NCBI GenBank assembly: GCA_964291655.2
Contig: OZ219802.1
Location: 1,504,001-1,568,000, forward strand
Reading direction: 5' to 3'
Length of the DNA: 64,000 nucleotides
Origin: Chloroflexota bacterium
GTDB taxonomy: Bacteria > Chloroflexota > UBA11872 > VXOZ01
The notes under the pieces were generated by a model. The model was given only the letters and a program-made list of their open reading frames with translations. It was not told the DNA's origin and did no database searches. The translations under genes were made by a program, and so were the position numbers. Below, one piece after another: positions 1-64,000 of the stretch; the first letter of the stretch is position 1; every line of letters starts with the position of its first letter.

Positions 1-63
1 ACAACCTGCGCAGGAGTACGTGGCCTTGGCCGCTGCAAGAAGCACAACGATGTGCCTAAATCC

Positions 64-290
64 ATCCGTTCGTGCTGAGCCTATCGAATCACAACGGCGC
101 TTTTGACTCCATCCCGCTCGTGCTGAGACCGTCGAAGCGCAACGGCACGCCTGTCTCTATCCCATTCGTGCTGAGCCCGTCGAAGCGCAACGGCGCGCCT
201 GTTTCTATCCCGTTCGTGCTGAGCCCGTCGAAGCGCAAAAATGCGTCTGAATCTATCCCGTTCGTGCTGAGCCTGTCGAAGCACAATAAG
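64..290. repeat. Tandem array of 5 x ~48-bp REP-like units (core GTTCGTGCTGAGCCYGTCGAAGC)
   Basis: Units start at 64, 111, 159, 207 and 255. The variable parts resemble each other and are not unique spacers. Confidence 0.9.
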
Positions 291-404
291 GAAGGCAGTT
301 GACTTGAAGAGACTCGGTGCAAGCCGACGTTAGGCCACCCAACTCAATTCTGCGCAATTTGCAAAAGCAACAAGCCCATAGTGTTCTGAATAGAGTAACC
401 CCGA

Positions 405-824
405 ATGAATGACTCCGTCACATCACAGCCCCACGTTCCCACGGAGAGGAAAGGACGGCACAAGACCATCGCCGTCGTTGCCGAGCAATGGCACCTGCGG
501 GCGCTCGTGCGCGCCGCCGTGGAAAACAAGCGCACGCGCGTGGTCGAGGCATCGTCCCTAGAAGAACTGCGTACTATCGCGTGCGGCGCCCGCATCGATC
601 TCGCCATCCTCGAAGTTGAGGCCGTTTGCAATGACGAGGAACTGGAGTCGGCGCTGCTCACGTGGGACGGGCCGCTCGCAGAGGTGCCGGTGATTCTGCT
701 CACCGACCAAACGGCACCTGACGAAACTTTACTCCCCGGCTCATTTCCCCCATTTCGGACGCTCCACAAGCACTTCAGTCCCTTCGAACTCCTCAACTTC
801 GTCTACACCCTCATCGGCTATTGA
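405..824 (+). CDS. Single-domain receiver-like (pseudo-response regulator) protein
   Basis: Receiver pattern: IAVVAEQ, IDLAILEV (Glu at the phospho-Asp position), VPVILLT, KHFSPFEL. Confidence 0.65.
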   Translation: MNDSVTSQPHVPTERKGRHKTIAVVAEQWHLRALVRAAVENKRTRVVEASSLEELRTIACGARIDLAILEVEAVCNDEELESALLTWDGPLAEVPVILLTDQTAPDETLLPGSFPPFRTLHKHFSPFELLNFVYTLIGY

Positions 825-938
825 CCGGCTGGCAAGGTATACACCCCAAGTTGGCTAAATGCTCACAACGACATGCCTTGCCCCGATCGGCATGATGCGA
901 CAAAGTCCGTACAGGGAATTAGGCCCTTGCCGAGAAGC

Positions 939-1739
939 CTAGTCGCTGTACGCCGCCAGCAGCTTCTCCACGTGCGCGCGTACAGAGTCGCGATCTGCGC
1001 TGCAGACGAGGCACGTAAAGGGGAACTCGCCGGTGGCGCGGAAGCGGGCGGCGTTGGGGTAGTGGAAATCGCCGGTGTGGGTCATGAACTGGCCCCACCA
1101 GCCGTAGGTAAAGGCAGGGCCGGAGACTCTACTCTGCTCGGTCCACTCCGGCGGAAAGAGCGAGCGAAACGGCGGCAAGGAATTAATCCAACTGCCGCAC
1201 TGCACAATCCGGATATCCGGCCGGTCGTGTTCCAAGTCGTCCAGGAGTTTCAGTAGCAACCGCGTCAGGGCGGGCATGTCCCAGAAGGGTGACTTGGGCT
1301 GCACCATGTTCGTGAAGTGGATGTGGACGATGTCTTCCGCGTAGTCGCGGCTGAAGCTGCCGTAGGGCGTGGGCGGGATTACCTGTCCCGCACCCTCCCA
1401 GAGGTTGCCCTTGCGTTCGCCGGCAAGGCGCTCTTCCATCGTGGGATGTAGCAGGGCATAGGCGGCCTCTTCCAGCGCATCCGTAGCCGCGTCATGGCGG
1501 TGCTCGTGAAAGAGTGCTTTCAACCGGTCCACGAGCACATCCCACTCGGGGTCTGGGTGGCCCTGCGCAGGATGATGCTCGCCATCCCAGAGGTGCGTGC
1601 GCCGGTAGATGTCAACGCGGGCGGCGATGAGCTCCTCAAAAGGACGCTGCTCAGTCTGGAGCAAGCGGTGCACGTACCAGGTCTTGAGCTTCACGCACTC
1701 GCGGTCGTAGTTGCGGCGGATGTCTAGCCGAGATGCCAT
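939..1739 (-). CDS. Hypothetical protein (266 aa)
   Basis: Long ORF with natural globular composition; no family recognised. Confidence 0.75.
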   Translation of the reverse strand: MASRLDIRRNYDRECVKLKTWYVHRLLQTEQRPFEELIAARVDIYRRTHLWDGEHHPAQGHPDPEWDVLVDRLKALFHEHRHDAATDALEEAAYALLHPTMEERLAGERKGNLWEGAGQVIPPTPYGSFSRDYAEDIVHIHFTNMVQPKSPFWDMPALTRLLLKLLDDLEHDRPDIRIVQCGSWINSLPPFRSLFPPEWTEQSRVSGPAFTYGWWGQFMTHTGDFHYPNAARFRATGEFPFTCLVCSADRDSVRAHVEKLLAAYSD

Positions 1740-1835
1740 TGCTCAATTTCCTGACGGAAAGCGTTGCGAAACATTGTCTGACATGAGTAACCGCATTCAA
1801 GAGGTGAAGATTTCCCCTCACCCCAACTCTCTCCC

Positions 1836-2123
1836 TGTACAGACCGGGGACATAGGTAACAGTTGTTCGGGGACATGGGTTACACATTTTACTGATTGAC
1901 ACCTACGAGAGCATTGGGTTGGTCCGGGTTTGATAAGAGACTGGCGACACAGTGCACTCACTTTCAGCCTGTCAGCTTGTGCCAGAGAAACAAACTGTGT
2001 GCATAAGGATATTGAGCGGATCTAACTTTCAAGGCAAGGACATCGCATACTACGAAAATCCCCTCGTTCTATGGTGTAACCTATGTGCCCGAACATGTGT
2101 AACCCATGTACCCGGTCTATACA
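1836..2123 (+). mobile_element. 288-bp non-autonomous MITE, copy 1 (subtype A), IS481-like TGT...ACA ends
   Basis: TGTACAGACCGGGGACAT...ATGTACCCGGTCTATACA. Each end has two repeated CGGG-ACATRGGTWACA sites. 5-bp TSD CTCCC within a CCCTCTCCC/GGGAGAGGG hairpin. Confidence 0.93.
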
Positions 2124-2421
2124 CTCCCCAGGGAGAGGGGGTCATTGTCGCCCGCCTATCTTAGTAATGTATCGCACTGGAAGTCTGCGCGTGGCCCGAA
2201 CCAAGGTGGAGAGGGAGTCTCTCTTGCCCGCCAATCTTGCTCAAGCATCAGTCTGATGGTCCGCACATGCCCTAAACCAAGGTATGGGGGTCTCCAGGCG
2301 GGGATATAACCGTTTGCTCGATTCTCTCTTGAACGCTTCAAACGCCTGCCTAAACGCCTAGGGTCACCGTTTCGCCGGCTGAGCTTGTGGATGTGCTTAG
2401 AAACGATCCCGATTCTGTCGG

Positions 2422-3399
2422 CTACTCTTCCGGTACTACTGTAACAGGCAATCCAGTCTCGATAGATTGCCGCGCCGCCGTGATCAGGCGCATTGCCTCC
2501 ACGCCGTCCTCGCCGGTGACGATTGGCACTGTCTTGCCCGCCACACAGTCGAGAAAGTGGCTAATTTCCATATAATAGCGGTCGAGTCCGCCGACGTCCG
2601 TCTCCACCCGCTCGGTAACGTGATCCAGGCTAAAGCGGCTCCGTCCGGATTGAATGTCGATAACGATAGCGCCGCGTTCGCCGTAAATCTCAATGCACTT
2701 TTCCGAATGGGGCGACGACCAGCTTCCCTCCATGGCGCCGACCACGCCGTCCACACTCTCCGCCATGAAGACAACGGTATCGGTGCCGGCTATGTCTTGA
2801 GCGAGGGTCGCGCCCTTGGCGTAGATGTTCTTTAGCTCTCCAATTAGGTGGCGGAAGAGGTCGACGTAGTGAGGGCCGGACTCCCACAGGATGCCGCCGC
2901 CCCGCGCGGGATCTCCCAACCAGGTGCCGGCCATGAGCTCCACGCCCGCAAACCGGAGGCGGAAATGGTGCAGGGGGCCCAGCTTACCGGCATCGATCCA
3001 TGCTTTGGCTTTGGCGATGGGGGTATAGAAGCGGTTGCAGAATGCGGTCAGTAGATGGACGTTAGCGCGCCGGGCGGCAGCAACCATGGCCTGCCCCTCG
3101 GCCACGCTCATGGCCAGCGGCTTTTCACAGAGCACGTGCAGACCCCGCGCAACCGCCTGTTCGGTAATCTTGCGGTGGGAGGTCGGCGGCGTGCAAATGC
3201 TGACGGCATGCAGTTCTTCACTACGCAGCATGTCCGCGTAGTCGGTGTAGGCTTTTGCGCCGTACTCCTGCGCACGCGCCTCCGCGACGGCCAGAATAGG
3301 ATCGGCCACGGCCACAATCTGCGCCCGACCACTCTTGGCATAGCTGCACAAATGAGAATGGGAAATAGCGCCGCAGCCAATGACGCCCACACGGATCAT
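2422..3399 (-). CDS. Gfo/Idh/MocA family oxidoreductase
   Basis: MIRVGVIGCGAIS Rossmann motif, CEKP motif, GGG..ESGPHYVD. Start set at the ATG at 3399. Confidence 0.9.
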   Translation of the reverse strand: MIRVGVIGCGAISHSHLCSYAKSGRAQIVAVADPILAVAEARAQEYGAKAYTDYADMLRSEELHAVSICTPPTSHRKITEQAVARGLHVLCEKPLAMSVAEGQAMVAAARRANVHLLTAFCNRFYTPIAKAKAWIDAGKLGPLHHFRLRFAGVELMAGTWLGDPARGGGILWESGPHYVDLFRHLIGELKNIYAKGATLAQDIAGTDTVVFMAESVDGVVGAMEGSWSSPHSEKCIEIYGERGAIVIDIQSGRSRFSLDHVTERVETDVGGLDRYYMEISHFLDCVAGKTVPIVTGEDGVEAMRLITAARQSIETGLPVTVVPEE

Positions 3400-3487
3400 G
3401 GAAGAGCCTTTCTCTGTCGAATTGCCACTCCTCAGGCCATGCAAACCGGAAATGCAAGGAGCCCCTCACCCCAGCCCTCTCCCCCAG

Positions 3488-4039
3488 GAGACCTCTGCGC
3501 AACTCTAGCGGTAGCGAAATAGTTCCCTCTCCCTCGACGGGAGAGGGCTAGAGCCTGCCCCGTACTCGATACGTGTATAGACCGGGGACATGGGTAACAG
3601 TTGTTCGGGCTCATAGGTAACACCATAGAACGAGGGGGTTTTCGTAGTATGCGATGTCCTTGCCTTGAAAGTTAGATCCACTCAATATCCTTATGCACAC
3701 TGTTTGTTTCTCTGGCACAAGCTGACAGGCGGAAAGTGAGTGCACTGTGTCGCCAGTCTCTTATCAAACCCGGACCAACCCAATGCTCTCGTAGGTGTCA
3801 ATCAGTAAAATGTGTTACCCATGTCCCCGAACAACTGTTACCTATGTCCCCGGTCTGTACAATACGGGGGTGAGGGTGAATCTCCGAATTCTCTCCATAG
3901 CATACAGATATTTGCTCGGCTACATCTTGACACTGCACCAGCGCAAGGGGCCACCGCAACATAAAGATCCCCTCACCCCGACCCTCTCCCCGAGGAGAGG
4001 GAGGTTTGCTCGCCGACAGGTAAGTTACGCAAAGGTCTC
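3488..4039. mobile_element. GAGACC...GGTCTC-ended non-autonomous element (~259 bp without the insert), carrying two BoxC-like hairpins; hosts MITE copy 2
   Basis: TIRs GAGACCTCTGCGCAAC / GTTACGCAAAGGTCTC. CCCAG duplicated on both sides. Sits in the loop of a CCCTCTCCC-GGGAGAGGG hairpin. Confidence 0.8.
3574..3861 (-). mobile_element. 288-bp MITE, copy 2 (subtype B)
   Basis: TGTATAGACC...GGTCTGTACA. TSD ATACG inside the small hairpin CCCCGTACTCGATACGGGG. Confidence 0.93.
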
Positions 4040-4170
4040 CCCAGGGAGAGGGAGTCACTTTGCGCTTGCGGGTCGTTCGTACGCCAATCCCGCCGGTCGT
4101 ATGACTATGCCTCTGTTGAGCGATTCGCCGGGCTTCCGACCCCGGCAGAAGAAGATGCATGCCGTTTCGT

Positions 4171-4920
4171 TCATTGTTTTCGGCCTACCATGAGCCGAGT
4201 GAGCAAGCCGAACTGGGGCGGCGCGATTGCGAATGTCTCGCGTAGTGCCGGCGGCGCAGCGGCGAAGCGCGCACGCAACTCTTCAACAGCCTCCGGCGGT
4301 GTTTGCTGGCGGGCGACCCAATCGTCAAACTCCAACATCTTCAGCCAGGTGTGCGTCACCGCAAAGTTGAGGCCCGCCGCGTGAAAGAAGCCCTGCCACT
4401 CACCTTGGCTCCACTCGCGCACGTGCGAAGGGTCGCGCAGCACCTCCACAGCATTAATCCAGCGGTCCGCGATGGAATCGTCTGGTGACGTATTGTCCAC
4501 CACCAAGAAGCGGCCCCCAGCGGTCAGGACACGCGCCACTTCCTGCACCACGCGGGCGGGCTGTTGGAAGTGGTGCCCGGTGTAACGGCAAACAACGAGA
4601 GAAAAGCTCTCATCCGGAAACGGCAGGTGCTCAGCATTGCCGACGCTGGCTGCAAAATGAGCAATGCCGCGCTCGTAGGCATTGCGGCAGGCGGTCAAAA
4701 CCATCTGGGGCGTGATGTCAAAGCCGATGATTTGTCCCGCGCAGCGGGACAGAGCAAAGGCGGCGTGGCCCGCGCCGGTGCCGACATCCAGTGCACGGGC
4801 ATGTTGGCCGGGGCCGGCCTGCTCCACGAGCCAGTCCAGGTCCTCGCCCTCCGCGAAGGCCGCACTCTGGCTATACGCTTCTGCCGCACGGCCGAACTGT
4901 TTCTGAACTTGCTGATACAT
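4171..4920 (-). CDS. Class I SAM-dependent methyltransferase (UbiE/YcgJ-like)
   Basis: LDVGTGAGH, GNAEHLPFPDESF and LRDPSH motifs. Start set at MYQQVQKQF. Confidence 0.88.
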   Translation of the reverse strand: MYQQVQKQFGRAAEAYSQSAAFAEGEDLDWLVEQAGPGQHARALDVGTGAGHAAFALSRCAGQIIGFDITPQMVLTACRNAYERGIAHFAASVGNAEHLPFPDESFSLVVCRYTGHHFQQPARVVQEVARVLTAGGRFLVVDNTSPDDSIADRWINAVEVLRDPSHVREWSQGEWQGFFHAAGLNFAVTHTWLKMLEFDDWVARQQTPPEAVEELRARFAAAPPALRETFAIAPPQFGLLTRLMVGRKQ

Positions 4921-5008
4921 CGTCTCAGATAACCGTATCGCTCCCCAGGCCGGCAGACGAGATGACTCACTTACTCTGAGGTAATAACACCCATCCCAAG
5001 CTGTCAGC

Positions 5009-5244
5009 CCGCAAGACTCATTCTGCCTAGGAGACCATCGCACAGCCCAATTCTACAGGCGGCAAGACTCCCTCTCCCCTTGAAGACCCTACACGCCCAC
5101 ACCTAGCAGACCAAAAGACTCCCTCTCACCAGAAAGCCCCTGTGCACCCCTGCCCTGCAGGCCGCAAGACCCCCTCTCCCTGGGGAGAGAAAGCCCATGT
5201 GCACCCCTGCCCTGCAAGCCGCAAGACCCCCTCTCCCTGGGGAG
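5009..5244. repeat. Degenerating tandem array of ~51-57-bp units (GCAAGACYCCCTCTCCC...)
   Basis: Core recurs near 5011, 5062, 5114, 5164 and 5221. The two rightmost units are nearly identical. Confidence 0.7.
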
Positions 5245-5532
5245 TGTATAGACCGGGTACATGGGTTACACATGTTCGGGCACATAGGTTACACCATAGA
5301 ACGAGGGGATTTTCGTAGTATGCGATGTCCTTGCCTTGAAAGTTAGATCCGCTCAATATCCTTATGCACACAGTTTGTTTCTCTGGCACAAGCTGACAGG
5401 CTGAAAGTGAGTGCACTGTGTCGCCAGTCTCTTATCAAACCCGGACCAACCCAATGCTCTCGTAGGTGTCAATCAGTAAAATGTGTAACCCATGTCCCCG
5501 AACAACTGTTACCTATGTCCCCGGTCTGTACA
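5245..5532 (-). mobile_element. 288-bp MITE, copy 3 (subtype A)
   Basis: Reverse complement of copy 1. TSD GGGAG in a BoxC-like hairpin. Confidence 0.93.
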
Positions 5533-5943
5533 GGGAGAGGGCCGGGGTGAGGGGAATCTTCACCGTTACCGCCTATTGCCGCACGCTCGTCAGGACCGAA
5601 AATACATCCTTGGGACCAAGCCGTCTCATCCGCAGTCCCAAATCATCCAGCCTCCACTTAATCGCCGCGCTCCGCGCGGTTGCACAGCAACGACACAACT
5701 GTCCGCTCACGGCGGCTGTAACGTAACGACCTCAATGGGTCAAGCGGTCTCGATTCAGCAACTCCACGCCTCCGCCTCTCCGCATGGTAAAGGATGCGCC
5801 GCACTCAGGGCAACGGGAACATGACACTGGTTTAGTGCTATGCTAGAATCGTGGTTCGGGTGAAGAAGATGACACGTCCTTTGACGAATGGATATGTAAG
5901 TTTCTTTGTGTACGTAGCTCGTGGCAAGAAGGAGTTGCTCTTG

Positions 5944-6462
5944 ATGCGGTGGGGTTTGCGCGTTCCCTTGGCGCTCGTCGCGCTTGTGCTTTCGTTGATA
6001 CTTATCAGCGCTTGTGGTGGCGAAGAGAAAGCAGCCTGGAGTTGGGATGAAGACCCAACGCCCGAGACAGTCGCCTCCACAGATTCCTCTACCACCAAGA
6101 AAGATGATGCATGCGAACCGATGCCGGATTGCATCGAGGTTACCGTGGACCTTAGTAAGGGCAGGGCCGAGGACGGGATGGAGCTATTCGAGACAAAGGG
6201 ATGCGTCGCCTGTCATCAGGTTGAAGAAGGCGGCCCCGGTGGCACAATTGGCCCCTTACTTGCCGGTATTGGCGATCCCGCGGCGCGCCCGCAACTGGCG
6301 GCGGGTGATGAAGGTGCGGCAGGCATTCCCAACACTCCTGAGAATATCTGGCGCTGGGTGCAGTTCCCGCAAAAGATCAAGCCGGGAACGGAAATGGCGC
6401 CGCAACCCCTTGATGAGCAAGAGGCCGCTGACCTGGTAGCGTATCTGCAGACGCTGAAGTAG
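5944..6462 (+). CDS. Monoheme c-type cytochrome lipoprotein
   Basis: Signal peptide with lipobox LISAC, CVACH heme motif, distal KPGTEM Met ligand. Confidence 0.88.
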   Translation: MRWGLRVPLALVALVLSLILISACGGEEKAAWSWDEDPTPETVASTDSSTTKKDDACEPMPDCIEVTVDLSKGRAEDGMELFETKGCVACHQVEEGGPGGTIGPLLAGIGDPAARPQLAAGDEGAAGIPNTPENIWRWVQFPQKIKPGTEMAPQPLDEQEAADLVAYLQTLK

Positions 6463-6524
6463 TGCGTCCGGCGAACCGCAATTGGCCGCAGAGTTCGTGC
6501 GGCTCTTTCAGGGACCCGTAGTCG

Positions 6525-6983
6525 ATGCGCAGGCTTGTCCAAATCGCCGCAGGCCTATCTCTCGTCACTCTGTGGCTTGCTGCACTAACCGGCTGTCTTC
6601 CTTGGGATTCTCAGGAGCAGTCGACTGCTCAACCCATCGCGAATGGTGGTTCCCGCGCTTCCGCCAACCCGCTGTCAACCGTTCCGCCGGGAATTCTCGA
6701 CAATGGCAGCGCGACACAGGGCCAAGCGCTCTTCGCAAGCAAGGGGTGTACTGCTTGCCACCAGATCGGCGGTGAAGGCGGCAGCGCCGGTCCCGCCTTG
6801 GACGGCATCGGCGACCGGACGAAGCGGCCAACGCTGGCAGGCAACCTTGCAAACACGGCGGAAAACTTGTGGCTCTGGATCACGGATCCGCGATCGATCA
6901 AGCGTGATACCCTCATGGCGTCGCAGCCGCTCACTCCCCAAGAAGCCGTCGACCTCGTAGCATACCTGGAGACTCTGAAATAG
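6525..6983 (+). CDS. Monoheme c-type cytochrome lipoprotein (paralog of the upstream gene)
   Basis: Lipobox LTGC and CTACH. C-terminus DLVAYLETLK matches DLVAYLQTLK of the neighbour. Confidence 0.88.
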   Translation: MRRLVQIAAGLSLVTLWLAALTGCLPWDSQEQSTAQPIANGGSRASANPLSTVPPGILDNGSATQGQALFASKGCTACHQIGGEGGSAGPALDGIGDRTKRPTLAGNLANTAENLWLWITDPRSIKRDTLMASQPLTPQEAVDLVAYLETLK

Positions 6984-7053
6984 GTGACTGTGCAGGCGGG
7001 AGGACTCCCTCTACCTGGGAAGAGAACAGGCGAATGATCCCACTCTCCCTGGG

Positions 7054-7800
7054 GAGACTTTTGCATAACCCTTGCTGGGGCGAGAAAGTCCCCTCTCCCG
7101 GTGGAGACCTTTGCATAACCCCACTTTCAAGCAGGGGCACTCCCTCTCCTGGGGGAGAGGGTCTTTTTGCTACGATGGCCCTTTACGCTGGGCAGTGTCA
7201 AGACGTATCAGGGCAGATTTGGTGTGCATATGGAGAGATTTCACGAGATTCACCCTCACCCTAACCCTCTCCCATCTGTACAGACCGGGGACATAGGTAA
7301 CAGTTGTTCGGGGACATGGGTTACACATTTTACTGATTGACACCTACGAGAGCATTGGGTTGGTCCGGGTTTGATAAGAGACTGGCGACACAGTGCACTC
7401 ACTTTCAGCCTGTCAGCTTGTGCCAGAGAAACAAACTGTGTGCATAAGGATATTGAGCGGATCTAACTTTCAAGGCAAGGACATCGCATACTACGAAAAT
7501 CCCCTCGTTCTATGGTGTAACCTATGTGCCCGAACATGTGTAACCCATGTACCCGGTCTATACAGGGGAGAGGGCCGGGGTGAGGGGGTCCTTATGCTAC
7601 GATGGCCCTTTACGCTGGGCAGTGTCAAGACGTATCAGGGCAGATTTGGTGTGCATATGGAGAGATTTCAGGAGATTCACCCTCACCCTAGCCCTCTCCC
7701 GTCGAGGGAGAGGGGACATCCGCGCTGTGGCGAGGGTTATGCAAAGGTCTCCGCCGGGAGAGGGGACTTTCCCGCCCCGCGTGGGTGATGCAACAGTCTA
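7054..7800. mobile_element. Nested GAGAC-ended elements (outer 7054-7800, inner 7104-7751) with a duplicated internal spacer; hosts MITE copy 4
   Basis: Left TIRs GAGACTTTTGCATAAC (7054) and GAGACCTTTGCATAAC (7104). Right TIRs GTTATGCAAAGGTCTC (7751) and degenerate GTGATGCAACAGTCTA (7800). Confidence 0.7.
7277..7564 (+). mobile_element. 288-bp MITE, copy 4 (subtype A), no matching TSD
   Basis: Same sequence as copy 1. Flanks CCATC and GGGGA do not match. Confidence 0.92.
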
Positions 7801-7859
7801 CCCAGGGAGAGGGTTGGGGTGAGGGTGAAGCATCAGAATAAGGTCAAATTGAAAGCGTA

Positions 7860-8510
7860 CTAGCCCTTCTGGCTGGTTCCCCGCAGCACCCAACCCAGCA
7901 CTGCCACCACCACAACTAAGAGCACCGCAAAGCCCAACCACGCCGGAATAAATTCCTGTAAAGGACTTTCAGCGGACGTGGTTGCATCGGCCCCGGCAGC
8001 CGTTGAACGTGTCCGCTCAATCCGGAAACCGGACTGTCGATAGGGCTCGCTGGTACCCGCGGCAGGCACTTGGCCCTCACCCAGCGCGTCAATGTCCGAC
8101 TGCGCGAGCGACAAGCGGCGCGTGCGGCTGCAAGGGACTGCGGTCTCGCCGTCGTAGGAGTAGACCAGCCACTCCTGTCCCACGTAGAACTCCACCCCGC
8201 AACTGCCGCTCCACCATGCCGTTTCGATGAACATGGTGGCATAGGCCTGGCCTTTCCAGACGGCGTACACTTCGAACTCCACCAAGACGTACCCGCTGAG
8301 CAGCGCCGGTTCGCGCAGCGTGCCGTCGCCCCCGCTGACGTGCACAACCTTCCCCGAGAACACTTTTGCGCTCTGCGCCAACGCCTCGGTGGGAGAGGGC
8401 GTTTCCCCGCACGAGCACGCATCTACGTCACCTACGAACAAGAGAAAGCAAAATCCGGCAAAGAATATTGCTGAGGAAAATCGCAAGGCTTGAACGGTCG
8501 TCATCATCAC
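7860..8510 (-). CDS. Secreted, C-terminally membrane-anchored TIMP/NTR-like domain protein
   Basis: Signal peptide followed by A-CSC, VFSGKVV, FEVYAVWKG, SCGVEF..GQEWLVY and CSRT; C-terminal TM helix. Confidence 0.72.
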   Translation of the reverse strand: MMMTTVQALRFSSAIFFAGFCFLLFVGDVDACSCGETPSPTEALAQSAKVFSGKVVHVSGGDGTLREPALLSGYVLVEFEVYAVWKGQAYATMFIETAWWSGSCGVEFYVGQEWLVYSYDGETAVPCSRTRRLSLAQSDIDALGEGQVPAAGTSEPYRQSGFRIERTRSTAAGADATTSAESPLQEFIPAWLGFAVLLVVVVAVLGWVLRGTSQKG

Positions 8511-8809
8511 TTAATTATGTCTCATTCGTATGAAGCAATAACACTTGCCAACTCCCTGACTACTCCGTTGCAACGCAAGTACAAGTAGACGCACTAGGTG
8601 GGTTTCTCACTTAGCTGGTGGTCTAGTTACTCATCGTTGTATTTTTTTGTTTGCAACCTGATCCTGCGGAGTCCTGCAGATGCGAACTCTTAACCTACAA
8701 ACTCGAGGGTCGGCACAAGTTGACATACCGGTTGCGAACACTACCCGCACCTAATACATTGGATGGTGCGCGCAATTCGACTGGCAACAACAAGGCAAGG
8801 GAGCACAAG

Positions 8810-10657
8810 ATGGATTATATGGGCTACGGTATCGAAAATGAATTCCTCCAAGGGGTGCTAGGTGGATCAGCGGAGGGGAATACACAACTTCCCGACTTTC
8901 AGCGAGGTTGGGTGTGGGACGACGAACACGTGCGGAGCCTCCTCTCAAGCATCACTCTAGGATATCCGATCGGTGCAGTCATGATGCTTGAGGTCGGGGG
9001 CGATAGTGTTCGCTTCAAGCAACGCCCGCTTGAGGGTGCACCTGAGCCGAAGCAGGAAGCCGAGCGGTTAATCCTTGACGGACAGCAGCGGATAACGTCG
9101 CTATTCCAGTCCCTCCGCCCTGACCAACCAGTTCGCACCCGCGACCAGCGCGGACGGCAAATCGACCGCTGGTACTACATCAAAATGGAACTGGCTCTGG
9201 ACCCAAGTTCCGATCGTGAGGACGCGGTGGTCTCGCTGCCAGCAGACCGGCAGATCAAACGTTTCGGGCGCGATGTCATAGAGGACTACTCGACTCCCAA
9301 TCTAGAGTATAAGGCAATGCTCTTTCCGCTGTCCCAGGCATTCGATTCGAGCGACTGGCGTGTGGGCTTCGAAAAGTACTGGGACTACAACAGAGAGAAG
9401 ATCAAACTGTGGAACGAATTTGAAAAGAAGATCGTCAAGCGCATTCAGCAGTACCAAGTGCCGGTAATTGAGCTTGGAAAGGACACTCCGAAAGAGGCTG
9501 TGTGCCAAGTCTTTGAGAAGGTGAACACAGGGGGCGTGACACTTACTGTTTTCGAGCTGCTTACCGCAACTTTTGCAGCTGACGACTTCCAATTGCGACC
9601 AGACTGGGAGGTACGGGAGCGTACGATACACTCCCAGTCGGTACTCACTGGCGTGTCCAATACGGACTTCCTTCAGGCTGTAGCGTTGCTCGCAACCCTT
9701 GAGCGGCGGCAGGTTGCCATGCGTGATGGCACGGACGCGGACCGTGCGCCGGGAGTAGGGTGTAAGCGCGCGGACATGTTGCGGCTGAGTCTCGAAGAGT
9801 ATCAGAGGTGGGCGGATCCACTGATGAGGGGCTTCGAGAGGGTGGCGCGATTTCTTCACGCGCAACGCCTTTTCGACGCCAAGTTCCTGCCCTACGGTAG
9901 CCAATTGATTCCGTTGGCCGCAATCCTCACAGAACTTGACAGCGATTGGGAGCCGCACCCTGCGAGGGAGAAGCTCGCGCGCTGGTACTGGTGCGGCGTC
10001 CTAGGAGAATTGTACGGTGGATCAGTCGAGACTCGATTTGCCCTCGACCTTCCGGAGGTTGTGAATTGGATTCGGGACAACGGGCCAGAGCCGAGGACGA
10101 TCTATGACGCTGAGTTCGCCCCGGCCCGACTGCTTACACTGCGCACCCGGAATAGCGCAGCATATAAGGGCGTGTACGCACTGCTGCTGCGCGAAGGTGC
10201 ATGCGACTGGATCACAGGAGAGGAATCGTCGATACAGTCCTACTTCGACGAGAGAATCGACATCCACCACATCTTCCCCCAAAAATGGTGCCGCGAGCAG
10301 GGGATAGAGGCAGCGCGCTGTGACTCGATTATCAACAAGACGCCACTCACGGCACGGACGAACCGTAGCATTGGCGGCCAAGCGCCCGGCGCATACCTGA
10401 ATCGCATCATGTCGGATGGCGTTTCGCGAGACGCGCTGAACATCTACCTCGACTCGCATCTCATCGACCCCGAGCACCTATGGCTTTCCGATTTTAGTCA
10501 ACTCTTTCGCGCAAGGGAATCGGCTCTTCTCAATGCAATCAGGAAGGCGATGGGGAAGCCCATCGCGTCCAGGACGGTAGATGAGCCCGACGACACGCCG
10601 GTCGATTACGAACTTGTGCAGGAAGATAGTTTGGAGTTGGAGGGCGTGCCTGGTTGA
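8810..10657 (+). CDS. GmrSD-like (DUF262 plus C-terminal HNH/DUF1524-like) putative modification-dependent restriction protein
   Basis: LPDFQRGWVW, LDGQQR, FEKVNTGG, DIHHIFP...NKTPL...N. Start at ATG 8810 after AAGGGAG. Confidence 0.85.
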   Translation: MDYMGYGIENEFLQGVLGGSAEGNTQLPDFQRGWVWDDEHVRSLLSSITLGYPIGAVMMLEVGGDSVRFKQRPLEGAPEPKQEAERLILDGQQRITSLFQSLRPDQPVRTRDQRGRQIDRWYYIKMELALDPSSDREDAVVSLPADRQIKRFGRDVIEDYSTPNLEYKAMLFPLSQAFDSSDWRVGFEKYWDYNREKIKLWNEFEKKIVKRIQQYQVPVIELGKDTPKEAVCQVFEKVNTGGVTLTVFELLTATFAADDFQLRPDWEVRERTIHSQSVLTGVSNTDFLQAVALLATLERRQVAMRDGTDADRAPGVGCKRADMLRLSLEEYQRWADPLMRGFERVARFLHAQRLFDAKFLPYGSQLIPLAAILTELDSDWEPHPAREKLARWYWCGVLGELYGGSVETRFALDLPEVVNWIRDNGPEPRTIYDAEFAPARLLTLRTRNSAAYKGVYALLLREGACDWITGEESSIQSYFDERIDIHHIFPQKWCREQGIEAARCDSIINKTPLTARTNRSIGGQAPGAYLNRIMSDGVSRDALNIYLDSHLIDPEHLWLSDFSQLFRARESALLNAIRKAMGKPIASRTVDEPDDTPVDYELVQEDSLELEGVPG

Positions 10658-10819
10658 CTGTTTGCCTTGGTCGTGATTTGTTCCTGAGGGGTAGCGATTC
10701 GCAACTGTTTTTTTGTTTAGCCATTTGCGTGGTCTGTTGTGAGGTCTGTGAAAGAACGGTTCCATCCGTAACATTCAAAGGCCAACCGGCGTCACGAAAG
10801 GGGTAATTTCGGTGCGGAG

Positions 10820-11000
10820 TCTCTGCTCCCGGAAGCGATTGGCAAGCGGGCGCCGCGGCCTCTTCTTGGCAGACGGTGAATACCGTTGGCCCGCTGCCGG
10901 AGACCTGGGCGTGTTGAGCGCTGGCTTGCATCAAGTCGTTTTTGTGCCACTGTGATCTACGGCCGCAGGCATGTCGCTGCTGTCACTGCTAGTCCTGCCA
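10820..11000 (-). pseudogene. Decayed duplicate of the ispE 3' region
   Basis: Encodes MQASAQHAQVSGSGPTVFTVCQE, versus MQAGAERAHVSGSGPTVFAVCED in the intact ispE. An in-frame stop lies upstream and the frame is disrupted. Confidence 0.75.
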
Positions 11001-11021
11001 GTAATCGGCGGCCGCTGTCGA

Positions 11022-12629
11022 TCACAACTTTATTGGGGTATTGGTGCCTGTTAATTGGCAGGGCGAGCCCGCACTTGGCCAATTTCCTTTGACGAAGTCG
11101 GCAGCCCGCTCTGCCATTGCAATCACCGTGTGGTTGAGGTTGGCCCGCACGGTATCGGGCATGATTGACGCGTCGCAGATGCGGAGGCCCACGACGCCGT
11201 GCACCCTGCCGTATTGGTCCGTCACGGCCAGTGGATCGGTGGCGGGCCCCATTTTGCAGGTGCTTGAGACGTGATGGGCCGTGACCACCTCGCGTTTCAT
11301 CCATGAATCCAGGGCAGCGTCATCGTCAAGGACATTGTCCGCGGGCGCGACCCGTTCAGCGACCATGTCTGCGAAGGCTGCATGTTGGAACAACCCGGCG
11401 CAGGTCCGGATGCTCTCGCGCAGCCGCGAGCGGTCGAACGGATCGTCCAGCAGGTTGAAGTCGAGGTACGGCTGCTGCCGCGGGTCATCGGATTGGAGGC
11501 GGAGTTCGCCCTGGCTCAGGGCCAAATAGAGGCACTGGCTCACGCCGATGCCTATCGGAATCAGATGGTCCGCGCCCCGCATGGGCCGTTCCGCCGCATA
11601 GTTGCCCATGTAGATCACCAGGTCATTCTTGAATGGCGAACCGGTGGCCGTATAGCGCAGCGTGACCATGCCCGTCGCCACCTGAGAGGTGAACAGGCGA
11701 AATCCTGCTCGCGTGCGCCAGGCCATGGGCACGTCCGGGTGGTCGCGAAGATTGCGGCCGACGCCTGGGAGGTCGTGCACAACGGGTATGCCAAACTGCC
11801 GCGACTGCGCCGCCGGTCCGATTCCCGATAGCGCCAGGATGTGGGGCGAGCCGATCGCCCCGGCGCAGAGGACGATCTCGTCGCCATAGACGTCAAACGT
11901 TTCATTCCCGCTGATAGCGCGCACGCCTACTGCGCGGTTGTCCTGAAAGATGATGCGGTGGACGAGGCAGCGGGGTCGAATAGTCAGCTCCGGACGGGCG
12001 CGGGCAGGATTGAGGTAGGCGAAGGCCGTGCTCACACGCGTGCGGCCCGCAATGTTGAACGCCAGCGGTCCTACGCCTGTGGCATGGGGCAAATTGTGGT
12101 CGGGACAGTCGGGAATTCCGGCGTCACGGCAGGCCTCATAGAACGCGTGCTGTTGGGGTCCCCATACGCCGGGCTGAAACCGGTGGCAGTACATGGGACC
12201 GTCCGCGCCGTGAAGCTCGCTTTGAAAGTCCGCGTCCGCTTCCAGTTTCTTTAGATAGGGTAAGACTTTCGCGTACTCCCACTCCGGATTGCCCCACGAC
12301 GCCCACCGCTCGAAGTCTTCCGGCATTGCCCGCAAGAACTGCGCGTCGTTGACAGCGCTGGAACCGCCGGTGACCTTGCCGCGCGGTATATCAATCTCGG
12401 CTTCATCCGTCGCCCGGGCGCGAAACTTCCATATGTGTTCGGTCTCCCAGAGGCTTGTGTCAACGCCGTAGACGTACTCTAGCGGGTGCGGCAACCGCGC
12501 CTCCGAGGGAAAGTCCGCCCCGGCCTCGAGCAGCAGCACCGAGCGGTGGGGGTCTTCGGTCAGGCGGGCCGCCAAGACCGCGCCAGCCGAACCCGCGCCA
12601 ACGATAATGTGATCGTATCTCTTGCTCAT
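11022..12629 (-). CDS. GMC family oxidoreductase (choline dehydrogenase/MftG-like)
   Basis: IIVGAGSAG, RGKVTGGSSAVN, GAIGSP.IL.LSGIG, HHVSSTCKMG and DASIMP. Confidence 0.92.
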   Translation of the reverse strand: MSKRYDHIIVGAGSAGAVLAARLTEDPHRSVLLLEAGADFPSEARLPHPLEYVYGVDTSLWETEHIWKFRARATDEAEIDIPRGKVTGGSSAVNDAQFLRAMPEDFERWASWGNPEWEYAKVLPYLKKLEADADFQSELHGADGPMYCHRFQPGVWGPQQHAFYEACRDAGIPDCPDHNLPHATGVGPLAFNIAGRTRVSTAFAYLNPARARPELTIRPRCLVHRIIFQDNRAVGVRAISGNETFDVYGDEIVLCAGAIGSPHILALSGIGPAAQSRQFGIPVVHDLPGVGRNLRDHPDVPMAWRTRAGFRLFTSQVATGMVTLRYTATGSPFKNDLVIYMGNYAAERPMRGADHLIPIGIGVSQCLYLALSQGELRLQSDDPRQQPYLDFNLLDDPFDRSRLRESIRTCAGLFQHAAFADMVAERVAPADNVLDDDAALDSWMKREVVTAHHVSSTCKMGPATDPLAVTDQYGRVHGVVGLRICDASIMPDTVRANLNHTVIAMAERAADFVKGNWPSAGSPCQLTGTNTPIKL

Positions 12630-12927
12630 GCTATTCAGTCGGTCGTGCGCGCGCGTTTCCGTGCGGCCGGCTTGCCTTCCCGCGCGGTGTAGATCTCTTC
12701 CACCGCATTGGAGGGCCGATATGCAAAGAATCCTTTGTGTAATGTTAGCGGTTCCGTGAGAGTTTCTTCTCCCTTGACAGAGTCCCTTGCGTAACTCTAG
12801 CGGAAGCGAGTATGTTCCCTCTCCCGCGATGGAGACCTCTGAATTGCTCCGTCATACCGGCGAAAACTGGAATCCAGAAGTCTGAGGGTAGCTTGCGATT
12901 ACTAGCTATGGAGCCAAAGTGTACTCC

Positions 12928-14700
12928 TCACCACTTGGACATCCTCATGAAGGGGATAGGGTTTTGCAAGGGTCTCCGCGACGGGAGAGGGTTAGAGCCT
13001 GCCCGTAGGTGATATGGGGTGAGGGTGAATCTCCTGAAGTCTCTCCATATGCACACCGACACTGCCCTAATACGTCTTGACACTGCCCAGCGTATAGTGC
13101 CATTGTAGCAAGTAGACCCCCTCACCCCAACCCTCTCCCCCAGAGGCTGTCTCAATATTTTGGTGCGGGGCACGGTGAATGGGGTGAGAAGGACAGACAG
13201 ATGGCGGGTGGTATGAACAAGACGGTGCCAGTGAGAGACTCGTCCCCGGGGCGACGCTGGACTACACCCAGACCGCCACAGGGCGTGGAGGCTCTTGAGA
13301 TTGAACGCGGTGGCCAGCAGGTGCCATTCGGACGTCACGTGGCTGCGGCCTCTGAGCAGGAAGCGCCTGGCACTGTGCCACTCCTTGAGCAGGCCAAAGA
13401 CCGGCTCGACGATGGTACTCCGGCGGCGGTACACCTGCTTGGCAGGCGCGGTGGCCATCAACTGCCTGTGCCGTTGCAGTATTGGCTCGTAGGCGCTGAT
13501 CTTTATGGAGCGGCCCCTCTGGGAGGAGGTGCAGACGCCGAAGGCCGGACAGGTTCTGCAGTCCCGGCCGTTGGCTTGGTACCGCTTGACCCGGTAGCCG
13601 TTGCTGTGGGTCAAGCGGTGCGTGTAGGTGAGCACCTTTTGCTGGGGACACAGGTAGGTGTCGGTCTCTGGACGGTAGGTGAAGTGGTCTTTATGGTAGG
13701 GGTTGCGGCGTCTGCGCTCGTGGGTCGTGGGCATCAATACCGTGTGGCCGCCGGCGTGGCACGTGGCGAGGTTGGCCCCCGAATGGTAGCCGGCGTCCGC
13801 AACGGTCACCACGTCCCGCGCGGCGTCGATGTTCTCCTGCGCCGCCTCGATCAGCGGCGCCAGGTGGGGATGGTCGTCGGCACTGGCGCTCACGTCCACG
13901 GCTGTGATCAACCTCCCCCCTGCGCCCTCGTCCGGGGACGCAAGAGGGGAGACCAGCGCCTGGGCGTTGTAGCCGGTGATGAAGCCACCCATGCCAGTCT
14001 TGAGCAGGGCCGCGTCCGCATCAGTCAGGTTCGTGTAGCGCGGCCCGTCCTCAGCCGCGACGCGGGCGAGCGCGTCGTCCACCCGCCGCCGCAGGGCCTG
14101 GGCATCGGCAAGTTCCTGCGGCAAAGTCGCTGGCGGCGCGTCGCCCCCCGTGGCGTTCTGCGCCTCCAGGTCCGCGATCGCTTGCTCGGTGCGGGACAAC
14201 AGCCGCTGCAGCCCCTGCGCGTCGTGGGTATGCCGCGTCCCGGCGTTGGCCGCGATCCTGGTGCCGTCCACCGCCTGGATTGCCAACTCCACCAGGCCGG
14301 CTCGCACCGCCGTGCGCACCGTGCGCTTGAGCAGCGTCCGCATCCGGTCGCGGTGCGCCTTGTAGAAGCGCCACAGCGTGTTGTGGTCCGGCTGCTGCAT
14401 CCCCACCAGCCACAGGTACGGTACCTGATCCCGGCAGGCTGCCTCCAGCTTGCGGCTCGAGCGCACGCCGGTCATGAAGCCGTAGACCCATACGCCCAGC
14501 AGCGCGCGCGGATGGTAGGCCCCGGCGCCACGCGGATCGCCTTGCAGGTCAATCTCCATCGCCTCCCAGGCCGCAGCATCGAGGCTGTCCACGAACGCTG
14601 CCGCAAACCTGACAGGATGGTCGTCCGGGATCAGTTCGTCCAGCGTCGGCGGCAACAGCCAGGCCTGTTCACGACTAAACGGTCTCAACGGCATCGTCAC
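12928..14700 (-). CDS. IS1182-family DDE transposase (reads through the IS end)
   Basis: LLPPTLDELIPDDHPVR, YHPRALL, SSRKLE, PDHNTLWRF, VDGTRI.ANA, GYNAQ, ADAGY and RR..IVEPVFG. Confidence 0.92.
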   Translation of the reverse strand: MTMPLRPFSREQAWLLPPTLDELIPDDHPVRFAAAFVDSLDAAAWEAMEIDLQGDPRGAGAYHPRALLGVWVYGFMTGVRSSRKLEAACRDQVPYLWLVGMQQPDHNTLWRFYKAHRDRMRTLLKRTVRTAVRAGLVELAIQAVDGTRIAANAGTRHTHDAQGLQRLLSRTEQAIADLEAQNATGGDAPPATLPQELADAQALRRRVDDALARVAAEDGPRYTNLTDADAALLKTGMGGFITGYNAQALVSPLASPDEGAGGRLITAVDVSASADDHPHLAPLIEAAQENIDAARDVVTVADAGYHSGANLATCHAGGHTVLMPTTHERRRRNPYHKDHFTYRPETDTYLCPQQKVLTYTHRLTHSNGYRVKRYQANGRDCRTCPAFGVCTSSQRGRSIKISAYEPILQRHRQLMATAPAKQVYRRRSTIVEPVFGLLKEWHSARRFLLRGRSHVTSEWHLLATAFNLKSLHALWRSGCSPASPRGRVSHWHRLVHTTRHLSVLLTPFTVPRTKILRQPLGERVGVRGSTCYNGTIRWAVSRRIRAVSVCIWRDFRRFTLTPYHLRAGSNPLPSRRPLQNPIPFMRMSKW

Positions 14701-14786
14701 TACCTCTCTACAAACTATCCCACCACCTCACCTTGCTTCTCTTCACACCAGTATATATCCAGTAGATCTATTTTTGAGACACCCTC
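13143..14786 (-). mobile_element. IS1182-family insertion sequence
   Basis: TIRs GAGGCTGTCTCAA / TTGAGACACCCTC. Inserted in the loop of CCCTCTCCC...GGGAGAGGG; flanks CCCA/CCCG (imperfect TSD). Confidence 0.85.
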
Positions 14787-14839
14787 CCCGGGAGAGGGAG
14801 TGCCCCTGCTTGAAAGCGGTATGCAATGGTCTCCATCGG

Positions 14840-15052
14840 CAAGGGCTCCCAAACCATGAACGACATCGTCCAGCGCCCCGTACGGTGGTCCGCTCGCGCA
14901 GGCCTAGTCGGTAAGCCGGCGGCATGGTGGCCGTCGAACCTCACCGACCTGGCCGCCAGCCTATTGAGAGCGGGTGTGCGAATTGCAGGACTGTCGTAGG
15001 ATCGTGGGTGGTCCCTGCGGAAGCTGTCTGCAACCACACAGATGACATTCAA
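14840..15052 (-). pseudogene. Truncated N-terminal fragment of a sulfatase
   Basis: NVICVVADSFRRDH...RTPALNRLA...PTRPARADHRTGR is the sulfatase N-terminus with a degenerate xxPxR motif. It stops at the repeat cluster. Confidence 0.7.
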
Positions 15053-15135
15053 ATTGACTGCTCCCTGATGCTCCCGACAAATGTACCATAGGCCGCGAGG
15101 AGCAGGCAGAGTCTGTGCGCCGTTGGCTCCTAGCC

Positions 15136-16029
15136 TTACATGCCGGCGTGGCCCCAGGTCCTCCCGGACTGAACAATGCGGACGAGCTCGGCGGCGTACC
15201 CCTGCATTCGGATGCGGTTGGCAAGCGCGAGTGCGGCGTGCCTGTCTTCGCACACGGCAAAGACCGTAGGGCCGCTGCCGGAGACGTGAGCACGCTCGGC
15301 GCCGGCTTGCATCAGGGCAATCTGCGCTGCTGCAATTTCCGGCGCCAGGTCGCGAGCGGAGCGGGCTAAGCCGTTGTGCCAGCGAATCTGTGGTGAGAGC
15401 GTGCCGAGCCGGGCGGCGGCAACGGCGTCTGCGGTGGCGACGCCTGAGGTGTAGTCCGACGGGGTTACGGAGCCATAGACCTCCGCTGTGCTAAGCGTGG
15501 TTGGCAGCAGCACGAGCACCACCCAGTGCGGTGGCAGTGGCGGCAGTGGCGTGATGCGTTCACCGCGACCGGTGGCAAGCGCCGTGCCGCCTGTGAGAAA
15601 GAACGGCACGTCCGATCCCAATCCGGCAGCCAGTGCCTGCATCTCCGTTAGGGGTAGTTGAAGATTCCACAGCCGGTTGAGGGCAATGATAGCTCCCGCC
15701 GCATCGCTGCTGCCGCCGCCCAGGCCGGCCGCGACCGGTATGCGTTTCTCCAGACTGAGCGCGGCGCCCGCCCGCACGGAGAATTCTGTCTGTAGCCGCC
15801 GCGCGGCGCGATACATGAGATTATCCGGCTTTGCCAGCACGGGGTCTGAACATGTGAAGGATAGTTCGTCTGCCGCCGCGACCTCCAGCCGGTCGGCCAG
15901 CCCGACGGTCTGCATCACCGAGCGAACCTCATGGAAGCCGTCGGCGCGTTTCCCCAATATCTCCAGGGTCAGATTGATCTTGGCGTAGCAATTAACAACC
16001 ACGGTGATCCCGATCTCTCGTGCAGGCAC
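15136..16029 (-). CDS. ispE: 4-(cytidine 5'-diphospho)-2-C-methyl-D-erythritol kinase
   Basis: AKINLTLEILGKRADGFHE, KRIPVAAGLGGGSSDAA, LGSDVPFF and VSGSGPTVF. Confidence 0.95.
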   Translation of the reverse strand: MPAREIGITVVVNCYAKINLTLEILGKRADGFHEVRSVMQTVGLADRLEVAAADELSFTCSDPVLAKPDNLMYRAARRLQTEFSVRAGAALSLEKRIPVAAGLGGGSSDAAGAIIALNRLWNLQLPLTEMQALAAGLGSDVPFFLTGGTALATGRGERITPLPPLPPHWVVLVLLPTTLSTAEVYGSVTPSDYTSGVATADAVAAARLGTLSPQIRWHNGLARSARDLAPEIAAAQIALMQAGAERAHVSGSGPTVFAVCEDRHAALALANRIRMQGYAAELVRIVQSGRTWGHAGM

Positions 16030-16199
16030 GACACCATCTTAATGCACAACAGGGATGGCCGGTACCTTGCCATCCCTGCGTTCAATTCAATTCGGCTCTA
16101 GCGTGTTTCAGATGTGCGGTCTGCACGAGCATGCGGACTCTCAGAGCTTGCCTGTCTTGAGTTTGACGAAGAGTGGAAGGGCAGGTCATGTTGTTCGAG

Positions 16200-16601
16200 G
16201 AGACCTTTGCGCAACCCCCGCCGGATGCGCAAGAACCACTCCCTCTCCCTGGGGAGTGTATAGACCGGGTACATGGGTTACACATGTTCGGGCACATAGG
16301 TTACACCATAGAACGAGGGGATTTTCGTAGTATGCGATGTCCTTGCCTTGAAAGTTAGATCCGCTCAATATCCTTATGCACACAGTTTGTTTCTCTGGCA
16401 CAAGCTGACAGGCTGAAAGTGAGTGCACTGTGTCGCCAGTCTCTTATCAAACCCGGACCAACCCAATGCTCTCGTAGGTGTCAATCAGTAAAATGTGTAA
16501 CCCATGTCCCCGAACAACTGTTACCTATGTCCCCGGTCTGTACACTCCCCAAGGAGAGGGGGCAGTTCTTGCGCCACCGGCCGGGGTTACGCAAGGGTCT
16601 C
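16200..16601. mobile_element. Short palindromic GAGACC...GGTCTC element hosting MITE copy 5
   Basis: GAGACCTTTGCGCAACCCC / GGGGTTACGCAAGGGTCTC with an extended imperfect inverted repeat. Confidence 0.7.
16257..16544 (-). mobile_element. 288-bp MITE, copy 5 (subtype A), flanks inverted rather than direct
   Basis: Same sequence as copy 3. Flanks are GGGAG and CTCCC. Confidence 0.92.
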
Positions 16602-16646
16602 CTGAGGGAGAGGAAACAAACTCGGATCCGAGTTATCTATCAAGTC

Positions 16647-16767
16647 CATCTGGATGCGGTACTAGGGCTGTCTGCGCGCGAGGCAAACCCGTGCGATTCC
16701 GGCGGCAGACGCGGCAACAGCTCGGCGGTGGGCCGAGCCGCTAGTCCGCAGTACTCGCCAGCAGATG
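16647..16767 (+). ncRNA. Putative variant or decayed cobalamin riboswitch-like structured RNA
   Basis: Closing helix CATCTG/CAGATG, CCGTGCGATTCCGG, GCAGACGCGGCAACAGC, perfect GCTCGGC/GCCGAGC stem and 3' AGTCCGCAGTACTCGCC. The order resembles the B12 element, with deviations. Confidence 0.45.
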
Positions 16768-16824
16768 CCTCGCACGACTATAGCAGACAGAGCAGCGCCT
16801 ATTCGCTATTGCATGACCGCTCGC

Positions 16825-17793
16825 CTACGCCCGATATGGCTTGCCGGTGCGGCGCAGCTCTTTCGTCACCGCGATCTGGCAGGTCACGTACGCGCTCTCG
16901 GTAGGCCGGCCGCGGTGATTCATATCGCCGGCGGAATAGCCGGGACGGGCGTCGCCGATGGTGCCGACGATGAGGTTCGCGTGTTCGGTGGTCGTATCGT
17001 AGCGGTCGGCGATGAGGCCCACCATGTCCGCCCACGCCGCGCGCACGGCATCCGTCCAGGTGCGGCCCTGACCGGCGGTGAGGTATTCCTCCGCGCTCTC
17101 CACGATGTTGGTCGTCTCAACCACGGGGCTGGACGTCGAGAATCCCGGCGAGCGGTCGACTCGTATCGTCACTGCCGTGTCGATCTCGACACCGGTGCCG
17201 GTGAGTTCGCCGTCGGACATGCGCGCGTGGGCGTCGGCGAGGGTCAGCAGGCCGCCGGCTTTCTGCGCGCGAATGTGCACGGTGCTGCCGGGCCGCGTTG
17301 AGTTGAAGTCCATGTTGCCGCCGTGGTCGATCTCATACGGGTCCACAGACTCCAACATGACCACGCCCACCATGGGGCGCACCGGCACCACGAAGTCCGG
17401 TGGGAAATGCACCAGACCGTCACGCACAGGGGCAATAAGGCGCACACTGCCCCAATTTGGGCCGCCGTTGCGGTAGAAGCCGTAGGGGCCGCACTCCATA
17501 TCCAGGATTTCGATAGATACCCAGTCACCGGGTTCGATGCCTTCGATATAGAAAGGCCCGCCCGGCCGCGAGTAGCGCGGTGTCCCGACTTCCATGACGG
17601 CGCCGGGCTTGAGTTCGCCCTTGATCTTCAGGTCCTGGTCGTGGCCACCGACCGTTTCGATGACCACCGTCTCACCCAATCGCAGGGTGCCTCTAAGCTC
17701 ATCACGCTCAGGATCGTGGGGTCCGTTGTAGTAGGGTGTACGGGTGAAGCGCCGCATGAGAATCCTCCCGCTTGCGGTATTGCTCGGACGCAT
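16825..17793 (-). CDS. Acetamidase/formamidase family protein
   Basis: GPFYIEGIEPGD, PVRPMVG, HGGNMD and DAHARMSDGELTGTGVE. Confidence 0.85.
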   Translation of the reverse strand: MRPSNTASGRILMRRFTRTPYYNGPHDPERDELRGTLRLGETVVIETVGGHDQDLKIKGELKPGAVMEVGTPRYSRPGGPFYIEGIEPGDWVSIEILDMECGPYGFYRNGGPNWGSVRLIAPVRDGLVHFPPDFVVPVRPMVGVVMLESVDPYEIDHGGNMDFNSTRPGSTVHIRAQKAGGLLTLADAHARMSDGELTGTGVEIDTAVTIRVDRSPGFSTSSPVVETTNIVESAEEYLTAGQGRTWTDAVRAAWADMVGLIADRYDTTTEHANLIVGTIGDARPGYSAGDMNHRGRPTESAYVTCQIAVTKELRRTGKPYRA

Positions 17794-17966
17794 TGTGACG
17801 TGTTCCGGTGAGAAAGGCTGGCCGGACTTTCTGTTCCTTACTTAGATTCTATGCCGAAATGCAGTCTAGGACTAGCCCTCTCGCGTTAATTCATAAGTGT
17901 AGTTAAGCTTTCTCCTGAGGTACACAACCGGCAGGCCCGGTATGCAGTTGCATAGCGCTAGTTCAC

Positions 17967-17996
17967 TTGACATAGGCGGAAAATCCGCCCTATACT
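17967..17996 (+). promoter_or_regulatory. Sigma70-type promoter upstream of tRNA-Val
   Basis: TTGACA-N18-TATACT; the spacer contains the dyad GGCGGA-AAA-TCCGCC. Confidence 0.65.
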
Positions 17997-18081
17997 TACG
18001 GCAATCTGTCAGTGTTGCCAGTGGAGATAGACTAGTGGTTATATACCAAATGAAGCCCAAGCGGCTTCATTAGCGTTTCTT

Positions 18082-18158
<77 letters not shown>

Positions 18159-18224
18159 AGAGATTTCATTCGAATTCTCTGCCTGCTACTTCAGCCGCCC
18201 AGCGTGGGACTTGACGCGAACACA

Positions 18225-18584
18225 ATGATCGAAAACGCATCCGAGAAAACACAGCTTGCCGCTGCCGAGGAGGTGGGAGCGACGCCGGTCCTGCTCTTAG
18301 GCGGCAACCCACAGATGGCAATGGCCGACGGCGACGCACCTGTGCAGGCCTACATCGCGGTCACACCGGAGTGGCAGAGCGACGTTGGCAGCCGCCCCGG
18401 CACACTCATCGTGCGCACAGTGCCCAAGCTGCGCGAAGCCGTGCGGTGGATCGCAAGCTACGAGGTCAAGCTCGCCGAAGAGCAGATGGCCGAGTGGGTC
18501 CGGCAGGCAGCGGCCCTGCCCGGCTTGGGATGGATTCAATCAAACCAAAGGCTGAAATCCGAACCGTCCGAGGGGCCCTCTTAG
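18225..18584 (+). CDS. Hypothetical protein
   Basis: ORF downstream of the tRNA. Start moved to ATG 18225 to avoid overlapping the tRNA. Confidence 0.55.
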   Translation: MIENASEKTQLAAAEEVGATPVLLLGGNPQMAMADGDAPVQAYIAVTPEWQSDVGSRPGTLIVRTVPKLREAVRWIASYEVKLAEEQMAEWVRQAAALPGLGWIQSNQRLKSEPSEGPS

Positions 18585-18851
18585 GGGCTTATCCGATCCC
18601 TTCAGAGGAGAAGGGGAGCGAAAACGTGCGCGGCGGCACGCGGCTACGAATGACCGGCCCAGTTAGGAGTGAAATGGAGGAGACGCCCCTGTCGAACTGA
18701 CTTCCCGCTTTGCCTAAAGACTTCTGGAGACGTACGTGGGCCGCTCGAGCGGCCCACCACATTGGATAGTTCACGCGAGTTTTCCGCAGTATTGTACACG
18801 TATTTCCACGGCGGCAGTATGTGTCGAGTAGCACAGAGTGAGGTGTGAAGT

Positions 18852-20594
18852 ATGGCTGCAGTAAACGTCAACGACAACGTCCGCTACGAGCCCGATGAGA
18901 ATCCTCCCCCGTTAGTAACAATAGGCTCCGGCATTCAGGCGGCAATACTTATCCTGGCGCCGGTGGTCTTGACCGTCGTCATTGTGTCGCGGATTGCCGG
19001 GCAGTCGGAAGGCTTCATGACGTGGGCCATATTTGCGGCGTTGCTCGTGAGTGGGTCAACAACTGTGCTTCAGGCGGTGCGGGTTGGGCGGTTTGGGTCC
19101 GGGCACGTGTTAATGATGGGCACGTCGGGGGCGTTCATCGCAGTCTGCGTGGCGGCGCTCAAGTTCGGCGGCCCGGAGACGATGGCAAGTCTGATTGTCA
19201 TTTCGTCGCTCATCCAGTTTCTGCTGGCGGCGCGCCTCTCATGGTTGCGCCGCATCTTCACACCTATTGTCACCGGCACCGTGATCATGCTGATCGCAGC
19301 CACGGTGATGCCGATCATCTTTGATTCACTAAATGACGTCCCGGAAGGGTCGCCGCAGGCGGCGGCTCCCGTAGCAGCGCTGGTGACGATGGTCATCGTA
19401 ACTGCTATGGTGGTGCGGTCGCCGCCGGCCTGGCGGCTCTGGTCGCCCATTATCGCCATTGCCGCGGGGTGCCTCGTGTCGATTCCCTTCGGCATCTACG
19501 AATTTCAAGCAGTGCTCGACGCGCCGTGGATCGGCATACCCTTTGACGGCTGGCCCGGCTTTAACGTCGCGCCCGGCGTCGAGTTCTGGGCGCTCTTGCC
19601 CGCCTTCATCGTGGTTACCCTGGTAGGCGCAATCGAGACTATTGGCGACGGCGTGGCGATCCAGCGGGTCTCCCGCCGCAATCCGCGCGCGACGGACTTC
19701 CGTGTGGTGCAGGGCGCGTTGAATGCTGACGGCGTGGGAAATCTGCTTTCCGGTCTACTCGCGACGGTGCCTAATACCACCTACTCATCCAGCATCTCCC
19801 TCGCCGAAGTTACCGGCGTGGCCGCGCGGCGCATTGGTGTCGTTATTGGCGTCATCTTTGTAGTCTTGGCTTTCTTCCCTAAAGTTGCCGCCTTGCTCAT
19901 TGCTATTCCCGCGCCTGTGGCGGCTGCCTACATTACCGTGCTCGTCGTGCTGCTCTTCGTCCAAGGCATGCGCATCGTCATCAATGACGGTATGGACCAC
20001 CGCAAAGCGATGGTTGTCGGCTTATCGTTTTGGGTTGGTGCGGGCTTCCAGAGTGGATGGATTTTCGCCGACCTGTTGGGAGAAGGATTCTTAGGCGTGC
20101 TGCTGAGCAATGGCATGACCGCCGGCGCCATCGTAGCGATCATTGTGATGGTCTTTATTGAACTCACACGCCCGCGGCATCGACGCCTGCAAGTTGCTCT
20201 AGAGAGTGACGCGCTGCCCAAGATCGAGCAGTTCCTGCTGGCGTTTGCGGGAAAGCGCGACTGGAACGACGCTGCGACGGAACGGCTGACCTCGGCGGGT
20301 GAAGAGTCGCTCGCTATCCTGTTGCAGGAAAGTGGCAAGGACGAGGCCGCTGATACCGCGCGAAACTTAACCATCAACGCGCGCATGGAAGGCAATTCGG
20401 CAGAGCTGGAATTCGTGACGTCGCTGGAAGGTGAGAACGTGGAAGACTATCTGGCGCACTTGAACGAAATGCCGCCTGTTCCCGATGAGCGCGAGGTGTC
20501 GTTCCGCTTGCTGTGGCACTATGCCTCTTCCGTGCGGCACCAGAAGTACCACGGCCTCGACATCATCACGGTGCAGGTGGAGGGCTCAAGCTAA
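18852..20594 (+). CDS. NCS2 (xanthine/uracil) family permease with a C-terminal soluble domain
   Basis: Many TM helices, GTSGAF, IETIGD, GALNADG, NTTYSSS...TGV; ~140-aa hydrophilic C-terminal extension. Confidence 0.88.
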   Translation: MAAVNVNDNVRYEPDENPPPLVTIGSGIQAAILILAPVVLTVVIVSRIAGQSEGFMTWAIFAALLVSGSTTVLQAVRVGRFGSGHVLMMGTSGAFIAVCVAALKFGGPETMASLIVISSLIQFLLAARLSWLRRIFTPIVTGTVIMLIAATVMPIIFDSLNDVPEGSPQAAAPVAALVTMVIVTAMVVRSPPAWRLWSPIIAIAAGCLVSIPFGIYEFQAVLDAPWIGIPFDGWPGFNVAPGVEFWALLPAFIVVTLVGAIETIGDGVAIQRVSRRNPRATDFRVVQGALNADGVGNLLSGLLATVPNTTYSSSISLAEVTGVAARRIGVVIGVIFVVLAFFPKVAALLIAIPAPVAAAYITVLVVLLFVQGMRIVINDGMDHRKAMVVGLSFWVGAGFQSGWIFADLLGEGFLGVLLSNGMTAGAIVAIIVMVFIELTRPRHRRLQVALESDALPKIEQFLLAFAGKRDWNDAATERLTSAGEESLAILLQESGKDEAADTARNLTINARMEGNSAELEFVTSLEGENVEDYLAHLNEMPPVPDEREVSFRLLWHYASSVRHQKYHGLDIITVQVEGSS

Positions 20595-20957
20595 AGGCTT
20601 GGCCCCACGTTCGGGGCCGGCTGTGGATGGCTCACGCCGGTTCATGGCGCCACGGGCTCGCGTCGGAAAAACGCGCCCGGCCCGCCTTGGGCACGGGGCG
20701 TTGTCACTCTCATGCGTCTTGGCAGATTCGTTAATCTAGCCAATGCCATGGATAGTGGCAGACGTCCGGTTCCGTCTTGCCCGCGCGCTCGCCCCCGCAC
20801 GAGGGCGCGGAATTCATCTTCGCTGCACGCCCTGGACTCCGGCATTCATTGGAGAGACGACTATCGTGCTGCCCGACAAGCGTGCACTTGAAGCCTGGCA
20901 CCTGCAATTCCGCCAATAGTCGCCTGAGATTCGGAGGTCACTACCAGTTGTTACGCC

Positions 20958-21530
20958 ATGCCAGTTGAAATCATCGAACAGTACCTTAATCGGTTGCGCA
21001 CGTATGGCAGTATTCCCATCTCGTTCACGGTCGACTCCAAGTACCGAGTCGATGCCGTTGGTCGCGGGGGTGGCGCCTGGAGACTGACCGAGGAACGCGT
21101 GGATCACCCCTATGTCAAAGACTATGACGAGGGAGGCGAGCGACCGCTGCGGTGGGCGCAGCAATTCGATCTCTCTAACTGGGTAATCTTAGCAGCACTA
21201 CAGGACTCGGCACGACTTGGCGGCGCTGTCGTCGCTTGGAACACTCCCGGCGTAAACATGCTGGAGGATCGCGAAGATCTCGCCGTGCTCTGGGACGTGC
21301 GGGTCCATCCCTGCCGCCGCCGGGAAGGCATAGGAAAACGGCTCTTCGACCACGCCGCCGCCTGGGCGCGCGCCAAGGGGTGCCGGCAGCTCAAGGTGGA
21401 GACCCAGAACATCAACGTGCCGGCGTGTAAGTTCTATGCCAAGCAGGGCTGCTACCTTGGAGCCGTACAGCCTGGCGCCTATCCGGAGTACCCCAACGAA
21501 GTACGACTCCTTTGGTATCTGGACTTGTGA
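20958..21530 (+). CDS. GNAT acetyltransferase (streptothricin acetyltransferase-like)
   Basis: PYVKDYD, DVRVHP..RREGIG, VETQNINVPACKFY and LLWY. Confidence 0.85.
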   Translation: MPVEIIEQYLNRLRTYGSIPISFTVDSKYRVDAVGRGGGAWRLTEERVDHPYVKDYDEGGERPLRWAQQFDLSNWVILAALQDSARLGGAVVAWNTPGVNMLEDREDLAVLWDVRVHPCRRREGIGKRLFDHAAAWARAKGCRQLKVETQNINVPACKFYAKQGCYLGAVQPGAYPEYPNEVRLLWYLDL

Positions 21531-21539
21531 GGTCGTTCC

Positions 21540-21688
21540 AGCCACTCGTGGTACTGCCGCAAGAGTTTGGCTTCGCGCCCGACCTCGTCACAAGCCACGA
21601 GAAGTCCGGCAGGGGAAGCGCGCCGAGTGTCGACGTAAACGCGTGCTATGTAGCCGGCATCTTTCGCGCCGGCCTGTCGTATGCGCAT
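21540..21688 (-). pseudogene. N-terminal GNAT fragment
   Basis: MRIRQAGAKDAGYIARVYVDT is a typical GNAT N-terminus; the ORF is short and runs into the convergent gene. Confidence 0.45.
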
Positions 21689-21745
21689 TGCCGCGTTTTT
21701 TCTATAGCGACAAGGGACCCTTTGGGGCGACGCTATGAAATGCGC

Positions 21746-23362
21746 CTACTCCGGCAAAAGGCGCTGCGCAACTTCCTTGGCTTCGTCGAGGTCCTTGGCA
21801 AATTGATCGGCGGGGACTCGCTGCAATATGTTCAGCGCCCGCAGGGCAAACGCAGGCGGGCCGGTGAGACCCATGATGATGCACTCGGTGTCTTCCGCAA
21901 TGGCGGTATCGATCATCTGCTCCACCACCAACGCAGCGCTATCGTCGATGTAGACGGTCTCAGTGAAGTCGAGGATGACGACCTCATGGTCGCGAATGTC
22001 CACGCTGATCGTGTTGATGAGCTTGTTGGACGAGGCGACGGAGAAGCTGCCTCTGAGCGCCACCAGCCCCACGCGGGCGGAGAAGGCGTCCGCCTTTTCA
22101 TCAGTCTCCTCACTGCCAAAGAAGGTCTGGTCCAGCAGCGGCACTGAGACGACTCTATCGAGTTCCAGGCGCTCGAACTGGCGCGCGCTCGCCATACCGG
22201 CGGCAATGAGACCAATGGCGACGGCAGTGACCAGGTCGACGAAGACCGTGAGACCAAGGGTGATGACCATCACCAGCAGGTGCTCGCGCTGCACGCGGTG
22301 AATACGCAGGATAAAGCGCCAGTCGATGATGTCCCAGCCGACTTTCATCAAGATGCCGGCAAGCACCGCGTGGGGGATGGCCTCGACGTACTTACCGAGC
22401 CCCAGCACAAGCGCGAGCAAAATGGCCGCCCGCAGCGCGCCGGAGACTTGCGTCTGTCCGCCGGCGCGGATGTTCACCACCGTGCCCATGGTGGCGCCGG
22501 CCCCGGGCAAACCGCCGATAAAGCCCGCCACCAGGTTGCCGATGCCCTGACCAACCAGTTCACGGTTCGGGTTGTGGCGCGTGCGGGTCATGGCGTCGGC
22601 GATCAGTGAAGTGAGCAGACTGTCAATGGAACCGAGCAGGGCGAGGATCAGGGCAGGCTCGATGGCCCTGACGAGAATCCCGGCCGAAATGGCCGGCATC
22701 TCGATCTGCGGCAGACCCGTCGGCACCTCTCCAATCACCGGGACGTTGGTCAGCCACAGCACGCCCAGCAGCGTACCGGCGACCAAAGCCGCCAAAGTAG
22801 GAGGAAAGTATCGCCGCAACTGCTGGGGCCAGAGTATACCCACGACAAGAGTCACGGCGGCGATGGCAAGCGCGCTGAAGTTTATGTTGCCGATTGCCTG
22901 CGGCCACGCGCGCACGGCCCCCAGCGGGCCGCCTGTCGCACCGGCTGCTCCCATGAATGGCAGCGTCTGGAGGAGCATGATGATTACGCCGATGCCGGAC
23001 ATGAAGCCGGAAATCACCGAGTACGGCGTGAAGGCCACAAAACGCCCGATCCGCATGACGCCGAGCGCAATCTGCAGCAGGCCGGCCATGATGACGATGG
23101 TGAAGGCTTCGGGAAGCGTGTCGGCGTGGGTGGTGACGATGACGGCCATGGCAACCGCCATGGGGCCGGTAGGGCCGGAAATCTGCGACTTGGTGCCCCC
23201 AAAGATCGCCGCGAAGAAACCGACGGCAATGGCGCCGTAAATGCCCGCCAGCGCGCCCAAGCCGGACGCCACACCAAAAGCCAAAGACACCGGCAGGCCC
23301 ACCACGGCTGCGGTAATTCCGCCAAAAATGTCTCCACGCAGTGTTTGGAGATTGTACGTCAC
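21746..23362 (-). CDS. SulP family anion transporter with STAS domain (BicA-like)
   Basis: GDIFGGITAAVVGLPVSLAFGVASG, ISGPTGPM, LGSIDSLLTS and GATMGTVVN; STAS motif VILDF...DDSA. Confidence 0.93.
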   Translation of the reverse strand: MTYNLQTLRGDIFGGITAAVVGLPVSLAFGVASGLGALAGIYGAIAVGFFAAIFGGTKSQISGPTGPMAVAMAVIVTTHADTLPEAFTIVIMAGLLQIALGVMRIGRFVAFTPYSVISGFMSGIGVIIMLLQTLPFMGAAGATGGPLGAVRAWPQAIGNINFSALAIAAVTLVVGILWPQQLRRYFPPTLAALVAGTLLGVLWLTNVPVIGEVPTGLPQIEMPAISAGILVRAIEPALILALLGSIDSLLTSLIADAMTRTRHNPNRELVGQGIGNLVAGFIGGLPGAGATMGTVVNIRAGGQTQVSGALRAAILLALVLGLGKYVEAIPHAVLAGILMKVGWDIIDWRFILRIHRVQREHLLVMVITLGLTVFVDLVTAVAIGLIAAGMASARQFERLELDRVVSVPLLDQTFFGSEETDEKADAFSARVGLVALRGSFSVASSNKLINTISVDIRDHEVVILDFTETVYIDDSAALVVEQMIDTAIAEDTECIIMGLTGPPAFALRALNILQRVPADQFAKDLDEAKEVAQRLLPE

Positions 23363-23741
23363 TCTGAGCTACCCACCACAACGGAGCGGAACCACATCCA
23401 CTACGCTTCACATCAGCAAACTGCGCACGCCCTTTGGACGCCTGTCACAGCTTTCTCACAACTTGCAGCCACTAAGTGCCCCAATTTGCCAAGCATGCTA
23501 CCACAATCGGGCGAGAATGTCAGGAAGAGTCCTAATCGACCGAATACCCCTGTGAATTCCAATATTTATGCTTAAACGGAGACTCCGATCGCGCGCGACC
23601 AGACTGCTACTTTGCTGGAGTTTGGCGCCGCAAACCCTGTCAGGGCCTGCTGCAAAACACGCAAATGCAAGAAATCTCCCGTGAGGTTTTGGCGCGGCCG
23701 TGGGCAAGCGCAAGGCTGGTTGCGTAGGACCGAGTGTTGTG

Positions 23742-24767
23742 TTAGATGTCACTCTTCACGTGTTGAAGTTGGTCGTCGTCTCCGGCCACCACTACCCTGT
23801 CACCGGCCTCCAGGACGACTTCCGCTGCCGGGGTAAAGAGCACCTGCCCGTCATCTCTTCTCACAGCCAGCACTTGCAGGTGGTGTAGCGCCACAAATCC
23901 AGCAAGGTCCATTCCCGCGTAGCGCGAATCGGCAGCTACGGCTATTTCGGCAAGTCTAGGGCCGATGCGCGAGGAATCGAGCATGTCATCGAGAAAGTCG
24001 GCGGTGAGCGGTCGCACGGCGGAGAGCGCCATGCGCCGTCCACCAATACTGTAGGGAGTGACTACCTGGTCCGCGCCCGCCAATCTGAGTTTGTCTCTCG
24101 TCTCCACGGCATCGGCACGGGCGACAATAGTGACATTGGGGTTGATCGCCTTAGCGGTGAGCGTGATGAGCACGTTGTTGCTGTCGCTGCCGGTGGCGGC
24201 GACGAGACCGCGGGCACGCGCGATCCCGGCTTGGTGGAGAGAGTCATTCTGGGTGGCGTCCCTGCAGATGGCGAGCACCCCATCCTCCCCCGCTATCTCC
24301 ACCGCAGGTTCCGCGCTATCCACCACGACCACGTCCACGTTTTCGCCACTGAACGCGGATGCGGCCTCGCGGCCCACTCTGCCGTAGCCGCAAAGGATGA
24401 AGTGGTCCTTGGTCGCATCGATTCTGGCTTTCATACGTCGCCTCCGCACGAATACTCTGAGTATTTCATCTTCAACCACGGTCTGCACGGTGACCGTGAG
24501 TATGTAAAGCATCAATCCAACACCGGCCAGCATGAGTAAAAGATTGAAGAAGCGGCCGAGCTGCGAAAGCGGCTGCACCTCTTCATACCCCACAGTCGTC
24601 ATGGTGACCACCGTCATGTAAACGGCGTCAAAATAGCCCCAGCCCTCGATGAGGACAAACCCGGTGGAGCCAACGAGAAAGACGATGACAAGCGCCAAGC
24701 CACCGCGGGTTAGCCGGCTGGCGGCGATTACACTTAGCAAGTTGCGTAGACGTCGTCTAGTGGCCAA
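23742..24767 (-). CDS. Two-TM potassium channel with RCK (TrkA-N/TrkA-C) domains
   Basis: TMTTVGYEE pore motif, HFILCGYGRVG, C-terminal TrkA-C. Confidence 0.9.
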   Translation of the reverse strand: MATRRRLRNLLSVIAASRLTRGGLALVIVFLVGSTGFVLIEGWGYFDAVYMTVVTMTTVGYEEVQPLSQLGRFFNLLLMLAGVGLMLYILTVTVQTVVEDEILRVFVRRRRMKARIDATKDHFILCGYGRVGREAASAFSGENVDVVVVDSAEPAVEIAGEDGVLAICRDATQNDSLHQAGIARARGLVAATGSDSNNVLITLTAKAINPNVTIVARADAVETRDKLRLAGADQVVTPYSIGGRRMALSAVRPLTADFLDDMLDSSRIGPRLAEIAVAADSRYAGMDLAGFVALHHLQVLAVRRDDGQVLFTPAAEVVLEAGDRVVVAGDDDQLQHVKSDI

Positions 24768-24946
24768 AGCGTTAGTCTTGAAGATCTACCTGCGCTAAAG
24801 ACTAACTGGCAACACCACGACGGTTTCACGTCTTGCTGCCAGGAGCCATCAATGGCCCAGATCGTGAATAATCGAAAGTGACTGAAGACGTTTGACCATG
24901 TTCAATGCAGTTTCTCTGGCAAACGCTTAACTGCTACCCGCAAAGT

Positions 24947-26284
24947 CTATGATTGACTTTGTTCAAGGTACTTCATCATTTCCCGCAGTAAGTCGTTGTA
25001 TCGTCTCTTAAGGTCGTCTAGATCTCTGCCTTCGTGCCTCCATTGGACACGTAGCACTTCGCTATAGAACTGCCATCTACATTCGTGGGCGTCAGTGTTG
25101 TTTTCAACGCGCAAGTTGATGCCCTTACCCTCTCTTTGCCTGAAGCGTGAAAAGCCGCTCGAAAAAACGGTGGAGATTGAGCCCAATTCATCCGGGACAT
25201 TCTCTGAATCCATCAAAGTCTGAAGCGAAGGCGATCCCTTTCTGATCCCGAATAAACTGGGCCGCATTGGTTGTTCTTCTGTGTCAGTTCCATCAACACG
25301 AATAGTCACATCCACGTAGCCGAATACGTCCGAAATGCTCCAGACCTTTTCTGAACAGTATTCGTAGAACGGACTTAAGACAGACGTGACAAACGACTTT
25401 GTAGAAATCCCTTGAATCTTGGTTTTGGCATGAGACCGCTTGAAGAGCGCGATTTCTTTGTCGATGTCCTCGATATCGTCAATGGGCTCGCCGCGAGCGG
25501 CCTTTAGGTACAGGTTCAGAGCGTACTCACAGCATCTTGCAACATAGTTAATGAACTCCGTCAGGTCCTCGGTTCTATCAGTCTGCTCCAGCTTGCTTAG
25601 GTACTCGTCTCGGTTCTCGCGCCTAATCATCGCCACTGTGTAGCCGTGCCTGATAAGGATCATGTTCATCAGCAGGCGGGCCATACGTCCGTTGCCGTCG
25701 TCGAATGGATGGATGCGCACAAAGCGGTAGTGGAAAGTGGCGGCGATGACGATGGGGTGCTCGTCATCTCGCTCCTTGGCGCGGTACCAGTCGATGAGAT
25801 CGCCCATCGCCTGCTTCACTTGCTCAGGCGGTGTGAAGAAATAGGTCTCGCCGGTAGAAGTCCTGACGTTGTTGGGAACTGTCTTGTATTCTCCAAGTGT
25901 AATCGTGCGCTCTGTCAGATTTCCGTCCGGCGTTTCTGCCGGTGTCTTGTAGGGTTCCTTCAGCAACAGGCGGTGAAGATTCCGGATGAAGACCTCGTTG
26001 AGTTCTTGGTCTACTTTGACCGCGTCCTCAACTGCCTGCACGGCGCTGTCGTGCCCTTTAATGTCCAGATGATCGCGCATCGGCTTACCATGGGCAGTAA
26101 GGCCGTGGAGGATGAGACTGCGGGTTTCGCCAAGGGTAAGGGTATTGCCTTCAATGGCGTTGGAATGGTAATTCGCCTCAAGCCGCAGCTTCTGCCCGAC
26201 CTGAGCCAGGACGGTTGGCGGCAAGGGTCGCAGGCTATCAAGTTCTCTCTTGAGCTTGGAGATGGTTCTAAGTGCGTTGGCCAT
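24947..26284 (-). CDS. Fic family protein (class II-like)
   Basis: HPFDDGNGRMAR catalytic motif and N-terminal SNAIEGN inhibitory motif. Confidence 0.92.
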   Translation of the reverse strand: MANALRTISKLKRELDSLRPLPPTVLAQVGQKLRLEANYHSNAIEGNTLTLGETRSLILHGLTAHGKPMRDHLDIKGHDSAVQAVEDAVKVDQELNEVFIRNLHRLLLKEPYKTPAETPDGNLTERTITLGEYKTVPNNVRTSTGETYFFTPPEQVKQAMGDLIDWYRAKERDDEHPIVIAATFHYRFVRIHPFDDGNGRMARLLMNMILIRHGYTVAMIRRENRDEYLSKLEQTDRTEDLTEFINYVARCCEYALNLYLKAARGEPIDDIEDIDKEIALFKRSHAKTKIQGISTKSFVTSVLSPFYEYCSEKVWSISDVFGYVDVTIRVDGTDTEEQPMRPSLFGIRKGSPSLQTLMDSENVPDELGSISTVFSSGFSRFRQREGKGINLRVENNTDAHECRWQFYSEVLRVQWRHEGRDLDDLKRRYNDLLREMMKYLEQSQS

Positions 26285-26604
26285 CTTACCTGTGCCTATC
26301 TCTATTCAGGGGCTGTTCGAGGTATTCGCTGAGACGATCTGTCTGTAGCCAGCGAACGAAGCTTCCAGGAAGACTCCAAATGTTTTTGAAGCTCCGCTAG
26401 TTCATTCCATTATAGAGCGTGGCATTGAAGGTTCGACTATAGGAACTGAGGATTCTTGCTGAGAGGAGTGGTGAGAACGGGGATACAGTGTGTTGGTTCG
26501 CGCTCAAGCTTGGAGTCATCTTGGGTCGCATTGGCCAAGAGAGAAGGCTATCCCAAAGTAGTTCATTCTGATTGGGCTACCGGAGCCAAACGAAGCGAGG
26601 CGCA

Positions 26605-26685
26605 GAGCCTGCCCCGTACTCGATACGGGGTTGCAAACCTGTCCTGAGCACTTCGGCAAGCTCAGCACAGGCTCTGTCGAGGGGC
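26605..26685. repeat. Clustered REP-like hairpins (GAGCCTGCCCCGTACTCGATACGGGG and CTGAGC...GTCGA type)
   Basis: The first motif is the uninterrupted form of the site split by MITE copy 2. The second is related to the 64-290 array. Confidence 0.7.
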
Positions 26686-26828
26686 CTGTGCTACCGAAGG
26701 CAATTCTCCCAGTTGGCCTGAATCAATGGCACGCTTGGACAATCGCCTTGCGCGTGGCATGTCTCAGAAACAACCCCTTTAGGGAAATCTCAAATACCCG
26801 CGACGACCGTCCCGGACCGGGCCTATAG

Positions 26829-27056
26829 GAGGCCTTTGGCTAACGCCGTCATTCAGGCGAAAAGTCCGCCCCGTACGTGAAACAGGGGTGAAGGCGAATC
26901 CCCTAAAACCTGTATATAGCGCACCGATTATTGCGCTGCTACATCGTGAAGCTGCACATTGCAAGGGGCAATTGTAGCCATAGGAGCCCTAACCCCGACC
27001 CTCTCCCCCAGGAGAGGGAGGTTTTGTCGCCTGCTGTTGGGTTACGCAAGGGTCTC
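26829..27056. mobile_element. Diverged GAGACC-family element
   Basis: Right end GGAGAGGGAGGTTTTGTCGCC...GTTACGCAAGGGTCTC resembles 3990-4039. The left end GAGGCCTTTGGCTAAC is degenerate. Confidence 0.55.
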
Positions 27057-27142
27057 CGCCAAGGGAGAAGACTCAACAGGTTGGCGTTGACAGCCAATTC
27101 AAGATGCGGGCAAGCAACCGGTCCTCGCAAACACCGGCGAGA

Positions 27143-29338
<2,196 letters not shown>

Positions 29339-29572
29339 CTATAGCGCGCGCCGAATCCCAAAGCCGCTGAATTCTTGCGGCACCACGGATTCCTGGCAAT
29401 CAAGCAATCGCGTTCACCGGTCGGGTCTCGCGTCTGCGTCAATCAAATTCTGCGTGTACCCCAAATACGCCCGCCGCAGGCCTCGCAATGACTCCGTGCG
29501 CACGCCCCTGTACGTCGCATACTACCATACCGGTACGGTACTGTCTGGCCTAGAAATTATACTGTTAAACTC

Positions 29573-29600
29573 GTAGGGTCACGACGTGTCGTGACCCTAC
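29573..29600. repeat. GTAG-type REP palindrome
   Basis: GTAGGGTCACGAC-GT-GTCGTGACCCTAC, a perfect 13-bp inverted repeat. Confidence 0.7.
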
Positions 29601-29648
29601 CCATCGGCAACTCTTGAGCGCGCCGGAGCGCTTTAACACTGTCGCCGG

Positions 29649-30722
29649 TCAGCCGCCTTTGGCGCCGGTTATGTCCCGCCGCTGGAAGAGCCAGAACGTC
29701 AGTACGCCGAATACGAGCGTATACCCTGCCAGGACGAGAAAGGCGTGGAGGAGTTCCGGCTGCGCCGCGTCGCCGTTATCTCCGATATTTATACTTACCT
29801 CGCCGTAACTCGCTTGGAGCACGGTCGTAGCGTTAGTGCTGAGCAAGTACTCGGAGATCCGCTGGAACCATTCAAAGTTGCTGAAAACTGGAATCAGCGT
29901 CGTTTCAATCAGGTAGTAGACCACAAATGCGACGATGCCGAGCGCCGTAGAGGAAGTCACCGCCGTAGCGAGCAGTGCCAGCATGACGTAGGGGAGGAAG
30001 CTGTAGAGCAGAGTCCCCATCTTGATGGGCACGTCCAGCCATTCCGCCGAGCCCTGCAGCGAGTCGCCTTCCAGACCGAAAAACCCGATCAAGACGCTGC
30101 TCAGCGCCACGGTAGCGGCGGCCACAATCAAGCCGGCCAGTGTGGCCAGCATGAGTGCGACGATCTTTGCCGTCAGGAATTGCCAGCGGCCGGTGCCTTT
30201 CGTCAACACCGTTCGCAGCGTTCCCCAGCCGTATTCGGCACCCAGCGCCGCCGCACCTAAGATGCTGACGAGGATAAACAGAGTTCCCTGCAACAGCGTA
30301 AAGCCTAAGAGAATGCTGTTCGGCAGCAAGACGGCGTTGCTGGTGAACGTGCGGAACTCCTCATAGCCTGCGCATGATTCGCGGAATTCCTCCACACTTG
30401 CCAGCGCACTCTCGCGATGCTCGTCAGCGAGCTCTTCGACTCCCGGTGGGATGCGGTCGCCCCGCACGTCCTTGCACGTCCATTCCGCTTCGAAGATCGT
30501 TTCCTTTTTCTCGCTTGCGTTTTCGCTTGCAGTCTCGACTGCGGTCTCGCCTATGCCGATGCCATGCCGCGGCGAGAAAGGTTCGGTGCGGTGCACGACG
30601 TAAGCGCCCCAAACCGCAATCTGCATCAGGATTACGACGATTGCCAAGAGCGTCCATGGCAACAGGCGGCGGCGGAGCTTGTGCCATTCCCATACGGAAA
30701 GACGTAAAACGTGAGCGATCAT
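29649..30722 (-). CDS. ABC-2 type transporter permease
   Basis: One TM, an extracellular loop, then several TMs; EYGWGTLR...R.Q.L.AK and FQRRDI motifs. Confidence 0.88.
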   Translation of the reverse strand: MIAHVLRLSVWEWHKLRRRLLPWTLLAIVVILMQIAVWGAYVVHRTEPFSPRHGIGIGETAVETASENASEKKETIFEAEWTCKDVRGDRIPPGVEELADEHRESALASVEEFRESCAGYEEFRTFTSNAVLLPNSILLGFTLLQGTLFILVSILGAAALGAEYGWGTLRTVLTKGTGRWQFLTAKIVALMLATLAGLIVAAATVALSSVLIGFFGLEGDSLQGSAEWLDVPIKMGTLLYSFLPYVMLALLATAVTSSTALGIVAFVVYYLIETTLIPVFSNFEWFQRISEYLLSTNATTVLQASYGEVSINIGDNGDAAQPELLHAFLVLAGYTLVFGVLTFWLFQRRDITGAKGG

Positions 30723-31633
30723 TGCGCTTCCCCTTCCTCCGCGGTGATCTTAAGGAAGTAGTTCTCCAGCGAGTCTTGGCCGGAGGTCATTTCAGTTAGG
30801 TAGATGTCGGCCCGGCTCAGGGCAGCACTCACGTCAGCCGCGCGCTCCGGCGACGCGGAGACAAGCACGAATCCGTTTTCGACTCTTGCCTCCTCGACCC
30901 AGTCCAAAGCCGTCAGCACGTTGACCGCCTCATTATTGTCGGTGGTGCGCAAACGGATTTGCCCGCGTCCTTTCAGCAGTTCGGCCACCGACCCCTGCGC
31001 GATCAGCTTGCCCTTGGAGAGAATCACCACGCTATCGCACACCTGTTCAACCTCGTTGAGCAGGTGACTCGAAAGAAAGACCGTGCGGTCCTTAGTCCCC
31101 AGGCTGCGGATTAGTCCGCGCATCTCGGCCATGCCGGCGGGGTCCATGCCGTTGGTGGGTTCGTCCAGGAAGAGTAGCTCCGGATCGCCTAAGAGCGCGT
31201 AGGCCAAACCCAGTCGCTGCTTCATGCCCAATGAGTACGTGTGGAAGCGGTCATCGGCGCGGTCCGCCAGGTTAACTTGCTCGAGCAGACCGTCGAGTTC
31301 CGACGCCGTCCCTCGCCCCAAGATGCCCTGGAAATAAGCGAGGTTTTGGCGGCCCGTGAGGTACGGATAGAACGTCGGGGTCTCGACGATAGCGCCGACG
31401 CGGCGCAGGGATGCTTGATGGTTGGTATGCGTGCCGAACAGGCTGAAGCTCCCAGCAGTCGGTCGCACGAGACCCAGCAGCATGCCCATGGTGGTGGTCT
31501 TGCCAGAGCCATTGGGGCCTAGCAGACCGAAGACATGCCCGCGCGGAACCGTCAGCGAGAGATCATCCACGGCAAGGATGCTGCCGTACCTCTTCGAGAG
31601 ACCCTCCGTCTGAACGACGGGGTTAGAGTCCAT
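30719..31633 (-). CDS. ABC transporter ATP-binding protein (BcrA-like)
   Basis: GPNGSGKTT, YSLGMKQR, LDEPTNG and SSH. Confidence 0.95.
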   Translation of the reverse strand: MDSNPVVQTEGLSKRYGSILAVDDLSLTVPRGHVFGLLGPNGSGKTTTMGMLLGLVRPTAGSFSLFGTHTNHQASLRRVGAIVETPTFYPYLTGRQNLAYFQGILGRGTASELDGLLEQVNLADRADDRFHTYSLGMKQRLGLAYALLGDPELLFLDEPTNGMDPAGMAEMRGLIRSLGTKDRTVFLSSHLLNEVEQVCDSVVILSKGKLIAQGSVAELLKGRGQIRLRTTDNNEAVNVLTALDWVEEARVENGFVLVSASPERAADVSAALSRADIYLTEMTSGQDSLENYFLKITAEEGEAQ

Positions 31634-32073
31634 TTGGGTTTCCCTCCACTCGTGTTTGCGTAGATGCGAGAACGCGCTTGGCCGGACCTACGTCCGCTCC
31701 AGACTGTAGCGGTTTCGCTACCCTCCTAACCGCATGTTTAGCATTCTATACCTTCTGGAAAGTATAGCGCACCTTTTTGAAGAATGCAACTTATATTTTA
31801 GTAACTATCACTATTCTTGAGAAGAATTGGTAATTAACTGAGATTATTGTTTCATTACGCTCAAATCAGAACTTCATGCACGGGCTTGTGTGGGACCGCG
31901 TGGTTAGCGTTTACCGCACGTTTGCCATGCGGGTGTCGCCGGTATGCGTCAGCACTGCGGAGTGCACACGAGGGAGGGGAACGGGAATGCGGCGAGAAGC
32001 TCGCGGCGCGGGTTGCGAGGGATATCGTCAGCGAGGCGAGGCAGCGCTCATAGGACGTCAGTCGGAAATAGAA

Positions 32074-33645
32074 TTACCCTCGCCGGAGCGCCCGGCCCGG
32101 ACGCGCGCCGGTGGGGGCGCCGTCTGCGATGACGGGTGTGCCGTTGACGAGCACGTGCTCGATGCCGTCCGGGTATTGCCGTGGGTTGTCGAACGTGGAC
32201 CGGTCAATGACGGTAGCGGGGTCGAAGACCACAATATCCGCGGCCATGCCGTTGCGGATGATGCCGCGGTCGCTCAGCCTAAAGCGCTGCGCCGGGAAGC
32301 CGGTAAAACGCCGGATGGCGTCTTCCAGCGTAAAGAGCCCGAGTTCGCGGGTATAGTGGCCGAGGAAGCGCGGGTACGTGCCGTAGGCGCGGGGGTGCGG
32401 CGAACTGCCCATCATGATGGCGTCGGTGGACCCCATGTGCGCGGGATGTTGGATAATCGCCTGTACGTCGGCCTCATTGCCGAAGTGGAACGTAAAGCCA
32501 AGTTCCAACGCGGTCTCGTCTAGGAGCCTGAGCAGCAGCGCGTCGGGGGCTTCGCCAACCTCATCGGCCACGTCCGCCAGGCGGCGGCCTTCCCAATCGC
32601 TGTAACGTTCCGGGCCGATGTGTGTAATCTGCATGCGGGCGTAGAAGTCGCGCTCGCGGCCTTCAATCTCGTCGAGGATTTGCGCCATGACGTTTGGCGA
32701 GCGCACGCGCTTCAACATGGCGTGTGGCCCATCGGCGCCCATCCAAAGCGGTAAAACGAACATGCCGGTGGTTGAGCCGGCGGGATAGCAATAGGCGTCG
32801 TAGGTCACGTCCAGACCTTCGGCGCGGGCCGCATCCACCAGCGCAAGCCGCTGGCTGCTCAATCCCCAGGTATGCACGCCGGAGATGAGGTAGTGGGCGA
32901 TGTGCACCGGGATGTCGGCCTGGCGCGCCACATCCAGCGTTTCGTGCACCGGGTCCAGGAATTGATCGCCCAGGTGGTAGCGCATGTGCGTGTTGTACAC
33001 GCCGCCGTAGGCGGCAACGGCCTGGCTGATGGCGACGAGTTCTTCCAGCCCACAGAATACGTGCGGGTGGTACGAGAGGCCGGTGGCAAAGCCCACGCAG
33101 CCCTGTTCCATGGCTTCCGCCGCCAGACGCGCCATCTGCTTCAGGTCATCCTCGTGAGCGGGGGAATTCTCCCAGCCAAGCACGGCCAACCGCAGCGCAT
33201 TATGCGGCACTTGAAAGGCCACGTTGACGGCAACTTTGCCGTCGAAGCGGTCCAAGTACTCGGGGATTGTCCGCCAAGGCTCCACGTCTTGGGGCAGATC
33301 GCCATTGATGGCGTGGTAAAGCTGTGTGGTCTCGCGCAAGTGCTTGCGCGACATGGGCGCGTAGCCGATACCGTCGGAGCCGAGAATCTCGGTGGTGATG
33401 CCCTGCGCGACTTTGGGGGTGTGGTCTGGTTCGCGCAGGAGGATCAGATCGGAGTGATTGTGGACATCGATGAAGCCGGGACAGATTACTCTTCCTTTGG
33501 CATCGATCTCGGACTCTGCGGTAGAAGAAGCCAAGCGTCCGACGGCGGTAATGCGGCCTTGGCAAATACCCACGTCGGCCCGAAACCAGGGATTTCCCAG
33601 CCCGTCTACGACACGGCCGTTGCGAATGAGGAGGTCGAAATTCAT
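32074..33645 (-). CDS. N-acyl-D-amino-acid deacylase (D-aminoacylase)
   Basis: CPGFIDVHNHSD, HPRAYGTYPR, ADIVVFDP and VLVNG. Confidence 0.92.
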   Translation of the reverse strand: MNFDLLIRNGRVVDGLGNPWFRADVGICQGRITAVGRLASSTAESEIDAKGRVICPGFIDVHNHSDLILLREPDHTPKVAQGITTEILGSDGIGYAPMSRKHLRETTQLYHAINGDLPQDVEPWRTIPEYLDRFDGKVAVNVAFQVPHNALRLAVLGWENSPAHEDDLKQMARLAAEAMEQGCVGFATGLSYHPHVFCGLEELVAISQAVAAYGGVYNTHMRYHLGDQFLDPVHETLDVARQADIPVHIAHYLISGVHTWGLSSQRLALVDAARAEGLDVTYDAYCYPAGSTTGMFVLPLWMGADGPHAMLKRVRSPNVMAQILDEIEGRERDFYARMQITHIGPERYSDWEGRRLADVADEVGEAPDALLLRLLDETALELGFTFHFGNEADVQAIIQHPAHMGSTDAIMMGSSPHPRAYGTYPRFLGHYTRELGLFTLEDAIRRFTGFPAQRFRLSDRGIIRNGMAADIVVFDPATVIDRSTFDNPRQYPDGIEHVLVNGTPVIADGAPTGARPGRALRRG

Positions 33646-33724
33646 AGCCTATGCTCTACGATCAAAGACGATTGCTGTGAACCAACTCCGGTTGAATCCG
33701 CGGTACTGAAGAATATCAGCCGCA

Positions 33725-34072
33725 TTACGTGCGTGTGAGTGTCTTTTCCGACACCGGCTCGCCTTCATGCAAACCCTCGAGAAAAACCGCGTCCCGCATC
33801 ACCAAGTCGCGGGAGAAGGGTTTAAGCCCGCTCACGGTTATCACGTCTACTTTTCGCTGAAAATGATCATGCAGAAAGTCTTGGAGTCCGAAAAAGTTGT
33901 CAAGCGTAATTTGCCCGCGCGGAATGTCCACAACGATATCAATGTCGCTGTCGGCGCGCGCAGCGTTGCGGGCAACCGAACCAAAGACGGCGATGCGCCG
34001 CACGCCGAGCGTGCGCAGCGTCGAGCGGACCCTGAAGAGTTCCTCCAGAACGTATTCTCGTGTGGGAATCAT
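33725..34072 (-). CDS. Minimal nucleotidyltransferase (MNT) antitoxin
   Basis: FGSVAR...DSDID and RKVDVI. Confidence 0.88.
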   Translation of the reverse strand: MIPTREYVLEELFRVRSTLRTLGVRRIAVFGSVARNAARADSDIDIVVDIPRGQITLDNFFGLQDFLHDHFQRKVDVITVSGLKPFSRDLVMRDAVFLEGLHEGEPVSEKTLTRT

Positions 34073-34416
34073 GGTGCGCTTTCCAGCATTTCCTCTAGCA
34101 GCTCAAGCAGTCGCGGGGCGAACTCCACCGCTGCTCTCCAAACGATTTCATCTTCAATAGTCATATACCCGTGAACCAAGTGGTTGCGCATTCCCGATAG
34201 TCGCCGCAAGGGAATTTCCTGATGCTGTGCTTTGAGTTCATTGGAAACATGTTTCGCCGCCTCGCCAGTCAACTCAATCGACCGCTCCGTGGCCAAACGC
34301 AGCGGGAAGTTGTCCGCTGCGGTGTATTGTTCCAACGAAATTCCGGCAGTCAGGGCTTTGGCTTTTCGCAAGGCGTCCACCATGTGGCGCAAACGCGCAC
34401 GATCCTCATTCGTCAT
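34069..34416 (-). CDS. HEPN (DUF86/HepT-like) toxin
   Basis: ER.IE..GEAAK and MRNHLVHGY (RxxxxHxY). Overlaps the MNT start by 4 bp. Confidence 0.88.
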   Translation of the reverse strand: MTNEDRARLRHMVDALRKAKALTAGISLEQYTAADNFPLRLATERSIELTGEAAKHVSNELKAQHQEIPLRRLSGMRNHLVHGYMTIEDEIVWRAAVEFAPRLLELLEEMLESAP

Positions 34417-34514
34417 GTCCAGTGCCAAGCTTAGCCCTGTCACTAGGGATAGAAATACTCTCCTACCTAGGATACCATTCAGGAAGTGCTGTGCTCTGCA
34501 AGTGCCGAGATTCG

Positions 34515-35483
34515 CTACGGCAAATACTGCTTCGGAAACTTCGCAACCACGGTGAAATTCGGATCCACCACGTTGCCGACGCGGGTGCGGCCCACCTGGG
34601 AAACTACCTGAAAAGCGTCCCACAGATCGAACCCGTAGTCGCTGGCGAGCCAGCGGATCAGTTCCACGTGGGCAATCTTATAGGCGTCCATGAGCGGACG
34701 CGCGTTGGCCGCGACCATGATCCACTCGTCGTTCTCAAAGCGCGGCCAGTGTATCGGGCCACCGCTCTTGATTACTTCGACTTCCACCTCCACTTCTGCC
34801 GTTGTTTCCAGCGCCACACCGCAGAGTTCGCCGTCGCCCTGGGCGGCGTGCACGTCGGCAAATTGCAGGTATGCGCCCTTCACGAATACCGGCAGATAGA
34901 CTGTCGTGCCAGGCCCGGTCTCCACGCAATCCATGTTGCCGCCGTGGTGGGCGGATGAGAGCGTGCTGATGTGCTCGCCGAAGCGCGGGGCCACGCCGAT
35001 ACAGCCCAGGAATGGCTGGCACGGGATGGTGATGCTGCCGAGTTTGCTCTCCGGCAAGTCCAGCGTCGCCATCTGGCTTTCGAGGTCGATATCCCAGTGG
35101 TAGTACTTCTGCGGCAGCGGCTCGTTGAGACCGGTCGGCCCGCCGGGATAGTCCTCCACCCCCAGGTTCCCAAACCCGGGATTGAAGCGCGAAAAGGCCC
35201 AGTCGCGGTTCAGGTCTACCCGCAGGATGCGGACACGCAAGACGTCGCCCACTTCGGCCTCTTCCACGTAGTAGGGGCCGACCTGCGGGTTGGCCTGGCG
35301 GAACTCAGTGTCGGCGCGGGAATAGCGGAGTTCCTCCGGCAACTGCTCGCCATTGCTGTCCCAATGACCGGCATCCACCGTCTTGGCGATAACGCGGTCG
35401 CCAGAGTCTATACGCAGCGCCGGATCGTGCGGGGCAAACGTATAGTAATAGATGTTCGGCTCGTGTCGGTGTACGGTAGCCAT
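34515..35483 (-). CDS. Acetamidase/formamidase family protein
   Basis: GPYYVEEAEVGD, PFLGCIGVAP, HGGNMD and DVHAAQGDGELCG. Confidence 0.9.
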   Translation of the reverse strand: MATVHRHEPNIYYYTFAPHDPALRIDSGDRVIAKTVDAGHWDSNGEQLPEELRYSRADTEFRQANPQVGPYYVEEAEVGDVLRVRILRVDLNRDWAFSRFNPGFGNLGVEDYPGGPTGLNEPLPQKYYHWDIDLESQMATLDLPESKLGSITIPCQPFLGCIGVAPRFGEHISTLSSAHHGGNMDCVETGPGTTVYLPVFVKGAYLQFADVHAAQGDGELCGVALETTAEVEVEVEVIKSGGPIHWPRFENDEWIMVAANARPLMDAYKIAHVELIRWLASDYGFDLWDAFQVVSQVGRTRVGNVVDPNFTVVAKFPKQYLP

Positions 35484-35511
35484 GCGACGCTCCTTTCATT
35501 GAATGTGCGGG

Positions 35512-37152
35512 TTAGCCGCCCATGTGTCGATACTCGTCTACGTTAATCTCAACTGCTACGAGCGCAGGCTGGTCTTGCGCCAGTGCTTCCTGGATTTTGG
35601 CGGCGCACTCGTCTTCTCGCTGAATGTGGAATGCGGTCAAGCCGAACGCGGCGGCGAGCTGCATGTAGTCAGTGAATCCAAAGTCGTTCTCGATGCCTGC
35701 ATATCCCCGCTCTTCCGACTTCATGCGGATCAAGGCCAACGTGGAGTCGACGAAGACGACAATGACGAACGGCGAGCTGCTCTCAGGCGCCAGGCGCTTC
35801 ACGGTCTCCAGCTCACCGGCATACATGAGCAACCCGCCGTCGCCGGTGACGCAGACCACCGGACGCTCAGGGTCGCAGAGCCTGGCGGCCAAAGCCGCCG
35901 GGACACCAAAGCCCATGGTCGAAAGGCCGTTGGAAACGAGGAATGTCTGGGGTTGCGTGCTCTGCCACATTTGGCACGCGAGCAGTTTGTGCGATCCGAC
36001 GTCGCAGGCAAAGACCGTTTCCGGCGGCGTCAATGCGCGGAGCGTCGAGAGCAGGACTTGTGGGGGCACGCCCGTTTCGCCGCCCGTGCGTTTTGGCGCC
36101 AAGCGCTGCCGGATCTTCTCGCGGCAGGCTGCCGCCGCGCGCGCCCCCCAGTCTCCCTGATGGGAGAGTTCGGGCGTGAGCATGCGCACGGTGGATTCTA
36201 AATCGCCAACGAGCACGTAGTCTGCCGCAAAAGCTGAATCGACCTCAGTATGCGGGTGGATGGCAATCGTGGTCGCCTCTGTCTGCCAGGGATGGATGAA
36301 GTCGGAACCGTCCAAACCGACCGCCAGGATGCAATCGGCCTGATCGAGGAATTCATCAACGATGGCATAGCCGTATACGCTGTGAATCCCGGCAAACAAC
36401 GGGTGGCCCTCAGGAAAGACACCCTTGCTCATGGGCATATTGATCACCGGCGCGCCCCATTGCTCTGCCAGCGCGACAATAGATTCTTGACTGAGACGAT
36501 GATTGGTTTCCAGTCCCAGGACTACCACCGGCGCGTCGCAGGTCGTGAGACGCGCCAGCGCGGTATGGGGCAGCGGCGCGGCGTCCAAGACACCGAGAGG
36601 GCGTGCCGAGGCGTGTAAAGGCATTGCGGCCAGGGGCTGGCGCGCCACGGCAGCCGGTAGCGCGAGATGAACCGGACCGGGACGCCCTTGCGCCGCCACC
36701 GCCCACGCATAGGCCAGCGCATCCGCCACGTTGGCGGGGGTCAGGCGCACGTTCCATTTGGTGATGGGCCGCAGAAGCTCCAGCAACGGTGCATTCTGAT
36801 GGGTAGCAAACTCCACGGTAGGGTCTTCAAAGTCAGCAGTGATCACGATGACCGGAAGCCGTGCCAGATACGCGTCGGCAACGGCATTGATCATATTCGT
36901 AGCGCCGGGTCCCAGGGTGGTGAGAAGAACTGATGGAACGCCGGTCACAAAGGCGGTGTTCTGCGCCAAGAAAGCGGCGGTATTTTCGTGGTGGACGAGC
37001 TGGAATTCTACGTGTTCAGCGTAGCAGGCGTTGATGAGATCGACGTTCTCACCGCCGGTGACGCCCCAGAAGCGTTGAATGCCCTGCTGACGGAGAAATC
37101 TGGCAATATACGCCGCGACCGTGAGTTCTGAATTCTGTTGGGCTGCAGCCAT
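35512..37152 (-). CDS. Thiamine diphosphate-dependent enzyme (acetolactate synthase large subunit-like)
   Basis: HHENTAAF, TLGPGATN, GRPGPVHL, SNGLSTMGFGVP and GDGG. Confidence 0.9.
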   Translation of the reverse strand: MAAAQQNSELTVAAYIARFLRQQGIQRFWGVTGGENVDLINACYAEHVEFQLVHHENTAAFLAQNTAFVTGVPSVLLTTLGPGATNMINAVADAYLARLPVIVITADFEDPTVEFATHQNAPLLELLRPITKWNVRLTPANVADALAYAWAVAAQGRPGPVHLALPAAVARQPLAAMPLHASARPLGVLDAAPLPHTALARLTTCDAPVVVLGLETNHRLSQESIVALAEQWGAPVINMPMSKGVFPEGHPLFAGIHSVYGYAIVDEFLDQADCILAVGLDGSDFIHPWQTEATTIAIHPHTEVDSAFAADYVLVGDLESTVRMLTPELSHQGDWGARAAAACREKIRQRLAPKRTGGETGVPPQVLLSTLRALTPPETVFACDVGSHKLLACQMWQSTQPQTFLVSNGLSTMGFGVPAALAARLCDPERPVVCVTGDGGLLMYAGELETVKRLAPESSSPFVIVVFVDSTLALIRMKSEERGYAGIENDFGFTDYMQLAAAFGLTAFHIQREDECAAKIQEALAQDQPALVAVEINVDEYRHMGG

Positions 37153-37319
37153 GAGGGTACGTGAAATGGTGTTAGGATAGTGAGTGAGTTCTCTCCCTAG
37201 CTTGCGCGTCACTATGCACCTTGTCAACTTGCCTCTGCGAGCGCGCAAGTCACTTGAGACATGCCGCACGAGTCAGTAGTATAGCCCTACAACCTCAGAG
37301 AGTTTAAGGAGTTCAATCT

Positions 37320-37772
37320 ATGCGTGTCGTCTTGCTAAAGAACGTGCCGGACCTTGGTCAGGCCGGCGAAGTGAAGGATGTTGCCGACGGTCACGCGCGC
37401 AATTTCCTCATCCCGCGCGGCTTTGCCCAAAAGGCAACCAAGGGCTCCGAGCGCTTGTGGGATGAACAACAGGCCGCCACGGTGCGGCGCGCGGCGACGG
37501 AACGGCAGGAGGCCGCGGAGACTGCTGCCAAGCTCAGCGGCTCGACCATCGTCGTCACAGCGCGCGCCGGTGAACAAGATCGTCTGTACGGCTCGGTCAC
37601 CGGTCAGCAGATTGCCTCGGCAATCAAGGAACAGACGGAAATCGAGATCGATCGGCATGCGCTTGAATTGGAGCAGCCAATTCGTGACCTCGGCACCTTT
37701 ACGGTTTCGATCAAGCTCGGACACGCCGTAGAAGCGGCGATCTCAGTGGAAGTGCAAAAAGAGGAAGTGTAA
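37320..37772 (+). CDS. rplI: 50S ribosomal protein L9
   Basis: MRVVLLKNV..LG..GEVKDVADGHARNFLIP and LYGSVT; followed by dnaB. Confidence 0.96.
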   Translation: MRVVLLKNVPDLGQAGEVKDVADGHARNFLIPRGFAQKATKGSERLWDEQQAATVRRAATERQEAAETAAKLSGSTIVVTARAGEQDRLYGSVTGQQIASAIKEQTEIEIDRHALELEQPIRDLGTFTVSIKLGHAVEAAISVEVQKEEV

Positions 37773-39146
37773 GTGGCGTCCGACTTCATCGCCAACTCCA
37801 GCACCGGACGCCTGCCGCCGCAAAACATTGAGGCGGAACAAGCGGTATTGGGCAGCATGCTCATCGATCCCGAGGCCATAGAGCGTGTGGCACAGTTCTT
37901 GCAGCCTGAAGACTTCTACCGGGAAGCGCACCAACACATCTACCGGGCAGGACTTACCCTGTACGAGCGCCGGGAGCCGACGGACTTTGTGACTATCTGC
38001 GATGAGTTGAACCGCAATTCTCTCATTGAAGAAGTCGGCAACGAGACCTATGTGGCATCCCTTGCCAACGTCACCCCGACGTCGGTGCACGCGGAACATT
38101 ACGGGCACATCGTCGAGCGGCACGCGGTGATGCGGCGTATTATCAGCGCCGCCGCCGAGGTCGCGGCGATTGGGTACGACACGCAGCTTGACGTGGAAGA
38201 TGCCATGGACAAGGTTGAGCAGGTGCTCTTCAGTCTTGCGCGACACGCCACGGACCAGGACTTCATCCACATTCGACCGGTAGTGGACGAATACTGGGAG
38301 AAGCTAACGGGCGCCCGGCAGGGAGAGCAGCCTGCGCCCGGCGTCCGCTCCGGCTTCCGCGGCCTCGACCGCCTGACGGCCGGGCTGCAACGCTCGGACC
38401 TGATCATCATCGCAGGTCGGCCATCCACCGGCAAGACGACCTTAGCGCTCAACGTTGCGAGCAGTCTTGCCATCTTGGAACCACACGTGCCGGTGGGAAT
38501 CTTTAGCTTGGAAATGTCTGCCGAGCAGCTCGCACAAAGGTTTCTCTGTATGCTCGCCCGAGTTGATTCTCACCGACTTCGCTTAGGCGAATTGAACGAA
38601 CGCGAATGGGAAGAGCTCGGCAGCATGGTAGGGGCTCTCACCGAAGCCCCGATTTTTGTGGATGACAGCGGGTTTCTCAACATCATGGATCTGCGCACGA
38701 AAGCGCGGCGGCTCCAAGCACGAGCAAACATCGGCCTGCTCATCGTGGACTACCTGCAACTGATTCAGGGACGCCGTGGAGGCGAGAACCGCGTGCAGGA
38801 AATCTCTGAGATTTCACGCTCGCTCAAAGCCCTAGCGCGTGAACTCAACATACCCGTGATTGCGCTTTCCCAGCTTTCACGCGCAGTTGAACAGCGGGAA
38901 AACCACCGCCCTATGCTCTCGGACCTGCGCGAATCGGGCGCTCTGGAACAGGATTCAGACCTAGTGATGTTCATCTACCGCGACGAACTGTACGACGAAG
39001 ACACCCCCCGCAAGGGGGAGGCGGACATCATCGTGGCAAAGCACCGGAACGGTCCCACGGGAACGGTAACGCTGAACTTTCTGGAACAGTATTTCGCGTT
39101 TGAAGACAGGCAGGAACAACAGAAGACAAACGGCGCGCCATTCTAA
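37773..39146 (+). CDS. dnaB: Replicative DNA helicase
   Basis: PPQNIEAEQAVLG, GRPSTGKT, VDYLQL, SQLSR, DLRESG.LEQD and KHRNGPTG; no intein. Confidence 0.97.
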   Translation: MASDFIANSSTGRLPPQNIEAEQAVLGSMLIDPEAIERVAQFLQPEDFYREAHQHIYRAGLTLYERREPTDFVTICDELNRNSLIEEVGNETYVASLANVTPTSVHAEHYGHIVERHAVMRRIISAAAEVAAIGYDTQLDVEDAMDKVEQVLFSLARHATDQDFIHIRPVVDEYWEKLTGARQGEQPAPGVRSGFRGLDRLTAGLQRSDLIIIAGRPSTGKTTLALNVASSLAILEPHVPVGIFSLEMSAEQLAQRFLCMLARVDSHRLRLGELNEREWEELGSMVGALTEAPIFVDDSGFLNIMDLRTKARRLQARANIGLLIVDYLQLIQGRRGGENRVQEISEISRSLKALARELNIPVIALSQLSRAVEQRENHRPMLSDLRESGALEQDSDLVMFIYRDELYDEDTPRKGEADIIVAKHRNGPTGTVTLNFLEQYFAFEDRQEQQKTNGAPF

Positions 39147-39614
39147 CGAGCATTCTTGTTGCGATTGGGTGGATCGAGCGGGTGGAATTGGCAAGGTGCG
39201 TTTTCCTTGCCTCTGCCGCATAGGCTCGTGCGAATCAGGGCCCGTGCGCAGCCCTTGGATTCTTGCACATTGCAGTGCCCCCAACTGCAAAGAAATAAAA
39301 GACCGGAAACGGTAGATTCTGGCTTACCTGCTCCGTTGTGCTGAAGTACATGTCATTCCTGTAAATGTTGAGTAATTCGTTGACAGAATTCTCTCCCCAA
39401 TTGGCAGTGCTGACAGATCATGTCATTCCGAGCGATGCGTCGAACCCTGTTCGCGGAATCTAAAGTACATGCAACATGTCGCCAAATAGGCTCAACATCT
39501 TAGATTCCGCGCTCCGAGCGACTCTTCGCTGCGCCCCGTCGGCTGCGCGCTACGTCTCACAAGCCGCATACTTAGTCCTATAACTGCTACCTATCTAAAC
39601 GACAGTACACTCCT

Positions 39615-40409
39615 ATGAATACGATCCGCATCGGTCTGGCGCCATTGAGACAGCCGGAATCCGTGCTGCACGGCACCGAGAGAGTCGACGCCGTCCTCGC
39701 CAGGTGCGCCACTGAACAGGTTGCCATCGTGTGCTTTCCGGAAGCCTATCTGCCCGGACTGCGCGGCGCGAGCTTCGACCTGCCGCCGGTAGACCAAACC
39801 GTAATGGAGGCAGCGCTCAAGCGACTTCGCCAGTCCTGTAGGTCCCACCGTGTGGCCGCTATTGTCGGATTGGAATGGGTGAGCGAACTGGGGCTGGAAA
39901 ACCGCGCCGTGGTGATTTCCGCAGCCGGGCGGCTGCTAGGCTACCAGACGAAGAACCAGATCACGCCGGGCGGCGAATCGAGAAACTACGTGCCGGACGG
40001 GAAGCGGCGGGTTTTTCGTACCGCAGGAGCAGTCTTCGGCATCACGATCTGCCATGAGGGCTGGCGGTACCCGGAAACCGTACGCTGGCCCGCCGTGCGC
40101 GGCGCCCGCATTGTGTTTCAACCCCAGGTCACCGGCAGCGACAAGCAGGGCAATGTGCTTACTACATGGGGGGAGTCCTTCTACGAAAAGGCCATGCAGT
40201 GCCGTGCCGCAGAGAACGGCATCTACTTTGCCAGTGTCAACCAGGCGATGCGCTATCAAAATTCAGCCACAAGCCTCATCGACCCCAAGGGCAACCACAT
40301 GGCATCCGTTCCCTACGGCAAGGAAGGCCTGCTCATCGCCGACCTCGACCTATCCGAAGCATCGCGCTTCTACGCCCGGCGGTACAATCCTGACTGGTAT
40401 CCAGTTTAG
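39615..40409 (+). CDS. Carbon-nitrogen hydrolase (nitrilase superfamily)
   Basis: FPE, K and ICHE catalytic triad motifs. Confidence 0.88.
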   Translation: MNTIRIGLAPLRQPESVLHGTERVDAVLARCATEQVAIVCFPEAYLPGLRGASFDLPPVDQTVMEAALKRLRQSCRSHRVAAIVGLEWVSELGLENRAVVISAAGRLLGYQTKNQITPGGESRNYVPDGKRRVFRTAGAVFGITICHEGWRYPETVRWPAVRGARIVFQPQVTGSDKQGNVLTTWGESFYEKAMQCRAAENGIYFASVNQAMRYQNSATSLIDPKGNHMASVPYGKEGLLIADLDLSEASRFYARRYNPDWYPV

Positions 40410-40467
40410 GAAATGGCGCAATTTCAATCCGCAATTCAAGACTAGAGTTGCTGAATTGCAACGCGTG

Positions 40468-40513
40468 TTGAATTTCTTGATGCCACAATCTATAATGTTA
40501 CCTATGTGGTAAC
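40468..40513 (+). promoter_or_regulatory. Promoter and putative operator of the HigBA-like operon
   Basis: TTGAAT-N17-TATAAT (40468-40496) followed directly by the dyad GTTACC-N5-GGTAAC. Confidence 0.7.
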
Positions 40514-40529
40514 GACTTAGGAATCCTTT

Positions 40530-40865
40530 GTGGTTATAGTCTTTAAGTCTCGTAAGCTTGAGAAAACCTTCAATTCCCAGAAAAACCTTACAAAAGCGTA
40601 TGGAGTTCGTCTGGCTAGGGCGGTCATGGTGCGCATGGCAGTGCTTCGGAGATCCCAGACGTTGGCAAGAGTACCTACCACGCCTCCAGAACGCAGACAC
40701 CAGCTAATCGGACAGCGAAAGAATCAATTTGCGGTTGACCTTGTTCATCCGCACAGGCTCATATTCAAGCCAGCAAACGAGCCATTGCCTCAGGCAGAGG
40801 ATGGCGGGATTGACTTGAATCGTGTGACCGCAATCATGGTCCTCGATGTGGTTGATTATCACTGA
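40530..40865 (+). CDS. HigB/RelE-like toxin (killer-suppression type)
   Basis: F.SRKLEK, HQL.G.RK.QFAVDL.HP.RLIF.P and C-terminal DYH. Confidence 0.85.
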   Translation: MVIVFKSRKLEKTFNSQKNLTKAYGVRLARAVMVRMAVLRRSQTLARVPTTPPERRHQLIGQRKNQFAVDLVHPHRLIFKPANEPLPQAEDGGIDLNRVTAIMVLDVVDYH

Positions 40866-40871
40866 GCGGAG

Positions 40872-41972
40872 GTGAATGAGATGGCTACGCCAGCAAATCA
40901 GTTTAAGCCGGACTATGCAGTTCCGCCGGGCTGGGTATTGGAAGAATATCTTGCAACAAAGGGGTTCTCTCAAGCTGAATTCGCGCGCCGCTGTGGCCGC
41001 TCCGCAAAATTTATCAGCGAATTAGTCTCCGGCATAGCCCCACTTACTCCTGAGACTGCTCTTCAATTGGAAAGGGTTCTTGGGCTCGACGCTACGATTT
41101 GGCTTGGAATTGAGGCCGACTACAGGCTGCACAGAGCACAGGAGGCAGATAGATTACGTGCAAGAGAATTCATTGAATGGTCGAAAAAGTTTCCCGTTAA
41201 GGACTTGGTGAAGCGAGGCTTCGTTGAGAACACGGCCTCTAACGCGAGCACCGTTTCAGAGATTCTCTCACTCTTTGGTGTTGCATCGTTTGAAGCATGG
41301 CAGACCAAGAGTAGTGAGTTGAGTGTCGCTTACAAACACTCCCCAAGTTTCAAAAGTGATCCAATTGTCTTGGCTACATGGCTTCGTCTTGGCGAGCTGA
41401 ATGCAGCAGAAGAAGTATGCGCTTACTACAAAAAGACTGAATTCAGGCGAGCTCTGGGAAGCATCCGTGAGCTTACGCGAAAGCCTTTTGATGAAGCATT
41501 GGCGGAAGCTCGCGACCTTTGCAGTCTTGCGGGCGTGGCGTTAGTTCTTGTAGAGCCATTCTCAAGAATGGCAGTAAGTGGTGCTGCTCGCTGGTTATCG
41601 CCAAACAAGGCCCTGATTCAACTGAGTGCACGCCACAAGTCCGACGACCACTTTTGGTTTAGCTTGTTTCATGAGGCGGCCCATTTGCTCCTTCATAGTA
41701 AGAAGCATATCTATGTCGATGCCAACAAAGGCACGAATACAGACATTGAAGCCGATGCCGACGATTGGGCGAGCAGTTTCCTAATACCTGACGACGAGTG
41801 GGAACAGTTCGCTGGCTTGCCTAACCATAGTAAATCCGCCGTGCGAGAGTTCGCGGCAGGCCAAGGCATTGCGCCAGGCATCGTTGTAGGCCGACTTCAG
41901 CACGAAAAGATCGTGCCCTGGAAAAACTTAAATGACCTAAAAGTCAAGCTAGAGTGGCGGGACGATTCCTAA
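40872..41972 (+). CDS. HigA-type HTH antitoxin fused to an ImmA/IrrE-like metallopeptidase
   Basis: VPPG.VLEE...SQAEFARR HTH, FWFSLFHEAAH (HExxH), EADAD and PGIVVGRLQ. Confidence 0.88.
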   Translation: MNEMATPANQFKPDYAVPPGWVLEEYLATKGFSQAEFARRCGRSAKFISELVSGIAPLTPETALQLERVLGLDATIWLGIEADYRLHRAQEADRLRAREFIEWSKKFPVKDLVKRGFVENTASNASTVSEILSLFGVASFEAWQTKSSELSVAYKHSPSFKSDPIVLATWLRLGELNAAEEVCAYYKKTEFRRALGSIRELTRKPFDEALAEARDLCSLAGVALVLVEPFSRMAVSGAARWLSPNKALIQLSARHKSDDHFWFSLFHEAAHLLLHSKKHIYVDANKGTNTDIEADADDWASSFLIPDDEWEQFAGLPNHSKSAVREFAAGQGIAPGIVVGRLQHEKIVPWKNLNDLKVKLEWRDDS

Positions 41973-42005
41973 GAGACGGTGAAGACACGGCTCGCCACTA
42001 TGGGT

Positions 42006-42485
42006 CTAAGTGGAGTAACGCGGTAGGCCAGCTGAGTTGAGAATGGCCTCTTCCTGCGCGCGCATCTTCGTATAGGCGGCATCTTGGTCATGCGTGTGCC
42101 CAAGCAGATGCAGGAAACCGTGGACGAACAGGTAGGCGAGTTCACGCTCTTCGCTGTGGCCGTATTCTGCCGCCTGGGTCTGCACCCGCGCCAATGAAAT
42201 CGCGATATCCCCCAAGTATTCGCGATTCTCCGGCGGTAGCGCAGGATTGCAACCTGCGTCCGGGGACTGCGCATCCCTGTGGGCAAATGAGAGCACGTCT
42301 GTAGGCTCATCCTTGCCGCGGTAGGTACGGTTGAGTTCCTGCAGGCGCGCGTCGCTCGTTAGCAATACCGTGACTTCGACCGACGCAGCGGTGCCCGTAG
42401 CAACGCGAGCCGCGGTGAACAGACGCTTGAGCAGCGCCGCTATGTCTGGACGTTCTTCCACATCTTCCCAGAGGACTGTCAACAT
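42006..42485 (-). CDS. ybeY: rRNA maturation RNase YbeY
   Basis: LNRTYRGKDEPTDVLSF, LGDIAIS and HGFLHLLGHTH. Confidence 0.93.
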   Translation of the reverse strand: MLTVLWEDVEERPDIAALLKRLFTAARVATGTAASVEVTVLLTSDARLQELNRTYRGKDEPTDVLSFAHRDAQSPDAGCNPALPPENREYLGDIAISLARVQTQAAEYGHSEERELAYLFVHGFLHLLGHTHDQDAAYTKMRAQEEAILNSAGLPRYST

Positions 42486-42562
42486 CGCACGTACATTCAT
42501 CCATCGGAGAAAGTGGTAGAGATACTGATGAAGTGTCCCCTTCTCGGGAAAGTGCCCGCGTA

Positions 42563-43297
42563 TTAGTTCCGCGTTGGTCGCGGTTCCCTTAAGAGGCGCC
42601 ACCGCAACCGCAGCACCTCTCGCATGGCGCGCAGGATAACGCGCAGGCTGCCGCCGGTATTCTCGCCGGCGTGGCGTGGCAAGTGGCTGATCGAAACTTC
42701 GCCGACACCGAAACCGGCGCGCTTGGCTTGGACAAGAAACTCGGTGTTGAAGACCGCGCCTGCCGCCTTGATGTCAAGCGTCTCCACCACCTCACGCCGA
42801 AAGATCTTGGAGCCGCAGTCCACATCATGCACCACAAAGCCAAAGAGAATTCGATTGAGTACATTCCAAAGCAGTGCGAAAAACAGGCGGTGAGAAGGGT
42901 CTTGGCGCTGCACGCGGTGGCCGACCACCACGTCGTAGGTATCCAGTGCCTTGAGCATGGGCACAATATCGGCCGTGCGATACTGTGTGTCGGCGTCGCG
43001 CCAGCCGACGATCTCCCATTGTGCAGCCTTGAGGCCCGCCCAAATCGCGGAACCATAGCCGCGAATAGGTTGGTGGATCAGCCGGACGCGGGCATTCGCA
43101 GATTGAATCTGTCGTACGATCTCCACGGTATTGTCGGTACTGTCGTTGTCGACGACAATGACCTCATAGTCGTGCGCGACCCGCTGTAGGGTTTGCACAC
43201 AGTCGCCTATTGTAGCCGCAATATTGTCTGCCTCGTTCAGTGCAGGCAGCACGAGGGAGACGGTCAGGGAAGGTTGCTGCGGAGTCTTCATTGACAT
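42563..43297 (-). CDS. GT2 family glycosyltransferase (DPM synthase-like)
   Basis: LPALNE, VDNDSTD, GYG, DAD and DVDCG.K. Confidence 0.9.
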   Translation of the reverse strand: MSMKTPQQPSLTVSLVLPALNEADNIAATIGDCVQTLQRVAHDYEVIVVDNDSTDNTVEIVRQIQSANARVRLIHQPIRGYGSAIWAGLKAAQWEIVGWRDADTQYRTADIVPMLKALDTYDVVVGHRVQRQDPSHRLFFALLWNVLNRILFGFVVHDVDCGSKIFRREVVETLDIKAAGAVFNTEFLVQAKRAGFGVGEVSISHLPRHAGENTGGSLRVILRAMREVLRLRWRLLREPRPTRN

Positions 43298-43902
43298 ATG
43301 CGGGCGTTGCTTCGCTTCCTTTTCTTAGTAGGCACCGAGATTTCTTGATGCGACACGTTAAGCCATCGCTGTCACGCTCGTTGGCAGTAGACCCATCTCA
43401 TCCGACAACACCGGTTGGCGTCCAACTGAACGTCTCTCCGTAATGGCGACGTTTTGCGCACGTTGCCGGTTTGCAATGATTATCTTGCGCTTTAACGACC
43501 GTCAGGCCTTTTTTGCGCCCAGAACCCAGGGTGCGATCAACTCGCAGCGCGGCAGGAGGTCTTAAGTACAGTATAAGCCGAACTCGGCCTCGTGACACAG
43601 GAGAAACGCCCCGTCCCTCAAAATGCCGCCAAATCGACACTCATCTTGGCACCGCGAGGCGCCTGAGCTTGCAGGTCCTGGCATATCAGGCCGGCCACGA
43701 CAGACTCCGGTCGCATGCCGGCGTGCCTCATGACGCCCGTGAAAACGACAAGGAATGCAAAATTCTGCCGTGGGCCGCTTGGCAGCATCAGTCGTCTCAC
43801 ACGAAGCAAGACTGAGTTATTCGCGGTACATGCACCTCTTGCAAGCCCGCGCCTGCTGCAAGACTCACCTCGCGTCGATGACTGGCCCCGGGGATTAAAC
43901 CG

Positions 43903-43932
43903 ACACCGGCCCTTGGGGGAAAGGGCCGGTGT
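43903..43932 (-). other. 12-bp perfect hairpin with a C-rich loop (possible sRNA 3' hairpin or terminator)
   Basis: Minus strand ACACCGGCCCTT-TCCCCC-AAGGGCCGGTGT followed by CGGTTTAAT. Confidence 0.65.
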
Positions 43933-44108
43933 GGGGTGGTGCGAACAGGAGGAGCATTCAGGAGGCAAGCAAGTTTAGTGAACCATCTGGACATGAATAT
44001 CTCGGAATCCGTAGTTGGCACTGGGCGTGGGTGAGTGGCAGTACACCTGGAGCGACGTTACCGTTCCGAGAAGAGAAGGGTGCAGTATGTGTGCGTCCAC
44101 TTAACGAC

Positions 44109-44145
44109 AAAAGAGCTTCCTCGGCTTTGCCAGCCTAAAGCTCTT
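44109..44145 (-). terminator. Intrinsic terminator forming the riboswitch expression platform
   Basis: Minus strand AAGAGCTTTAGGCTGGCAAAGCCGAGGAAGCTCTTTT, overlapping the aptamer 3' tail. Confidence 0.7.
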
Positions 44146-44258
44146 CCTATCGCCTGCGAGGTTAGCTGTCGGGTTAGGGTGGAAAGAGTCACCCTCCGCA
44201 CGACTGCGGTTCACCCCAATTGCCGGGTCCCCCGCTCCATTTAAGGATTTGGCGCATT
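44141..44258 (-). ncRNA. Cyclic di-AMP (ydaO/yuaA) riboswitch
   Basis: Minus strand GCGCCAAATCC...GGAGCGGGGGACCC...TGGGGTGAACC...AGGGTGACTCTTTCCACCCTAACCCGACAGCTAACCTCGCAGGC matches the ydaO hallmark motifs. Confidence 0.92.
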
Positions 44259-44272
44259 ACTACGGTAAATTC

Positions 44273-44301
44273 ACCGTACCACAACAGTTTTTGGTACGCA
44301 A
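44273..44301 (-). promoter_or_regulatory. Putative sigma70 promoter for the riboswitch transcript
   Basis: Minus strand TTGCGT-N17-TACGGT with an extended TG, just upstream of the aptamer. Confidence 0.5.
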
Positions 44302-44419
44302 GAGTTTGAACGCATAATCTTCAGATTTTCCGTGTGCAATTCTGTGATAGAACAGCCGGCAGAGTCAAGACCGCAGAAACCAATTGCCGAGTCTTCACAG
44401 ATGCAACGATTCTACGCGG

Positions 44420-46018
44420 CTAAGAATCCAAGTAGACTCGATTCAGCCATGGTCGCGCCGTAGCGGAGAGTTGTACGTCACGCACCCAAGGCTTGATGAG
44501 TACACACTCCTTGCCGTGCCACAGCGGTGTCACGGGCGCATCCAACGCAATGCGCTGTTCGATTTCCCCGATTGTCGCTCTTCTCCGGCCTTTGTCTTGC
44601 TCTCCCCGTGCTTGGAGCAGCAGTGCGTCAACTTCCGGGCTGCGGTAGCCACTGTAATTCGTCAGACTTGTCGAGCGGAAGAGCGGATCGAGGAGAGCTT
44701 GCGGATCAGGATAGTCGGCTTGCCGCGTGAATAGGAAGAGCTGATAGGGATTCTCACGGCTTTCAAGGTTGCCGACGAATGTGGCCCAGGGCTCGCGCTG
44801 GATGCGGACTCGTATGCCGAGATGCTCCTGAAACATATTGATCAACGCCGTCATGGTAGGCGGCGTCGGGCCGCGCGTGCCCGGTACAGTAAACGTGACC
44901 TCCGGCAGGTTGCTGGCATCGCGATACCGGGAATCCGCCAGCGCCTGCCTCGCCTTGAAAATGTCAAAGTCCACGGTTTCAGCGTCGCCGTTGTGCGTCA
45001 GCGAAGGTGGGAGGAGCGAAGTTGCCTTGCCCACGGTATTGGAGAATACTTGCTCAACGATGGCCGCACGGTCAATGGCAAAGGCAAATGCCTGACGCAC
45101 GCCCTCGTCATCGAAGGGCGGAATGCGGTTGTTCATGGCGAGAAACGTCATCTCGAGAGCATCGTGGATAACCAAGTCTTTATGTAAAGGATTATTCCTA
45201 TCAAGCACTGCCGCAATGTCGTTCGCGTCAACGTACAGAATGTCCAGGGAACCGTCAGCATAGCCGCTCAGGGATTGCGCACCAACCCTACCGGTGATCT
45301 CAATCCGATCCAGCAGCGGCTCGAATCCATAGAAGCCTTCACTCCGTGCCAAGGTCAATAATTCGCCGGGAACCCAATCTACAACAGCAAACGGGCCGCT
45401 GCCCTGCGGCGATGCACCGTTCCCTAACCCAGAGGGCGCCTGGACATACGTGGTCGGGTGTGTGAGTTTTGTGGGGAATGTAAGATCGGGCTCGATGAGG
45501 TCTATTTCGAGCGTGCGCGCATTGACGGCGCGGACACCGCTTATGTCCTGGGCGACTTCATTGCGGTACTGAGCAAAACCCACAATATTGCCGAGGAATA
45601 GTCGCGCCCGCGGCGACTCGAATCGAGGATCAAGGAGGTACTCCCACGTATCCTTGATGTGAGCGGCAACGAGTTGCTCTCCATCGTGAAAGCGGAGACC
45701 CGGACGCAAAGGAAATTGATACGTGCGGCTATCTGCTGACATCGACCAACGCTGCGCTAAGTCAGGGATTGGATCCCCTTCAGCATTCAGCGCAACCAGT
45801 CCGCTGTACACGTGGGCCGCTAACTGGGCGTTGAGATCGGATTGCAGCGTCGCCGGGTCAAGCTCGTTCGGCAGTGGCATTTGGATGCGCAATGTCCCGC
45901 CGGACTTATCGTCACCACAGCCGGTGAGCAAAGGTGTCAGAAACCCCGCAAGAATGCTTGCGAGCACCGTGCGGCGTTGCACTAAACGATTCTCCTTGCA
46001 GGAGCGCATCGCGGCCAC
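44420..46018 (-). CDS. Peptide ABC transporter substrate-binding lipoprotein (OppA/SBP family 5)
   Basis: Lipobox LTGC, LDP, GLV...PDLA..W, FHDG, GSGPF, VRQAFAFAIDR and ADYPDP. The true start may be slightly downstream. Confidence 0.9.
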   Translation of the reverse strand: MAAMRSCKENRLVQRRTVLASILAGFLTPLLTGCGDDKSGGTLRIQMPLPNELDPATLQSDLNAQLAAHVYSGLVALNAEGDPIPDLAQRWSMSADSRTYQFPLRPGLRFHDGEQLVAAHIKDTWEYLLDPRFESPRARLFLGNIVGFAQYRNEVAQDISGVRAVNARTLEIDLIEPDLTFPTKLTHPTTYVQAPSGLGNGASPQGSGPFAVVDWVPGELLTLARSEGFYGFEPLLDRIEITGRVGAQSLSGYADGSLDILYVDANDIAAVLDRNNPLHKDLVIHDALEMTFLAMNNRIPPFDDEGVRQAFAFAIDRAAIVEQVFSNTVGKATSLLPPSLTHNGDAETVDFDIFKARQALADSRYRDASNLPEVTFTVPGTRGPTPPTMTALINMFQEHLGIRVRIQREPWATFVGNLESRENPYQLFLFTRQADYPDPQALLDPLFRSTSLTNYSGYRSPEVDALLLQARGEQDKGRRRATIGEIEQRIALDAPVTPLWHGKECVLIKPWVRDVQLSATARPWLNRVYLDS

Positions 46019-46421
46019 TGCGCCGCTCCCTGGTTTCGTAATGTCATGGATGATTCTCTCTCTAGGCTTGTTCGCCCTTCACTCCCGCACGCAAAGGCTT
46101 CCCGCAGTTCACTTGCGTCAAGGAGGACCGCAACGTGCGGGGCCCTGCAATCACACGGCACCGGACCCAATGGGGTGCGACCTAGGATAAACTCGTTTGC
46201 TGCAAGTCTACAGGTCGCATGTTCGGCATCCGAGAACGCCATGTCCCTATGCACTCAACCGGATTCAACCAAAACTGGAGCACACATTCAGCGTGGATTC
46301 CGAATCCTCCGAGCGGTACATACAGGGATGTTTCCGATCGATGCCCTCATAGAGCACGGAATCTATCCCCTCTCGTATAATATGCGTTGAGAACCCATGC
46401 TGTCGAGAGGAGGAGTTCCGG

Positions 46422-47363
46422 ATGCGCTATCGAACGTTAGGTCGCACTGGCTTAGAGGTTTCACTGCTCGGCATTGGAACCGGAGGACCCAGCAACTTTG
46501 GGCAGAGCTCCGGTGTGCCGGAGGCCGACATTCATCGCCTGGTGCGGCGGGCGCTCGACGAAGGGGTGAACATCTTCGACTCTGCCGCCGGGTACCGAGA
46601 CAGCGAGGCCATCCTGGGACGGGCGCTCAAAGGCGTGCCGCGCGATCGCTACTACCTGGCGACGAAGTTCACGCCGGAGCGAGATGGCGCGGTCGCCACG
46701 CCGGATGACGTGGTGGCTTCGGTAGAGCGCAGCCTCAGTCGCTTGCAAACGGATTCCGTCGAGGTACTTCAGTTCCACGGCGTACGCCCGCAGCAATACC
46801 GCGCGGTGATGGAACGCTTGCTGCCAACGGTGCTGAAGCTGCAAGAACAGGGCAAGTGCCGCTGGATTGGCATCACTGAGCAATACGGAGAAGACGGCGG
46901 GCACGAAACGCTGCAGATGGCGCTGAAGGACAACCACTTCGACACAGCCATGGTCGGCTACAACATGCTCAATCAAAGCGCCGATAGTCTCGTATATCCG
47001 CAATGCCTGGAACACAATGTGGGGGTTTTCATCATGTTTGCCGTACGGCGCGTCCTCGCCGTGCCGGCGCGCCTGGAACAGACGGTTGCAGACCTGAAGC
47101 AGCGCGGTCTGGTGGCCGCGGACGCCGTACCTCCTTCTGCACCCCTCGATTGGCTGATCCACGGCAACGTGGATTCCATACCGAGCGCGGCGTACAAGTT
47201 CACGGCGATGCATCCCGCCGTGAGCACGGTGTTGAGCGGCACCGCCAATCTGGAGCACTTTGAAAACAACCTGCGGGCGCTTGAAGATCCCACGCTGCCG
47301 GATGCCGACTACGCGCGTTTGCATGCACTCTTTGGCAATGTCACTGATCCCATTGGGAACTAG
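46422..47363 (+). CDS. Aldo/keto reductase
   Basis: RTLGRTGLEVS.LG.G, FDSAAGY, ATK and SLSRLQTD; RBS AGGAGGAG. Confidence 0.92.
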   Translation: MRYRTLGRTGLEVSLLGIGTGGPSNFGQSSGVPEADIHRLVRRALDEGVNIFDSAAGYRDSEAILGRALKGVPRDRYYLATKFTPERDGAVATPDDVVASVERSLSRLQTDSVEVLQFHGVRPQQYRAVMERLLPTVLKLQEQGKCRWIGITEQYGEDGGHETLQMALKDNHFDTAMVGYNMLNQSADSLVYPQCLEHNVGVFIMFAVRRVLAVPARLEQTVADLKQRGLVAADAVPPSAPLDWLIHGNVDSIPSAAYKFTAMHPAVSTVLSGTANLEHFENNLRALEDPTLPDADYARLHALFGNVTDPIGN

Positions 47364-47397
47364 CCTTGTAGCCGGCGCAGGTTCCCATGGTATCGAC

Positions 47398-48291
47398 TTA
47401 CTCCCAACGGCCCAGGTGCGGCAGTGGTCTCGTAATCGCCAGCATAGGGCGCGCAAGTGTCGGTGCAGTGGCTAGCGGTGTCTCTTCCCCCCCGCCAGGG
47501 GATTGTAAGCCCCAATTATCCTTGTAGAGCAGGAAGACGGCTGGAATAAGCAGTGGACGGATAAGCTGAATTGCAGCCCATGTGAGGTCTGGCAGGGCGA
47601 CGAGGAGCAAGGCTCGCGTAGCATGCGGGAGGGCGAGCAGCAGCCCACCGCCTACCAGGCCGAGGGGAATCGCGATAGGTGCGCTAGCAAGGACAAGCGT
47701 ACTCATGCACACCCAGAACGAGCGCCCGCTCAGCCGCCAGGACTCGACGGTCGCAAGCGTTCCCGGCAGATCACCGTGCACGGCAAAGAAGGGCGCCAGC
47801 ATAGTGCGCGTGTGAATGGCAAGCGCCACGCCACCTGCAGCAATCCACCAGAATCCATCTGCAAAAGGTTGGACGCCATCCCCCAGCGGGATTATGTCCT
47901 TCTGTCTGGCATGCAGCCAGACGAGCGCACTGAACGGAATCCAGAACATGAGGCTGGTATGGGCATTCGTCCAAAGGTAGCGAAACACCCAATGCAGCGC
48001 AATTCTGCTCGCTTGTACCACACCTATTGCGCGTCCCTGCGCGTGATACGCCACCAGCACCATAACTACTAGCGTGCCAAGTACGACAGTAAGCGAGCGC
48101 AGGAAGTAGAGCAGCACTTGCTGCCAGCCGTTAGGTTCAGGAATGAGCACGGTCAGTGCGGCTACGAGGAGCGCTGGCGAAACATACAATGCGGTTAGGC
48201 GTCCGTAGGTGGCGATGTGAGGACGCACCAATGAAATGCCTCTTGCAAAGTATTGCGCTGCCAACCGCCATGCAGCAAAGAAGGTATCCAT
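47398..48291 (-). CDS. Integral membrane protein of unknown function
   Basis: About six hydrophobic segments; plausible ATG. Confidence 0.7.
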   Translation of the reverse strand: MDTFFAAWRLAAQYFARGISLVRPHIATYGRLTALYVSPALLVAALTVLIPEPNGWQQVLLYFLRSLTVVLGTLVVMVLVAYHAQGRAIGVVQASRIALHWVFRYLWTNAHTSLMFWIPFSALVWLHARQKDIIPLGDGVQPFADGFWWIAAGGVALAIHTRTMLAPFFAVHGDLPGTLATVESWRLSGRSFWVCMSTLVLASAPIAIPLGLVGGGLLLALPHATRALLLVALPDLTWAAIQLIRPLLIPAVFLLYKDNWGLQSPGGGEETPLATAPTLARPMLAITRPLPHLGRWE

Positions 48292-48474
48292 CTCTTACGT
48301 CGTCCTCGTGTGCCTTAGAAGGACAACTGTCCTACCGTAAGAGTAGCACAAGGCCGGAGTACGCGGACACATGCGCAGTGTCGCGGCGTTTCTTGCACGA
48401 GTTACAGAGAGCGCTCCGGCGAATCCTCGCGGCAACCGTGAATGCGCCTCCTGCATAGGGCATGAGTGTAGACC

Positions 48475-48850
48475 TTAGGCCGGATCATTTGCCCTGTTTA
48501 TGCGTTGCATTATCTCCGATAGCCGCGACCAACTTTGCAGAGTTACCGGCAGCACCAAAGCGGAATCAATGAACTCCCATGAATAGCTGATGATGGAAAA
48601 GATCCTGCCGACGGTGATTTCCATGTTCGTTGCCGCGAACCAGAGATTGAAGAGGATGAGGCCAAGCATCGCGGTGTAGATTGCGCCGTAGACGTAGGCT
48701 TCCGTGTCCGACAACCTAATCCCGACTCTCCGTATCTTGTTTAAATGGGACAGAATACCCTCGGGATGCGCTGACTCCAGAATGCGGACTTGCTGCTCCG
48801 TCTGCTGGTTGTACGCGGCATTCAAGCGATAGAACCGCCGGGGCCCCGGG
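48475..48850 (-). pseudogene. C-terminal remnant of an ABC six-TM-domain-like protein
   Basis: LN..YN.Q.EQQV..L...IRLSDTEA, two TMs and SRLSEI. The upstream part of the ORF looks non-coding. Confidence 0.45.
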
Positions 48851-48964
48851 TGGTTGTTGGCCCACGGAACGGCTATGGTATCGTGAAGCCGGTGCTGGTC
48901 GCAGACCGCTTTGAAAAAGACGGCCGCATCGCAGTCCCACAAAAATACCCCCTTCAGAATCTGA

Positions 48965-50257
48965 GTGAGTGTGCGATTGATGACGAAGACCACTGAAAAT
49001 AACGAAACTAACAGAGAGCCAACAACGCCGCCGGGTCAGCCGCGTATGCGGCCCTGTGTGGTTGTGCACTATCACGAAGTGGGCCTGAAGGGCCGCAACC
49101 GGCCGTTCTTTTTGAGTACGCTGGAAGAAAACCTGCGCCAAGGTACCGCGGGCTTGGGTGTAAAGCAAATCGAGCGTGCCAGCGGACGCATTCTCCTGTG
49201 GCTGGAGCCGGACGCACCCTGGGAGCCGTTGCGCGCTCGCATCGCGCGGGTTTTTGGGGTCGTGAACTTCGCACGCGGGTATGCCGTGCAACCGGTTCTC
49301 GATACCCTCATCCGGAGCGTGGTGCATCGGTTACCGGAAGCGAATTCCTTCAAGACATTCGCCGTACGCGCGCGCCGTGCATTCAAGGACCTCCCGCTTT
49401 CCTCGCGGGAAATAGCGGTCAACTTAGGCGCGGCAGTGCAGGCGGCGAGTGGGGCGGGCGTGAATCTCAGCGCGCCGGATATGACGATCTACGTCGAAGT
49501 GCTGCCGCAGTATGCCCTGTTCTTCTTTGACAAAATACGCGGCCCCGGCGGACTGCCGGTTGGCTGCAGCGCGCCGGTCACGGTGCTACTCTCCGGCGGC
49601 ATCGATTCGCCCGTGGCCGCCTGCCGCATGTTGAAACGCGGTTCCCGTGCCGTGCTCGTGCACTTTCATTCCTTCCCGTATCTCAACAACGCCTCGCAGG
49701 AGAAGGCACGCGAGTTGTCGCAAGTGATACGTGGTTACCAAGGGGATACTGTGCTCTACCTGGTCCCATTGGGTGAGATTCAGCGCCAGATCGTGGTTGC
49801 GTGCCCCGCGCCTTACCGCGTTGTGCTCTACCGGCGTTTCATGGTGCGCATTGCAGAGGAGTTGGGCAAACGGCACGGCACGCAGGCGCTGGTAACCGGC
49901 GACAGCCTGGGCCAAGTCGCCTCGCAGACCATCGAAAATCTTACCGCCATCGATGACGCCGCCACACAGATCATCCTGCGCCCGCTCGTCGGCATGGATA
50001 AGCAGGAAATTGCCGATGAAGCCGAACGCATTGGCTCCTACGCCATCTCGATCCAGCCCGATCAGGACTGTTGCGCGCTCTTCGTGCCTGCCAATCCATC
50101 CATACACACGGACCTCAATGGCATCCGCAAGGCCGAATCTGTATTGGACGTAGAGTCGCTCGTGCGGCAAGGCATCGCCGAAGCGGAGATTGTGGAATAC
50201 TGGCAAGGAGACACCAAGTCTGCTGCCGTGCAGAAGAAGAGTTCATTGTCTGTGTAA
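48965..50257 (+). CDS. thiI: tRNA 4-thiouridine(8) synthase (THUMP plus PP-loop, no rhodanese domain)
   Basis: YHEVGLKGRNR, GPGGLPVG, LSGGIDSPVA, GDSLGQVASQT and DCC. The real start is likely 48980 or later. Confidence 0.93.
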   Translation: MSVRLMTKTTENNETNREPTTPPGQPRMRPCVVVHYHEVGLKGRNRPFFLSTLEENLRQGTAGLGVKQIERASGRILLWLEPDAPWEPLRARIARVFGVVNFARGYAVQPVLDTLIRSVVHRLPEANSFKTFAVRARRAFKDLPLSSREIAVNLGAAVQAASGAGVNLSAPDMTIYVEVLPQYALFFFDKIRGPGGLPVGCSAPVTVLLSGGIDSPVAACRMLKRGSRAVLVHFHSFPYLNNASQEKARELSQVIRGYQGDTVLYLVPLGEIQRQIVVACPAPYRVVLYRRFMVRIAEELGKRHGTQALVTGDSLGQVASQTIENLTAIDDAATQIILRPLVGMDKQEIADEAERIGSYAISIQPDQDCCALFVPANPSIHTDLNGIRKAESVLDVESLVRQGIAEAEIVEYWQGDTKSAAVQKKSSLSV

Positions 50258-50290
50258 ATTGAAACATACGTAGCTAGTCAGTTTGAAGTA

Positions 50291-50527
50291 ATGAAAATCA
50301 GCTATGACCCTGAGGCAGACGCGCTCTACATCCGCCTCATCGAGGGCAGACAGGAGTGCCGCACGCTGCGGCTGAATGAAGAAGCGGCCCTCAATGTCGG
50401 CCCTGGAGAGGTACTCGTCGGCATTGAGCTTCTCGATGCGTCACACGTGCTGGGAGATGGTGAGGCGCCGGCTGTGGACCTGATAAACGTGAAGGCAACC
50501 GCCGAAGCGACCGTAAAGAGCCAGTAG
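50291..50527 (+). CDS. DUF2283 family protein
   Basis: MKISYDPEADALYI...LVGIELLDAS. Confidence 0.85.
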   Translation: MKISYDPEADALYIRLIEGRQECRTLRLNEEAALNVGPGEVLVGIELLDASHVLGDGEAPAVDLINVKATAEATVKSQ

Positions 50528-50557
50528 CCGACTTGTCGGCCGCGCCCGGCGGGAGCG

Positions 50558-51253
50558 CTAGCCTCGGGTTTTTGGCTCCATGGTCTCGATCATCGGCAGC
50601 AGGCGCTCGTAGAGCTCTGCCGTGGCCCGGGCGTCCTTGAGACAGTAGGTGGCGATGTCATCATACCTGCCGTCGGCAAAGGCCTTGGGGACTGCGCTGC
50701 CGGTCAGGCCCTCTTTGGGATCGCCTATGCCGAACTGGTGACACCAGAAACGCAGGCTGTACGGCTGAATGGCGCGGTGGAAGCTCATGACTTCCTGCAA
50801 GTCGCAGTGATCGCGGAAGCTATAGCGGTAGGGCATGAGGTTGCGGCTGGGGCGGACACCATTCACGGCGGAGCGCAGCATGAGGATGGGGCAGTCAAAG
50901 CCGCGCCCGTTGTACGTGACAATCGTGCCGAACTGTGGGACGAGCTGCCAAAACTGCTCAAGTATCTCCTCCTCACTGCCATGGAAGACGCGCGCACCGT
51001 CGTGGATTTCCTGCCATTCCCGCGCGCCGGTCGGGTTGTTGACGAGCACGCCGCCGCTCTGCTCGCCGGGCCGCCACATGCCGATGGCGACAACTTTCGC
51101 GGCGCCGGGATACAGCGCCAATTGGCCCGGAAACGCCGCAAGTTCTTCTTCGTCTCTTGCCCGGCCTTTCAGGTATTCCTGGATTTCGGGCACGAAGCCC
51201 TCCCACGGCTGATGCGTCGTCTCGATGTCAATGGCTAGCGGCTGTGAAGCCAT
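50558..51253 (-). CDS. PolB-like 3'-5' exonuclease (RNase H-like) domain protein
   Basis: DIET, TYNGRGFD and YCLKD (ExoI-III motifs). Confidence 0.85.
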   Translation of the reverse strand: MASQPLAIDIETTHQPWEGFVPEIQEYLKGRARDEEELAAFPGQLALYPGAAKVVAIGMWRPGEQSGGVLVNNPTGAREWQEIHDGARVFHGSEEEILEQFWQLVPQFGTIVTYNGRGFDCPILMLRSAVNGVRPSRNLMPYRYSFRDHCDLQEVMSFHRAIQPYSLRFWCHQFGIGDPKEGLTGSAVPKAFADGRYDDIATYCLKDARATAELYERLLPMIETMEPKTRG

Positions 51254-51432
51254 AGGTTAATTTCTCCTTGGCGTGAAGACCGTCGGTGCAAGAGACCTCT
51301 CCGGCTTTGGTCGCCGTGCAGCGCTTGGCATCGTAGCGCAAGCGGTACGACTATGGCTATAGACGCTATGGCTACAGCCGCAGATTAAGGGGTCAGGTAT
51401 ACCTCACTCTGTCATAGTAACGAAATAACAGT

Positions 51433-51830
51433 CCCCACCGTCACTCCAATCCCACTGTCATCGCGATCCCACCGTCTCTTCGATCCCACCTTCTTTTCGA
51501 GCCTACTGTCATTTCGAGCCTACTGTCATTTCGAGCGCAGCGAGAAATCTAGGGTTCTCAACCCACTATCACGCGGCTCAGTCAACCAATATTCTAGACT
51601 CCTCACTCCGTTCGGAGTGACAAGCTCAGGGGTGCCACAAGCCCCACCGTCACTCCAATCCCTCTGTCATCGCAATCCCACCGTCTTTTCGATCCCACCG
51701 TCATATCGAGCCTACTGTCATTTCCAGCCTACTGTCATTTCGAGCGCAGCGAGAAATCTAGGGTTCTCAACCCACTAACTTGCTGCTCAGTTAACCAATA
51801 TTCTAGACTCCTCACTCCGTTCGGAGTGAC
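51433..51830. repeat. Direct duplication (period 209 bp) of six 17-mers plus a GTCATTTCGAGCGCAGCGAGAAATCT/AGACTCCTCACTCCGTTCGGAGTGAC REP-like pair
   Basis: Units start at 51433 and 51642. 17-mers occupy 51434-51535. Confidence 0.9.
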
Positions 51831-51960
51831 AGACCTAGGGGTTCTCACTAACGACAGACCTGATTCGTTGCTCCGGTTGACTATGCACCTTGATATGCGC
51901 CGCACCATGCTTAGGCGTCGGTCTCGCGTTACCCGACACTATAGAATTGCCGCACGTGAC

Positions 51961-53259
51961 CTAGGCAGACGCGGCCGCGGTCTGCTGCTCACGTTCCCAG
52001 GCGCGGAGTTCGTCCTGATGGTCTGCTAGCTTGTGCAGGACGTCGAGGAGGCGGTCCATGTCGCTTTGGGGTCCCAGGAACGTCGCATGTGGGAGGCAGA
52101 GCGCTTCTTCCGCGTAGATGCGTTCCGTTTCCGGCAGGTAGACCTTACGATAATCGATCTCCTTGCCGTAGAACGAACACGTAAAGGGATGCCCGGTGCG
52201 GCCGAAGTTCATCTCCTGGAAGATCGGGTTGCGGTAGACCGGTTGGGTGTGGCCCGTGTGCACGCGCAGTCCTTCGGCATTCAGGGCTTTCATGACCGTG
52301 TCGCGTGCGATGCCGCCGAACTGCGCGCCGTGGTACTTGAAGTGCCAGAAGTAGAAACCCCAGCGGGTCACGCGGGGATCGCGGTAGAGCGGCGAGAAAC
52401 CGTCAATCTGCGCAAGCTGCTCCGACAGGTATGTAACATTGCGCTCGCGGGTGGCAGTCTGCGCTGGCAGGCGGGCGAGTTGTGCGTTGCCGATGGCGCC
52501 CTGCCACTCGGTCATGCGCAGGTTCGTGGACGGGATGTGATGTTCGAAGAAGGGGCGGCCCGGATAACGTCCGATGTTGTGGAAGGAGGATGCATGTTGC
52601 GCCACCTCCTCCTCATTCGTTAATACCATACCGCCTTCGCCGGTGGTGAGGGTCTTGCCCATCTGAAAGCTGAAACCCCCGCAATCGCCAATGGCGCCGG
52701 TACCGACGCCCTTCCACTGCGAGCCATGGGAGTGCGCGCAGTCAGAGACGATGGCGATATTGTATTTGGCCCCGATGGCTTGCAGCGCGTCCATGTCGCA
52801 GGGCAAGCCGCCGTAGTCTACGGGCATCACCGCCCTGGTCTTTGGCGTAATGGCAGCCTCCACAGCCTTGGGGTCGATAGTGTAGTTGCGCGGGTCGCAG
52901 TCTACAAAGATGGGAATGGCATTGGCCTGCAGCACAGCGGAAGCACTCGCCACAAAGGTAGCAGCGGGGACAATGACCTCGTCTCCCGCTTCCACACCCA
53001 CTGCCCGCAGCGCGGCCTCCAACGCCACGGTGCCGTTCGCCACCGCGATGCCGTATGTGGCGTCCTGGAAGGCGGCAAAGTCGCGCTCGAACCTTCCCAC
53101 TTGGGAATCGTCTTGGTCTGCGTGCCCGCCCCGCCACCAGATGCCGCTCTCCAACACGCCTTCCAACAGCACGTGTTCTTCCTCACCACAGACCGGCCAG
53201 GACTTGCCGAGCGGTTCAGCGATTGCAGGCGAGCCGCCGGTAAGCGCAAGTTTTCCCAT
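51961..53259 (-). CDS. DegT/DnrJ/EryC1/StrS aminotransferase (AHBA synthase-like)
   Basis: NGTVAL, DCAHSHG, FSFQMGKTLTTGEGG and NLRMTEWQ. Confidence 0.92.
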   Translation of the reverse strand: MGKLALTGGSPAIAEPLGKSWPVCGEEEHVLLEGVLESGIWWRGGHADQDDSQVGRFERDFAAFQDATYGIAVANGTVALEAALRAVGVEAGDEVIVPAATFVASASAVLQANAIPIFVDCDPRNYTIDPKAVEAAITPKTRAVMPVDYGGLPCDMDALQAIGAKYNIAIVSDCAHSHGSQWKGVGTGAIGDCGGFSFQMGKTLTTGEGGMVLTNEEEVAQHASSFHNIGRYPGRPFFEHHIPSTNLRMTEWQGAIGNAQLARLPAQTATRERNVTYLSEQLAQIDGFSPLYRDPRVTRWGFYFWHFKYHGAQFGGIARDTVMKALNAEGLRVHTGHTQPVYRNPIFQEMNFGRTGHPFTCSFYGKEIDYRKVYLPETERIYAEEALCLPHATFLGPQSDMDRLLDVLHKLADHQDELRAWEREQQTAAASA

Positions 53260-53312
53260 GCAGTCATGCTCCTTGATTTCGTTATTGCTGTGGGAGCGGC
53301 ATGCTGCCCTCC

Positions 53313-53336
53313 GTCATTCCCGCTTGCGCGGGAATG
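53313..53336. repeat. ATTCCC-N8-GGGAAT palindrome (dRS3-like pattern)
   Basis: GTCATTCCCGCTTGCGCGGGAATG; a related copy lies at 56960-56982. Confidence 0.7.
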
Positions 53337-53588
53337 CACCTTCTCCGCCCCCGCCTTGGAGTCCCGCTCCGGAATCGGATCACGGAAAACACTTCGCAGG
53401 AATCACCATAGCCTCTACAGATTACACAGAGGCAGTGGCGGCGATTGGCTTCTCTTCCGCACCGGTAGTCTGCGCCGCGCGGTGAGGTGATCGTCAACAT
53501 TCATGGTGATGAAGGACTGCTGTGATCCTTGCTTCCTCCCACGAGCGCCGCGACGCTCAGATTCGCCCTCACCCCGGCCCTCTCCCTC

Positions 53589-53876
53589 TGTATAGACCGG
53601 GGACATGGGTAACAGTTGTTCGGGCTCATAGGTAACACCATAGAACGAGGGGGTTTTCGTAGTATGCGATGTCCTTGCCTTGAAAGTTAGATCCACTCAA
53701 TATCCTTATGCACACTGTTTGTTTCTCTGGCACAAGCTGACAGGCGGAAAGTGAGTGCACTGTGTCGCCAGTCTCTTATCAAACCCGGACCAACCCAATG
53801 CTCTCGTAGGTGTCAATCAGTAAAATGTGTAACCCATGTCCCCGAACAACTGTTACCTATGTCCCCGGTCTGTACA
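53589..53876 (-). mobile_element. 288-bp MITE, copy 6 (subtype B)
   Basis: Shares the diagnostic variants of copy 2. TSD CCCTC in a BoxC-like hairpin. Confidence 0.93.
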
Positions 53877-53905
53877 CCCTCGGGGAGAGGGTGAAATACA
53901 CAGCC

Positions 53906-55183
53906 TCAGACCGCCACCGGCTCGCGGAGGCCGAGGAGCACATCTATGGCGGCCTGCCGGATCAAGGGCTCGCTGGAAGGCGCGATGGCCGCGAGGTTGG
54001 GCTCCATGCCGCCCTGGTCGAAGGCTTCCGGCGTGGGCACGTAGGCCACCTCGCGTGTCGGCCGGCTGATGACGACTGTATGCCGGAACGGCGAAGCTTC
54101 CTTGATTGCCAGCACCGTATCGTGGAATAACTCACCGGGCATGTGGACAAGCGCGGTGTCGCCCAGCGTAATGACCTTCATCGGATACCGGATGGTGGGG
54201 TTTTGCTCGTACCACTCGAAGAGGAAGCGGTGGTAGCGATCGTGCATCCGCGTGAAGTTGAAGCGCAGCTCTTCCGGCTCCTCGGGCATCACGCGCGCGG
54301 GAATCTCCACTTCGTGCACGTGGGTCTCCATGGCCGGCGTGTGCTCGGGTTTGATCTGCTCGAAGACATAAAGCGCTTGCGCGCCCACGGAACGCCCGAT
54401 GCGACGTGCCGCTAAGCCATCGCGCTCGATAGGAACCACGTCGCCCAGCCCGCCTTGCGCAAAGACAACCGGCAGCCCAGCGACCTCGCCAAAGACATCC
54501 GCCACATAGCGGGGATAGTCGGCAGAAATGCCGCCGTACTTGTCGGTGGAGCAGAGCGCGTGGCAGCCAAAGTTGATGAAGGCGCCGATGGCCTCGCCAT
54601 CCAATGAGTCAAAGCGAAGCACGCTCACCTCGTCGTCTTTGCCTTGCTCGATCCACGCCGGATCGGGTGGCGATTCCTGACGATTGAAGACCATGTGCAC
54701 GGTGCCGTCGGGCTTGATGAAACGGCGATTATAGCACACGTCGGGGGCGTGCCCGCCGCGCGACGCCATCCGCACGGGCACCAAGGACTCAAGCGCGTCC
54801 TGAATGCCGTCGGCAATACGTGCGCTGATCTCATCCTCGTAATTCTCGATGATCAGGTCTTGGGCGAAGATCATGATGTACGCGCCGTAGTTGGAGATGG
54901 GCGTGGAGCCGATGTGGGAAGGGCAGAAGAGCGTGGGAAAGGGCGCAATGCCGCGGGATTCTAAGTCAGCGGCTACTTTTCCGTCGAAGTCGATGCCGAG
55001 CTCGAATGCGTCCACGGCCACAATGGCAGCCGTATGCTCCTCATCTTGGAGGAGCAGTATCCGCGCCTTAAGGGGATCATAGACCGGATAACTGCGTTCC
55101 TTCTTCTTTCCGTTTGTCCCTGGTCGGTTCTGATCGGGAGTAATGTCTACGGCCGTAAAGGCAGCGTGTAAGCCGTTGCTCAC
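53906..55183 (-). CDS. Neutral/alkaline ceramidase-like hydrolase (divergent)
   Basis: VDITP, DPLKARIL, SH, NRR, NFGCH, ISADYP, PGELF and YVPT..AF..GG.E. Confidence 0.7.
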   Translation of the reverse strand: MSNGLHAAFTAVDITPDQNRPGTNGKKKERSYPVYDPLKARILLLQDEEHTAAIVAVDAFELGIDFDGKVAADLESRGIAPFPTLFCPSHIGSTPISNYGAYIMIFAQDLIIENYEDEISARIADGIQDALESLVPVRMASRGGHAPDVCYNRRFIKPDGTVHMVFNRQESPPDPAWIEQGKDDEVSVLRFDSLDGEAIGAFINFGCHALCSTDKYGGISADYPRYVADVFGEVAGLPVVFAQGGLGDVVPIERDGLAARRIGRSVGAQALYVFEQIKPEHTPAMETHVHEVEIPARVMPEEPEELRFNFTRMHDRYHRFLFEWYEQNPTIRYPMKVITLGDTALVHMPGELFHDTVLAIKEASPFRHTVVISRPTREVAYVPTPEAFDQGGMEPNLAAIAPSSEPLIRQAAIDVLLGLREPVAV

Positions 55184-55428
55184 GAGTGCTCTCCTCTCCG
55201 AAGCGTTTGCGTACGCTTACTATGATACCTGCGGGTGCTCAATTAGCAAAGAAACCAAGAACCAGAGACGCGGACGTGCCAATTCGCGAGACTGTATTTC
55301 ACGTCGCTTGTATGGTGTCCGCCTACATCTCACTGCATTGCTCCCACGTGTGACTGTGTGTTGCAAGCAACTATTGTGCAGAGCGCAGCGAGGATTCGGG
55401 GTCTCAATCAAGAAAAATGCACTCGATA

Positions 55429-55572
55429 CAGTAGCCGTATTCTACGCAGTAGCCGTACTCTACGCAGTAGCCGCTTGTTACGACGAGGAGCGGGGGACAA
55501 GCCCCCGCGCTACGGCATCTCGTATCTCGATTGCTCGTCTTACGATCGGTAGCGCAGGTTTGTAACCTGCGC
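55429..55572. repeat. GTAG-family REP cluster with an 18-bp micro-array
   Basis: CAGTAGCCGTAYTCTACG x2.5 (55429-55473), GCGGGGGACAAGCCCCCGCGCTAC (55490-55513) and GTAGCGCAGGTTTGTAACCTGCGC (55549-55572). Confidence 0.8.
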
Positions 55573-55775
55573 TTCTGGCAAAAGGCCAGGAGAACAGATG
55601 GCAAAATCACACTATTGCCGCAATCTGAGGTGTAGTTTACCTGGTGGGGACTGGTGTGCAGGCACTCTCGCACGGACTTCATCTACCAAAGGCTTGCGCG
55701 CGTTCACCAACTTGCCGCTCGCTTATAATGGAAGAGAAGCATACCGTCCTAGAAACTTGAGAAGAAAAACCTGCG

Positions 55776-56981
55776 ATGAAGCGTGTGGTGGTGCTGGGCT
55801 CCACGGGGTCCATCGGACAGCAGACTCTTGACGTGATTCGCGCAAATCCTGACGACTTTGCCGTCGTCGGGTTAGCTGCGGGTAGAGACTCGCGGACGCT
55901 GGCTGCGCAAATTGACGAATTCAAGCCGCAGGCAGCCTACTGTATAGATGGCAGCGCGGCGAAGTACGTGGACGGTGCCACGCGCATCCACTCCGGCGAC
56001 GACGGCATCGTTCAACTTGTCGAAGCGGTCGAGGCCGATGTGACCGTTGTGGGCACGCCGGGAATGGTTGGCGCACGAGCGACGATGGCTGCGCTGCAAC
56101 GTGGGCAGGACGTCGCGTTAGCGAATAAAGAGACCCTCGTCATGGCCGGGGATCTGGTCATGCGGCAGGCCGCCGCCCACGGCGCCACTGTCCTGCCGAC
56201 CGACAGCGAGCACAGCGCCATTTGGCAGTGCATTCGCGGCGAAGATCAGACTACGATCCGGCGGGTCATTCTGGCGGCATCCGGCGGCCCCTTCCGCACG
56301 GCATCCGCACAGGAACTGGCAGGGGTCACCCCCGAGCAAGCCCTAAAGCATCCGACGTGGTCCATGGGCGCCAAGATAACCGTAGACTCCGCCACGCTGC
56401 TCAACAAAGGCCTCGAGATCATCGAAGCGCACTGGTTGTTCGGGTTGCCGTATACGCAGATCGACGTCGTAATCCACCCACAGAGCATCGTGCACGCACT
56501 CGTCGAATTCGCGGATGGGGCGGTTAAAGCGCAGTTGAGTCATCCCGACATGCGCTTGCCTATCCAGCATGCGTTGAGCTTTCCGGACCGCCCGCCGACG
56601 TACTGGGGCGGACTGGATCTTGCACGAGCGCCGGTGCTGGAGTTCTCCGCGCCGGAGAGCGCGCGGTTTCCCTGTCTCGCGCTTGCCCGCCAAGCAGCGG
56701 AAACCGGCGGCACGGCGCCCACGGTGCTCTGCGCCGCCGACGAGGTTGCGGTTGAGCTTTTCTTAGAGGGCAAAATAGGTTTCTTGGACATCTCACGCAT
56801 CATTTCACAGGCACTGGAGTCTCATACGAGCACGCCGGTAGAATCATTGGATCACGTGCTCGCCGTCGCCGCTGAGACCCGGCAACAACTCTTGGAAGCC
56901 ACGGCAAAGCTTCCCGTCAATTCGGCGAGTGCCGGAGTCCGAGGGACTAGGGCGGATGGACTCCCACTTGCGCGGGAATGA
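55776..56981 (+). CDS. dxr: 1-deoxy-D-xylulose-5-phosphate reductoisomerase
   Basis: LGSTGSIG, LANKE, DSEH, SGGPFR, HPTWSMGAKIT.DSA and NKGLE.IEA. Confidence 0.97.
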   Translation: MKRVVVLGSTGSIGQQTLDVIRANPDDFAVVGLAAGRDSRTLAAQIDEFKPQAAYCIDGSAAKYVDGATRIHSGDDGIVQLVEAVEADVTVVGTPGMVGARATMAALQRGQDVALANKETLVMAGDLVMRQAAAHGATVLPTDSEHSAIWQCIRGEDQTTIRRVILAASGGPFRTASAQELAGVTPEQALKHPTWSMGAKITVDSATLLNKGLEIIEAHWLFGLPYTQIDVVIHPQSIVHALVEFADGAVKAQLSHPDMRLPIQHALSFPDRPPTYWGGLDLARAPVLEFSAPESARFPCLALARQAAETGGTAPTVLCAADEVAVELFLEGKIGFLDISRIISQALESHTSTPVESLDHVLAVAAETRQQLLEATAKLPVNSASAGVRGTRADGLPLARE

Positions 56982-57018
56982 CGGGCTTTCTCATACCAGA
57001 CAGGATTCTTAACGAACG

Positions 57019-58047
57019 ATGTTTACCACGATCGCCGCCTTTGTCTTCGTCCTTTCACTCCTCATACTCGTCCATGAAATCGGCCATTTCGTGGCGGCAC
57101 GGCGCGTAGGCATTCATGTTGTGGAGTTTGGTTTCGGTTGGCCGCCGCGGCTCTTTTCCCGGCGCATCGGCGGGACTATCTATTCGCTTAATCTCCTGCC
57201 GCTGGGCGGCTTTGTGCGCATGTTTGGAGAATTCGGCGGAGCGGAACCCGGCAGTTTTATGAGTAAGCGACCGGCGGAGCGCGCGGTTGTAATCCTGGCA
57301 GGCGTTGCCATGAACATCCTGATTGCGCCGGTGCTCTTCTCCCTGGCCTTTATGCTTGGAGAGCCGGAGTTAACGGATCGCATATTCGTTCAGGAAGTGA
57401 TTCCGGAGAGCCCGGCTGCGGCGGTTGGCCTCCTGGCAGGCGACCGCATTCTCACGATCAATGATGTGGCCATTACTGAAATGGCTCAAGTACGTGAGCA
57501 GATTGGCAGCACGCAAGACGGCACCCCGATTCGTCTGACGATCGACCGGGACGGACGGCAGCAGGCACTGCGCGTGACACCCACCTACAATCCAGAGATA
57601 GAGCGCCTGGCGGTTGGCATTGTGCTGGTTCCTGAGCAGACGATCAAGCGCTACTGGCCGTGGGAGGCGGTATGGCTCGGCGTGAAACGCACGGGAGAGA
57701 TGTTTGCACTAATCGGCCTGGGCGTCGCCAGCCTCATTCAAGGCACGGAAGAGGGGGATATACTTGGTCCGGTGGGTATTGCGTCACTTACCGGACAAGT
57801 GGCACGTTCCGGCTTTTCCCGCTTACTCACGTTCACGGGGTTCTTGAGCATAAACCTCGCAATTATCAACCTCTTGCCATTTCCCGGCCTCGATGGCGCC
57901 CGCTTTGTGTTTACGGTTGTGGAGATGGTGCGCGGACGCCCAATGAACCCAAAGCGGGAAGCGGCCATCAACTTTGCAGGAATTATCATTCTGCTCACCC
58001 TAACGGTACTTATTACCTACCGAGATATCGTACGGCTCCTGGGTTAG
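57019..58047 (+). CDS. rseP: RIP metalloprotease RseP (M50 family with PDZ domain)
   Basis: HEIGH, PLGGFV, a PDZ domain and NLLPFPGLDG; follows dxr. Confidence 0.93.
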   Translation: MFTTIAAFVFVLSLLILVHEIGHFVAARRVGIHVVEFGFGWPPRLFSRRIGGTIYSLNLLPLGGFVRMFGEFGGAEPGSFMSKRPAERAVVILAGVAMNILIAPVLFSLAFMLGEPELTDRIFVQEVIPESPAAAVGLLAGDRILTINDVAITEMAQVREQIGSTQDGTPIRLTIDRDGRQQALRVTPTYNPEIERLAVGIVLVPEQTIKRYWPWEAVWLGVKRTGEMFALIGLGVASLIQGTEEGDILGPVGIASLTGQVARSGFSRLLTFTGFLSINLAIINLLPFPGLDGARFVFTVVEMVRGRPMNPKREAAINFAGIIILLTLTVLITYRDIVRLLG

Positions 58048-58118
58048 CACTGCGTGCGGGCGGCTCTATATACCGTCACAATGTGCTACAATGTTGAGCA
58101 CAGTCCGTCTGGGCTGGG

Positions 58119-59285
58119 GTGGGCAACGAAGGGGATTCACGTTTGTCTCAGGCATTCTCCTTTCGGATTCCGCAAGCTATTGAGTTTGGACCCGGAGTTT
58201 ACCATCGGCTCCCTGCGCTTTTGCGCGCGCGCTCGACTGAGCGTGTCTTGCTAATCACAGATCCCGGACTTGTCGCTGCCGGTGTAGCGACAACAATTGA
58301 GAGCACATTGACTGCTGCTGGGAGCGAAGTCGTTCTCTTTCAAGATGTGCCACCGGAACCCCATCTCGATGACGTGGAGCGGTGTCGCGCGTTTGCCGCT
58401 ACACAGCACGCATCAATAGTCGTGGGTGTGGGTGGCGGCAGTGTGCTCGACTGCGCCAAGATTGTGGGTGGCTTTGCTTCAAGTACGCAGCCTTTGGCCG
58501 ACTTTCTCGACCGTGAAGACGAAAGCCTTGCGCCGGGACTGCCGATCTTTCTCCTGCCCACCACCGCAGGATCGGGGGCCGAGGCGACCACCGGGGCCAT
58601 CGTCACGGTCAAAGGGCGCAAGTGCCGCCTGGCGGGCAGCTACGTACACCCGGTGGTGGCCCTCATTGACCCTACGTTTACCCGGAGCTTACCGGCAAGC
58701 ATCACAATCGCAGGCGGTCTGGACGCGCTCACGCACGCGATAGAGTCCTATGCGGCGCGGCGGGCAAGCCCCATGAGCCAGTTGTATTCTCGAGAAGCCC
58801 TTCGTCTCATCCTGACGTCGCTGCCGCGCGTACTAGAGGACGGGGACGACATGGAGGCACGCAGCGATATGTCGCAGGCAGCTCTATATGCCGGCATTGC
58901 CGTTGCAAACGCGGGCGCAGGTGCGGTTCATGCCCTCGCATACCCGCTGGGCGGACGGACCAACATCCCCCACGGCATTGCCAACGCAATTCTTCTCCCG
59001 CATGTGCTGCGACAGAATGTGGCGACTAATCCTGAATCATACGCCGCCCTCTGCACCGAGCAAGACTCTCGCAGCGAGGGCGCTCAATGCGACGCTCTGC
59101 TTGACGCCGTGCAAGGTCTGCTCCATTCGCTGAAGACGCCGACACGCCTTGCCGAAATCGGCATGCAAACTGCCATGCTACCCGCGCTGGCGAAAGAAGC
59201 CCATTCTATTCGGCGTCTCTTGGACAATAACGTGCGGGACTACAGCTCTGCGGAAATTCTTGCCATATACGAAGCGGCTTGGTGA
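58119..59285 (+). CDS. Iron-containing alcohol dehydrogenase
   Basis: GGGSVLDCAK, PTTAGSG.E, DALTHAIE, H and HG. Confidence 0.92.
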   Translation: MGNEGDSRLSQAFSFRIPQAIEFGPGVYHRLPALLRARSTERVLLITDPGLVAAGVATTIESTLTAAGSEVVLFQDVPPEPHLDDVERCRAFAATQHASIVVGVGGGSVLDCAKIVGGFASSTQPLADFLDREDESLAPGLPIFLLPTTAGSGAEATTGAIVTVKGRKCRLAGSYVHPVVALIDPTFTRSLPASITIAGGLDALTHAIESYAARRASPMSQLYSREALRLILTSLPRVLEDGDDMEARSDMSQAALYAGIAVANAGAGAVHALAYPLGGRTNIPHGIANAILLPHVLRQNVATNPESYAALCTEQDSRSEGAQCDALLDAVQGLLHSLKTPTRLAEIGMQTAMLPALAKEAHSIRRLLDNNVRDYSSAEILAIYEAAW

Positions 59286-59615
59286 CCGCATGGCCTGCCA
59301 TATAGTATTGTCTAATCTGAAGGTAATACGTCACGCTCGCAGATGAAACGTTTCGAGCCCTCGCGGAAATCTCCTGCTGTCATTCCATCGCCTTGTTCTC
59401 AATTGCTGGGATCTCCAGAGAATTAGAAGCTGCCGTAAAGAGAAATTGGTCTTCAAGGGAAGAAACCCAATGCAACGAAAAACCCCTGAGCGCGTGCACC
59501 ACAGGCGAGTTGCGTGTGCCGGCGTGTCCTGGCTGGCGCCAGCCAGTACTTTCTCTCAAACGGCCGCATTCAGACCTCCGAGCAGCTTGTCCACGACAAC
59601 CTCATAGCGAAGCCC

Positions 59616-61994
59616 ATGAATGTACAACAGCGACAACCGTTTCTCATCGATTTGATCGCGCTGGGTAGTTTCCTGCTCTTGGTGCTCGTCTTCTTTTGGA
59701 AGTCGGTCTTCGGGCTGGGAGTGATCGGCAGCGTTGACTTAATTGTGCGTTTCTACCCGTACAAGGCGTACATTCGCGACCTGATCAATCAGGGGGAGCT
59801 GCCTCTATGGGATCCCCTCATATACCTTGGTGCTCCTCTGCTTGCCAATATCCAGGCCGCCGTCCTCTATCCGCCGGACTTTCTCTTTACGCTCTTCTCA
59901 TTCCCTTCGGCACTCACGTGGAGTGTCGTGCTGCACATCTGGTGGGCATTGGCCGGAATGTACCTCTTCCTGCGGTATGGGTTAGGCACCACGGTCTTCG
60001 CTGCCTGGGTCGGCGCCTTGTGTTTCGGCTTAGGCGGTTTCTTATTGCCGCACATTGGACAAGTGAACGTACTGCACACTGCGGTCTGGCTTCCTTGGCT
60101 ATTGCTGTGTGCAATTCGCGCCAGCACATCACCAACTCCCACCTGGCTCATACTTGGCGGCATCGCTACCGCCTTCAGCTTCACAGCAGGGCATACGCAG
60201 GAATTCTACTACTCGATCCTCATCATGGGGTTGTTCTGTGCGTACTCAGCCTTAGTCTCCCCTAACGGAGAGTCATCGCGCTGGTGGCCGCTGTTTGTGC
60301 CGGTAGTCTTCCTCCTAATTGGCGGTATTTTGAGCGCAGCCCAGCTCTTGCCGACACTGGAGGCAGCGATACACTCCTTCCGGCGAGGAGGCCTGCCGTT
60401 AGAAGAATCAGCGGCGCTGGCAGTCAGTCCGAATGAGATATTGTTCTCTCTATTTCCTCGATATTGGGCTCTGCCTGGTATTGAAGTAGTTGGGTATATC
60501 GGTATAGGCGGCGCTATCCTTACATTCTTCGGTGCACTGCAAGTCACGCGGCAGCGTTGGGTGCTGTTCTTTATTCTCATCGCGTTGTTGGCCTTTGTCT
60601 TGGCTCTCGGTACGTACACACCGCTATTCACTGCCCTGCACACAGTCTTGCCGGGCTTTTCACTATTTCGTGTGCCGGCGCGCTGGCTTTTCCTCGTTAG
60701 CTTCAGCCTTTCGACGCTGGCGGCGTTTGGCGCAGACCGGCTCCGCGATGACCTGCGTCCGGAAGAACGGCGTCAACTCTCTCTGAAACTCCTTCTAGGG
60801 ACGTTGGTAGCTACAATCTTATTGGTCGCCTATATTGGCCGCTTATACCTCATCGGTTCCGAACAGTCGTTGCCGGATCCAAAGGTGGTTGTGTTCTGGG
60901 CAACTACTGCCGTCATCATCTATGCGACTATTCTCCTTGTTCTTCACCACGGCCTGGCTAATTTGCTGGCCTATCTCACAGTTGGAGGAATTGTGCTCGT
61001 AGAGCTCTTCTTTGCCTCCCGTCCCCTGGAATTCAATCAGGTGATGCCGCCGGAGATTTACACGCATTCAGAAACTACACAGCAACTCTCGCAACACTGG
61101 ACCGAAGCGCGCTACATCAGCATCGCGGCAGAACGCTTCCCTCTGGAGAATGAAGAAGCGCGAAGGCAAGAGCTACTAGAGTCGCTTTCCGAGGCCTGGG
61201 TGCAACCTGCCATCGTGTATGGCAAGTACAGCGACGAATTGCGGCCAAATCTCAATCTCCCATTGGGAATGTCGACTGCTGACGGGCACGATGGCGGTCT
61301 GCTTCCTAGCCGATACTACGCTGACCTGCGCGGCGCTCTGCTCAACGATATGGAGTTTCCGCCGCATCAAAGTCTATCGCTTGTTGAAAGCGACCAGATC
61401 GATGCGAGACTGTGGGGATTGGTCAGTGTACGCTACCTCGTCACCGACCACCAGCAAACCGAGCCGGGAACTGGGTGGGAGTTGATCGGCCAGGCCCGTA
61501 CAGACGGCCCCCTGCTATTCGAGAACAACGAGGTCTTGCCGAGAGCCTTTGTAGTCTATGAGACCGTGGTAGACGATGACCCGCTAAGGCTGCGGACTAT
61601 CGACGTGGCCCGACAAGTCCTTGTGGAACGACCGATTCCGGAGCTAGTCGGCGTCACCGGAGAGCCCGTGGCAGCGACGATAGTTTCAGAATCCGCGTTG
61701 CGCGTGGAAATTCAAGCGACGACGTCACAACCGGGATTGCTCGTGCTCTCCGATTCTTACTTTCCAGGATGGATTGCCACCGTCAACGGTAGCCCGAGGG
61801 AAATCCATCGCGTAGATATCGCCTTGCGCGGCGTGTTGCTGCCTTCAGGCGAGCATACCATCGTATTCGAATATCAGCCGCGTTGGTTCCAAATCGGCGT
61901 TGTCGTGAGTCTGATCGGCTGGCTGCTCGCGTTGGCTCTGCTCTTACCGCGACTCATGCGTCGGACTCCGAAGAGATTTCCAAATCGCATGTAG
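59616..61994 (+). CDS. YfhO-family (GT-C-like) polytopic membrane protein
   Basis: GELPLWDP..YLGAPL.AN, FRVPARW, N..VLPRAF and LVLSDSYFPGW.A.VNG. Confidence 0.85.
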   Translation: MNVQQRQPFLIDLIALGSFLLLVLVFFWKSVFGLGVIGSVDLIVRFYPYKAYIRDLINQGELPLWDPLIYLGAPLLANIQAAVLYPPDFLFTLFSFPSALTWSVVLHIWWALAGMYLFLRYGLGTTVFAAWVGALCFGLGGFLLPHIGQVNVLHTAVWLPWLLLCAIRASTSPTPTWLILGGIATAFSFTAGHTQEFYYSILIMGLFCAYSALVSPNGESSRWWPLFVPVVFLLIGGILSAAQLLPTLEAAIHSFRRGGLPLEESAALAVSPNEILFSLFPRYWALPGIEVVGYIGIGGAILTFFGALQVTRQRWVLFFILIALLAFVLALGTYTPLFTALHTVLPGFSLFRVPARWLFLVSFSLSTLAAFGADRLRDDLRPEERRQLSLKLLLGTLVATILLVAYIGRLYLIGSEQSLPDPKVVVFWATTAVIIYATILLVLHHGLANLLAYLTVGGIVLVELFFASRPLEFNQVMPPEIYTHSETTQQLSQHWTEARYISIAAERFPLENEEARRQELLESLSEAWVQPAIVYGKYSDELRPNLNLPLGMSTADGHDGGLLPSRYYADLRGALLNDMEFPPHQSLSLVESDQIDARLWGLVSVRYLVTDHQQTEPGTGWELIGQARTDGPLLFENNEVLPRAFVVYETVVDDDPLRLRTIDVARQVLVERPIPELVGVTGEPVAATIVSESALRVEIQATTSQPGLLVLSDSYFPGWIATVNGSPREIHRVDIALRGVLLPSGEHTIVFEYQPRWFQIGVVVSLIGWLLALALLLPRLMRRTPKRFPNRM

Positions 61995-62416
61995 TTCCGT
62001 GCGGCATGCCACATGGCGCTGACTGCAAAGGGTCGCGCCTTCACTCTCAGCAGGCGCCTGTACCACCCATGCCGATAGGCAATGGCCTCCTCTCCCCCTT
62101 GTATTGATGGGACTCCCAGGTTACACCTGCTCGGGCGCCGGGTTTCACCATTGCCCATGGAAAAACTCTTAGCTGGATCAGCACCATGCCTAACCCATGT
62201 CCCCCGCACAACTGTTCCCTCTCACCCCGCACTCCCCAGGGAGAAAGGAGCTTCTCGCCTGCCGGCGTGAGTTGTGCAAGAGTCTCCCGAGGGGGATAGC
62301 TTGAGCCAGCCCCAAACTCGATGCGGGGATGAGGAATCGGCCGAGGGCATAGACGTAGCAGAGTCGGAAGGCGCTGGCGTGACCGGCTCGAGCGCCCTCA
62401 ACTCACAGAGCAATTG

Positions 62417-63268
62417 CTACCTACCGGCCCGTGCCGCCGGCTCCGCGTGACGGGTTTCCATCTTGAGGTGTTCGCGGCAAAATGCCGCGGCCTGATGGAT
62501 GCGATCGCGCACCTTCTCGTCGTCGCGGCCTGCGTGAAGCGCAAAGGGGTGTAACTCCACAACGACAATGCCACCGAAGCGGCTGCGGCTTAGTTCGCCG
62601 AGAAAGTCGGCAAGCGGCAGGGTACCCTCGCCGGGAAAGAGGTGCTCGCGACCATTGTATTCGTCAGATAGATGGATGTGCTGCACTGTGGCGCTCAGTT
62701 GCTGCCACGCATCCAAAATGTTGATCTGCGAAACGCCAAAGTGTGTGGTATCCATCGTCAGCGCCGTGAAGGGGCGCATGGCATCCGGATGCCAGAATTC
62801 GTGAAAATCCCGCTGCAAGATGCCCAAGCGTTTCACTACCATTCGCGGCAGGTTCTCGACGGTGAGCAGGATCGGAGTCTGTGCCTGCAAGCCGGCAAGG
62901 TTTTGCTGCAGCCATTGGGCTAGGTCCGGCGTGCCCCGCGAAATCGGATGAATGACGACCGTGCGTGCCCCGACCTGTTCCGCCAAACGTATCGTCGCCT
63001 TGAGCGTGCTCGGGTAGTCGGCTCCCATCTCCGATATGGTTCGAAACGGTGCGTGAACGCTGTGTACAGGAATGCCCCACTGTTCAGTGAGTGCCTTAAT
63101 GTACTCCGCTTGGCGGGTGTCCCATCGGTTATCTACTATGATTTCCACACCGTCGAACGGGGAGCCCTGCATCAGTTCGAAGGTTCGCGCCAAGCCGTAG
63201 GTGTAGAGCGAGCCGGTGGAGAGTGTGAGATAGGGTGTTTGGACGGCGGAATTGCTTGCGTCAGACAT
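62417..63268 (-). CDS. Sugar phosphate isomerase/epimerase (xylose isomerase-like TIM barrel)
   Basis: SVHAP, VENLP, DTTH, HIHLSD, HLFPGEG and VVE. Confidence 0.85.
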   Translation of the reverse strand: MSDASNSAVQTPYLTLSTGSLYTYGLARTFELMQGSPFDGVEIIVDNRWDTRQAEYIKALTEQWGIPVHSVHAPFRTISEMGADYPSTLKATIRLAEQVGARTVVIHPISRGTPDLAQWLQQNLAGLQAQTPILLTVENLPRMVVKRLGILQRDFHEFWHPDAMRPFTALTMDTTHFGVSQINILDAWQQLSATVQHIHLSDEYNGREHLFPGEGTLPLADFLGELSRSRFGGIVVVELHPFALHAGRDDEKVRDRIHQAAAFCREHLKMETRHAEPAARAGR

Positions 63269-63630
63269 GTGTGCACGCCTCTTCAGGGTTCGGGGGACTT
63301 TGTCATGCGCCGTTATGCGCTCTTGCGCCGCACTGCTTCTCTTGCGGTAGATCAGCCAGCCACTGCGGCTACGGCGTGCCAGGCGGCGTCTATGCGACGG
63401 CAACTGTTTAGTACATTCCTTGCTACTTTCATTATAGCGACGTAACTCCCGACACGGCTATAGCATGAAGCACGCAAACATAGTCCACGGTGGACCGGCT
63501 AGCCGCATTCTGCCGGTGGATATTCTTGCAGCCCTTTGCCGGTCGCCCGGCTAGCCGCCTCTTGCCGCGGAGTCGGCATCTCGCTATCCTTCCTAGTACT
63601 AGCTTGAATTGCCTAAGGCCTTGCAGGGCT

Positions 63631-64000
63631 CATTGGTTGTGCCAAGGGGGGACTAGCCCCCGCGCTACGGTTGAGGCTAAGCTTCCGGGGACAGTTCCCG
63701 CTTTGAGCGTATTCACCCCTTTGGATGGATCGGGGCAGCGGGAAACACGAAGTTGAAAGCGAAGTAACGTAGGCATTGGTTGTGCCAAGAAGCGGGGGAC
63801 AAGCCCCCGCGCTACGGTTGAGGCTAGGCTGCCGGGGACAGTTCCCGCTTTGAACGTATTCACCCCTTTGAGTGGAACGGGGCAGCGGGAAACGCGATGT
63901 TGAAGGCGAAGTAACGTAGGCATTGGTTGTGCCAAGAAGCGGGGGACAAGCCCCCGCGCTACGGTTGAGGCTAGGCTACCGGGGACAGTTCCCGCTTTGA
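63631..64000. repeat. Tandem array of ~147-bp units, each with a GTAG-family REP; truncated by the window edge
   Basis: Units start at 63631, 63774 and 63921. Each has GGGGGACWAGCCCCCGCGCTAC, the same REP as at 55490. Confidence 0.9.

Follow-up and report, generated by a model that had tools for sequence, protein, structure and literature searches.

Six copies of a short element within 64,000 nt of DNA from an uncultured Chloroflexota bacterium each interrupt a palindrome, raising the question of what these elements are, what moves them and how their targets are chosen. Repeat finding and a six-way alignment across the window (the whole 64,000-nt stretch analysed) confirmed the copies reported in an earlier note at 1836, 3574, 5245, 7277, 16257 and 53589, each exactly 288 bp long. 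The copies at 1836 and 7277 are inverted relative to those at 3574, 5245, 16257 and 53589. By blastn, 1836, 5245, 7277 and 16257 are mutually 100% identical, and 3574 and 53589 are ~96% identical to this class. The TGTAYAGA...TCTRTACA ends were found as described, with TGTATAGACC at one tip and, read as the reverse complement, TGTACAGACC at the other; the terminal inverted repeat matches at 42/50 positions, and two direct 17-nt repeats lie subterminally at either end (nt 10-27 and 33-50, 15/17 identical).

All six copies lie between long ORFs, judged from ORF lists, and are in this sense intergenic, as previously proposed. Four are flanked by the 5-bp target duplications (TSDs) CTCCC, ATACG, GGGAG and CCCTC, verified at the coordinates listed below. 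The location at the arm/loop of a palindrome was also upheld: five copies interrupt CCCTCTCC(C)/GGAGAGGG, while the remaining one (3574) splits a CCCCGTA/TACGGGG palindrome adjoining a GTGAGGG block. Being short, non-coding and multicopy, with the termini of an autonomous element and flanking duplications, the elements are non-autonomous MITEs. They are listed here with their targets and with unoccupied motifs nearby.

1836-2123, minus strand: MITE copy 1, 288 bp, 100% class; TSD CTCCC at 1831-1835 and 2124-2128
1814-2141, plus strand: split target of copy 1; third block and pyrimidine arm at 1814-1835, loop and purine arm at 2124-2141
3574-3861, plus strand: MITE copy 2, 288 bp, ~96% class; TSD ATACG at 3569-3573 and 3862-3866
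3557-3573 and 3862-3878: hairpin holding copy 2, CCCCGTA-ctcga-TACGGGG, directly adjoining the GTGAGGG block
3970-4005, minus strand: unoccupied three-block motif
5245-5532, plus strand: MITE copy 3, the reference copy, 100% class; TSD GGGAG at 5240-5244 and 5533-5537
5227-5244 and 5533-5554: target halves of copy 3
7144-7161, no strand assigned: unoccupied hairpin of the same sequence without a third block
7277-7564, minus strand: MITE copy 4, 100% class, without TSD
7252-7276 and 7565-7588: flanks of copy 4, which derive from two different target units
7680-7714, minus strand: unoccupied three-block motif, a GTCGA-loop variant seldom used by the A-type IS lineage
16257-16544, plus strand: MITE copy 5, 100% class, without TSD
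26987-27018, minus strand: unoccupied three-block motif, third block degenerate
53589-53876, plus strand: MITE copy 6, ~96.5% class; TSD CCCTC at 53584-53588 and 53877-53881
53565-53588 and 53877-53891: target halves of copy 6

Precise empty orthologous sites were present in a sister genome (G008) for 1836, where the hairpin is uninterrupted, for 5245, and for 53589, where a single CCCTC lies inside an intact three-block motif; the last site is also empty in G003. In metagenome runs X1 and X2, one 2,684-nt contig each joins 5187 to 5557 without the MITE; contigs from X14 and X16 start in the unique left flank and extend 10-14 nt into the MITE. Three of the six insertions are thus confirmed by empty orthologous sites from the sister genome and independent metagenome contigs, and the window copies are not assembly artefacts, an outcome that the earlier note had named as a possible refutation. 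The two copies without a TSD, 4 and 5, bound a segment whose orientation is reversed in comparison with G008; in element orientation, the right flank of copy 5 and the left flank of copy 4 form a perfect 6-bp CTCCCC duplication. The MITEs appear to cause later rearrangements through homologous recombination.

The autonomous element and its transposase

Genome-wide, 69 elements carry these ends: 45 MITEs and 24 intact 1265-bp insertion sequences (17 of type A1, 5 of type A2 and 2 chimeras). The search for a full-length partner that the earlier note had suggested was therefore successful, with a single, uninterrupted ORF for a 377-aa transposase intact in 24/24 copies. The transposase had been described as absent, which holds within the window (it contains 0/24 full-length copies, and tblastn found no relative of the transposase there) but not for the genome.

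Two affiliations had been offered for the element, IS481 family or Tn7/Mu-like, and only the first was sustained. The type A1 transposase scores 290.4 bits against the IS481 model NF033577 (cut-off 224); an IS3 model, at 116, does not reach its cut-off of 160. The Pfam domains of the transposase are rve, rve_3, HTH_32 and LZ_Tnp_IS481, and putative DDE residues were read by eye in WQMD, LMDNG and GKLE. The IS ends, TGTATAGACC...GGTCTGTACA, are of the TGT...ACA type; such inverted-repeat ends, together with short direct target duplications, are a trait of the IS481 family. A Tn7- or Mu-like element was rejected, the autonomous element being 1265 bp with one ORF and no TnsABC or MuAB module. A second IS481 lineage in the same genome, IS-C (1287 bp, 293.3 bits against NF033577), is 55% identical.

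The description of the element as non-autonomous agrees with the MITE ends, whose identity to A1 or A2 ends is 93-100%: those of the 288-bp MITE are 98% and 93% identical to A1, and those of a second, 287-bp family 96% and 100% identical to A2. Nucleotides 1-179 and 225-288 of the MITE align to nt 1-179 and 1202-1265 of an IS in the sister genome; an Rfam search of the MITE returned no family at threshold. Since 16 of the 45 MITEs (287-289 bp) are identical, their spread is recent, as had been supposed. No pair among the 69 copies has both flanks in common over at least 150 nt, indicating independent insertions.

The target and the distribution of insertions

The target unit of ~33 bp consists of a pyrimidine arm CCCTCTCC, a 3-5 nt loop, a purine arm GGAGAGGG, a further 2-3 nt and a third block GGGGTGAGGG, scored beside hairpins in the form GGGTGAGGG. 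It fits the BoxC/PIT/TM_ECO "intrastrand triplex" motif, for which triplex folding is predicted, and whose published consensus is CCCTCNCCC-N3-6-GGGNGAGGG-N3-GGGNGAGGG, with MG1655 examples in Table 1 (PMC4666352). The available text of that study covers 262 proteobacterial genomes and discusses cyanobacteria, contains 'Chloroflex' 0 times, reports a stable triplex in vitro, and says that the surroundings of the motifs yielded no remnants of a transposase or integrase (Holder et al. 2015, PMC4666352). Unlike in that account, as far as its available text goes, an IS family inserts into the motif here. A literature search found no report linking the BoxC/TM motif to a transposase.

The earlier designation of the target as 'REP' gives way to this assignment. 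REP/RAYT systems and REPINs likewise involve short, abundant intergenic palindromes, but a REP with a cognate RAYT was rejected: the single RAYT gene of the genome (G000:C2, ~2,523 kb; 82 bits, cut-off 80) has GCGGGCG..CGCCCGC hairpins on its flanks and not the three-block motif.

With elements removed, the genome contains 62 strict matches to the consensus and 209 relaxed ones (at most two substitutions, loops of 2-6 and 2-4 nt). Insertions fall inside a relaxed match in 63/69 cases and inside a strict match in 13/69; in most targets the arms measure 8 nt and the second loop 2 nt, and the fit needs up to two substitutions. Watson-Crick folding of the motif yields two competing hairpins (z-scores -2.9 and -1.5). 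Motif copies lie between long ORFs in both orientations, some as inverted doublets (n=30, spacing 113-121 nt), and motif loci are rearranged between close relatives.

Enrichment at palindromes, a check proposed earlier, was found genome-wide: 63/69 insertions lie in CCTCTC..GAGAGG hairpins, which cover ~7.0 kb or 0.20% of the genome, so that this family of transposons seems to home to a repeat that has long lacked an explanation. The earlier suggestion that the transposase chooses its targets by hairpin structure was not supported in that form. Although only 235 of the 2,761 perfect hairpins with a stem of at least 7 are of the CCTCTC type, these hold 63 of the 64 hairpin insertions (binomial p 2e-66) and the other 2,526 hold 1, indicating that targeting is not generic for hairpins. 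The third block is also needed, with 61/194 hairpins occupied in its presence vs 2/71 in its absence (Fisher p 8e-8); within one flanking-repeat family, 17/31 units with the block are occupied and 0/5 without. Six of the 69 insertions, including 3574 in the window, lie outside the simple hairpin pattern.

Insertion is confined to a single junction within ~2 bp. Of the 69 elements, 43 have a duplication of 5 bp, 15 have one of 6 bp and 1 has one of 3 bp, and in 10 there is no exact duplication. Among the 57 copies that could be scored, 52 have the duplication at the arm/loop junction proximal to the block. Element orientation relative to the motif is random (21:20 for MITEs, 11:11 for ISs). All four IS-C copies lie in the same motif, but their duplication covers the final 5-6 bp of the block-adjoining arm.

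We consider it very probable that the elements are IS481-derived MITEs, mobilised in trans by the 377-aa transposase and directed to the BoxC/PIT/TM_ECO three-block motif. The MITEs would be internal-deletion derivatives of an IS481-family IS that kept its ~50-bp terminal inverted repeats, A1-like in the 288-bp and A2-like in the 287-bp MITE, and the two 17-nt sites per end are presumed transposase-binding sites. The DDE transposase of the 1265-bp sister elements elsewhere in the genome would then direct integration to the ~33-bp motif, making staggered cuts 5 bp (43 cases) or 6 bp (15 cases) apart at the junction of the loop and the block-adjoining arm.

Recognition of the motif

The specificity appears to reside in the transposase itself, because two related lineages in one cell share a motif but each have a fixed offset of their own in it, and because diverged lineages elsewhere use diverged motif variants. 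The transposase may read sequence together with the geometry of the palindrome. Part of the pattern must come from purifying selection against insertions elsewhere, which sequence analysis alone does not separate from targeting; 'safe harbour' insertion is plausible.

An alternative, which we think unlikely, is that the transposase or a target-capture complex recognises a non-B structure of the motif instead of its duplex sequence, such as an intrastrand triplex/H-DNA-like fold or an extruded hairpin stabilised by the third block. The dependence on that block (61/194 vs 2/71), which turns a hairpin into a triplex motif, is consistent with such recognition, and so is the observation, made by eye, that the block still mirrors the purine arm in four divergent versions of the motif (L029, L049-L056, L084 and this genome). 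Where stems reach 15 bp (L049-L056) insertion is at the loop centre, tracking the hairpin and not a fixed distance from CCCTCTCCC. Moreover, in another genome (L023) a full-length IS that inserted independently occupies the position of copy 2 in a CCCCGTA-type hairpin, with the same ATACG duplication, so that two independent insertions share one loop/arm position in a hairpin of unrelated sequence. That hairpin with its block, however, cannot make a purine-motif triplex. The single insertion among 2,526 other perfect hairpins and the different offsets of two lineages in one cell also argue against a structural signal, and no replication-strand bias was seen (occupied 11/30 vs 11/37, p = 0.61), although the GC skew of this assembly is too flat to make that comparison a firm one. 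Stable triplex formation by the motif in vitro (PMC4666352) and the preference of Tn7 for triplex-forming repeats (PMC2886061), as given in the available text of both studies, also speak for the idea. Its wider form, in which an IS481 subgroup including E. coli ISEc19 would read a non-B (intrastrand triplex/H-DNA-like) conformation of the BoxC/TM motif, is equally tentative. If true, it would represent a natural transposon lineage homing to triplex DNA, and would supply a missing mechanism for the genome instability reported around the motifs in bacteria of several phyla, namely IS/MITE capture followed by recombination between copies.

It is also conceivable, as the earlier note had proposed, but in our judgement quite improbable, that the specificity lies in the host and not the element, through a motif-bound host protein that tethers or activates the transposase. 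Conservation of the motif across phyla, from E. coli to Chloroflexota, suggests a conserved ligand, but we know of no host protein that binds the BoxC/TM motif. A host factor is disfavoured by the presence of the elements in several phyla, by the different fixed offsets at which two IS lineages cut within one host, and by the way diverged IS lineages follow diverged motif variants; no such protein is named in the available text of PMC4666352.

That insertion is random, with survivors only in harmless repeats, is hardly credible even though every copy is located between long ORFs and genic insertions are certainly selected against, given that motif hairpins make up ~1.2% of crude intergenic space yet hold 63/69 insertions (binomial p ~1e-113) at one junction within ~2 bp, that the 16 identical MITE copies are recent, that 371 solitary CCCTCTCC words outside hairpins account for 0/69 insertions, and that ~815 other hairpins outside ORFs (crude calls) hold at most one.

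Several observations count against the preferred reading, motif-directed insertion by the IS481-family transposase. Of the six insertions outside the simple hairpin pattern, copy 2 at 3574 lies in a hairpin of unrelated sequence beside a third block, which a strictly sequence-defined site does not predict, and only 13/69 insertions lie in the strict published pattern. Selection against insertions elsewhere and the related elements without such a target, described below, also weigh against it.

Comparable systems and related elements

IS1397, ISKpn1 and ISPsy8 of the IS3 family likewise have a DDE (rve) enzyme, insert inside intergenic palindromic repeats and make short duplications. The element described here differs in belonging to the IS481 family with one ORF and no frameshifted orfAB, in targeting the three-block BoxC/TM motif instead of enterobacterial REP/BIME, and in its abundant MITE derivatives. 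For the IS1397 group, insertion into REP palindromic units has been ascribed to the transposase, and the REP-targeting families in the available text of that survey are IS3, IS110, IS4, IS256 and IS5, with 0 occurrences of IS481 (PMC1525189). The IS110-family elements IS621, ISPpu9, ISPpu10 and ISPa11 are listed there with 100% REP association at a fixed position (PMC1525189, Table 2), but have an unrelated recombinase and generally lack inverted repeats, whereas inverted repeats, duplications and a DDE enzyme are found here. Tn7 resembles the present system in a target choice drawn by triplex-forming DNA; the effect, in the available text, concerns artificial or repeat-expansion triplexes and not a natural dispersed motif (PMC2886061). 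Tn7 also uses a heteromeric machinery with TnsC, and no homologous machinery was seen here.

Likeness to the IS481 family consists in the model score above cut-off and the TGT...ACA ends. IS481 itself prefers a short NCTAGN site. ISEc19 and ISRm20 are ~50% identical to the transposase over its full length; the ~50-bp ends, the two subterminal repeats in each and the motif-specific insertion set the present element apart from IS481, ISEc19 and ISRm20 as known.

Among related loci in other genomes, 34 of 74 usable ones are inserted in a perfect hairpin with a stem of at least 7, against 408 of 14,195 random positions in those loci (2.9%). A complete or partial three-block target is present in 23 of the 27 rows of a clade with 100/99 support. 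Several proteobacterial relatives at 47-52% identity (L105, L107, L110, L112) showed no such target, and a Dehalococcoidia clade (7 rows) has nothing but a C-rich motif, located upstream of where the element inserts. In E. coli, the left end of the yagA/ISEc19 remnant adjoins CCCCTCTCCCCTTTGGGG, an equivalent position within the motif, and this is one of the MG1655 motifs given in the available text of PMC4666352.

The MITE family and its full-length relatives

Repeat finding and a six-way alignment recovered the six 288-bp MITE copies described in the earlier note, at window positions 1836, 3574, 5245, 7277, 16257 and 53589 (each copy is named by its start), with 1836 and 7277 inverted relative to the other four. 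By blastn, copies 1836, 5245, 7277 and 16257 were mutually identical, and 3574 and 53589 were ~96% identical to these four. The tips read TGTATAGACC at one end and, as the reverse complement, TGTACAGACC at the other; each end carries two direct 17-nt repeats (nt 10-27 and 33-50, 15/17 identical), and the terminal inverted repeat matches at 42/50 positions. The four 5-bp target duplications that had been reported were all exact on checking, and the proposed intergenic placement held for six of six copies, which lie between long ORFs with ORF lists as the sole basis. The transposase had been described as absent: no relative was found within the window, but 24 intact copies lie in other parts of the genome, an assembly of two contigs (3.47 Mb, 59% G+C) in which the window occupies G000:C2:1504001-1568000, G000 being the genome under study. 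Parts of the window are also present in sequencing runs labelled sponge metagenome.

A blastn search of the whole genome with the 288-mer identified 69 elements with these ends, comprising 45 MITE-sized copies and 24 full-length elements of 1265 bp. Among the MITEs, 33 of 45 are 288-289 bp long and at least 96% alike (16 of these 33 are identical), 11 are 287 bp long and 74-76% alike, and one is degenerate. All 24 full-length copies retain an intact ORF for a 377-aa protein, an IS481-family transposase (NF033577, 290 bits against a cut-off of 224) with the Pfam domains rve, rve_3, HTH_32 and LZ_Tnp_IS481. Type A1 accounts for 17 of them and type A2 for five (87% alike in DNA sequence), and the other two are A2/A1 chimeras; the 288-bp MITEs have A1-like ends and the 287-bp MITEs A2-like ends. 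When the MITE is aligned to an IS from a sister genome, its nt 1-179 pair with nt 1-179 of the IS and its nt 225-288 with nt 1202-1265, indicating that the MITEs are internal-deletion derivatives. Of 16 other genomes in the genus, 15 contain the family. No two of the 69 copies have both flanks in common; they therefore occupy independent loci, and segmental duplication was ruled out as the source of the copies.

The three-block target

Target sites were analyzed in an "empty" genome from which each element and one duplication copy had been taken out. Here 63 of 69 insertion points fell within a CCTCTC-N3-14-GAGAGG hairpin; five of the other six sites are degenerate or recombinant forms of this hairpin, and one (copy 3574) is a CCCCGTA/TACGGGG hairpin. 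Of the 2,761 perfect hairpins in the empty genome (loops of 3-9, stems of 7 or more), only 235 have a CCTCTC-type arm, and these hold 63 of the 64 hairpin insertions (binomial p 2e-66). It had been proposed that targets are chosen by hairpin structure. The insertions are indeed at palindromes, but hairpins as such are not used: the 2,526 non-motif perfect hairpins hold one insertion, ruling out generic hairpin targeting. Other repeated hairpin families (148, 84, 75, 54 and 46 copies) contained no insertions.

A looser pattern returned 265 hairpins, of which 194 carry a CCCTCACCC/GGGTGAGGG block 2-3 nt from one arm. The resulting three-block motif consists of a pyrimidine arm, loop, purine arm, spacer and this third block.

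Occupancy of hairpins matching the looser pattern
With third block: 61 of 194 occupied
Without third block: 2 of 71 occupied

Occupancy thus differed with the block (Fisher p 8e-8), and within one flanking-repeat family 17 of 31 hairpins with the block were occupied compared with 0 of 5 without it, demonstrating that the third block is required for insertion. The occupied share of motif copies is ~30%, hairpins of 18-19 nt being used more than the 21-nt GTCGA-loop variant (53/148 versus 8/45, p = 0.03), and three unoccupied three-block matches lie within the window. Roughly 30 of the hairpins without the block are part of a composite variant, where a CCCCGTA hairpin separates the first hairpin from the block; here the first hairpin is never occupied. 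The block-adjacent CCCCGTA hairpin carries one insertion in this genome and an independent full-length IS in another, both at the identical position with an ATACG duplication. The composite motif lies, for example, at window 3524-3573, and its CCCCGTA-ctcga-TACGGGG hairpin occurs in 42 perfect copies genome-wide.

Viewed with the third block upstream, 52 of 57 scorable copies have a duplication that takes in 1-2 loop nt together with the final 3-4 nt of the block-proximal arm; in the remaining 5 it occupies the mirror position. Of the 69 elements, 43 have a 5-bp duplication, 15 a 6-bp one and one a 3-bp one; ten have no exact duplication, including six with a 5-bp duplication bearing one mismatch and three with unrelated flanks. 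Orientation relative to the motif is random (MITEs 21:20, ISs 11:11). Crude ORF-based gene calls, which over-call genes in repeat-rich spacers and served only as a conservative denominator, put 35 of 69 insertions outside ORFs. No occupancy bias with replication strand was seen in a test of low power, as the cumulative GC skew is flat over half of contig C2.

The TGTATAGACC tip also led to a second lineage, IS-C, with four copies of 1287 bp:

G000:C2:1707063-1708349, IS-C copy
G000:C2:1755174-1756460, IS-C copy
G000:C2:1906013-1907299, IS-C copy
G000:C2:2408023-2409309, IS-C copy

The IS-C transposase is 55% identical to that of A1 and scores 293 bits with the IS481 model. All four copies are inserted in the three-block motif, and their duplication (CCCTC, GAGGG or AGAGGG) spans the arm's block-proximal end, ~4 bp from the A-type site.

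To our knowledge no function has been assigned to BoxC/PIT/TM_ECO motifs, which were already known in the 1990s. The target identified here and the three-block unit of E. coli are this motif, as described by Holder et al. 2015. That paper gives the pattern as CCCTCNCCC-N3-6-GGGNGAGGG-N3-GGGNGAGGG, counts 23 copies for MG1655 and 3,610 across 262 proteobacterial genomes, and reports stable triplex formation by the motif in vitro, greater variability of motif loci between strains by a mechanism not known, and a search near the motifs that found no transposase or integrase remnants (PMC4666352). The empty genome contains 62 strict TM_ECO matches and 209 with up to 2 substitutions, and 63 of 69 insertions fall within this relaxed set. 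Insertion of the active IS481 lineage and its MITEs is almost confined to the BoxC/TM motif; the junction used is fixed, and the elements can face either way.

The genome encodes a single REP-associated tyrosine transposase (RAYT; G000:C2 ~2,523,380-2,524,060, corresponding to locus L089:1399-2079, minus strand; 82 bits, cut-off 80). The gene is flanked by GCGGGCG..CGCCCGC hairpins, a repeat family distinct from the IS target, so a connection of RAYT with the motif was ruled out.

Related transposases and recognition of the target

Relatives in other genomes were taken as the best 80 of 567 related loci (57-85% identical), 74 of which were usable. At 34 of these 74 loci the IS lies in a perfect hairpin (stem of 7 or more), as do 408 of 14,195 random positions in the same loci (2.9%). 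Lineage-specific variants of the motif include a TTGAC-loop form with an ACGGG duplication and a form with 15-bp stems and insertion at the loop centre; variant forms also occur in a Desulfobaccales MAG and a Thiotrichales MAG. The transposase tree was reduced from 81 rows to 46 by leaving out L013, L019, L044, L058, L063, L072, L087 and identical sequences. One clade of 27 Chloroflexota rows (support 100/99) has a three-block or partial target in 23 of 27, and a 7-row clade has only a C-rich word upstream of the insertion site. Because deep nodes of the tree lack resolution, we do not claim a single origin of motif targeting.

Proteobacterial relatives (47-52% identical) have mixed targets: the element is in the loop of other hairpins at loci L109, L113 and L103 (L103 by eye) and beside a hairpin at L106, and there is no hairpin at the insertion site of L105, L107, L110 and L112. 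At L113 and L103 (Sinorhizobium) and L109 (an E. coli plasmid), ISRm20-like or other ~50% relatives sit exactly in 5-nt loops of hairpins unrelated to the motif (CCCTGTG/CACAGGG, CCCCTTG/CAAGGGG), suggesting that loop insertion may be older than motif specificity.

ISEc19 (E. coli yagA) and ISRm20 are the closest relatives that have names, and full-length identity to each is ~50%. On its left the yagA remnant ends next to CCCCTCTCCCCTTTGGGG, the same loop/purine-arm position. This ISEc19 remnant (L104 340-412, E. coli K-12) lies beside half a BoxC/TM motif, with a full three-block unit 35 nt upstream; neither the terminal repeat nor the tip is present at the remnant's right end. Across 5,426 complete E. 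coli genomes, the three-block unit is present in 4,940 (median 13 places) and ISEc19 matches in 353 (median one place per genome). ISEc19 was dropped as a source of independent E. coli insertions; the K-12-lineage rows inspected were 100% identical.

As to what is recognized, we lean towards the transposase itself, which would read a composite of sequence and palindrome geometry. Geometry is favoured because of the CCCCGTA cases and the loop-centre shift in long-stem variants, and sequence because the 2,526 other hairpins are neglected and the offsets are lineage-specific. That the transposase instead reads a non-B DNA structure we consider unlikely. The third block is a mirror image of the purine arm, which is what a purine-motif triplex needs (seen by eye also in four diverged variants); Watson-Crick folding of the empty site is not informative on triplexes. 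Tethering of the transposase by a host protein is less probable still: one host and one motif yield two fixed offsets, which argues that the element's own protein sets the insertion site.

The near-exclusive use of the motif as a landing pad offers a mechanism for triplex-motif instability that is concrete and can be tested, and on that account we regard the finding as of fairly high interest. It also adds IS481 to the families with repeat-specific insertion; one report lists IS3, IS110, IS4, IS256 and IS5 as known to insert in REP-type repeats (PMC1525189). The literature searched, with most subscription journals outside its scope, contained no IS481-REP link and no BoxC/intrastrand-triplex motif as a transposase target, so that within it the pairing of IS481 with the BoxC/TM motif is new among repeat-specific cases. 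The system is compact (a 377-aa enzyme, a 288-bp substrate and a ~33-bp target native to E. coli K-12) and suits the question of whether a DDE transposase can read non-B DNA; site-restricted integration may also be of interest to tool builders.

Empty sites and a MITE-bounded inversion

At the positions of copies 1836, 5245 and 53589, the sister genome G008, with flanks 95-97% identical to those of G000, has an uninterrupted target in which the duplicated bases occur once; a second genome, G003, shows the same at the 53589 site. For metagenome runs, evidence was limited to bridging and junction contigs, with uncovered parts and high MITE depth set aside: one contig each in runs X1 and X2 bridges the 5245 site without a MITE, and contigs of X14 and X16 cross from unique flanking sequence into the MITE.

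Two motif-inserted MITEs mark the ends of one inversion seen against a sister genome. The segment between copies 7277 and 16257 (window 7277-16544) is inverted with respect to G008:C70, which has no MITE at either junction. The two copies are identical, in opposite orientation and both without target duplications, and the inversion was likely caused by recombination between MITE copies. When their flanks are cross-paired, one combination recreates a perfect CTCCCC duplication and the other gives none; a single reciprocal exchange between two normal insertions is therefore ruled out, and either several events or a third partner must have been involved.

Several further features were observed. 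No known RNA family (Rfam) reached its gathering score in window 5100-7900. At the G008 ortholog of the copy 1836 site (window 1814-1835 versus locus L102) the hairpin is present and the 13-nt third block absent; the block in the window resembles a diverged tandem copy of the adjacent arm and loop. Directly upstream of MITE 5245 lies a 55-bp tandem duplication that includes a half-motif (window 5134-5244); neither the G008 ortholog nor the contigs of X1 and X2 contain it. Other tandem repeats lie at window 51428-51842 (two units of ~206-209 bp, 91% alike) and 63647-63940 (two of 147 bp, 93% alike). An IS1182-family transposase ORF (window 12928-14700, minus strand; 364 bits against a cut-off of 270) is accompanied by repeats at ~12976-13283 and 14582-14835; matches to its end regions occur at many contig ends of G008, and motif-like fragments are present in its flanks. 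Tip remnants of 13 nt and ~40 nt, possibly deletion or excision scars, lie within motifs at G000:C2:1710217 and C2:1397818. Finally, 30 doublets of oppositely oriented motifs spaced 113-121 nt apart occur across G000, including one at window 7565-7714; each doublet forms a ~160-nt repeat with motif ends and has a REPIN- or MITE-like appearance.

What the first reader, a model, noticed from the sequence alone, without database searches (positions are those of the whole stretch)
3465..4052. Russian-doll landing pad: an element that inserts into a hairpin and carries fresh copies of it
Seen, outside to inside: BoxC-like hairpin > GAGACC...GGTCTC element (3488-4039, TSD CCCAG) containing two more such hairpins around a conserved spacer > small CCCCGTACTCGATACGGGG hairpin > 288-bp MITE. 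The same architecture recurs at 7054-7800, 12780-14833 (with IS1182), 16200-16601 and, decayed, at 26829-27056. Inference: the ~260-bp element multiplies its own target site. That lets it nest in itself and creates sites for two unrelated transposon families. The GAGACCTTTGC terminus recalls IS5-family (IS1106-like) ends, from memory only.
Basis: partly seen in the sequence, partly recalled or inferred. Interest (0 to 1): 0.82.

Follow-up and report, generated by a model that had tools for sequence, protein, structure and literature searches.

The report
Transposon-borne hairpin landing pad, nested
A small non-coding jumping element in an uncultured Chloroflexota bacterium lands in the loop of a conserved DNA hairpin (the BoxC or "triplex" motif known from E. 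coli) and carries two fresh copies of that hairpin, which it and two unrelated jumping-gene families then use as landing sites.

Summary
Confirmed. Window 3463-4052 is a four-layer nest in a Chloroflexota MAG. A BoxC/PIT-type hairpin (CCCTCACCCC-AG-CCCTCTCC-loop-GGAGAGGG) is split in its loop by a MITE with IS5-family ends (GAGACCTYTGC, TSD CCCAG), 259 bp once emptied. The MITE carries two more such motifs and a small hairpin. That small hairpin is split by a 288-bp MITE (TSD ATACG).

Genome-wide, 68 GAGACC MITEs, 68 IS481-type elements and 19-23 IS1182 copies sit almost only in this motif. The 288-bp MITE belongs to the IS481-type element, not to IS1182. 175 of 299 motifs lie in MITE-like DNA. 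MITE-like flanks occur at 34 of 68 IS481-type, 12 of 19 IS1182 and 16 of 68 GAGACC insertions.

Empty orthologous sites exist in congeners. The autonomous 1.2-kb IS5-family partner occurs in nine related genomes, mostly in these hairpins, but here only as a dead remnant. The same junction occurs in MAGs titled from several phyla.

What is new is that the BoxC/PIT motif, published as never associated with mobile elements, is tied to three transposase families and a MITE vehicle. REP-targeting ISs and nested MITEs are known, so this is a new variant.

The parts
3463..3487 (+). Left part of the host BoxC/PIT-type motif: third-strand block CCCTCACCCC (3463-3472), linker AG, left arm CCCTCTCC (3475-3482), TSD copy 1 CCCAG (3483-3487)
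   Evidence: The intact orthologous motif is seen in G012 and G006.
3488..4039 (+). GAGACC MITE, IS5-family derived, 552 bp as found and 259 bp once the nested 288-bp MITE is removed. TIRs are GAGACCTCTGCGCAAC (3488-3503) and GTTACGCAAAGGTCTC (4024-4039).
   Evidence: The same element with the same TSD is present in G008. Related autonomous IS.
4040..4052 (+). TSD copy 2 CCCAG (4040-4044) and right arm GGAGAGGG (4045-4052) of the host motif
3525..3547 (+). Internal hairpin 1: CCCTCTCCC-TCGAC-GGGAGAGGG. Its third-strand block GGGGTGAGGG lies at 3867-3876, beyond the small hairpin and the nested MITE.
   Evidence: In 234-bp copies the whole unit fits the published TMECO consensus.
3558..3573 (+). 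Left part of the small hairpin CCCCGTACTCGATACG, including TSD copy 1 ATACG (3569-3573)
   Evidence: It is intact in G008. It is a repeat family of its own, 45 exact copies.
3574..3861 (+). 288-bp MITE with 50-bp TIRs (TGTATAGACCGGGG...), a non-autonomous derivative of the 1265-bp IS481-family IS of this genome
   Evidence: It is absent from this site in G008.
3862..3876 (+). TSD copy 2 ATACG (3862-3866), the rest of the small hairpin, and the third-strand block GGGGTGAGGG (3867-3876) of hairpin 1
3877..3968 (+). Spacer of the MITE, conserved among copies
   Evidence: 39 copies of 232-264 bp, median pairwise identity 86%
3969..4001 (+). Internal motif 2: CCCCTCACCCC-GA-CCCTCTCC-CCGA-GGAGAGGG
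   Evidence: 38 nt of it match E. coli chromosomes at 80-95% identity.
1836..2123 (-). Another 288-bp MITE in a BoxC-type hairpin (TSD CTCCC)
   Evidence: The site is empty in G008.
5245..5532 (+). Another 288-bp MITE in a BoxC-type hairpin (TSD GGGAG)
   Evidence: The site is empty in G008.
7054..7800 (+). Four-layer nest: host hairpin, then a short palindromic GAGACT element, then a GAGACC MITE (7104-7751), then a 288-bp MITE (7277-7564)
   Evidence: G008 has the outer element with its hairpin uninterrupted.
12780..14833 (+). 259-type GAGACC element with a 145-bp GAGACC MITE (12832-12976) in hairpin 1 and IS1182 (13144-14785) in hairpin 2
16200..16601 (+). Short palindromic GAGACC element whose single hairpin holds a 288-bp MITE (16257-16544)
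26829..27056 (+). Decayed GAGACC element. Left end degenerate, right end GCAAGGGTCTC, one hairpin intact (27000-27017).
53589..53876 (+). Another 288-bp MITE in a BoxC-type hairpin (TSD CCCTC)

Best explanation
The region is a stack of transposon insertions, each landing in a hairpin brought by the layer below. The bottom layer is a copy of the BoxC / PIT / 'TMECO' intrastrand-triplex motif: a 9-bp G+C hairpin plus one extra pyrimidine block. A non-autonomous IS5-family element (a MITE with GAGACCTTTGC ends) inserted at the tip of that hairpin and duplicated the loop as its TSD. This MITE family consists of about 35-40 bp from each end of a 1.2-kb IS5-family IS, two inverted copies of the BoxC-type motif, and a roughly 100-bp spacer. 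Each insertion therefore splits one motif and brings two. SHOWN: the anatomy, the TSDs, the empty and filled orthologous sites, and the autonomous relative in congeners. Also shown is that the motif is the near-exclusive site of three element families here: the IS5-type MITEs, an IS1182-family IS, and an IS481-family IS with its 288-bp MITE. MITE-borne motifs are used as sites by all three. The partner transposase gene survives here only as a dead remnant, so the GAGACC MITEs are probably now immobile unless a transposase arrives again. INFERRED: the transposase was supplied in trans; the three DDE transposases pick the site themselves rather than insertions merely surviving there; and they read a structural or composite feature of the whole motif. 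The last point rests on three things. The IS5-type and IS1182 TSDs are centred on the dyad. The IS481-type TSD sits on the arm next to the third-strand block in 57 of 62 cases. One 288-bp MITE sits in a different hairpin. How the MITE acquired its hairpins is not known.
For: Anatomy and TSDs. Family assignments: IS5 279 bits, IS1182 364 bits and IS481 291 bits, all above the curated cut-offs; Pfam DDE_Tnp_1/DUF772 and rve. The end motif is printed for the IS5-family ISNme1 and ISPg1 in Table 2 of PMC4596501. Targeting, by reading the printed flanks: all 23 full IS1182 copies, all 24 IS481 copies and 43 of 44 288-bp MITEs lie in the motif. After peeling: IS1182 19 of 19 and IS481-type 64 of 68 have both arms; GAGACC has 38 both, 13 one and 17 none of 68. 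Ends next to an arm: 63-65% against 2% at random positions. Autonomous copies in 9 related genomes (20 read): 12 between both arms, 3 with one arm, 1 in another hairpin, 4 elsewhere. Multiplication of the motif: 175 of 299 hairpins lie in DNA homologous to the paired MITEs. Re-use: 22/68, 6/19 and 4/68 are nested in a paired GAGACC element. By the flank test, 34/68, 12/19 and 16/68 have at least one MITE-like flank. Mobility: empty sites in G012 and G006; stepwise filling across G008 and G000. The family is present in 16 of 16 congeners searched and 3 of 3 genomes of one further family. Identity with BoxC/TMECO: the published consensus matches 48 times against 0 in shuffles; 5083 of 5426 E. 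coli genomes are hit at 80-95% over 38 nt, for example in the phnK-phnL spacer. Asymmetry of IS481-type insertion: 57 of 62, binomial 3e-12, with IS orientation 29:28. Loss of the partner. Breadth: the arm-N5-GAGACCTTTGC junction occurs in at least 111 public stretches and the N7 form in at least 116. My own rough arithmetic for uniform composition expects about 4. Record titles span Chloroflexota, Dehalococcoidia, Alphaproteobacteria, Binatia, 'delta proteobacterium', Gammaproteobacteria, Acidobacteriota and Planctomycetota. The IS1182-type junction occurs in 44 stretches, including Acidobacteriota/Terriglobia. The single-strand fold of the empty MITE is -49.8 kcal/mol, z -3.6.
Against: No transposition was observed; everything is comparative. 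17 of 68 GAGACC MITEs and 4 of 20 autonomous copies are not in the motif, so the preference is strong but not absolute. 25 of 68 GAGACC pairs were accepted with one mismatch in the TSD, and pairing by TSD can admit chance pairs. The figure '175 of 299 in MITE-like DNA' depends on a 50-bp BLAST threshold. The autonomous IS has no internal hairpin, so the MITE's hairpins are not explained by simple internal deletion. The idea that the cuts follow the loop holds for the 16 strict cases in this genome by construction, but for only 49 of 108 paired elements in public loci; there, 7-nt spacers often give 5- or 6-bp TSDs set against one arm. In other taxa only 9 of 40 paired GAGACC elements carry an internal hairpin, so carrying the target is a lineage trait and not a family rule. 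Holder et al. report no stable triplex in vivo by footprinting (passage seen), so a role for the triplex itself is unproven.
Confidence: 0.82

Rival explanations
1. The hairpins inside the MITE are not cargo but later arrivals. The BoxC-type unit would itself be the mobile or recombining entity, spreading by an unknown enzyme, gene conversion or BIME/NIME-like mosaic recombination. MITEs would be just one of the places where it accumulates.
For: The unit comes and goes at the orthologous spacer without any visible TIR. It is absent in G003, G004, G007, G010 and G015, and present in G012, G006, G001, G016 and G011. 123 of 299 units lie outside MITE-like DNA, some in tandem arrays. The autonomous IS has no hairpin. 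At one orthologous MITE, G000 and G008 differ in the ~40 bp behind the left TIR, which shows exchange between copies.
Against: The two units sit at the same mirrored positions, about 35-50 bp from each end, in diverged subfamilies (234/259-bp, 252-bp, ~100-bp palindromic and 139-bp with a degenerate unit). This fits inheritance with the element better than repeated arrival. Copies with TSDs show that whole MITEs moved with their hairpins.
Confidence: 0.12
2. The transposases insert more or less at random, and insertions survive only in the neutral repeat. The landing pad would be a filter of selection, not a target.
For: The motif is intergenic and probably harmless to interrupt. 17 of 68 GAGACC MITEs lie elsewhere.
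Against: Placement is precise to the base. IS1182 TSDs are centred on the dyad in 19 of 19 cases with a restorable hairpin. GAGACC TSDs are centred in 36 of 39. IS481-type TSDs lie at the arm-loop junction of one particular arm in 57 of 62. Random insertion into intergenic DNA would not give 63-65% of ends within 17 nt of a 7-nt word that occurs near 2% of positions.
Confidence: 0.04
3. GAGACC is only the outer arm of a large REPIN-like palindrome spread by a RAYT (Y1) transposase, not a TIR of a DDE element.
For: The elements are long imperfect palindromes. The genome has one Y1_Tnp-like gene (30 bits).
Against: The elements have TSDs, and empty sites exist. Autonomous IS5-family elements with the same 16-bp ends occur in congeners. 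None of the searched hairpin or GAGACC motifs of the element lies in the 2.5 kb around the Y1 gene, only three bare GAGACC/GGTCTC hexamers, two of them within ~100 bp of it.
Confidence: 0.02

Closest known systems
REP sequences as IS targets (Tobes and Pareja 2006, PMC1525189; abstract seen)
   Same: Extragenic palindromes act as hot spots for specific ISs of several families. ISNm1106 of Neisseria, the IS group whose end motif recurs here, is listed as preferring REP-bearing spacers.
   Different: Here the palindrome is the BoxC/PIT motif, not a classical REP. Three families hit one motif with base-level precision in one genome. A MITE also carries the motif, so target and transposon multiply together.
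BoxC / PIT / TMECO intrastrand-triplex motif of E. coli and many bacteria (Holder et al. 2015, PMC4666352; abstract and passages seen)
   Same: The consensus is the same (CCCTCNCCC-N3-6-GGGNGAGGG-N3-GGGNGAGGG). The motif is intergenic, extremely conserved across phyla, and associated with locus instability.
   Different: That paper states the motif was never found with transposons, transposases or integrases. Here it is the main insertion site of three IS families and rides in a MITE. Copy number is also higher here: 48 strict and about 300 relaxed, against 23 in MG1655.
Neisseria intergenic mosaic elements (dRS3 + RS) and the ISNme1-derived ATR MITE (PMC1797815, passages; PMC4596501, passages)
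   Same: Short inverted-repeat hairpins delimit mosaic repeat units and serve as integration sites for mobile DNA. The IS has the same terminal motif, GAGACCTTTGC. dRS3-like hairpins (ATTCCC-N8-GGGAAT) occur inside GAGACC MITEs of Dehalococcoidia MAGs, and in variant form in the 139-bp MITE here.
   Different: In Neisseria the named integrating agent at dRS3 is a phage recombinase. Nesting of the MITE in its own cargo is not described in the passages I saw.
BrickBuilt and MITEPgRS of Porphyromonas gingivalis (PMC4596501, passages)
   Same: They are IS5-family-derived MITEs with GAGACC-type 12-bp ends, internal sequence unrelated to the IS, and variable TSD length.
   Different: Their cargo is a minisatellite, not a target hairpin. 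No hairpin targeting is reported in the passages seen.
Nested MITEs of plants and some bacteria (recalled, no call)
   Same: MITEs insert into MITEs.
   Different: In those cases, as I recall them, nesting follows from abundance or a short target word, not from a conserved structured target carried as paired cargo.

Membership tests
IS5-family MITE (derivative of an ISNme1/IS1106-like IS) | Terminal inverted repeats shared with an autonomous IS of the family | tested here: met
   The 16-bp ends GAGACCTTTGCRYAAC are the same in the MITEs and in 20 autonomous copies of 1190-1248 bp. Their transposase scores 279 bits on NF033581, cut-off 140. The end is printed for ISNme1 in PMC4596501.
IS5-family MITE (derivative of an ISNme1/IS1106-like IS) | Target-site duplication | tested here: met
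   43 of 68 pairs are exact, with lengths 4 (5), 5 (29), 6 (4), 7 (4) and 8 (1). The other 25 have one mismatch.
IS5-family MITE (derivative of an ISNme1/IS1106-like IS) | Small size and no transposase gene | tested here: met
   Emptied sizes are about 100, 139, 232-237 and 251-264 bp. The larger 'elements' resolve into a MITE plus a nested IS.
IS5-family MITE (derivative of an ISNme1/IS1106-like IS) | Presence/absence at orthologous sites | tested here: met
   G012 and G006 are empty, G008 and G000 are filled. The element at 7104-7751 is absent in G008.
IS5-family MITE (derivative of an ISNme1/IS1106-like IS) | Autonomous partner in the same genome | tested here: not met
   PF01609 finds only the 25 IS1182 copies. 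NF033581 gives no hit above the cut-off in G000. tblastn finds one 39-aa remnant with a right TIR at C2:1656102-1656396. The genome is 97.55% complete in 2 contigs.
IS5-family MITE (derivative of an ISNme1/IS1106-like IS) | Mobilisation by the transposase | not testable with these tools
   Needs a transposition assay.
BoxC / PIT / TMECO intrastrand-triplex motif | Published consensus CCCTCNCCC-N3-6-GGGNGAGGG-N3-GGGNGAGGG | tested here: met
   There are 48 exact matches in G000 and 0 in three shuffles. Hairpin 1 of the 234-bp MITEs fits exactly. Many other copies, including hairpin 2 at 3969-4001, miss by one base at the stem end.
BoxC / PIT / TMECO intrastrand-triplex motif | Sequence likeness to the E. 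coli copies | tested here: met
   Window 3960-4010 hits 5083 of 5426 E. coli genomes with 38 nt at 80-95% identity, median 6 places each. The phnK-phnL spacer was read.
BoxC / PIT / TMECO intrastrand-triplex motif | Folding into a triplex | not testable with these tools
   The block order fits the published scheme. ViennaRNA does not model triplexes (one search shows only the hairpins).
REPIN / RAYT system | A Y1 (RAYT) gene flanked by the repeat, and no TSD | tested here: not met
   There is one Y1-like gene, and the 2.5 kb around it holds none of the searched hairpin or GAGACC motifs, only three bare GAGACC/GGTCTC hexamers. The elements have TSDs.
IS481 family (parent of the 288-bp MITE) | rve-type transposase of the family; TG...CA ends shared between IS and MITE | tested here: met
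   NF033577 scores 291 bits, cut-off 224. Pfam finds rve and LZ_Tnp_IS481. The 50-bp ends of the 1265-bp IS and the 288-bp MITE align.
IS1182 family | Family transposase | tested here: met
   NF033551 scores 364 bits, cut-off 270. There are 23 full copies at 99.8-100% identity.

The most novel reading that the evidence does not exclude
The BoxC/PIT 'triplex' motif, whose extreme conservation, wide spread and link to genome instability have had no mechanism since the 1990s, spreads by hitch-hiking in IS5-family MITEs. It is unstable because its folded form (hairpin, cruciform or triplex) is a structural beacon read by several unrelated DDE transposases. The one-sided IS481-type insertion next to the third-strand block would then be the first in-genome sign that the third strand matters in vivo.
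Probability: 0.3. Interest if true: 0.8.

Novelty: new variant of a known kind. Interest (0 to 1): 0.64.

Why it matters
Holder et al. 2015 reported that the BoxC/PIT/TMECO motif is among the most conserved non-coding repeats in bacteria. They also reported that loci bearing it are unusually rearranged, and that they never found it with transposases or other mobile elements (passages seen).

This genome and its relatives supply two missing links in testable form. The first is a vehicle: an IS5-derived MITE that carries the motif in pairs. The second is a cause of instability: three transposase families insert into the motif with base-level precision, and the resulting repeat nests mark the ends of at least one inversion between close relatives.

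It is also a clean natural example of a transposon that renews its own target, so target supply grows with copy number. Finally, the transposases are candidates for structure-directed or motif-directed integration.

Tried and rejected
IS5-group elements with GGAAAGGTCTG ends and CTAG-type TSDs are common in congeners (the best NF033581 hits, 330-342 bits). They are not the partner, because their ends differ. The partner is the lower-scoring set at 265-298 bits.

PF13586 finds nothing in G000.

A RAYT origin is rejected.

The 'pairs' of GAGACC ends 1.4-6 kb apart with common TSDs such as CCCAG enclose ordinary genes, for example a BirA-like ORF. I take them as chance pairs.

Promoter scan of 3400-4150 found 0 sites. 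One terminator-like site was found, with 0.4 expected. No function is claimed.

Rfam gives only sub-threshold whalefall-1 hits (23 and 19.5 bits against a threshold of 37).

'TSD equals the loop' as a general rule is rejected. It holds for only 49 of 108 paired elements in public loci.

My first classification of the third-strand side was flawed: a one-mismatch pattern also matched the hairpin arm. I replaced it with exact patterns.

The first pairing table chose right ends badly and was replaced.

Sequencing runs: no RNA holder is listed. Four runs hold most of the stretch, and I name no habitat. Laying contigs of X1, X3, X5 and X10 gave no contig bridging the whole nest. The joints there come from other repeat copies or relatives and decide nothing about polymorphism at this site.

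Supplementary files were not opened. The supplementary tables of PMC4666352 (motif counts per genome, locus lists) and the additional files of PMC1525189 (IS-REP positions) may bear on how new the IS-motif link is.

Literature. The search for the end motif gave 25 papers, of which 10 were listed and one was relevant. The search for 'intrastrand triplex', 'insertion sequence', 'MITE', 'TMECO' and 'BoxC' gave 663 papers with at least 2 terms. Among the 15 listed, only PMC4666352 holds the triplex terms. I did not see the other 648. Papers seen only as listings.

Structure prediction, complex prediction, the search for homologous proteins and the representative search were not used, because no protein question was open.

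Full report
WHAT IS THERE.
The window is G000:C2:1504001-1568000 of a 3.47-Mb, 59% G+C genome in two contigs. Congeners carry titles such as 'MAG: Chloroflexota bacterium'.

Between two conserved genes, reading left to right:
- CCCTCACCCC (3463-3472), then AG, then CCCTCTCC (3475-3482), then CCCAG.
- An element from GAGACC at 3488 to GGTCTC at 4039.
- CCCAG again, then GGAGAGGG (4045-4052).

Inside the element lie:
- CCCTCTCCC-TCGAC-GGGAGAGGG (3525-3547).
- A small hairpin CCCCGTACTCGATACGGGG, split after ATACG by a 288-bp element with 50-bp inverted ends (3574-3861). ATACG is repeated behind it.
- GGGGTGAGGG (3867-3876) and a spacer.
- CCCCTCACCCC-GA-CCCTCTCC-CCGA-GGAGAGGG (3969-4001).

Removing the 288-bp element leaves 259 bp. 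7054-7800 has four layers. 12780-14833 holds a 145-bp GAGACC element in one hairpin and IS1182 in the other.

THE HAIRPIN IS THE BoxC / PIT / TMECO MOTIF.
No copy in the genome has the CCCTCACCCC block on both sides (0 matches). The unit is therefore asymmetric: block, short linker, hairpin.

That is the published consensus CCCTCNCCC-N3-6-GGGNGAGGG-N3-GGGNGAGGG of the 'TMECO' intrastrand-triplex motif, formerly called BoxC or PIT (PMC4666352, passages). The strict pattern matches 48 times here and 0 times in three shuffles. A relaxed hairpin pattern finds 299 copies once nested ISs are removed.

Window 3960-4010 hits 5083 of 5426 complete E. coli genomes with 38 nt at 80-95% identity, median 6 places each. 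One such place, the phnK-phnL spacer, holds two units. So 'BoxC-like' is correct.

THE GAGACC ELEMENT IS AN IS5-FAMILY MITE.
Exact GAGACCTNTGC ends occur 78 times as left ends and 66 times as right ends. I removed nested elements in silico and paired ends by TSD. This resolved 68 elements, mostly of about 100, 139, 232-237 and 251-264 bp. Of these, 43 have exact TSDs: 5 bp in 29, and 4, 6, 7 or 8 bp in the rest.

The apparent elements of about 525-552, 1500-1530 and 1880 bp are the 234/259-bp MITE plus a nested element. The nested element is a 288-bp MITE, a 1265-bp IS481-family IS, or a 1642-bp IS1182-family IS.

The end motif is printed for the IS5-family ISNme1 (Neisseria) and ISPg1 in Table 2 of PMC4596501. 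In G000 no IS5-group transposase gene is present. Only a 39-aa remnant with a right end, followed by CGCCG-GGAGAG, lies at C2:1656102-1656396.

In relatives the family model NF033581 finds two kinds of IS. One is a classical IS5-like element with GGAAAGGTCTG ends, which is not the partner. The other is 1190-1248 bp with GAGACCTTTGCRYAAC ends. I read 20 copies of this second kind in 9 genomes. Of the 20:
- 12 lie between CCCTCTCC and GGAGAGGG arms.
- 3 have one arm.
- 1 lies in an ATTCCCGCG...CGCGGGAAT hairpin.
- 4 lie elsewhere.
TSDs are 4-8 bp where intact.

The IS has no hairpin inside, and only about 35-40 bp at each MITE end resemble its ends. I noted that resemblance by eye.

ONE MOTIF, THREE FAMILIES.
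By reading the printed flanks, all 23 full IS1182 copies, all 24 IS481 copies and 43 of 44 288-bp MITEs lie in the motif. The window's copy in the small hairpin is the one exception. After peeling:
- IS1182: 19 of 19 have both arms.
- IS481-type: 64 of 68 have both arms.
- GAGACC: 38 of 68 have both arms, 13 have one, 17 have none.

Ends next to an arm make up 63-65%, against 2% for random positions.

The three families cut differently. IS1182 and GAGACC TSDs are centred on the dyad (19 of 19 and 36 of 39 restorable sites). The IS481-type TSD (CTCCC, GGGAG and the like) lies at the arm-loop junction, on the arm next to the third-strand block, in 57 of 62 cases. IS orientation is 29:28 (binomial 3e-12).

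Because the hairpin itself is two-fold symmetric, that bias means the flanking block is sensed, either as sequence or as structure.

DOES THE MITE MULTIPLY ITS OWN TARGET?
Each 234/259-bp copy splits one motif and brings two. 175 of 299 hairpins lie in DNA homologous to the paired MITEs. The measure uses a 50-bp threshold.

Nested inside a recognisable paired GAGACC element are 22 of 68 IS481-type, 6 of 19 IS1182 and 4 of 68 GAGACC insertions. Each lies about 50 bp from an end, where the hairpins are. By a flank test, at least one MITE-like flank is found at 34/68, 12/19 and 16/68.

Use of MITE-borne motifs is thus about in proportion to their share. They are ordinary targets, not better ones.

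MOBILITY.
The two flanking genes are syntenic in all 10 congeners whose loci were compared (a flank match in 15 of 16). The spacer states are:
- G012 and G006 hold the uninterrupted motif, that is, the empty site.
- G003, G004, G007, G010 and G015 have no motif.
- G001, G016 and G011 have a motif in other arrangements.

G008 (flank 96% identical) has the MITE with the same TSD and an intact small hairpin. It also lacks the 288-bp MITEs of window 1836 and 5245. Where G000 has the MITE of 7104-7751, G008 has an uninterrupted hairpin.

The order of events at 3465-4052 is therefore motif first, then GAGACC MITE, then 288-bp MITE.

The MITE's left 86 bp is found in 16 of 16 congeners and in 3 of 3 genomes of one other family, but in 0 of 11 genomes of four further families of the class. 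The 39 copies of 232-264 bp are 55-98% identical, median 86%, so the family is old and was long active.

BREADTH.
My own arithmetic for uniform composition expects about 4. Titles include Chloroflexota, Dehalococcoidia, Rhodomicrobium, Bauldia, Bosea, Roseibium, Hyphomicrobiales, Binatia, 'delta proteobacterium', Gammaproteobacteria, Acidobacteriota and Planctomycetota.

In 80 of these loci, 40 complete elements with TSDs were found. 9 carry an internal hairpin, and 2 are autonomous-sized. Examples read include nests in another Chloroflexota MAG.

Over the 201 loci, 108 paired elements give TSDs mostly of 5 bp. The TSD fills the whole spacer in 49.

The IS1182-type junction occurs in 44 stretches, mostly congeners, but also in Acidobacteriota/Terriglobia, one Akkermansia and one Ignavibacteria MAG title.

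HOW IT MOST LIKELY WORKS.
Shown: the layers, the TSDs, the order of events, the shared site, the re-use of cargo, the autonomous relative, and its loss here.

Inferred: an IS5-family transposase supplied in trans bound the 16-bp ends and integrated at the tip of the folded or foldable motif. The other two transposases do the same with their own geometry. The choice rests on a feature of the whole motif.

Not known: how the hairpins got into the MITE, whether triplex or cruciform forms in vivo, and whether the motif has a host function. Holder et al. saw no stable triplex by footprinting (passage).

COMPARISON AND NOVELTY.
REPs as IS hot spots are established, including a preference of ISNm1106 for REP-bearing spacers (PMC1525189, abstract). 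Mosaic repeat arrays bounded by hairpins that serve as integration sites are known in Neisseria (PMC1797815, passages). Nested MITEs are also known (recalled).

Three things are new, as far as the searches show. First, the target is the BoxC/PIT motif, which its main study says was never found with mobile elements. Second, three families converge on it. Third, a MITE carries it in pairs. I rate this a new variant of a known kind, of good interest to mobile-DNA and genome-architecture specialists.

Noticed in passing
window 7860-16256: This segment is inverted between G000 and its closest relative G008. The two breakpoints fall in the repeat nests at 7054-7800 and 16200-16601.
   Followed up: partly
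G000 C2:1423385-1425026 and C2:2067273-2068914 (outside the window): 11 of 23 IS1182 copies paired by the end patterns lack matching TSDs. At these two copies the left and right flanks are reverse complements of each other, as expected after recombination between IS copies.
   Followed up: no
window 12928-14700 (-) and the other IS1182 copies: The IS1182 transposase frame has no stop codon inside the IS and runs out into the flank. Open frames differ by copy, 454-624 aa.
   Followed up: no
G000 C2:1656102-1656396 (locus L281 403-697): A dead 3' remnant of the autonomous GAGACC IS: 39 aa at 59% identity to a congener's transposase. Its right end GCAAGGGTCTC is followed by CGCCG-GGAGAG.
   Followed up: yes
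139-bp GAGACC MITEs of G000 (e.g. C2:2167482-2167620); L067 406-547; L026 flanks: Some GAGACC MITEs carry hairpins of the Neisseria dRS3 type. ATTCCGGCGAAAGCCGGAAT occurs here, and ATTCCC-N8-GGGAAT occurs in a Dehalococcoidia MAG. One autonomous IS, in G020, sits in ATTCCCGCG...CGCGGGAAT.
   Followed up: partly
G000 C2:2553804-2554064 and C1:742600-743372: Tandem arrays of BoxC-type units, with periods of about 44 bp and about 100 bp.
   Followed up: no
genome-wide; window 3558-3573 with 3862-3869: The small hairpin AGCCTG-CCCCGTAC...GTACGGGG is a repeat family of its own: 45 exact copies and 127 relaxed. It occurs both inside BoxC-type units (between block and hairpin) and elsewhere.
   Followed up: partly
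window 3488-3527 versus G008 C42 end (locus L041): At the orthologous MITE, the roughly 40 bp behind the left TIR belong to different subfamilies in G000 and G008. This indicates exchange between copies.
   Followed up: no
window 5140-5250: G000 has a tandem duplication of about 57 bp, including a hairpin, next to the 288-bp MITE. G008 has one copy.
   Followed up: no
G000 C2:2523481-2523714 (-): A single Y1_Tnp-like (RAYT-like) gene, 30 bits, in a 276-aa open frame, with none of the searched hairpin or GAGACC motifs in the 2.5 kb around it, only three bare GAGACC/GGTCTC hexamers.
   Followed up: yes
window 3969-4003 (-) and 3980-4053 (+): Sub-threshold Rfam matches of the hairpins to the whalefall-1 RNA motif: 23 and 19.5 bits against a gathering score of 37.
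   Followed up: no

Follow-up and report, generated by a model that had tools for sequence, protein, structure and literature searches.

A putative c-di-AMP-gated noncoding RNA with a conserved C-rich 3' module in a genus of Chloroflexota

Described riboswitch-gated RNAs and the architecture of the unit

The closest described systems are EutX of Enterococcus faecalis and Rli55 of Listeria monocytogenes, two sRNAs gated by an AdoCbl riboswitch (PMC8237595; table in PMC13501541). In both, a 5' B12 riboswitch permits the full-length sRNA to be made only without ligand (PMC8237595). SreA and SreB are terminated SAM riboswitches which act in trans (PMC13501541), and the riboswitch-gated regulatory RNAs in the cited parts of these two papers are B12 and SAM cases only (PMC8237595, PMC13501541). 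As a class, the 3'UTR-derived sRNAs carry a conserved seed directly before the terminator of the parent mRNA (PMC13501541). The c-di-AMP riboswitches are, in the sections cited, found before genes for K+ or amino-acid transport, osmoprotection and the cell wall (PMC7266159). We found no c-di-AMP-gated regulatory RNA in the literature, although the gene-association tables of riboswitch papers may list orphan cases. Among C-rich sRNAs, 6C RNA of Actinobacteria and RsaE of Firmicutes pair with Shine-Dalgarno regions.

The locus analyzed here lies on the minus strand of a 64,000-nucleotide stretch of DNA (hereafter the window), where a promoter, a c-di-AMP aptamer, a terminator (T1), a spacer of ~131 nt, a C-rich module and a terminal hairpin (T2) follow each other in this order (Table 1). 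A preliminary description made from the letters alone had pointed out the sequence features of this unit, and all are found where it placed them on the minus strand, with the exception of a weak hairpin discussed below. On balance, we lean towards the view that the unit produces a c-di-AMP-gated, terminator-bounded noncoding RNA which works through its C-rich 3' module, probably in trans.

Like EutX and Rli55, the unit has a riboswitch and a terminator in its 5' part, a 3' module which is the candidate effector on read-through, and no protein product; those systems are marked by a noncoding transcript that has a riboswitch in its 5' part and ends at a terminator of its own, and the sequence features describe such a transcript here too. 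However, c-di-AMP takes the place of B12 as the ligand, the 3' module here is a C-rich strand without structure whereas theirs is a dual hairpin for an ANTAR regulator, and this unit most likely derives from an mRNA whose ORF persists in relatives. As in the canonical ydaO/yuaA riboswitches, an aptamer of the same family is followed by an intrinsic terminator, but no adjacent CDS is controlled in this genus and the regulated product would be an RNA. 6C and RsaE share with the unit C-rich motifs which are complementary to GGAGG-type sites and adjoin a terminator, but present them in stable hairpin loops instead of an unstructured strand. The resemblance to SreA and SreB is that of a riboswitch transcript acting as a trans regulator, a candidate role in our case; there, the terminated riboswitch is itself the regulator, while here the candidate effector lies 3' of the terminator and would be made on read-through only. 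The likeness to 3'UTR-derived sRNAs lies in the sister family described below, where a CU-rich module sits between the stop codon of a small protein and a covarying terminator, as is typical of the class. Unlike in that class, the parent ORF is gone here, which leaves a transcript that is noncoding throughout and in which no control other than the 5' riboswitch is seen.

Table 1. Features of the unit and its neighbours, in window coordinates.
Feature	Position	Strand	Basis
SBP gene, family-5 solute-binding protein (upstream neighbour, outside the unit)	44420..46018	-	Pfam SBP_bac_5, E 2.6e-68
Promoter: -35 TTGCGT 44301..44296, 17-nt spacer, -10 TACGGT 44278..44273	44273..44301	-	Sequence and conservation
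c-di-AMP (ydaO/yuaA) riboswitch aptamer	44136..44264	-	RF00379
Intrinsic terminator T1, expression platform	44103..44143	-	Fold and conservation
Variable noncoding spacer	43969..44102	-	Alignment of 16 genomes
C-rich, G-poor, unstructured module	43933..43968	-	Conservation and fold
Terminal hairpin T2, 12 bp, loop UCCCCC	43895..43932	-	3' end of unit
GT2 glycosyltransferase gene (downstream neighbour)	42563..43297	-	Pfam Glycos_transf_2
ybeY (after GT2)	42006..42602	-	Pfam YbeY

Promoter, riboswitch and 3' part within the genus

The promoter-like TTGCGT-N17-TACGGT of the preliminary description is present at 44301..44273 and carries an extended -10, with TGG immediately 5' of TACGGT (TGG-TACGGT, 44281..44273). 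In the alignment of 16 genomes of the genus, on which all segment identities and column counts given here are based, both promoter elements are kept in their core letters (TTGC in the -35, TGGTA in the extended -10). The site is not among the output of a generic promoter scan, the rule of which asks for an A in second and a T in sixth position plus 9 of 12 matches. Transcription is predicted to start near 44266.

The aptamer matches RF00379 over its full length (model positions 1-134 of 134) with 101.5 bits against a gathering score of 38 (E 5.7e-23), which confirms that it is a canonical ydaO aptamer. RF00379 was the sole family found at the locus in both the gathering and the E-value scan against Rfam. 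The 3.47-Mb genome has one copy of this aptamer, at this locus only, and one copy each is present in 15 of the 16 other genomes of the genus. A single diadenylate cyclase domain is encoded in the genome (PF02457, E 2.8e-38).

T1 overlaps the aptamer as had been described (44143..44103 against 44264..44136), and its hairpin and U tract form an expression platform directly after it. The outer stem pairs AAGAGCUU with AAGCUCUU, an inner GGCU/AGCC stem lies within, and UUUUGUCGUU follows. The hairpin has a folding energy of -22.7 kcal/mol (z -4.2), which 0 of 200 shuffles equalled, and it appears in the consensus fold of the 16 genomes with one-sided changes only, at a mean identity of 0.83 and with 27 of 52 columns invariant. 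There is no antiterminator in the minimum-energy fold of aptamer plus T1, and the direction of the switch is therefore not derived from the sequence; we infer OFF logic, in which ligand binding leads to termination at T1. By eye, CUCUUUCC of the aptamer could pair with GGAAGAG of T1, a pairing absent from the computed fold.

After T1, the spacer keeps its length (127-140 nt) but drifts in sequence, with a mean pairwise identity of 0.47 and 4 of 142 columns invariant, and the 16-genome alignment yields no consensus structure for it. Within the genus no ORF is conserved in the spacer, which agrees with the earlier observation that no convincing CDS follows the riboswitch. A column resembling a stop codon (TAA/TGA/TAG) is aligned ~15 nt before the module, and there is an 'ACTAAAC' flank; both are suggestive only.

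Conservation within the unit peaks in the C-rich module and in T2, each with a mean identity of 0.91. In the module, 30 of 39 columns are invariant, and in T2 27 of 39. The module contains GCCUCCUG, CUCCUCCU and CACCACCCC, and the three C-rich motifs reported earlier are all present at 43966..43933, namely GCCTCCTG (43966..43959), CTCCTCCT (43954..43947) and CACCACCCC (43941..43933). The 46-nt C-rich stretch has a minimum free energy of -0.9 kcal/mol (z +0.9), i.e., it is unstructured. The weak hairpin with a CTCCTCCT loop is unstable in the single sequence, while RNAalifold draws a 6-bp stem around CUCCUCC. An exact 22-mer of the module gave 15 matches in the genome contigs, of which 14 are Chloroflexota MAGs of this genus; the 15th falls within an ORF of 770 aa on a Cyclobacteriaceae contig and was taken as chance. 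A scan of the metagenome contigs gave one near-identical match.

T2 is the perfect 12-bp hairpin with a TCCCCC loop that had been described, at 43932..43903, followed by the tail CGGUUUAA. Its fold reaches -26.3 kcal/mol (z -4.8), a value which 0 of 200 shuffles attained. That the unit ends at T2 is borne out by conservation, which stops there, and by the positional counterpart in the sister family, which is a covarying terminator with a U tail. Transcription would accordingly end at T2, but the U tail is weak here (CGGUUUAA), and some read-through towards the glycosyltransferase genes is therefore possible. The covariation proposed as a check did not appear in the genus alignment, where 0 of 39 pairs show a double compensatory change.

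The unit was found in 15 of the 16 other genomes of the genus. When the 1121-nt intergenic region was used as query, the two nearest relatives matched all of it, and in 13 of the 15 matching genomes the match was confined to positions 119-547 (window 44302..43874); the part from promoter to T2 is the only one conserved genus-wide. The upstream SBP gene is syntenic in all 16 loci and ends ~465 nt before the module core in each. The one genome which is without the element (G012) is also without an orthologue of this solute-binding gene (best identity 27%), and its absence may reflect loss or an assembly gap, which are indistinguishable here.

RNA-library contigs from sponge metatranscriptomes map to the unit. 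A 330-nt contig (depth 33) at 43926..44255 bridges T1 with more than 31 letters on either side, running from the aptamer into the C-rich module, although such contigs do not show strand, ends or level and DNA carry-over is possible. A 162-nt contig at 44110..44262 corresponds to aptamer plus T1, and 178-nt contigs lie at 43941..44118, the two of which may be one data set filed twice. The contig ends (43926/43941, 44110/44118 and 44255/44262) differ slightly from one another and do not mark the ends of transcripts. Four RNA runs gave no cover on 43000..43870 or 44273..45000, which is not evidence of silence. Only these RNA runs count as evidence here; DNA data sets with shares of 0.41-1.00 were left aside.

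A sister family with a small-protein gene

In a sister family, the same riboswitch and terminator precede a gene for a Cys2His2 small protein of 74-95 aa, and directly behind this gene come a CU-rich module, invariant over 24 nt, and a covarying terminator. Of 14 sister-family genomes, 11 have exactly one copy of this module, always behind an RF00379 aptamer, while it was not found in any of 84 further genomes of the class. Its 24 nt are invariant across 8 genera, and 22 nt of it are free of G. In 9 of the 11 genomes, T1 and the module flank the ORF, which has a Shine-Dalgarno site and an invariant C..C..H..H; in the remaining two the ORF is gone, while riboswitch, module and terminator are kept. 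The terminator has a good U tail, shows compensatory changes in 7 of 14 pairs, and is paired in 99.3% of cells as against at most 55% when slid.

A covariance model built from the 11 sister-family modules plus terminator matched the window with 10.6 bits (E 0.85), which is a weak model match although position and layout agree. It matched at the right place in 7 of 16 sources, with only one below E 0.01 (22.2 bits). In a sample of 401 genomes of the phylum, the sister-family module gave 4 matches at 3 mismatches against 6 for a reversed control, and these were discarded as chance.

The small-protein family occurs in Chloroflexota only, with 93 matches, all unnamed. Another family (G017) has a homologue of the small protein behind the riboswitch, but no CU-rich module there. 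The genome to which the window belongs has no homologue of the Cys2His2 protein by either search applied: the best tblastn match (E 0.002) crosses a stop, and a six-frame hmmsearch reached E 0.053 at best. When three-frame translations of the 16 spacers were compared with the sister-family protein profile, all scores were negative, and a relic of the ORF in the spacer was rejected on these scores.

The preliminary description had weighed its idea against the possibility that relatives carry a normal CDS here. Within the genus this is not so, as an ORF with Shine-Dalgarno site, start codon and C..C..H..H between T1 and the module is absent, but in another family a small CDS does occupy the stretch from T1 to the module. 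Because relatives in another family carry this CDS, the unit is most likely the ORF-less descendant of a riboswitch-controlled mRNA and not an RNA gene from its origin. Since riboswitch, module and terminator outlived the ORF, the original idea is refined and not overturned.

Mode of action and alternative explanations

In the mechanism we propose, bound c-di-AMP would stop transcription at T1 and leave a riboswitch RNA of ~160 nt, while low c-di-AMP would allow read-through to a noncoding RNA of ~370 nt ending at T2. The working part would be the conserved single-stranded C-rich stretch immediately 5' of T2, which would most likely act in trans, either through base pairing to mRNAs at their G-rich ribosome-binding regions or as the binding site of a protein. 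The ancestor would have been a riboswitch-controlled mRNA for a small Cys2His2 protein with the C/U-rich module in its 3'UTR, of which this genus would have lost the ORF and kept the RNA. Termination at T2, the action in trans and the kind of target are inferred. The 3' end of the 16S rRNA of this organism is GGAUCACCUCCUUUCU, and CCUCC and CUCCUCC in the module are the same letters as its anti-Shine-Dalgarno end.

The search for targets gave no conserved RNA partner of the module in genome-wide, start-region, comparative and rRNA scans. Genome-wide, the best non-self duplex reached -47 kcal/mol, compared with -45 to -52 for reversed or shuffled modules, and in start regions the mean was -20.7 against -18.0 and -19.9 for the controls, i.e., the module did no better. 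Individual candidates were set aside. A 12-nt perfect match (ACAGGAGGAGCA) at the Shine-Dalgarno site of rpsM showed no co-variation in four sister-family genomes, a 13-bp match at an ACC-deaminase-like gene was kept in 1 of 14 orthologous start regions, in the nearest relative only, and a third site precedes a gene that only 6 of the 17 genomes in the genus carry. The rRNA operons scored no better than shuffles. Kinship to 6C, which the C-rich loops had suggested, did not hold (RF01066, 21.6 bits against a gathering score of 47, E 3.2), and neither 'cuckoo' nor any other RNA family besides RF00379 matched at the locus; a eukaryotic lncRNA family met the 3' part at E 4.7, which is chance.

The absence of an outstanding complementary target would fit a protein partner, and the C/U-rich strand beside the hairpin might titrate an RNA-binding protein in trans (KH-type, cold-shock-type, S1 or Rho). 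The long invariant stretches (~31 nt here, 24 nt over 8 sister-family genera) are in keeping with this, and the sister-family module resembles Rho-binding sites, which are G-free in make-up. A precedent exists in EutX/Rli55, which sequester EutV (PMC8237595). However, the candidate partner is only hypothetical, no Hfq was found in the genome, and the CCUCC-type motifs are anti-Shine-Dalgarno letters which are more simply explained by base pairing; we regard protein capture as unlikely. Action in cis has a similarly low standing in our view. The stretch from riboswitch to T2 could be a long leader, a two-step attenuator for GT4 and/or GT2 and ybeY with T2 as a second regulated stop, and the next same-strand genes are indeed glycosyltransferases in all 16 loci (GT2 in 9, GT4 in 7), with cell-wall remodelling genes being an association of the riboswitch class in the cited part of PMC7266159; the weak U tail of T2 in this genus points the same way. 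Such a leader is hard to reconcile with the arrangement downstream. The GT2 gene starts at 43297, 839 nt past the 3' end of the aptamer and thus beyond the 800 nt stated earlier, and this distance to the next CDS varies: in 9 of the 16 loci GT2 starts 192-670 nt from the module core, and in the other 7 a GT4 gene lies in between, so that the adjacent gene is not the same one throughout. Between T2 and the next start there are ~130 to ~600 nt of unconserved sequence, a promoter-like site from the generic scan lies between T2 and GT2 (43598..43570), and the counterpart hairpin in the sister family ends the mRNA of the small protein with a good U tail. A GT4 remnant in the 600-nt gap (43250..43960) was also looked for and rejected, as tblastn returned nothing below E 0.5.

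Two further explanations deny the RNA a function of its own. The existence of ORF-bearing relatives, the freely drifting spacer and the stop-like column before the module could all be read as signs of a decaying remnant, in which module and T2 are kept only for the 3' end of an idle transcript or by constraint on the other strand. An idle transcript would not, however, keep promoter, aptamer, T1, module and T2 over 16 species while the spacer is at 47%, and on at least two further occasions these parts outlasted the ORF. The opposite-strand ORFs across the module end at inconsistent places and otherwise run through DNA that is not conserved. We consider decay very improbable. The spacer might instead encode a fast-evolving peptide of 41-50 aa under riboswitch control, as the preliminary description had allowed. 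The 41-codon GTG ORF it named is present on the minus strand (44100..43975), and so is a 50-codon TTG ORF (44110..43958), and the 41-codon frame is also whole, with an ATG, in three other genomes. It is, however, whole in only 5 of 16 genomes. As had been remarked, the Shine-Dalgarno site is missing. A 4-nt deletion shifts the frame in three genomes, 11 of 16 genomes keep the frame ending in CCUGA open but share no start for it, the peptides are unlike between groups, and conservation is lowest where the peptide would be encoded. We give a peptide gene hardly any credence.

Returning to the c-di-AMP-gated noncoding RNA, a further-reaching version is conceivable but tentative. In this genus, the entire riboswitch arm of c-di-AMP signalling may run through one RNA, with an anti-Shine-Dalgarno-like strand that would shut or open a set of mRNAs in trans, and this regulator would be a former mRNA minus its zinc-finger ORF and the first c-di-AMP-gated sRNA. 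Together with this, and at the same tentative level, the sister family may represent a dual-function stage (mRNA plus 3'UTR module) from which the ORF was lost independently in two genomes.

If the unit functions as we propose, a second-messenger riboswitch would join the B12 and SAM list. It would also place the Cys2His2 small-protein family putatively within the c-di-AMP regulon. A stage with the ORF, and stages without it that arose more than once, would provide a dated natural series for how a 3'UTR element may outlive its gene and become a free-standing RNA gene. For the uncultured Chloroflexota associated with sponge metagenomes, in the genome of which no Hfq was found, the unit would thereby offer an entry point to RNA regulation.

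Layout and conservation of the riboswitch unit

The preliminary description of the locus proved correct, as the promoter, the aptamer, the terminator that follows it (T1), the C-rich motifs and the terminal hairpin (T2) were all found at minus-strand sites. The aptamer (RF00379) is a single copy in the 3.47-Mb genome, which also encodes one diadenylate cyclase domain.

Features of the riboswitch unit, its neighbours and a tRNA gene of the window
Feature	Position	Strand	Basis or remark
Promoter TTGCGT, 17 nt, TGG-TACGGT	44301..44273	minus	Read from sequence, upstream of aptamer
c-di-AMP (ydaO/yuaA) aptamer, complete	44264..44136	minus	Rfam, 101.5 bits vs gathering score 38, E 5.7e-23
T1 hairpin and UUUUGUCGUU	44143..44103	minus	Directly 3' of aptamer; -22.7 kcal/mol, z -4.2
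Spacer, ~131 nt	Between T1 and C-rich module	minus	
C-rich module with GCCUCCUG, CUCCUCCU, CACCACCCC	43968..43933	minus	No fold alone: -0.9 kcal/mol, z +0.9
T2, perfect 12-bp hairpin, UCCCCC loop, tail CGGUUUAA	43932..43895	minus	-26.3 kcal/mol, z -4.8
Upstream neighbour			Family-5 solute-binding protein gene
Downstream neighbours	GT2 start 43297		GT2 glycosyltransferase gene, then ybeY
tRNA gene	18082-18155	plus	RF00005, 72.7 bits

The 1121-nt intergenic stretch was searched against 41 related genomes, its own included, and matched 15 of the 16 other genomes of the genus. Thirteen of the 15 match solely within query 119-547 (window 44302..43874), which spans the promoter to just beyond T2, and only the two nearest relatives match over the full query. 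Each matching genus genome has exactly one RF00379 match, which is the aptamer of this unit. In the 16-way alignments, the -35/extended -10 promoter and T1 are conserved (T1: mean pairwise identity 0.83, 27/52 columns invariant), the aptamer is near-invariant, and the spacer has drifted in sequence (0.47, 4/142) with its length kept at 127-140 nt. The C-rich module (0.91, 30/39) and T2 (0.91, 27/39) are near-invariant, and past T2 the sequences cease to align.

A small peptide from a 41-codon ORF had been offered as the alternative. This frame is whole in only 5/16 genomes, with a shorter version in one more, and three genomes have a 4-nt deletion in the spacer. A second frame, which ends at the module's CCUGA, is open in 11/16, with a start that is not conserved. 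The spacer peptides differ between genome groups, no Shine-Dalgarno site was found before any spacer start in the 16 genomes, and conservation is lowest in the very region that would encode the peptide. Due to these broken frames, unlike peptides, missing ribosome-binding sites and low conservation, we reject a spacer peptide gene as highly improbable. The locus is very probably a conserved, riboswitch-headed noncoding unit.

No ORF in the ~600-nt gap between T2 and GT2 (window 43300-43894) is convincing; the gap has a promoter-like site (43598..43570), and its conservation does not extend beyond the two nearest relatives. A GT4 glycosyltransferase gene occupies this position in 7/16 genus genomes, and no GT4 remnant was detectable in the gap. 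Outside the window, a short dispersed repeat with a length of ~35-75 nt (contig C2 of this genome, G000:C2 ~1947374-1947447, and many further sites) is found upstream of an ACC-deaminase-like gene. It has tens of matches per genus genome, 46 in this one, many with 95-100% identity across species, and could be a small mobile element or one that is REP-like. An rRNA operon is found on each of the two contigs (0.83 and 2.64 Mb), at G000:C1 near 299462 and G000:C2 near 231818, and the 16S 3' end is identical in both. With rpsM and the diadenylate cyclase gene also on it, the smaller contig would seem to belong to the chromosome or to be a second essential replicon.

A protein-coding counterpart in a sister family

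The class was surveyed in 98 genomes, 42 of which have RF00379, and the sequence 3' of the aptamer was inspected. In 11/14 genomes of a sister family, the riboswitch and terminator are followed by an ORF where present, the 24-mer CTCTCCTTCCTTCTCCTCACTCGC, and a GC-rich hairpin with a U tail. This 24-mer begins 5-23 nt past the stop codon (one genome has an insert of ~85 nt before it) and occurs once per genome without mismatch in 11 genomes across 8 genera. It was not found at <=3 mismatches in the class's other 84 genomes, nor above chance in a 401-genome phylum sample. The hairpin has three distinct stem sequences, compensatory changes in 7/14 pairs and 99.3% of cells paired, compared to <=55% in slid controls, and judged by these sequence patterns it is a real terminator. 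For the module of this genus, an exact match to its 22-nt pattern at locus L030, on a contig labelled Cyclobacteriaceae, falls within an ORF of 770 aa, has no aptamer in its vicinity and was taken as chance.

A normal coding sequence in relatives, of which this locus would be a remnant, had been named as evidence against the idea. In the sister family, 9 of the 11 genomes have an ORF of 74-95 aa, with a Shine-Dalgarno site and an ATG or GTG start. No trace of the protein was found in the spacers of this genus, nor any homologue in the window's genome. In the other two of the 11, only a short spacer is left in place of the ORF, and riboswitch, module and terminator are kept. The small protein has invariant Cys50, Cys53, His66 and His72 (alignment A1), and its Pfam C2H2 matches are all sub-threshold (best E 0.0035). 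Its 93 relatives in a large protein collection are all unnamed, and the organism-labelled ones are Chloroflexota.

Among the loci inspected, proteins of 74-120 aa with invariant C..C..H..H and the C-terminus HPVLR(M/W)D, found in Chloroflexota only, are always behind a c-di-AMP riboswitch (L039, L042, L051, L052, L056, L061, L064, L065, L073, L092). In another genus of the class, 9/9 genomes have a single RF00379 aptamer, and in all six loci inspected (L078-L083, six genomes) it is upstream of a sigma-70-like gene, a kind of gene not usually associated with riboswitches of this class. Of the six, five show the conserved sigma region VRLYLHEIGRYALLTADQEVEL..; L078 has a longer leader, and its assignment comes only from the matching ORF start. 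In other families of the class (L062, L066, L084, L090), the aptamer directly precedes ~150-aa ORFs with the common motif ..IVH..DA..V...L...G...TR......GGF...GN..F..G, which by this motif presumably resemble PII-like c-di-AMP receptor proteins.

Proposed function and rival readings

In a transcript that lacks an ORF, the RNA itself would be what selection can still act on. The unstructured C-rich strand adjoining T2 is the sole conserved part outside the switch, and this is the usual seed-region layout of 3'UTR-derived and terminator-adjacent sRNAs. Both CCUCC and CUCCUCC occur in the strand, and the 3' end of this genome's 16S rRNA reads ..CACCUCCUUUCU; the strand is thus complementary to ribosome-binding sites of the GGAGG type. 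In c-di-AMP riboswitches, ligand binding mostly terminates transcription, and by this analogy we infer OFF logic at T1: high c-di-AMP would stop transcription at T1, while low c-di-AMP would release the regulator RNA. The fold of aptamer and T1 revealed no antiterminator. The nearest described mechanism is that of EutX/Rli55, where a 5'-located B12 riboswitch permits the full-length sRNA only when ligand is absent (PMC8237595, PMC13501541).

Six RNA runs contain matches to a small part of the stretch, and for four of them, from three studies, contigs were placed on the sequence. These fall only on the unit, and the flanks without cover are not counted as evidence. A 330-nt contig (43926..44255, depth 33) spans T1, extending well over 31 letters to either side, and its 21 differences point to a related strain. 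A 162-nt contig (44110..44262) covers aptamer and T1, and two 178-nt contigs (43941..44118) are possibly one data set filed twice. Contigs do not reveal the strand or the ends of a transcript and may derive from DNA carry-over; they lend moderate support to the existence of both terminated and read-through forms.

The full explanation, including action of the module in trans, is slightly favoured by the evidence as a whole. Genome-wide and start-region duplex scans gave no RNA target better than shuffled or reversed controls, the three best duplex sites failed comparative tests, the module has no special fit to rRNA, and no Hfq was found. Binding of a protein partner, with the RNA as a sponge, is also compatible with the data and fits the long invariant stretches equally well as base pairing. 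Alternatively, the unit could be a long leader, a reading that we consider unlikely; the U tail of T2 is weak in this genus, and a share of transcripts may therefore read on towards the glycosyltransferase genes.

Probable common descent and novelty

The units of the genus and the sister family have the same layout of riboswitch, T1, pyrimidine- or C-rich strand and hairpin with a C-rich loop, and the strands have CUCCUC and UCGC in common. A covariance model of the sister module and terminator found the genus module at the right place in 7/16 sources, only one of them below E 0.01, so the case for common descent is based chiefly on position and layout. The simplest history suggested by these comparisons would be loss of the ORF from a riboswitch-controlled mRNA. 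The ancestor would have encoded a small Cys2His2 protein, and its 3'UTR would have carried a conserved C/U-rich element immediately 5' of the terminator. This genus would have shed the ORF, with one or more further losses elsewhere, and purifying selection would have kept promoter, aptamer, T1, 3' element and T2.

No c-di-AMP riboswitch gating a noncoding RNA was found in full-text literature searches, supplementary tables of riboswitch surveys aside, and the sections seen of a 2026 review of signal-responsive sRNAs give SAM and B12 cases only, with no mention of c-di-AMP (PMC13501541). The riboswitch-gated sRNA is known already; what is new here is the ligand class, the module and the unusual origin.
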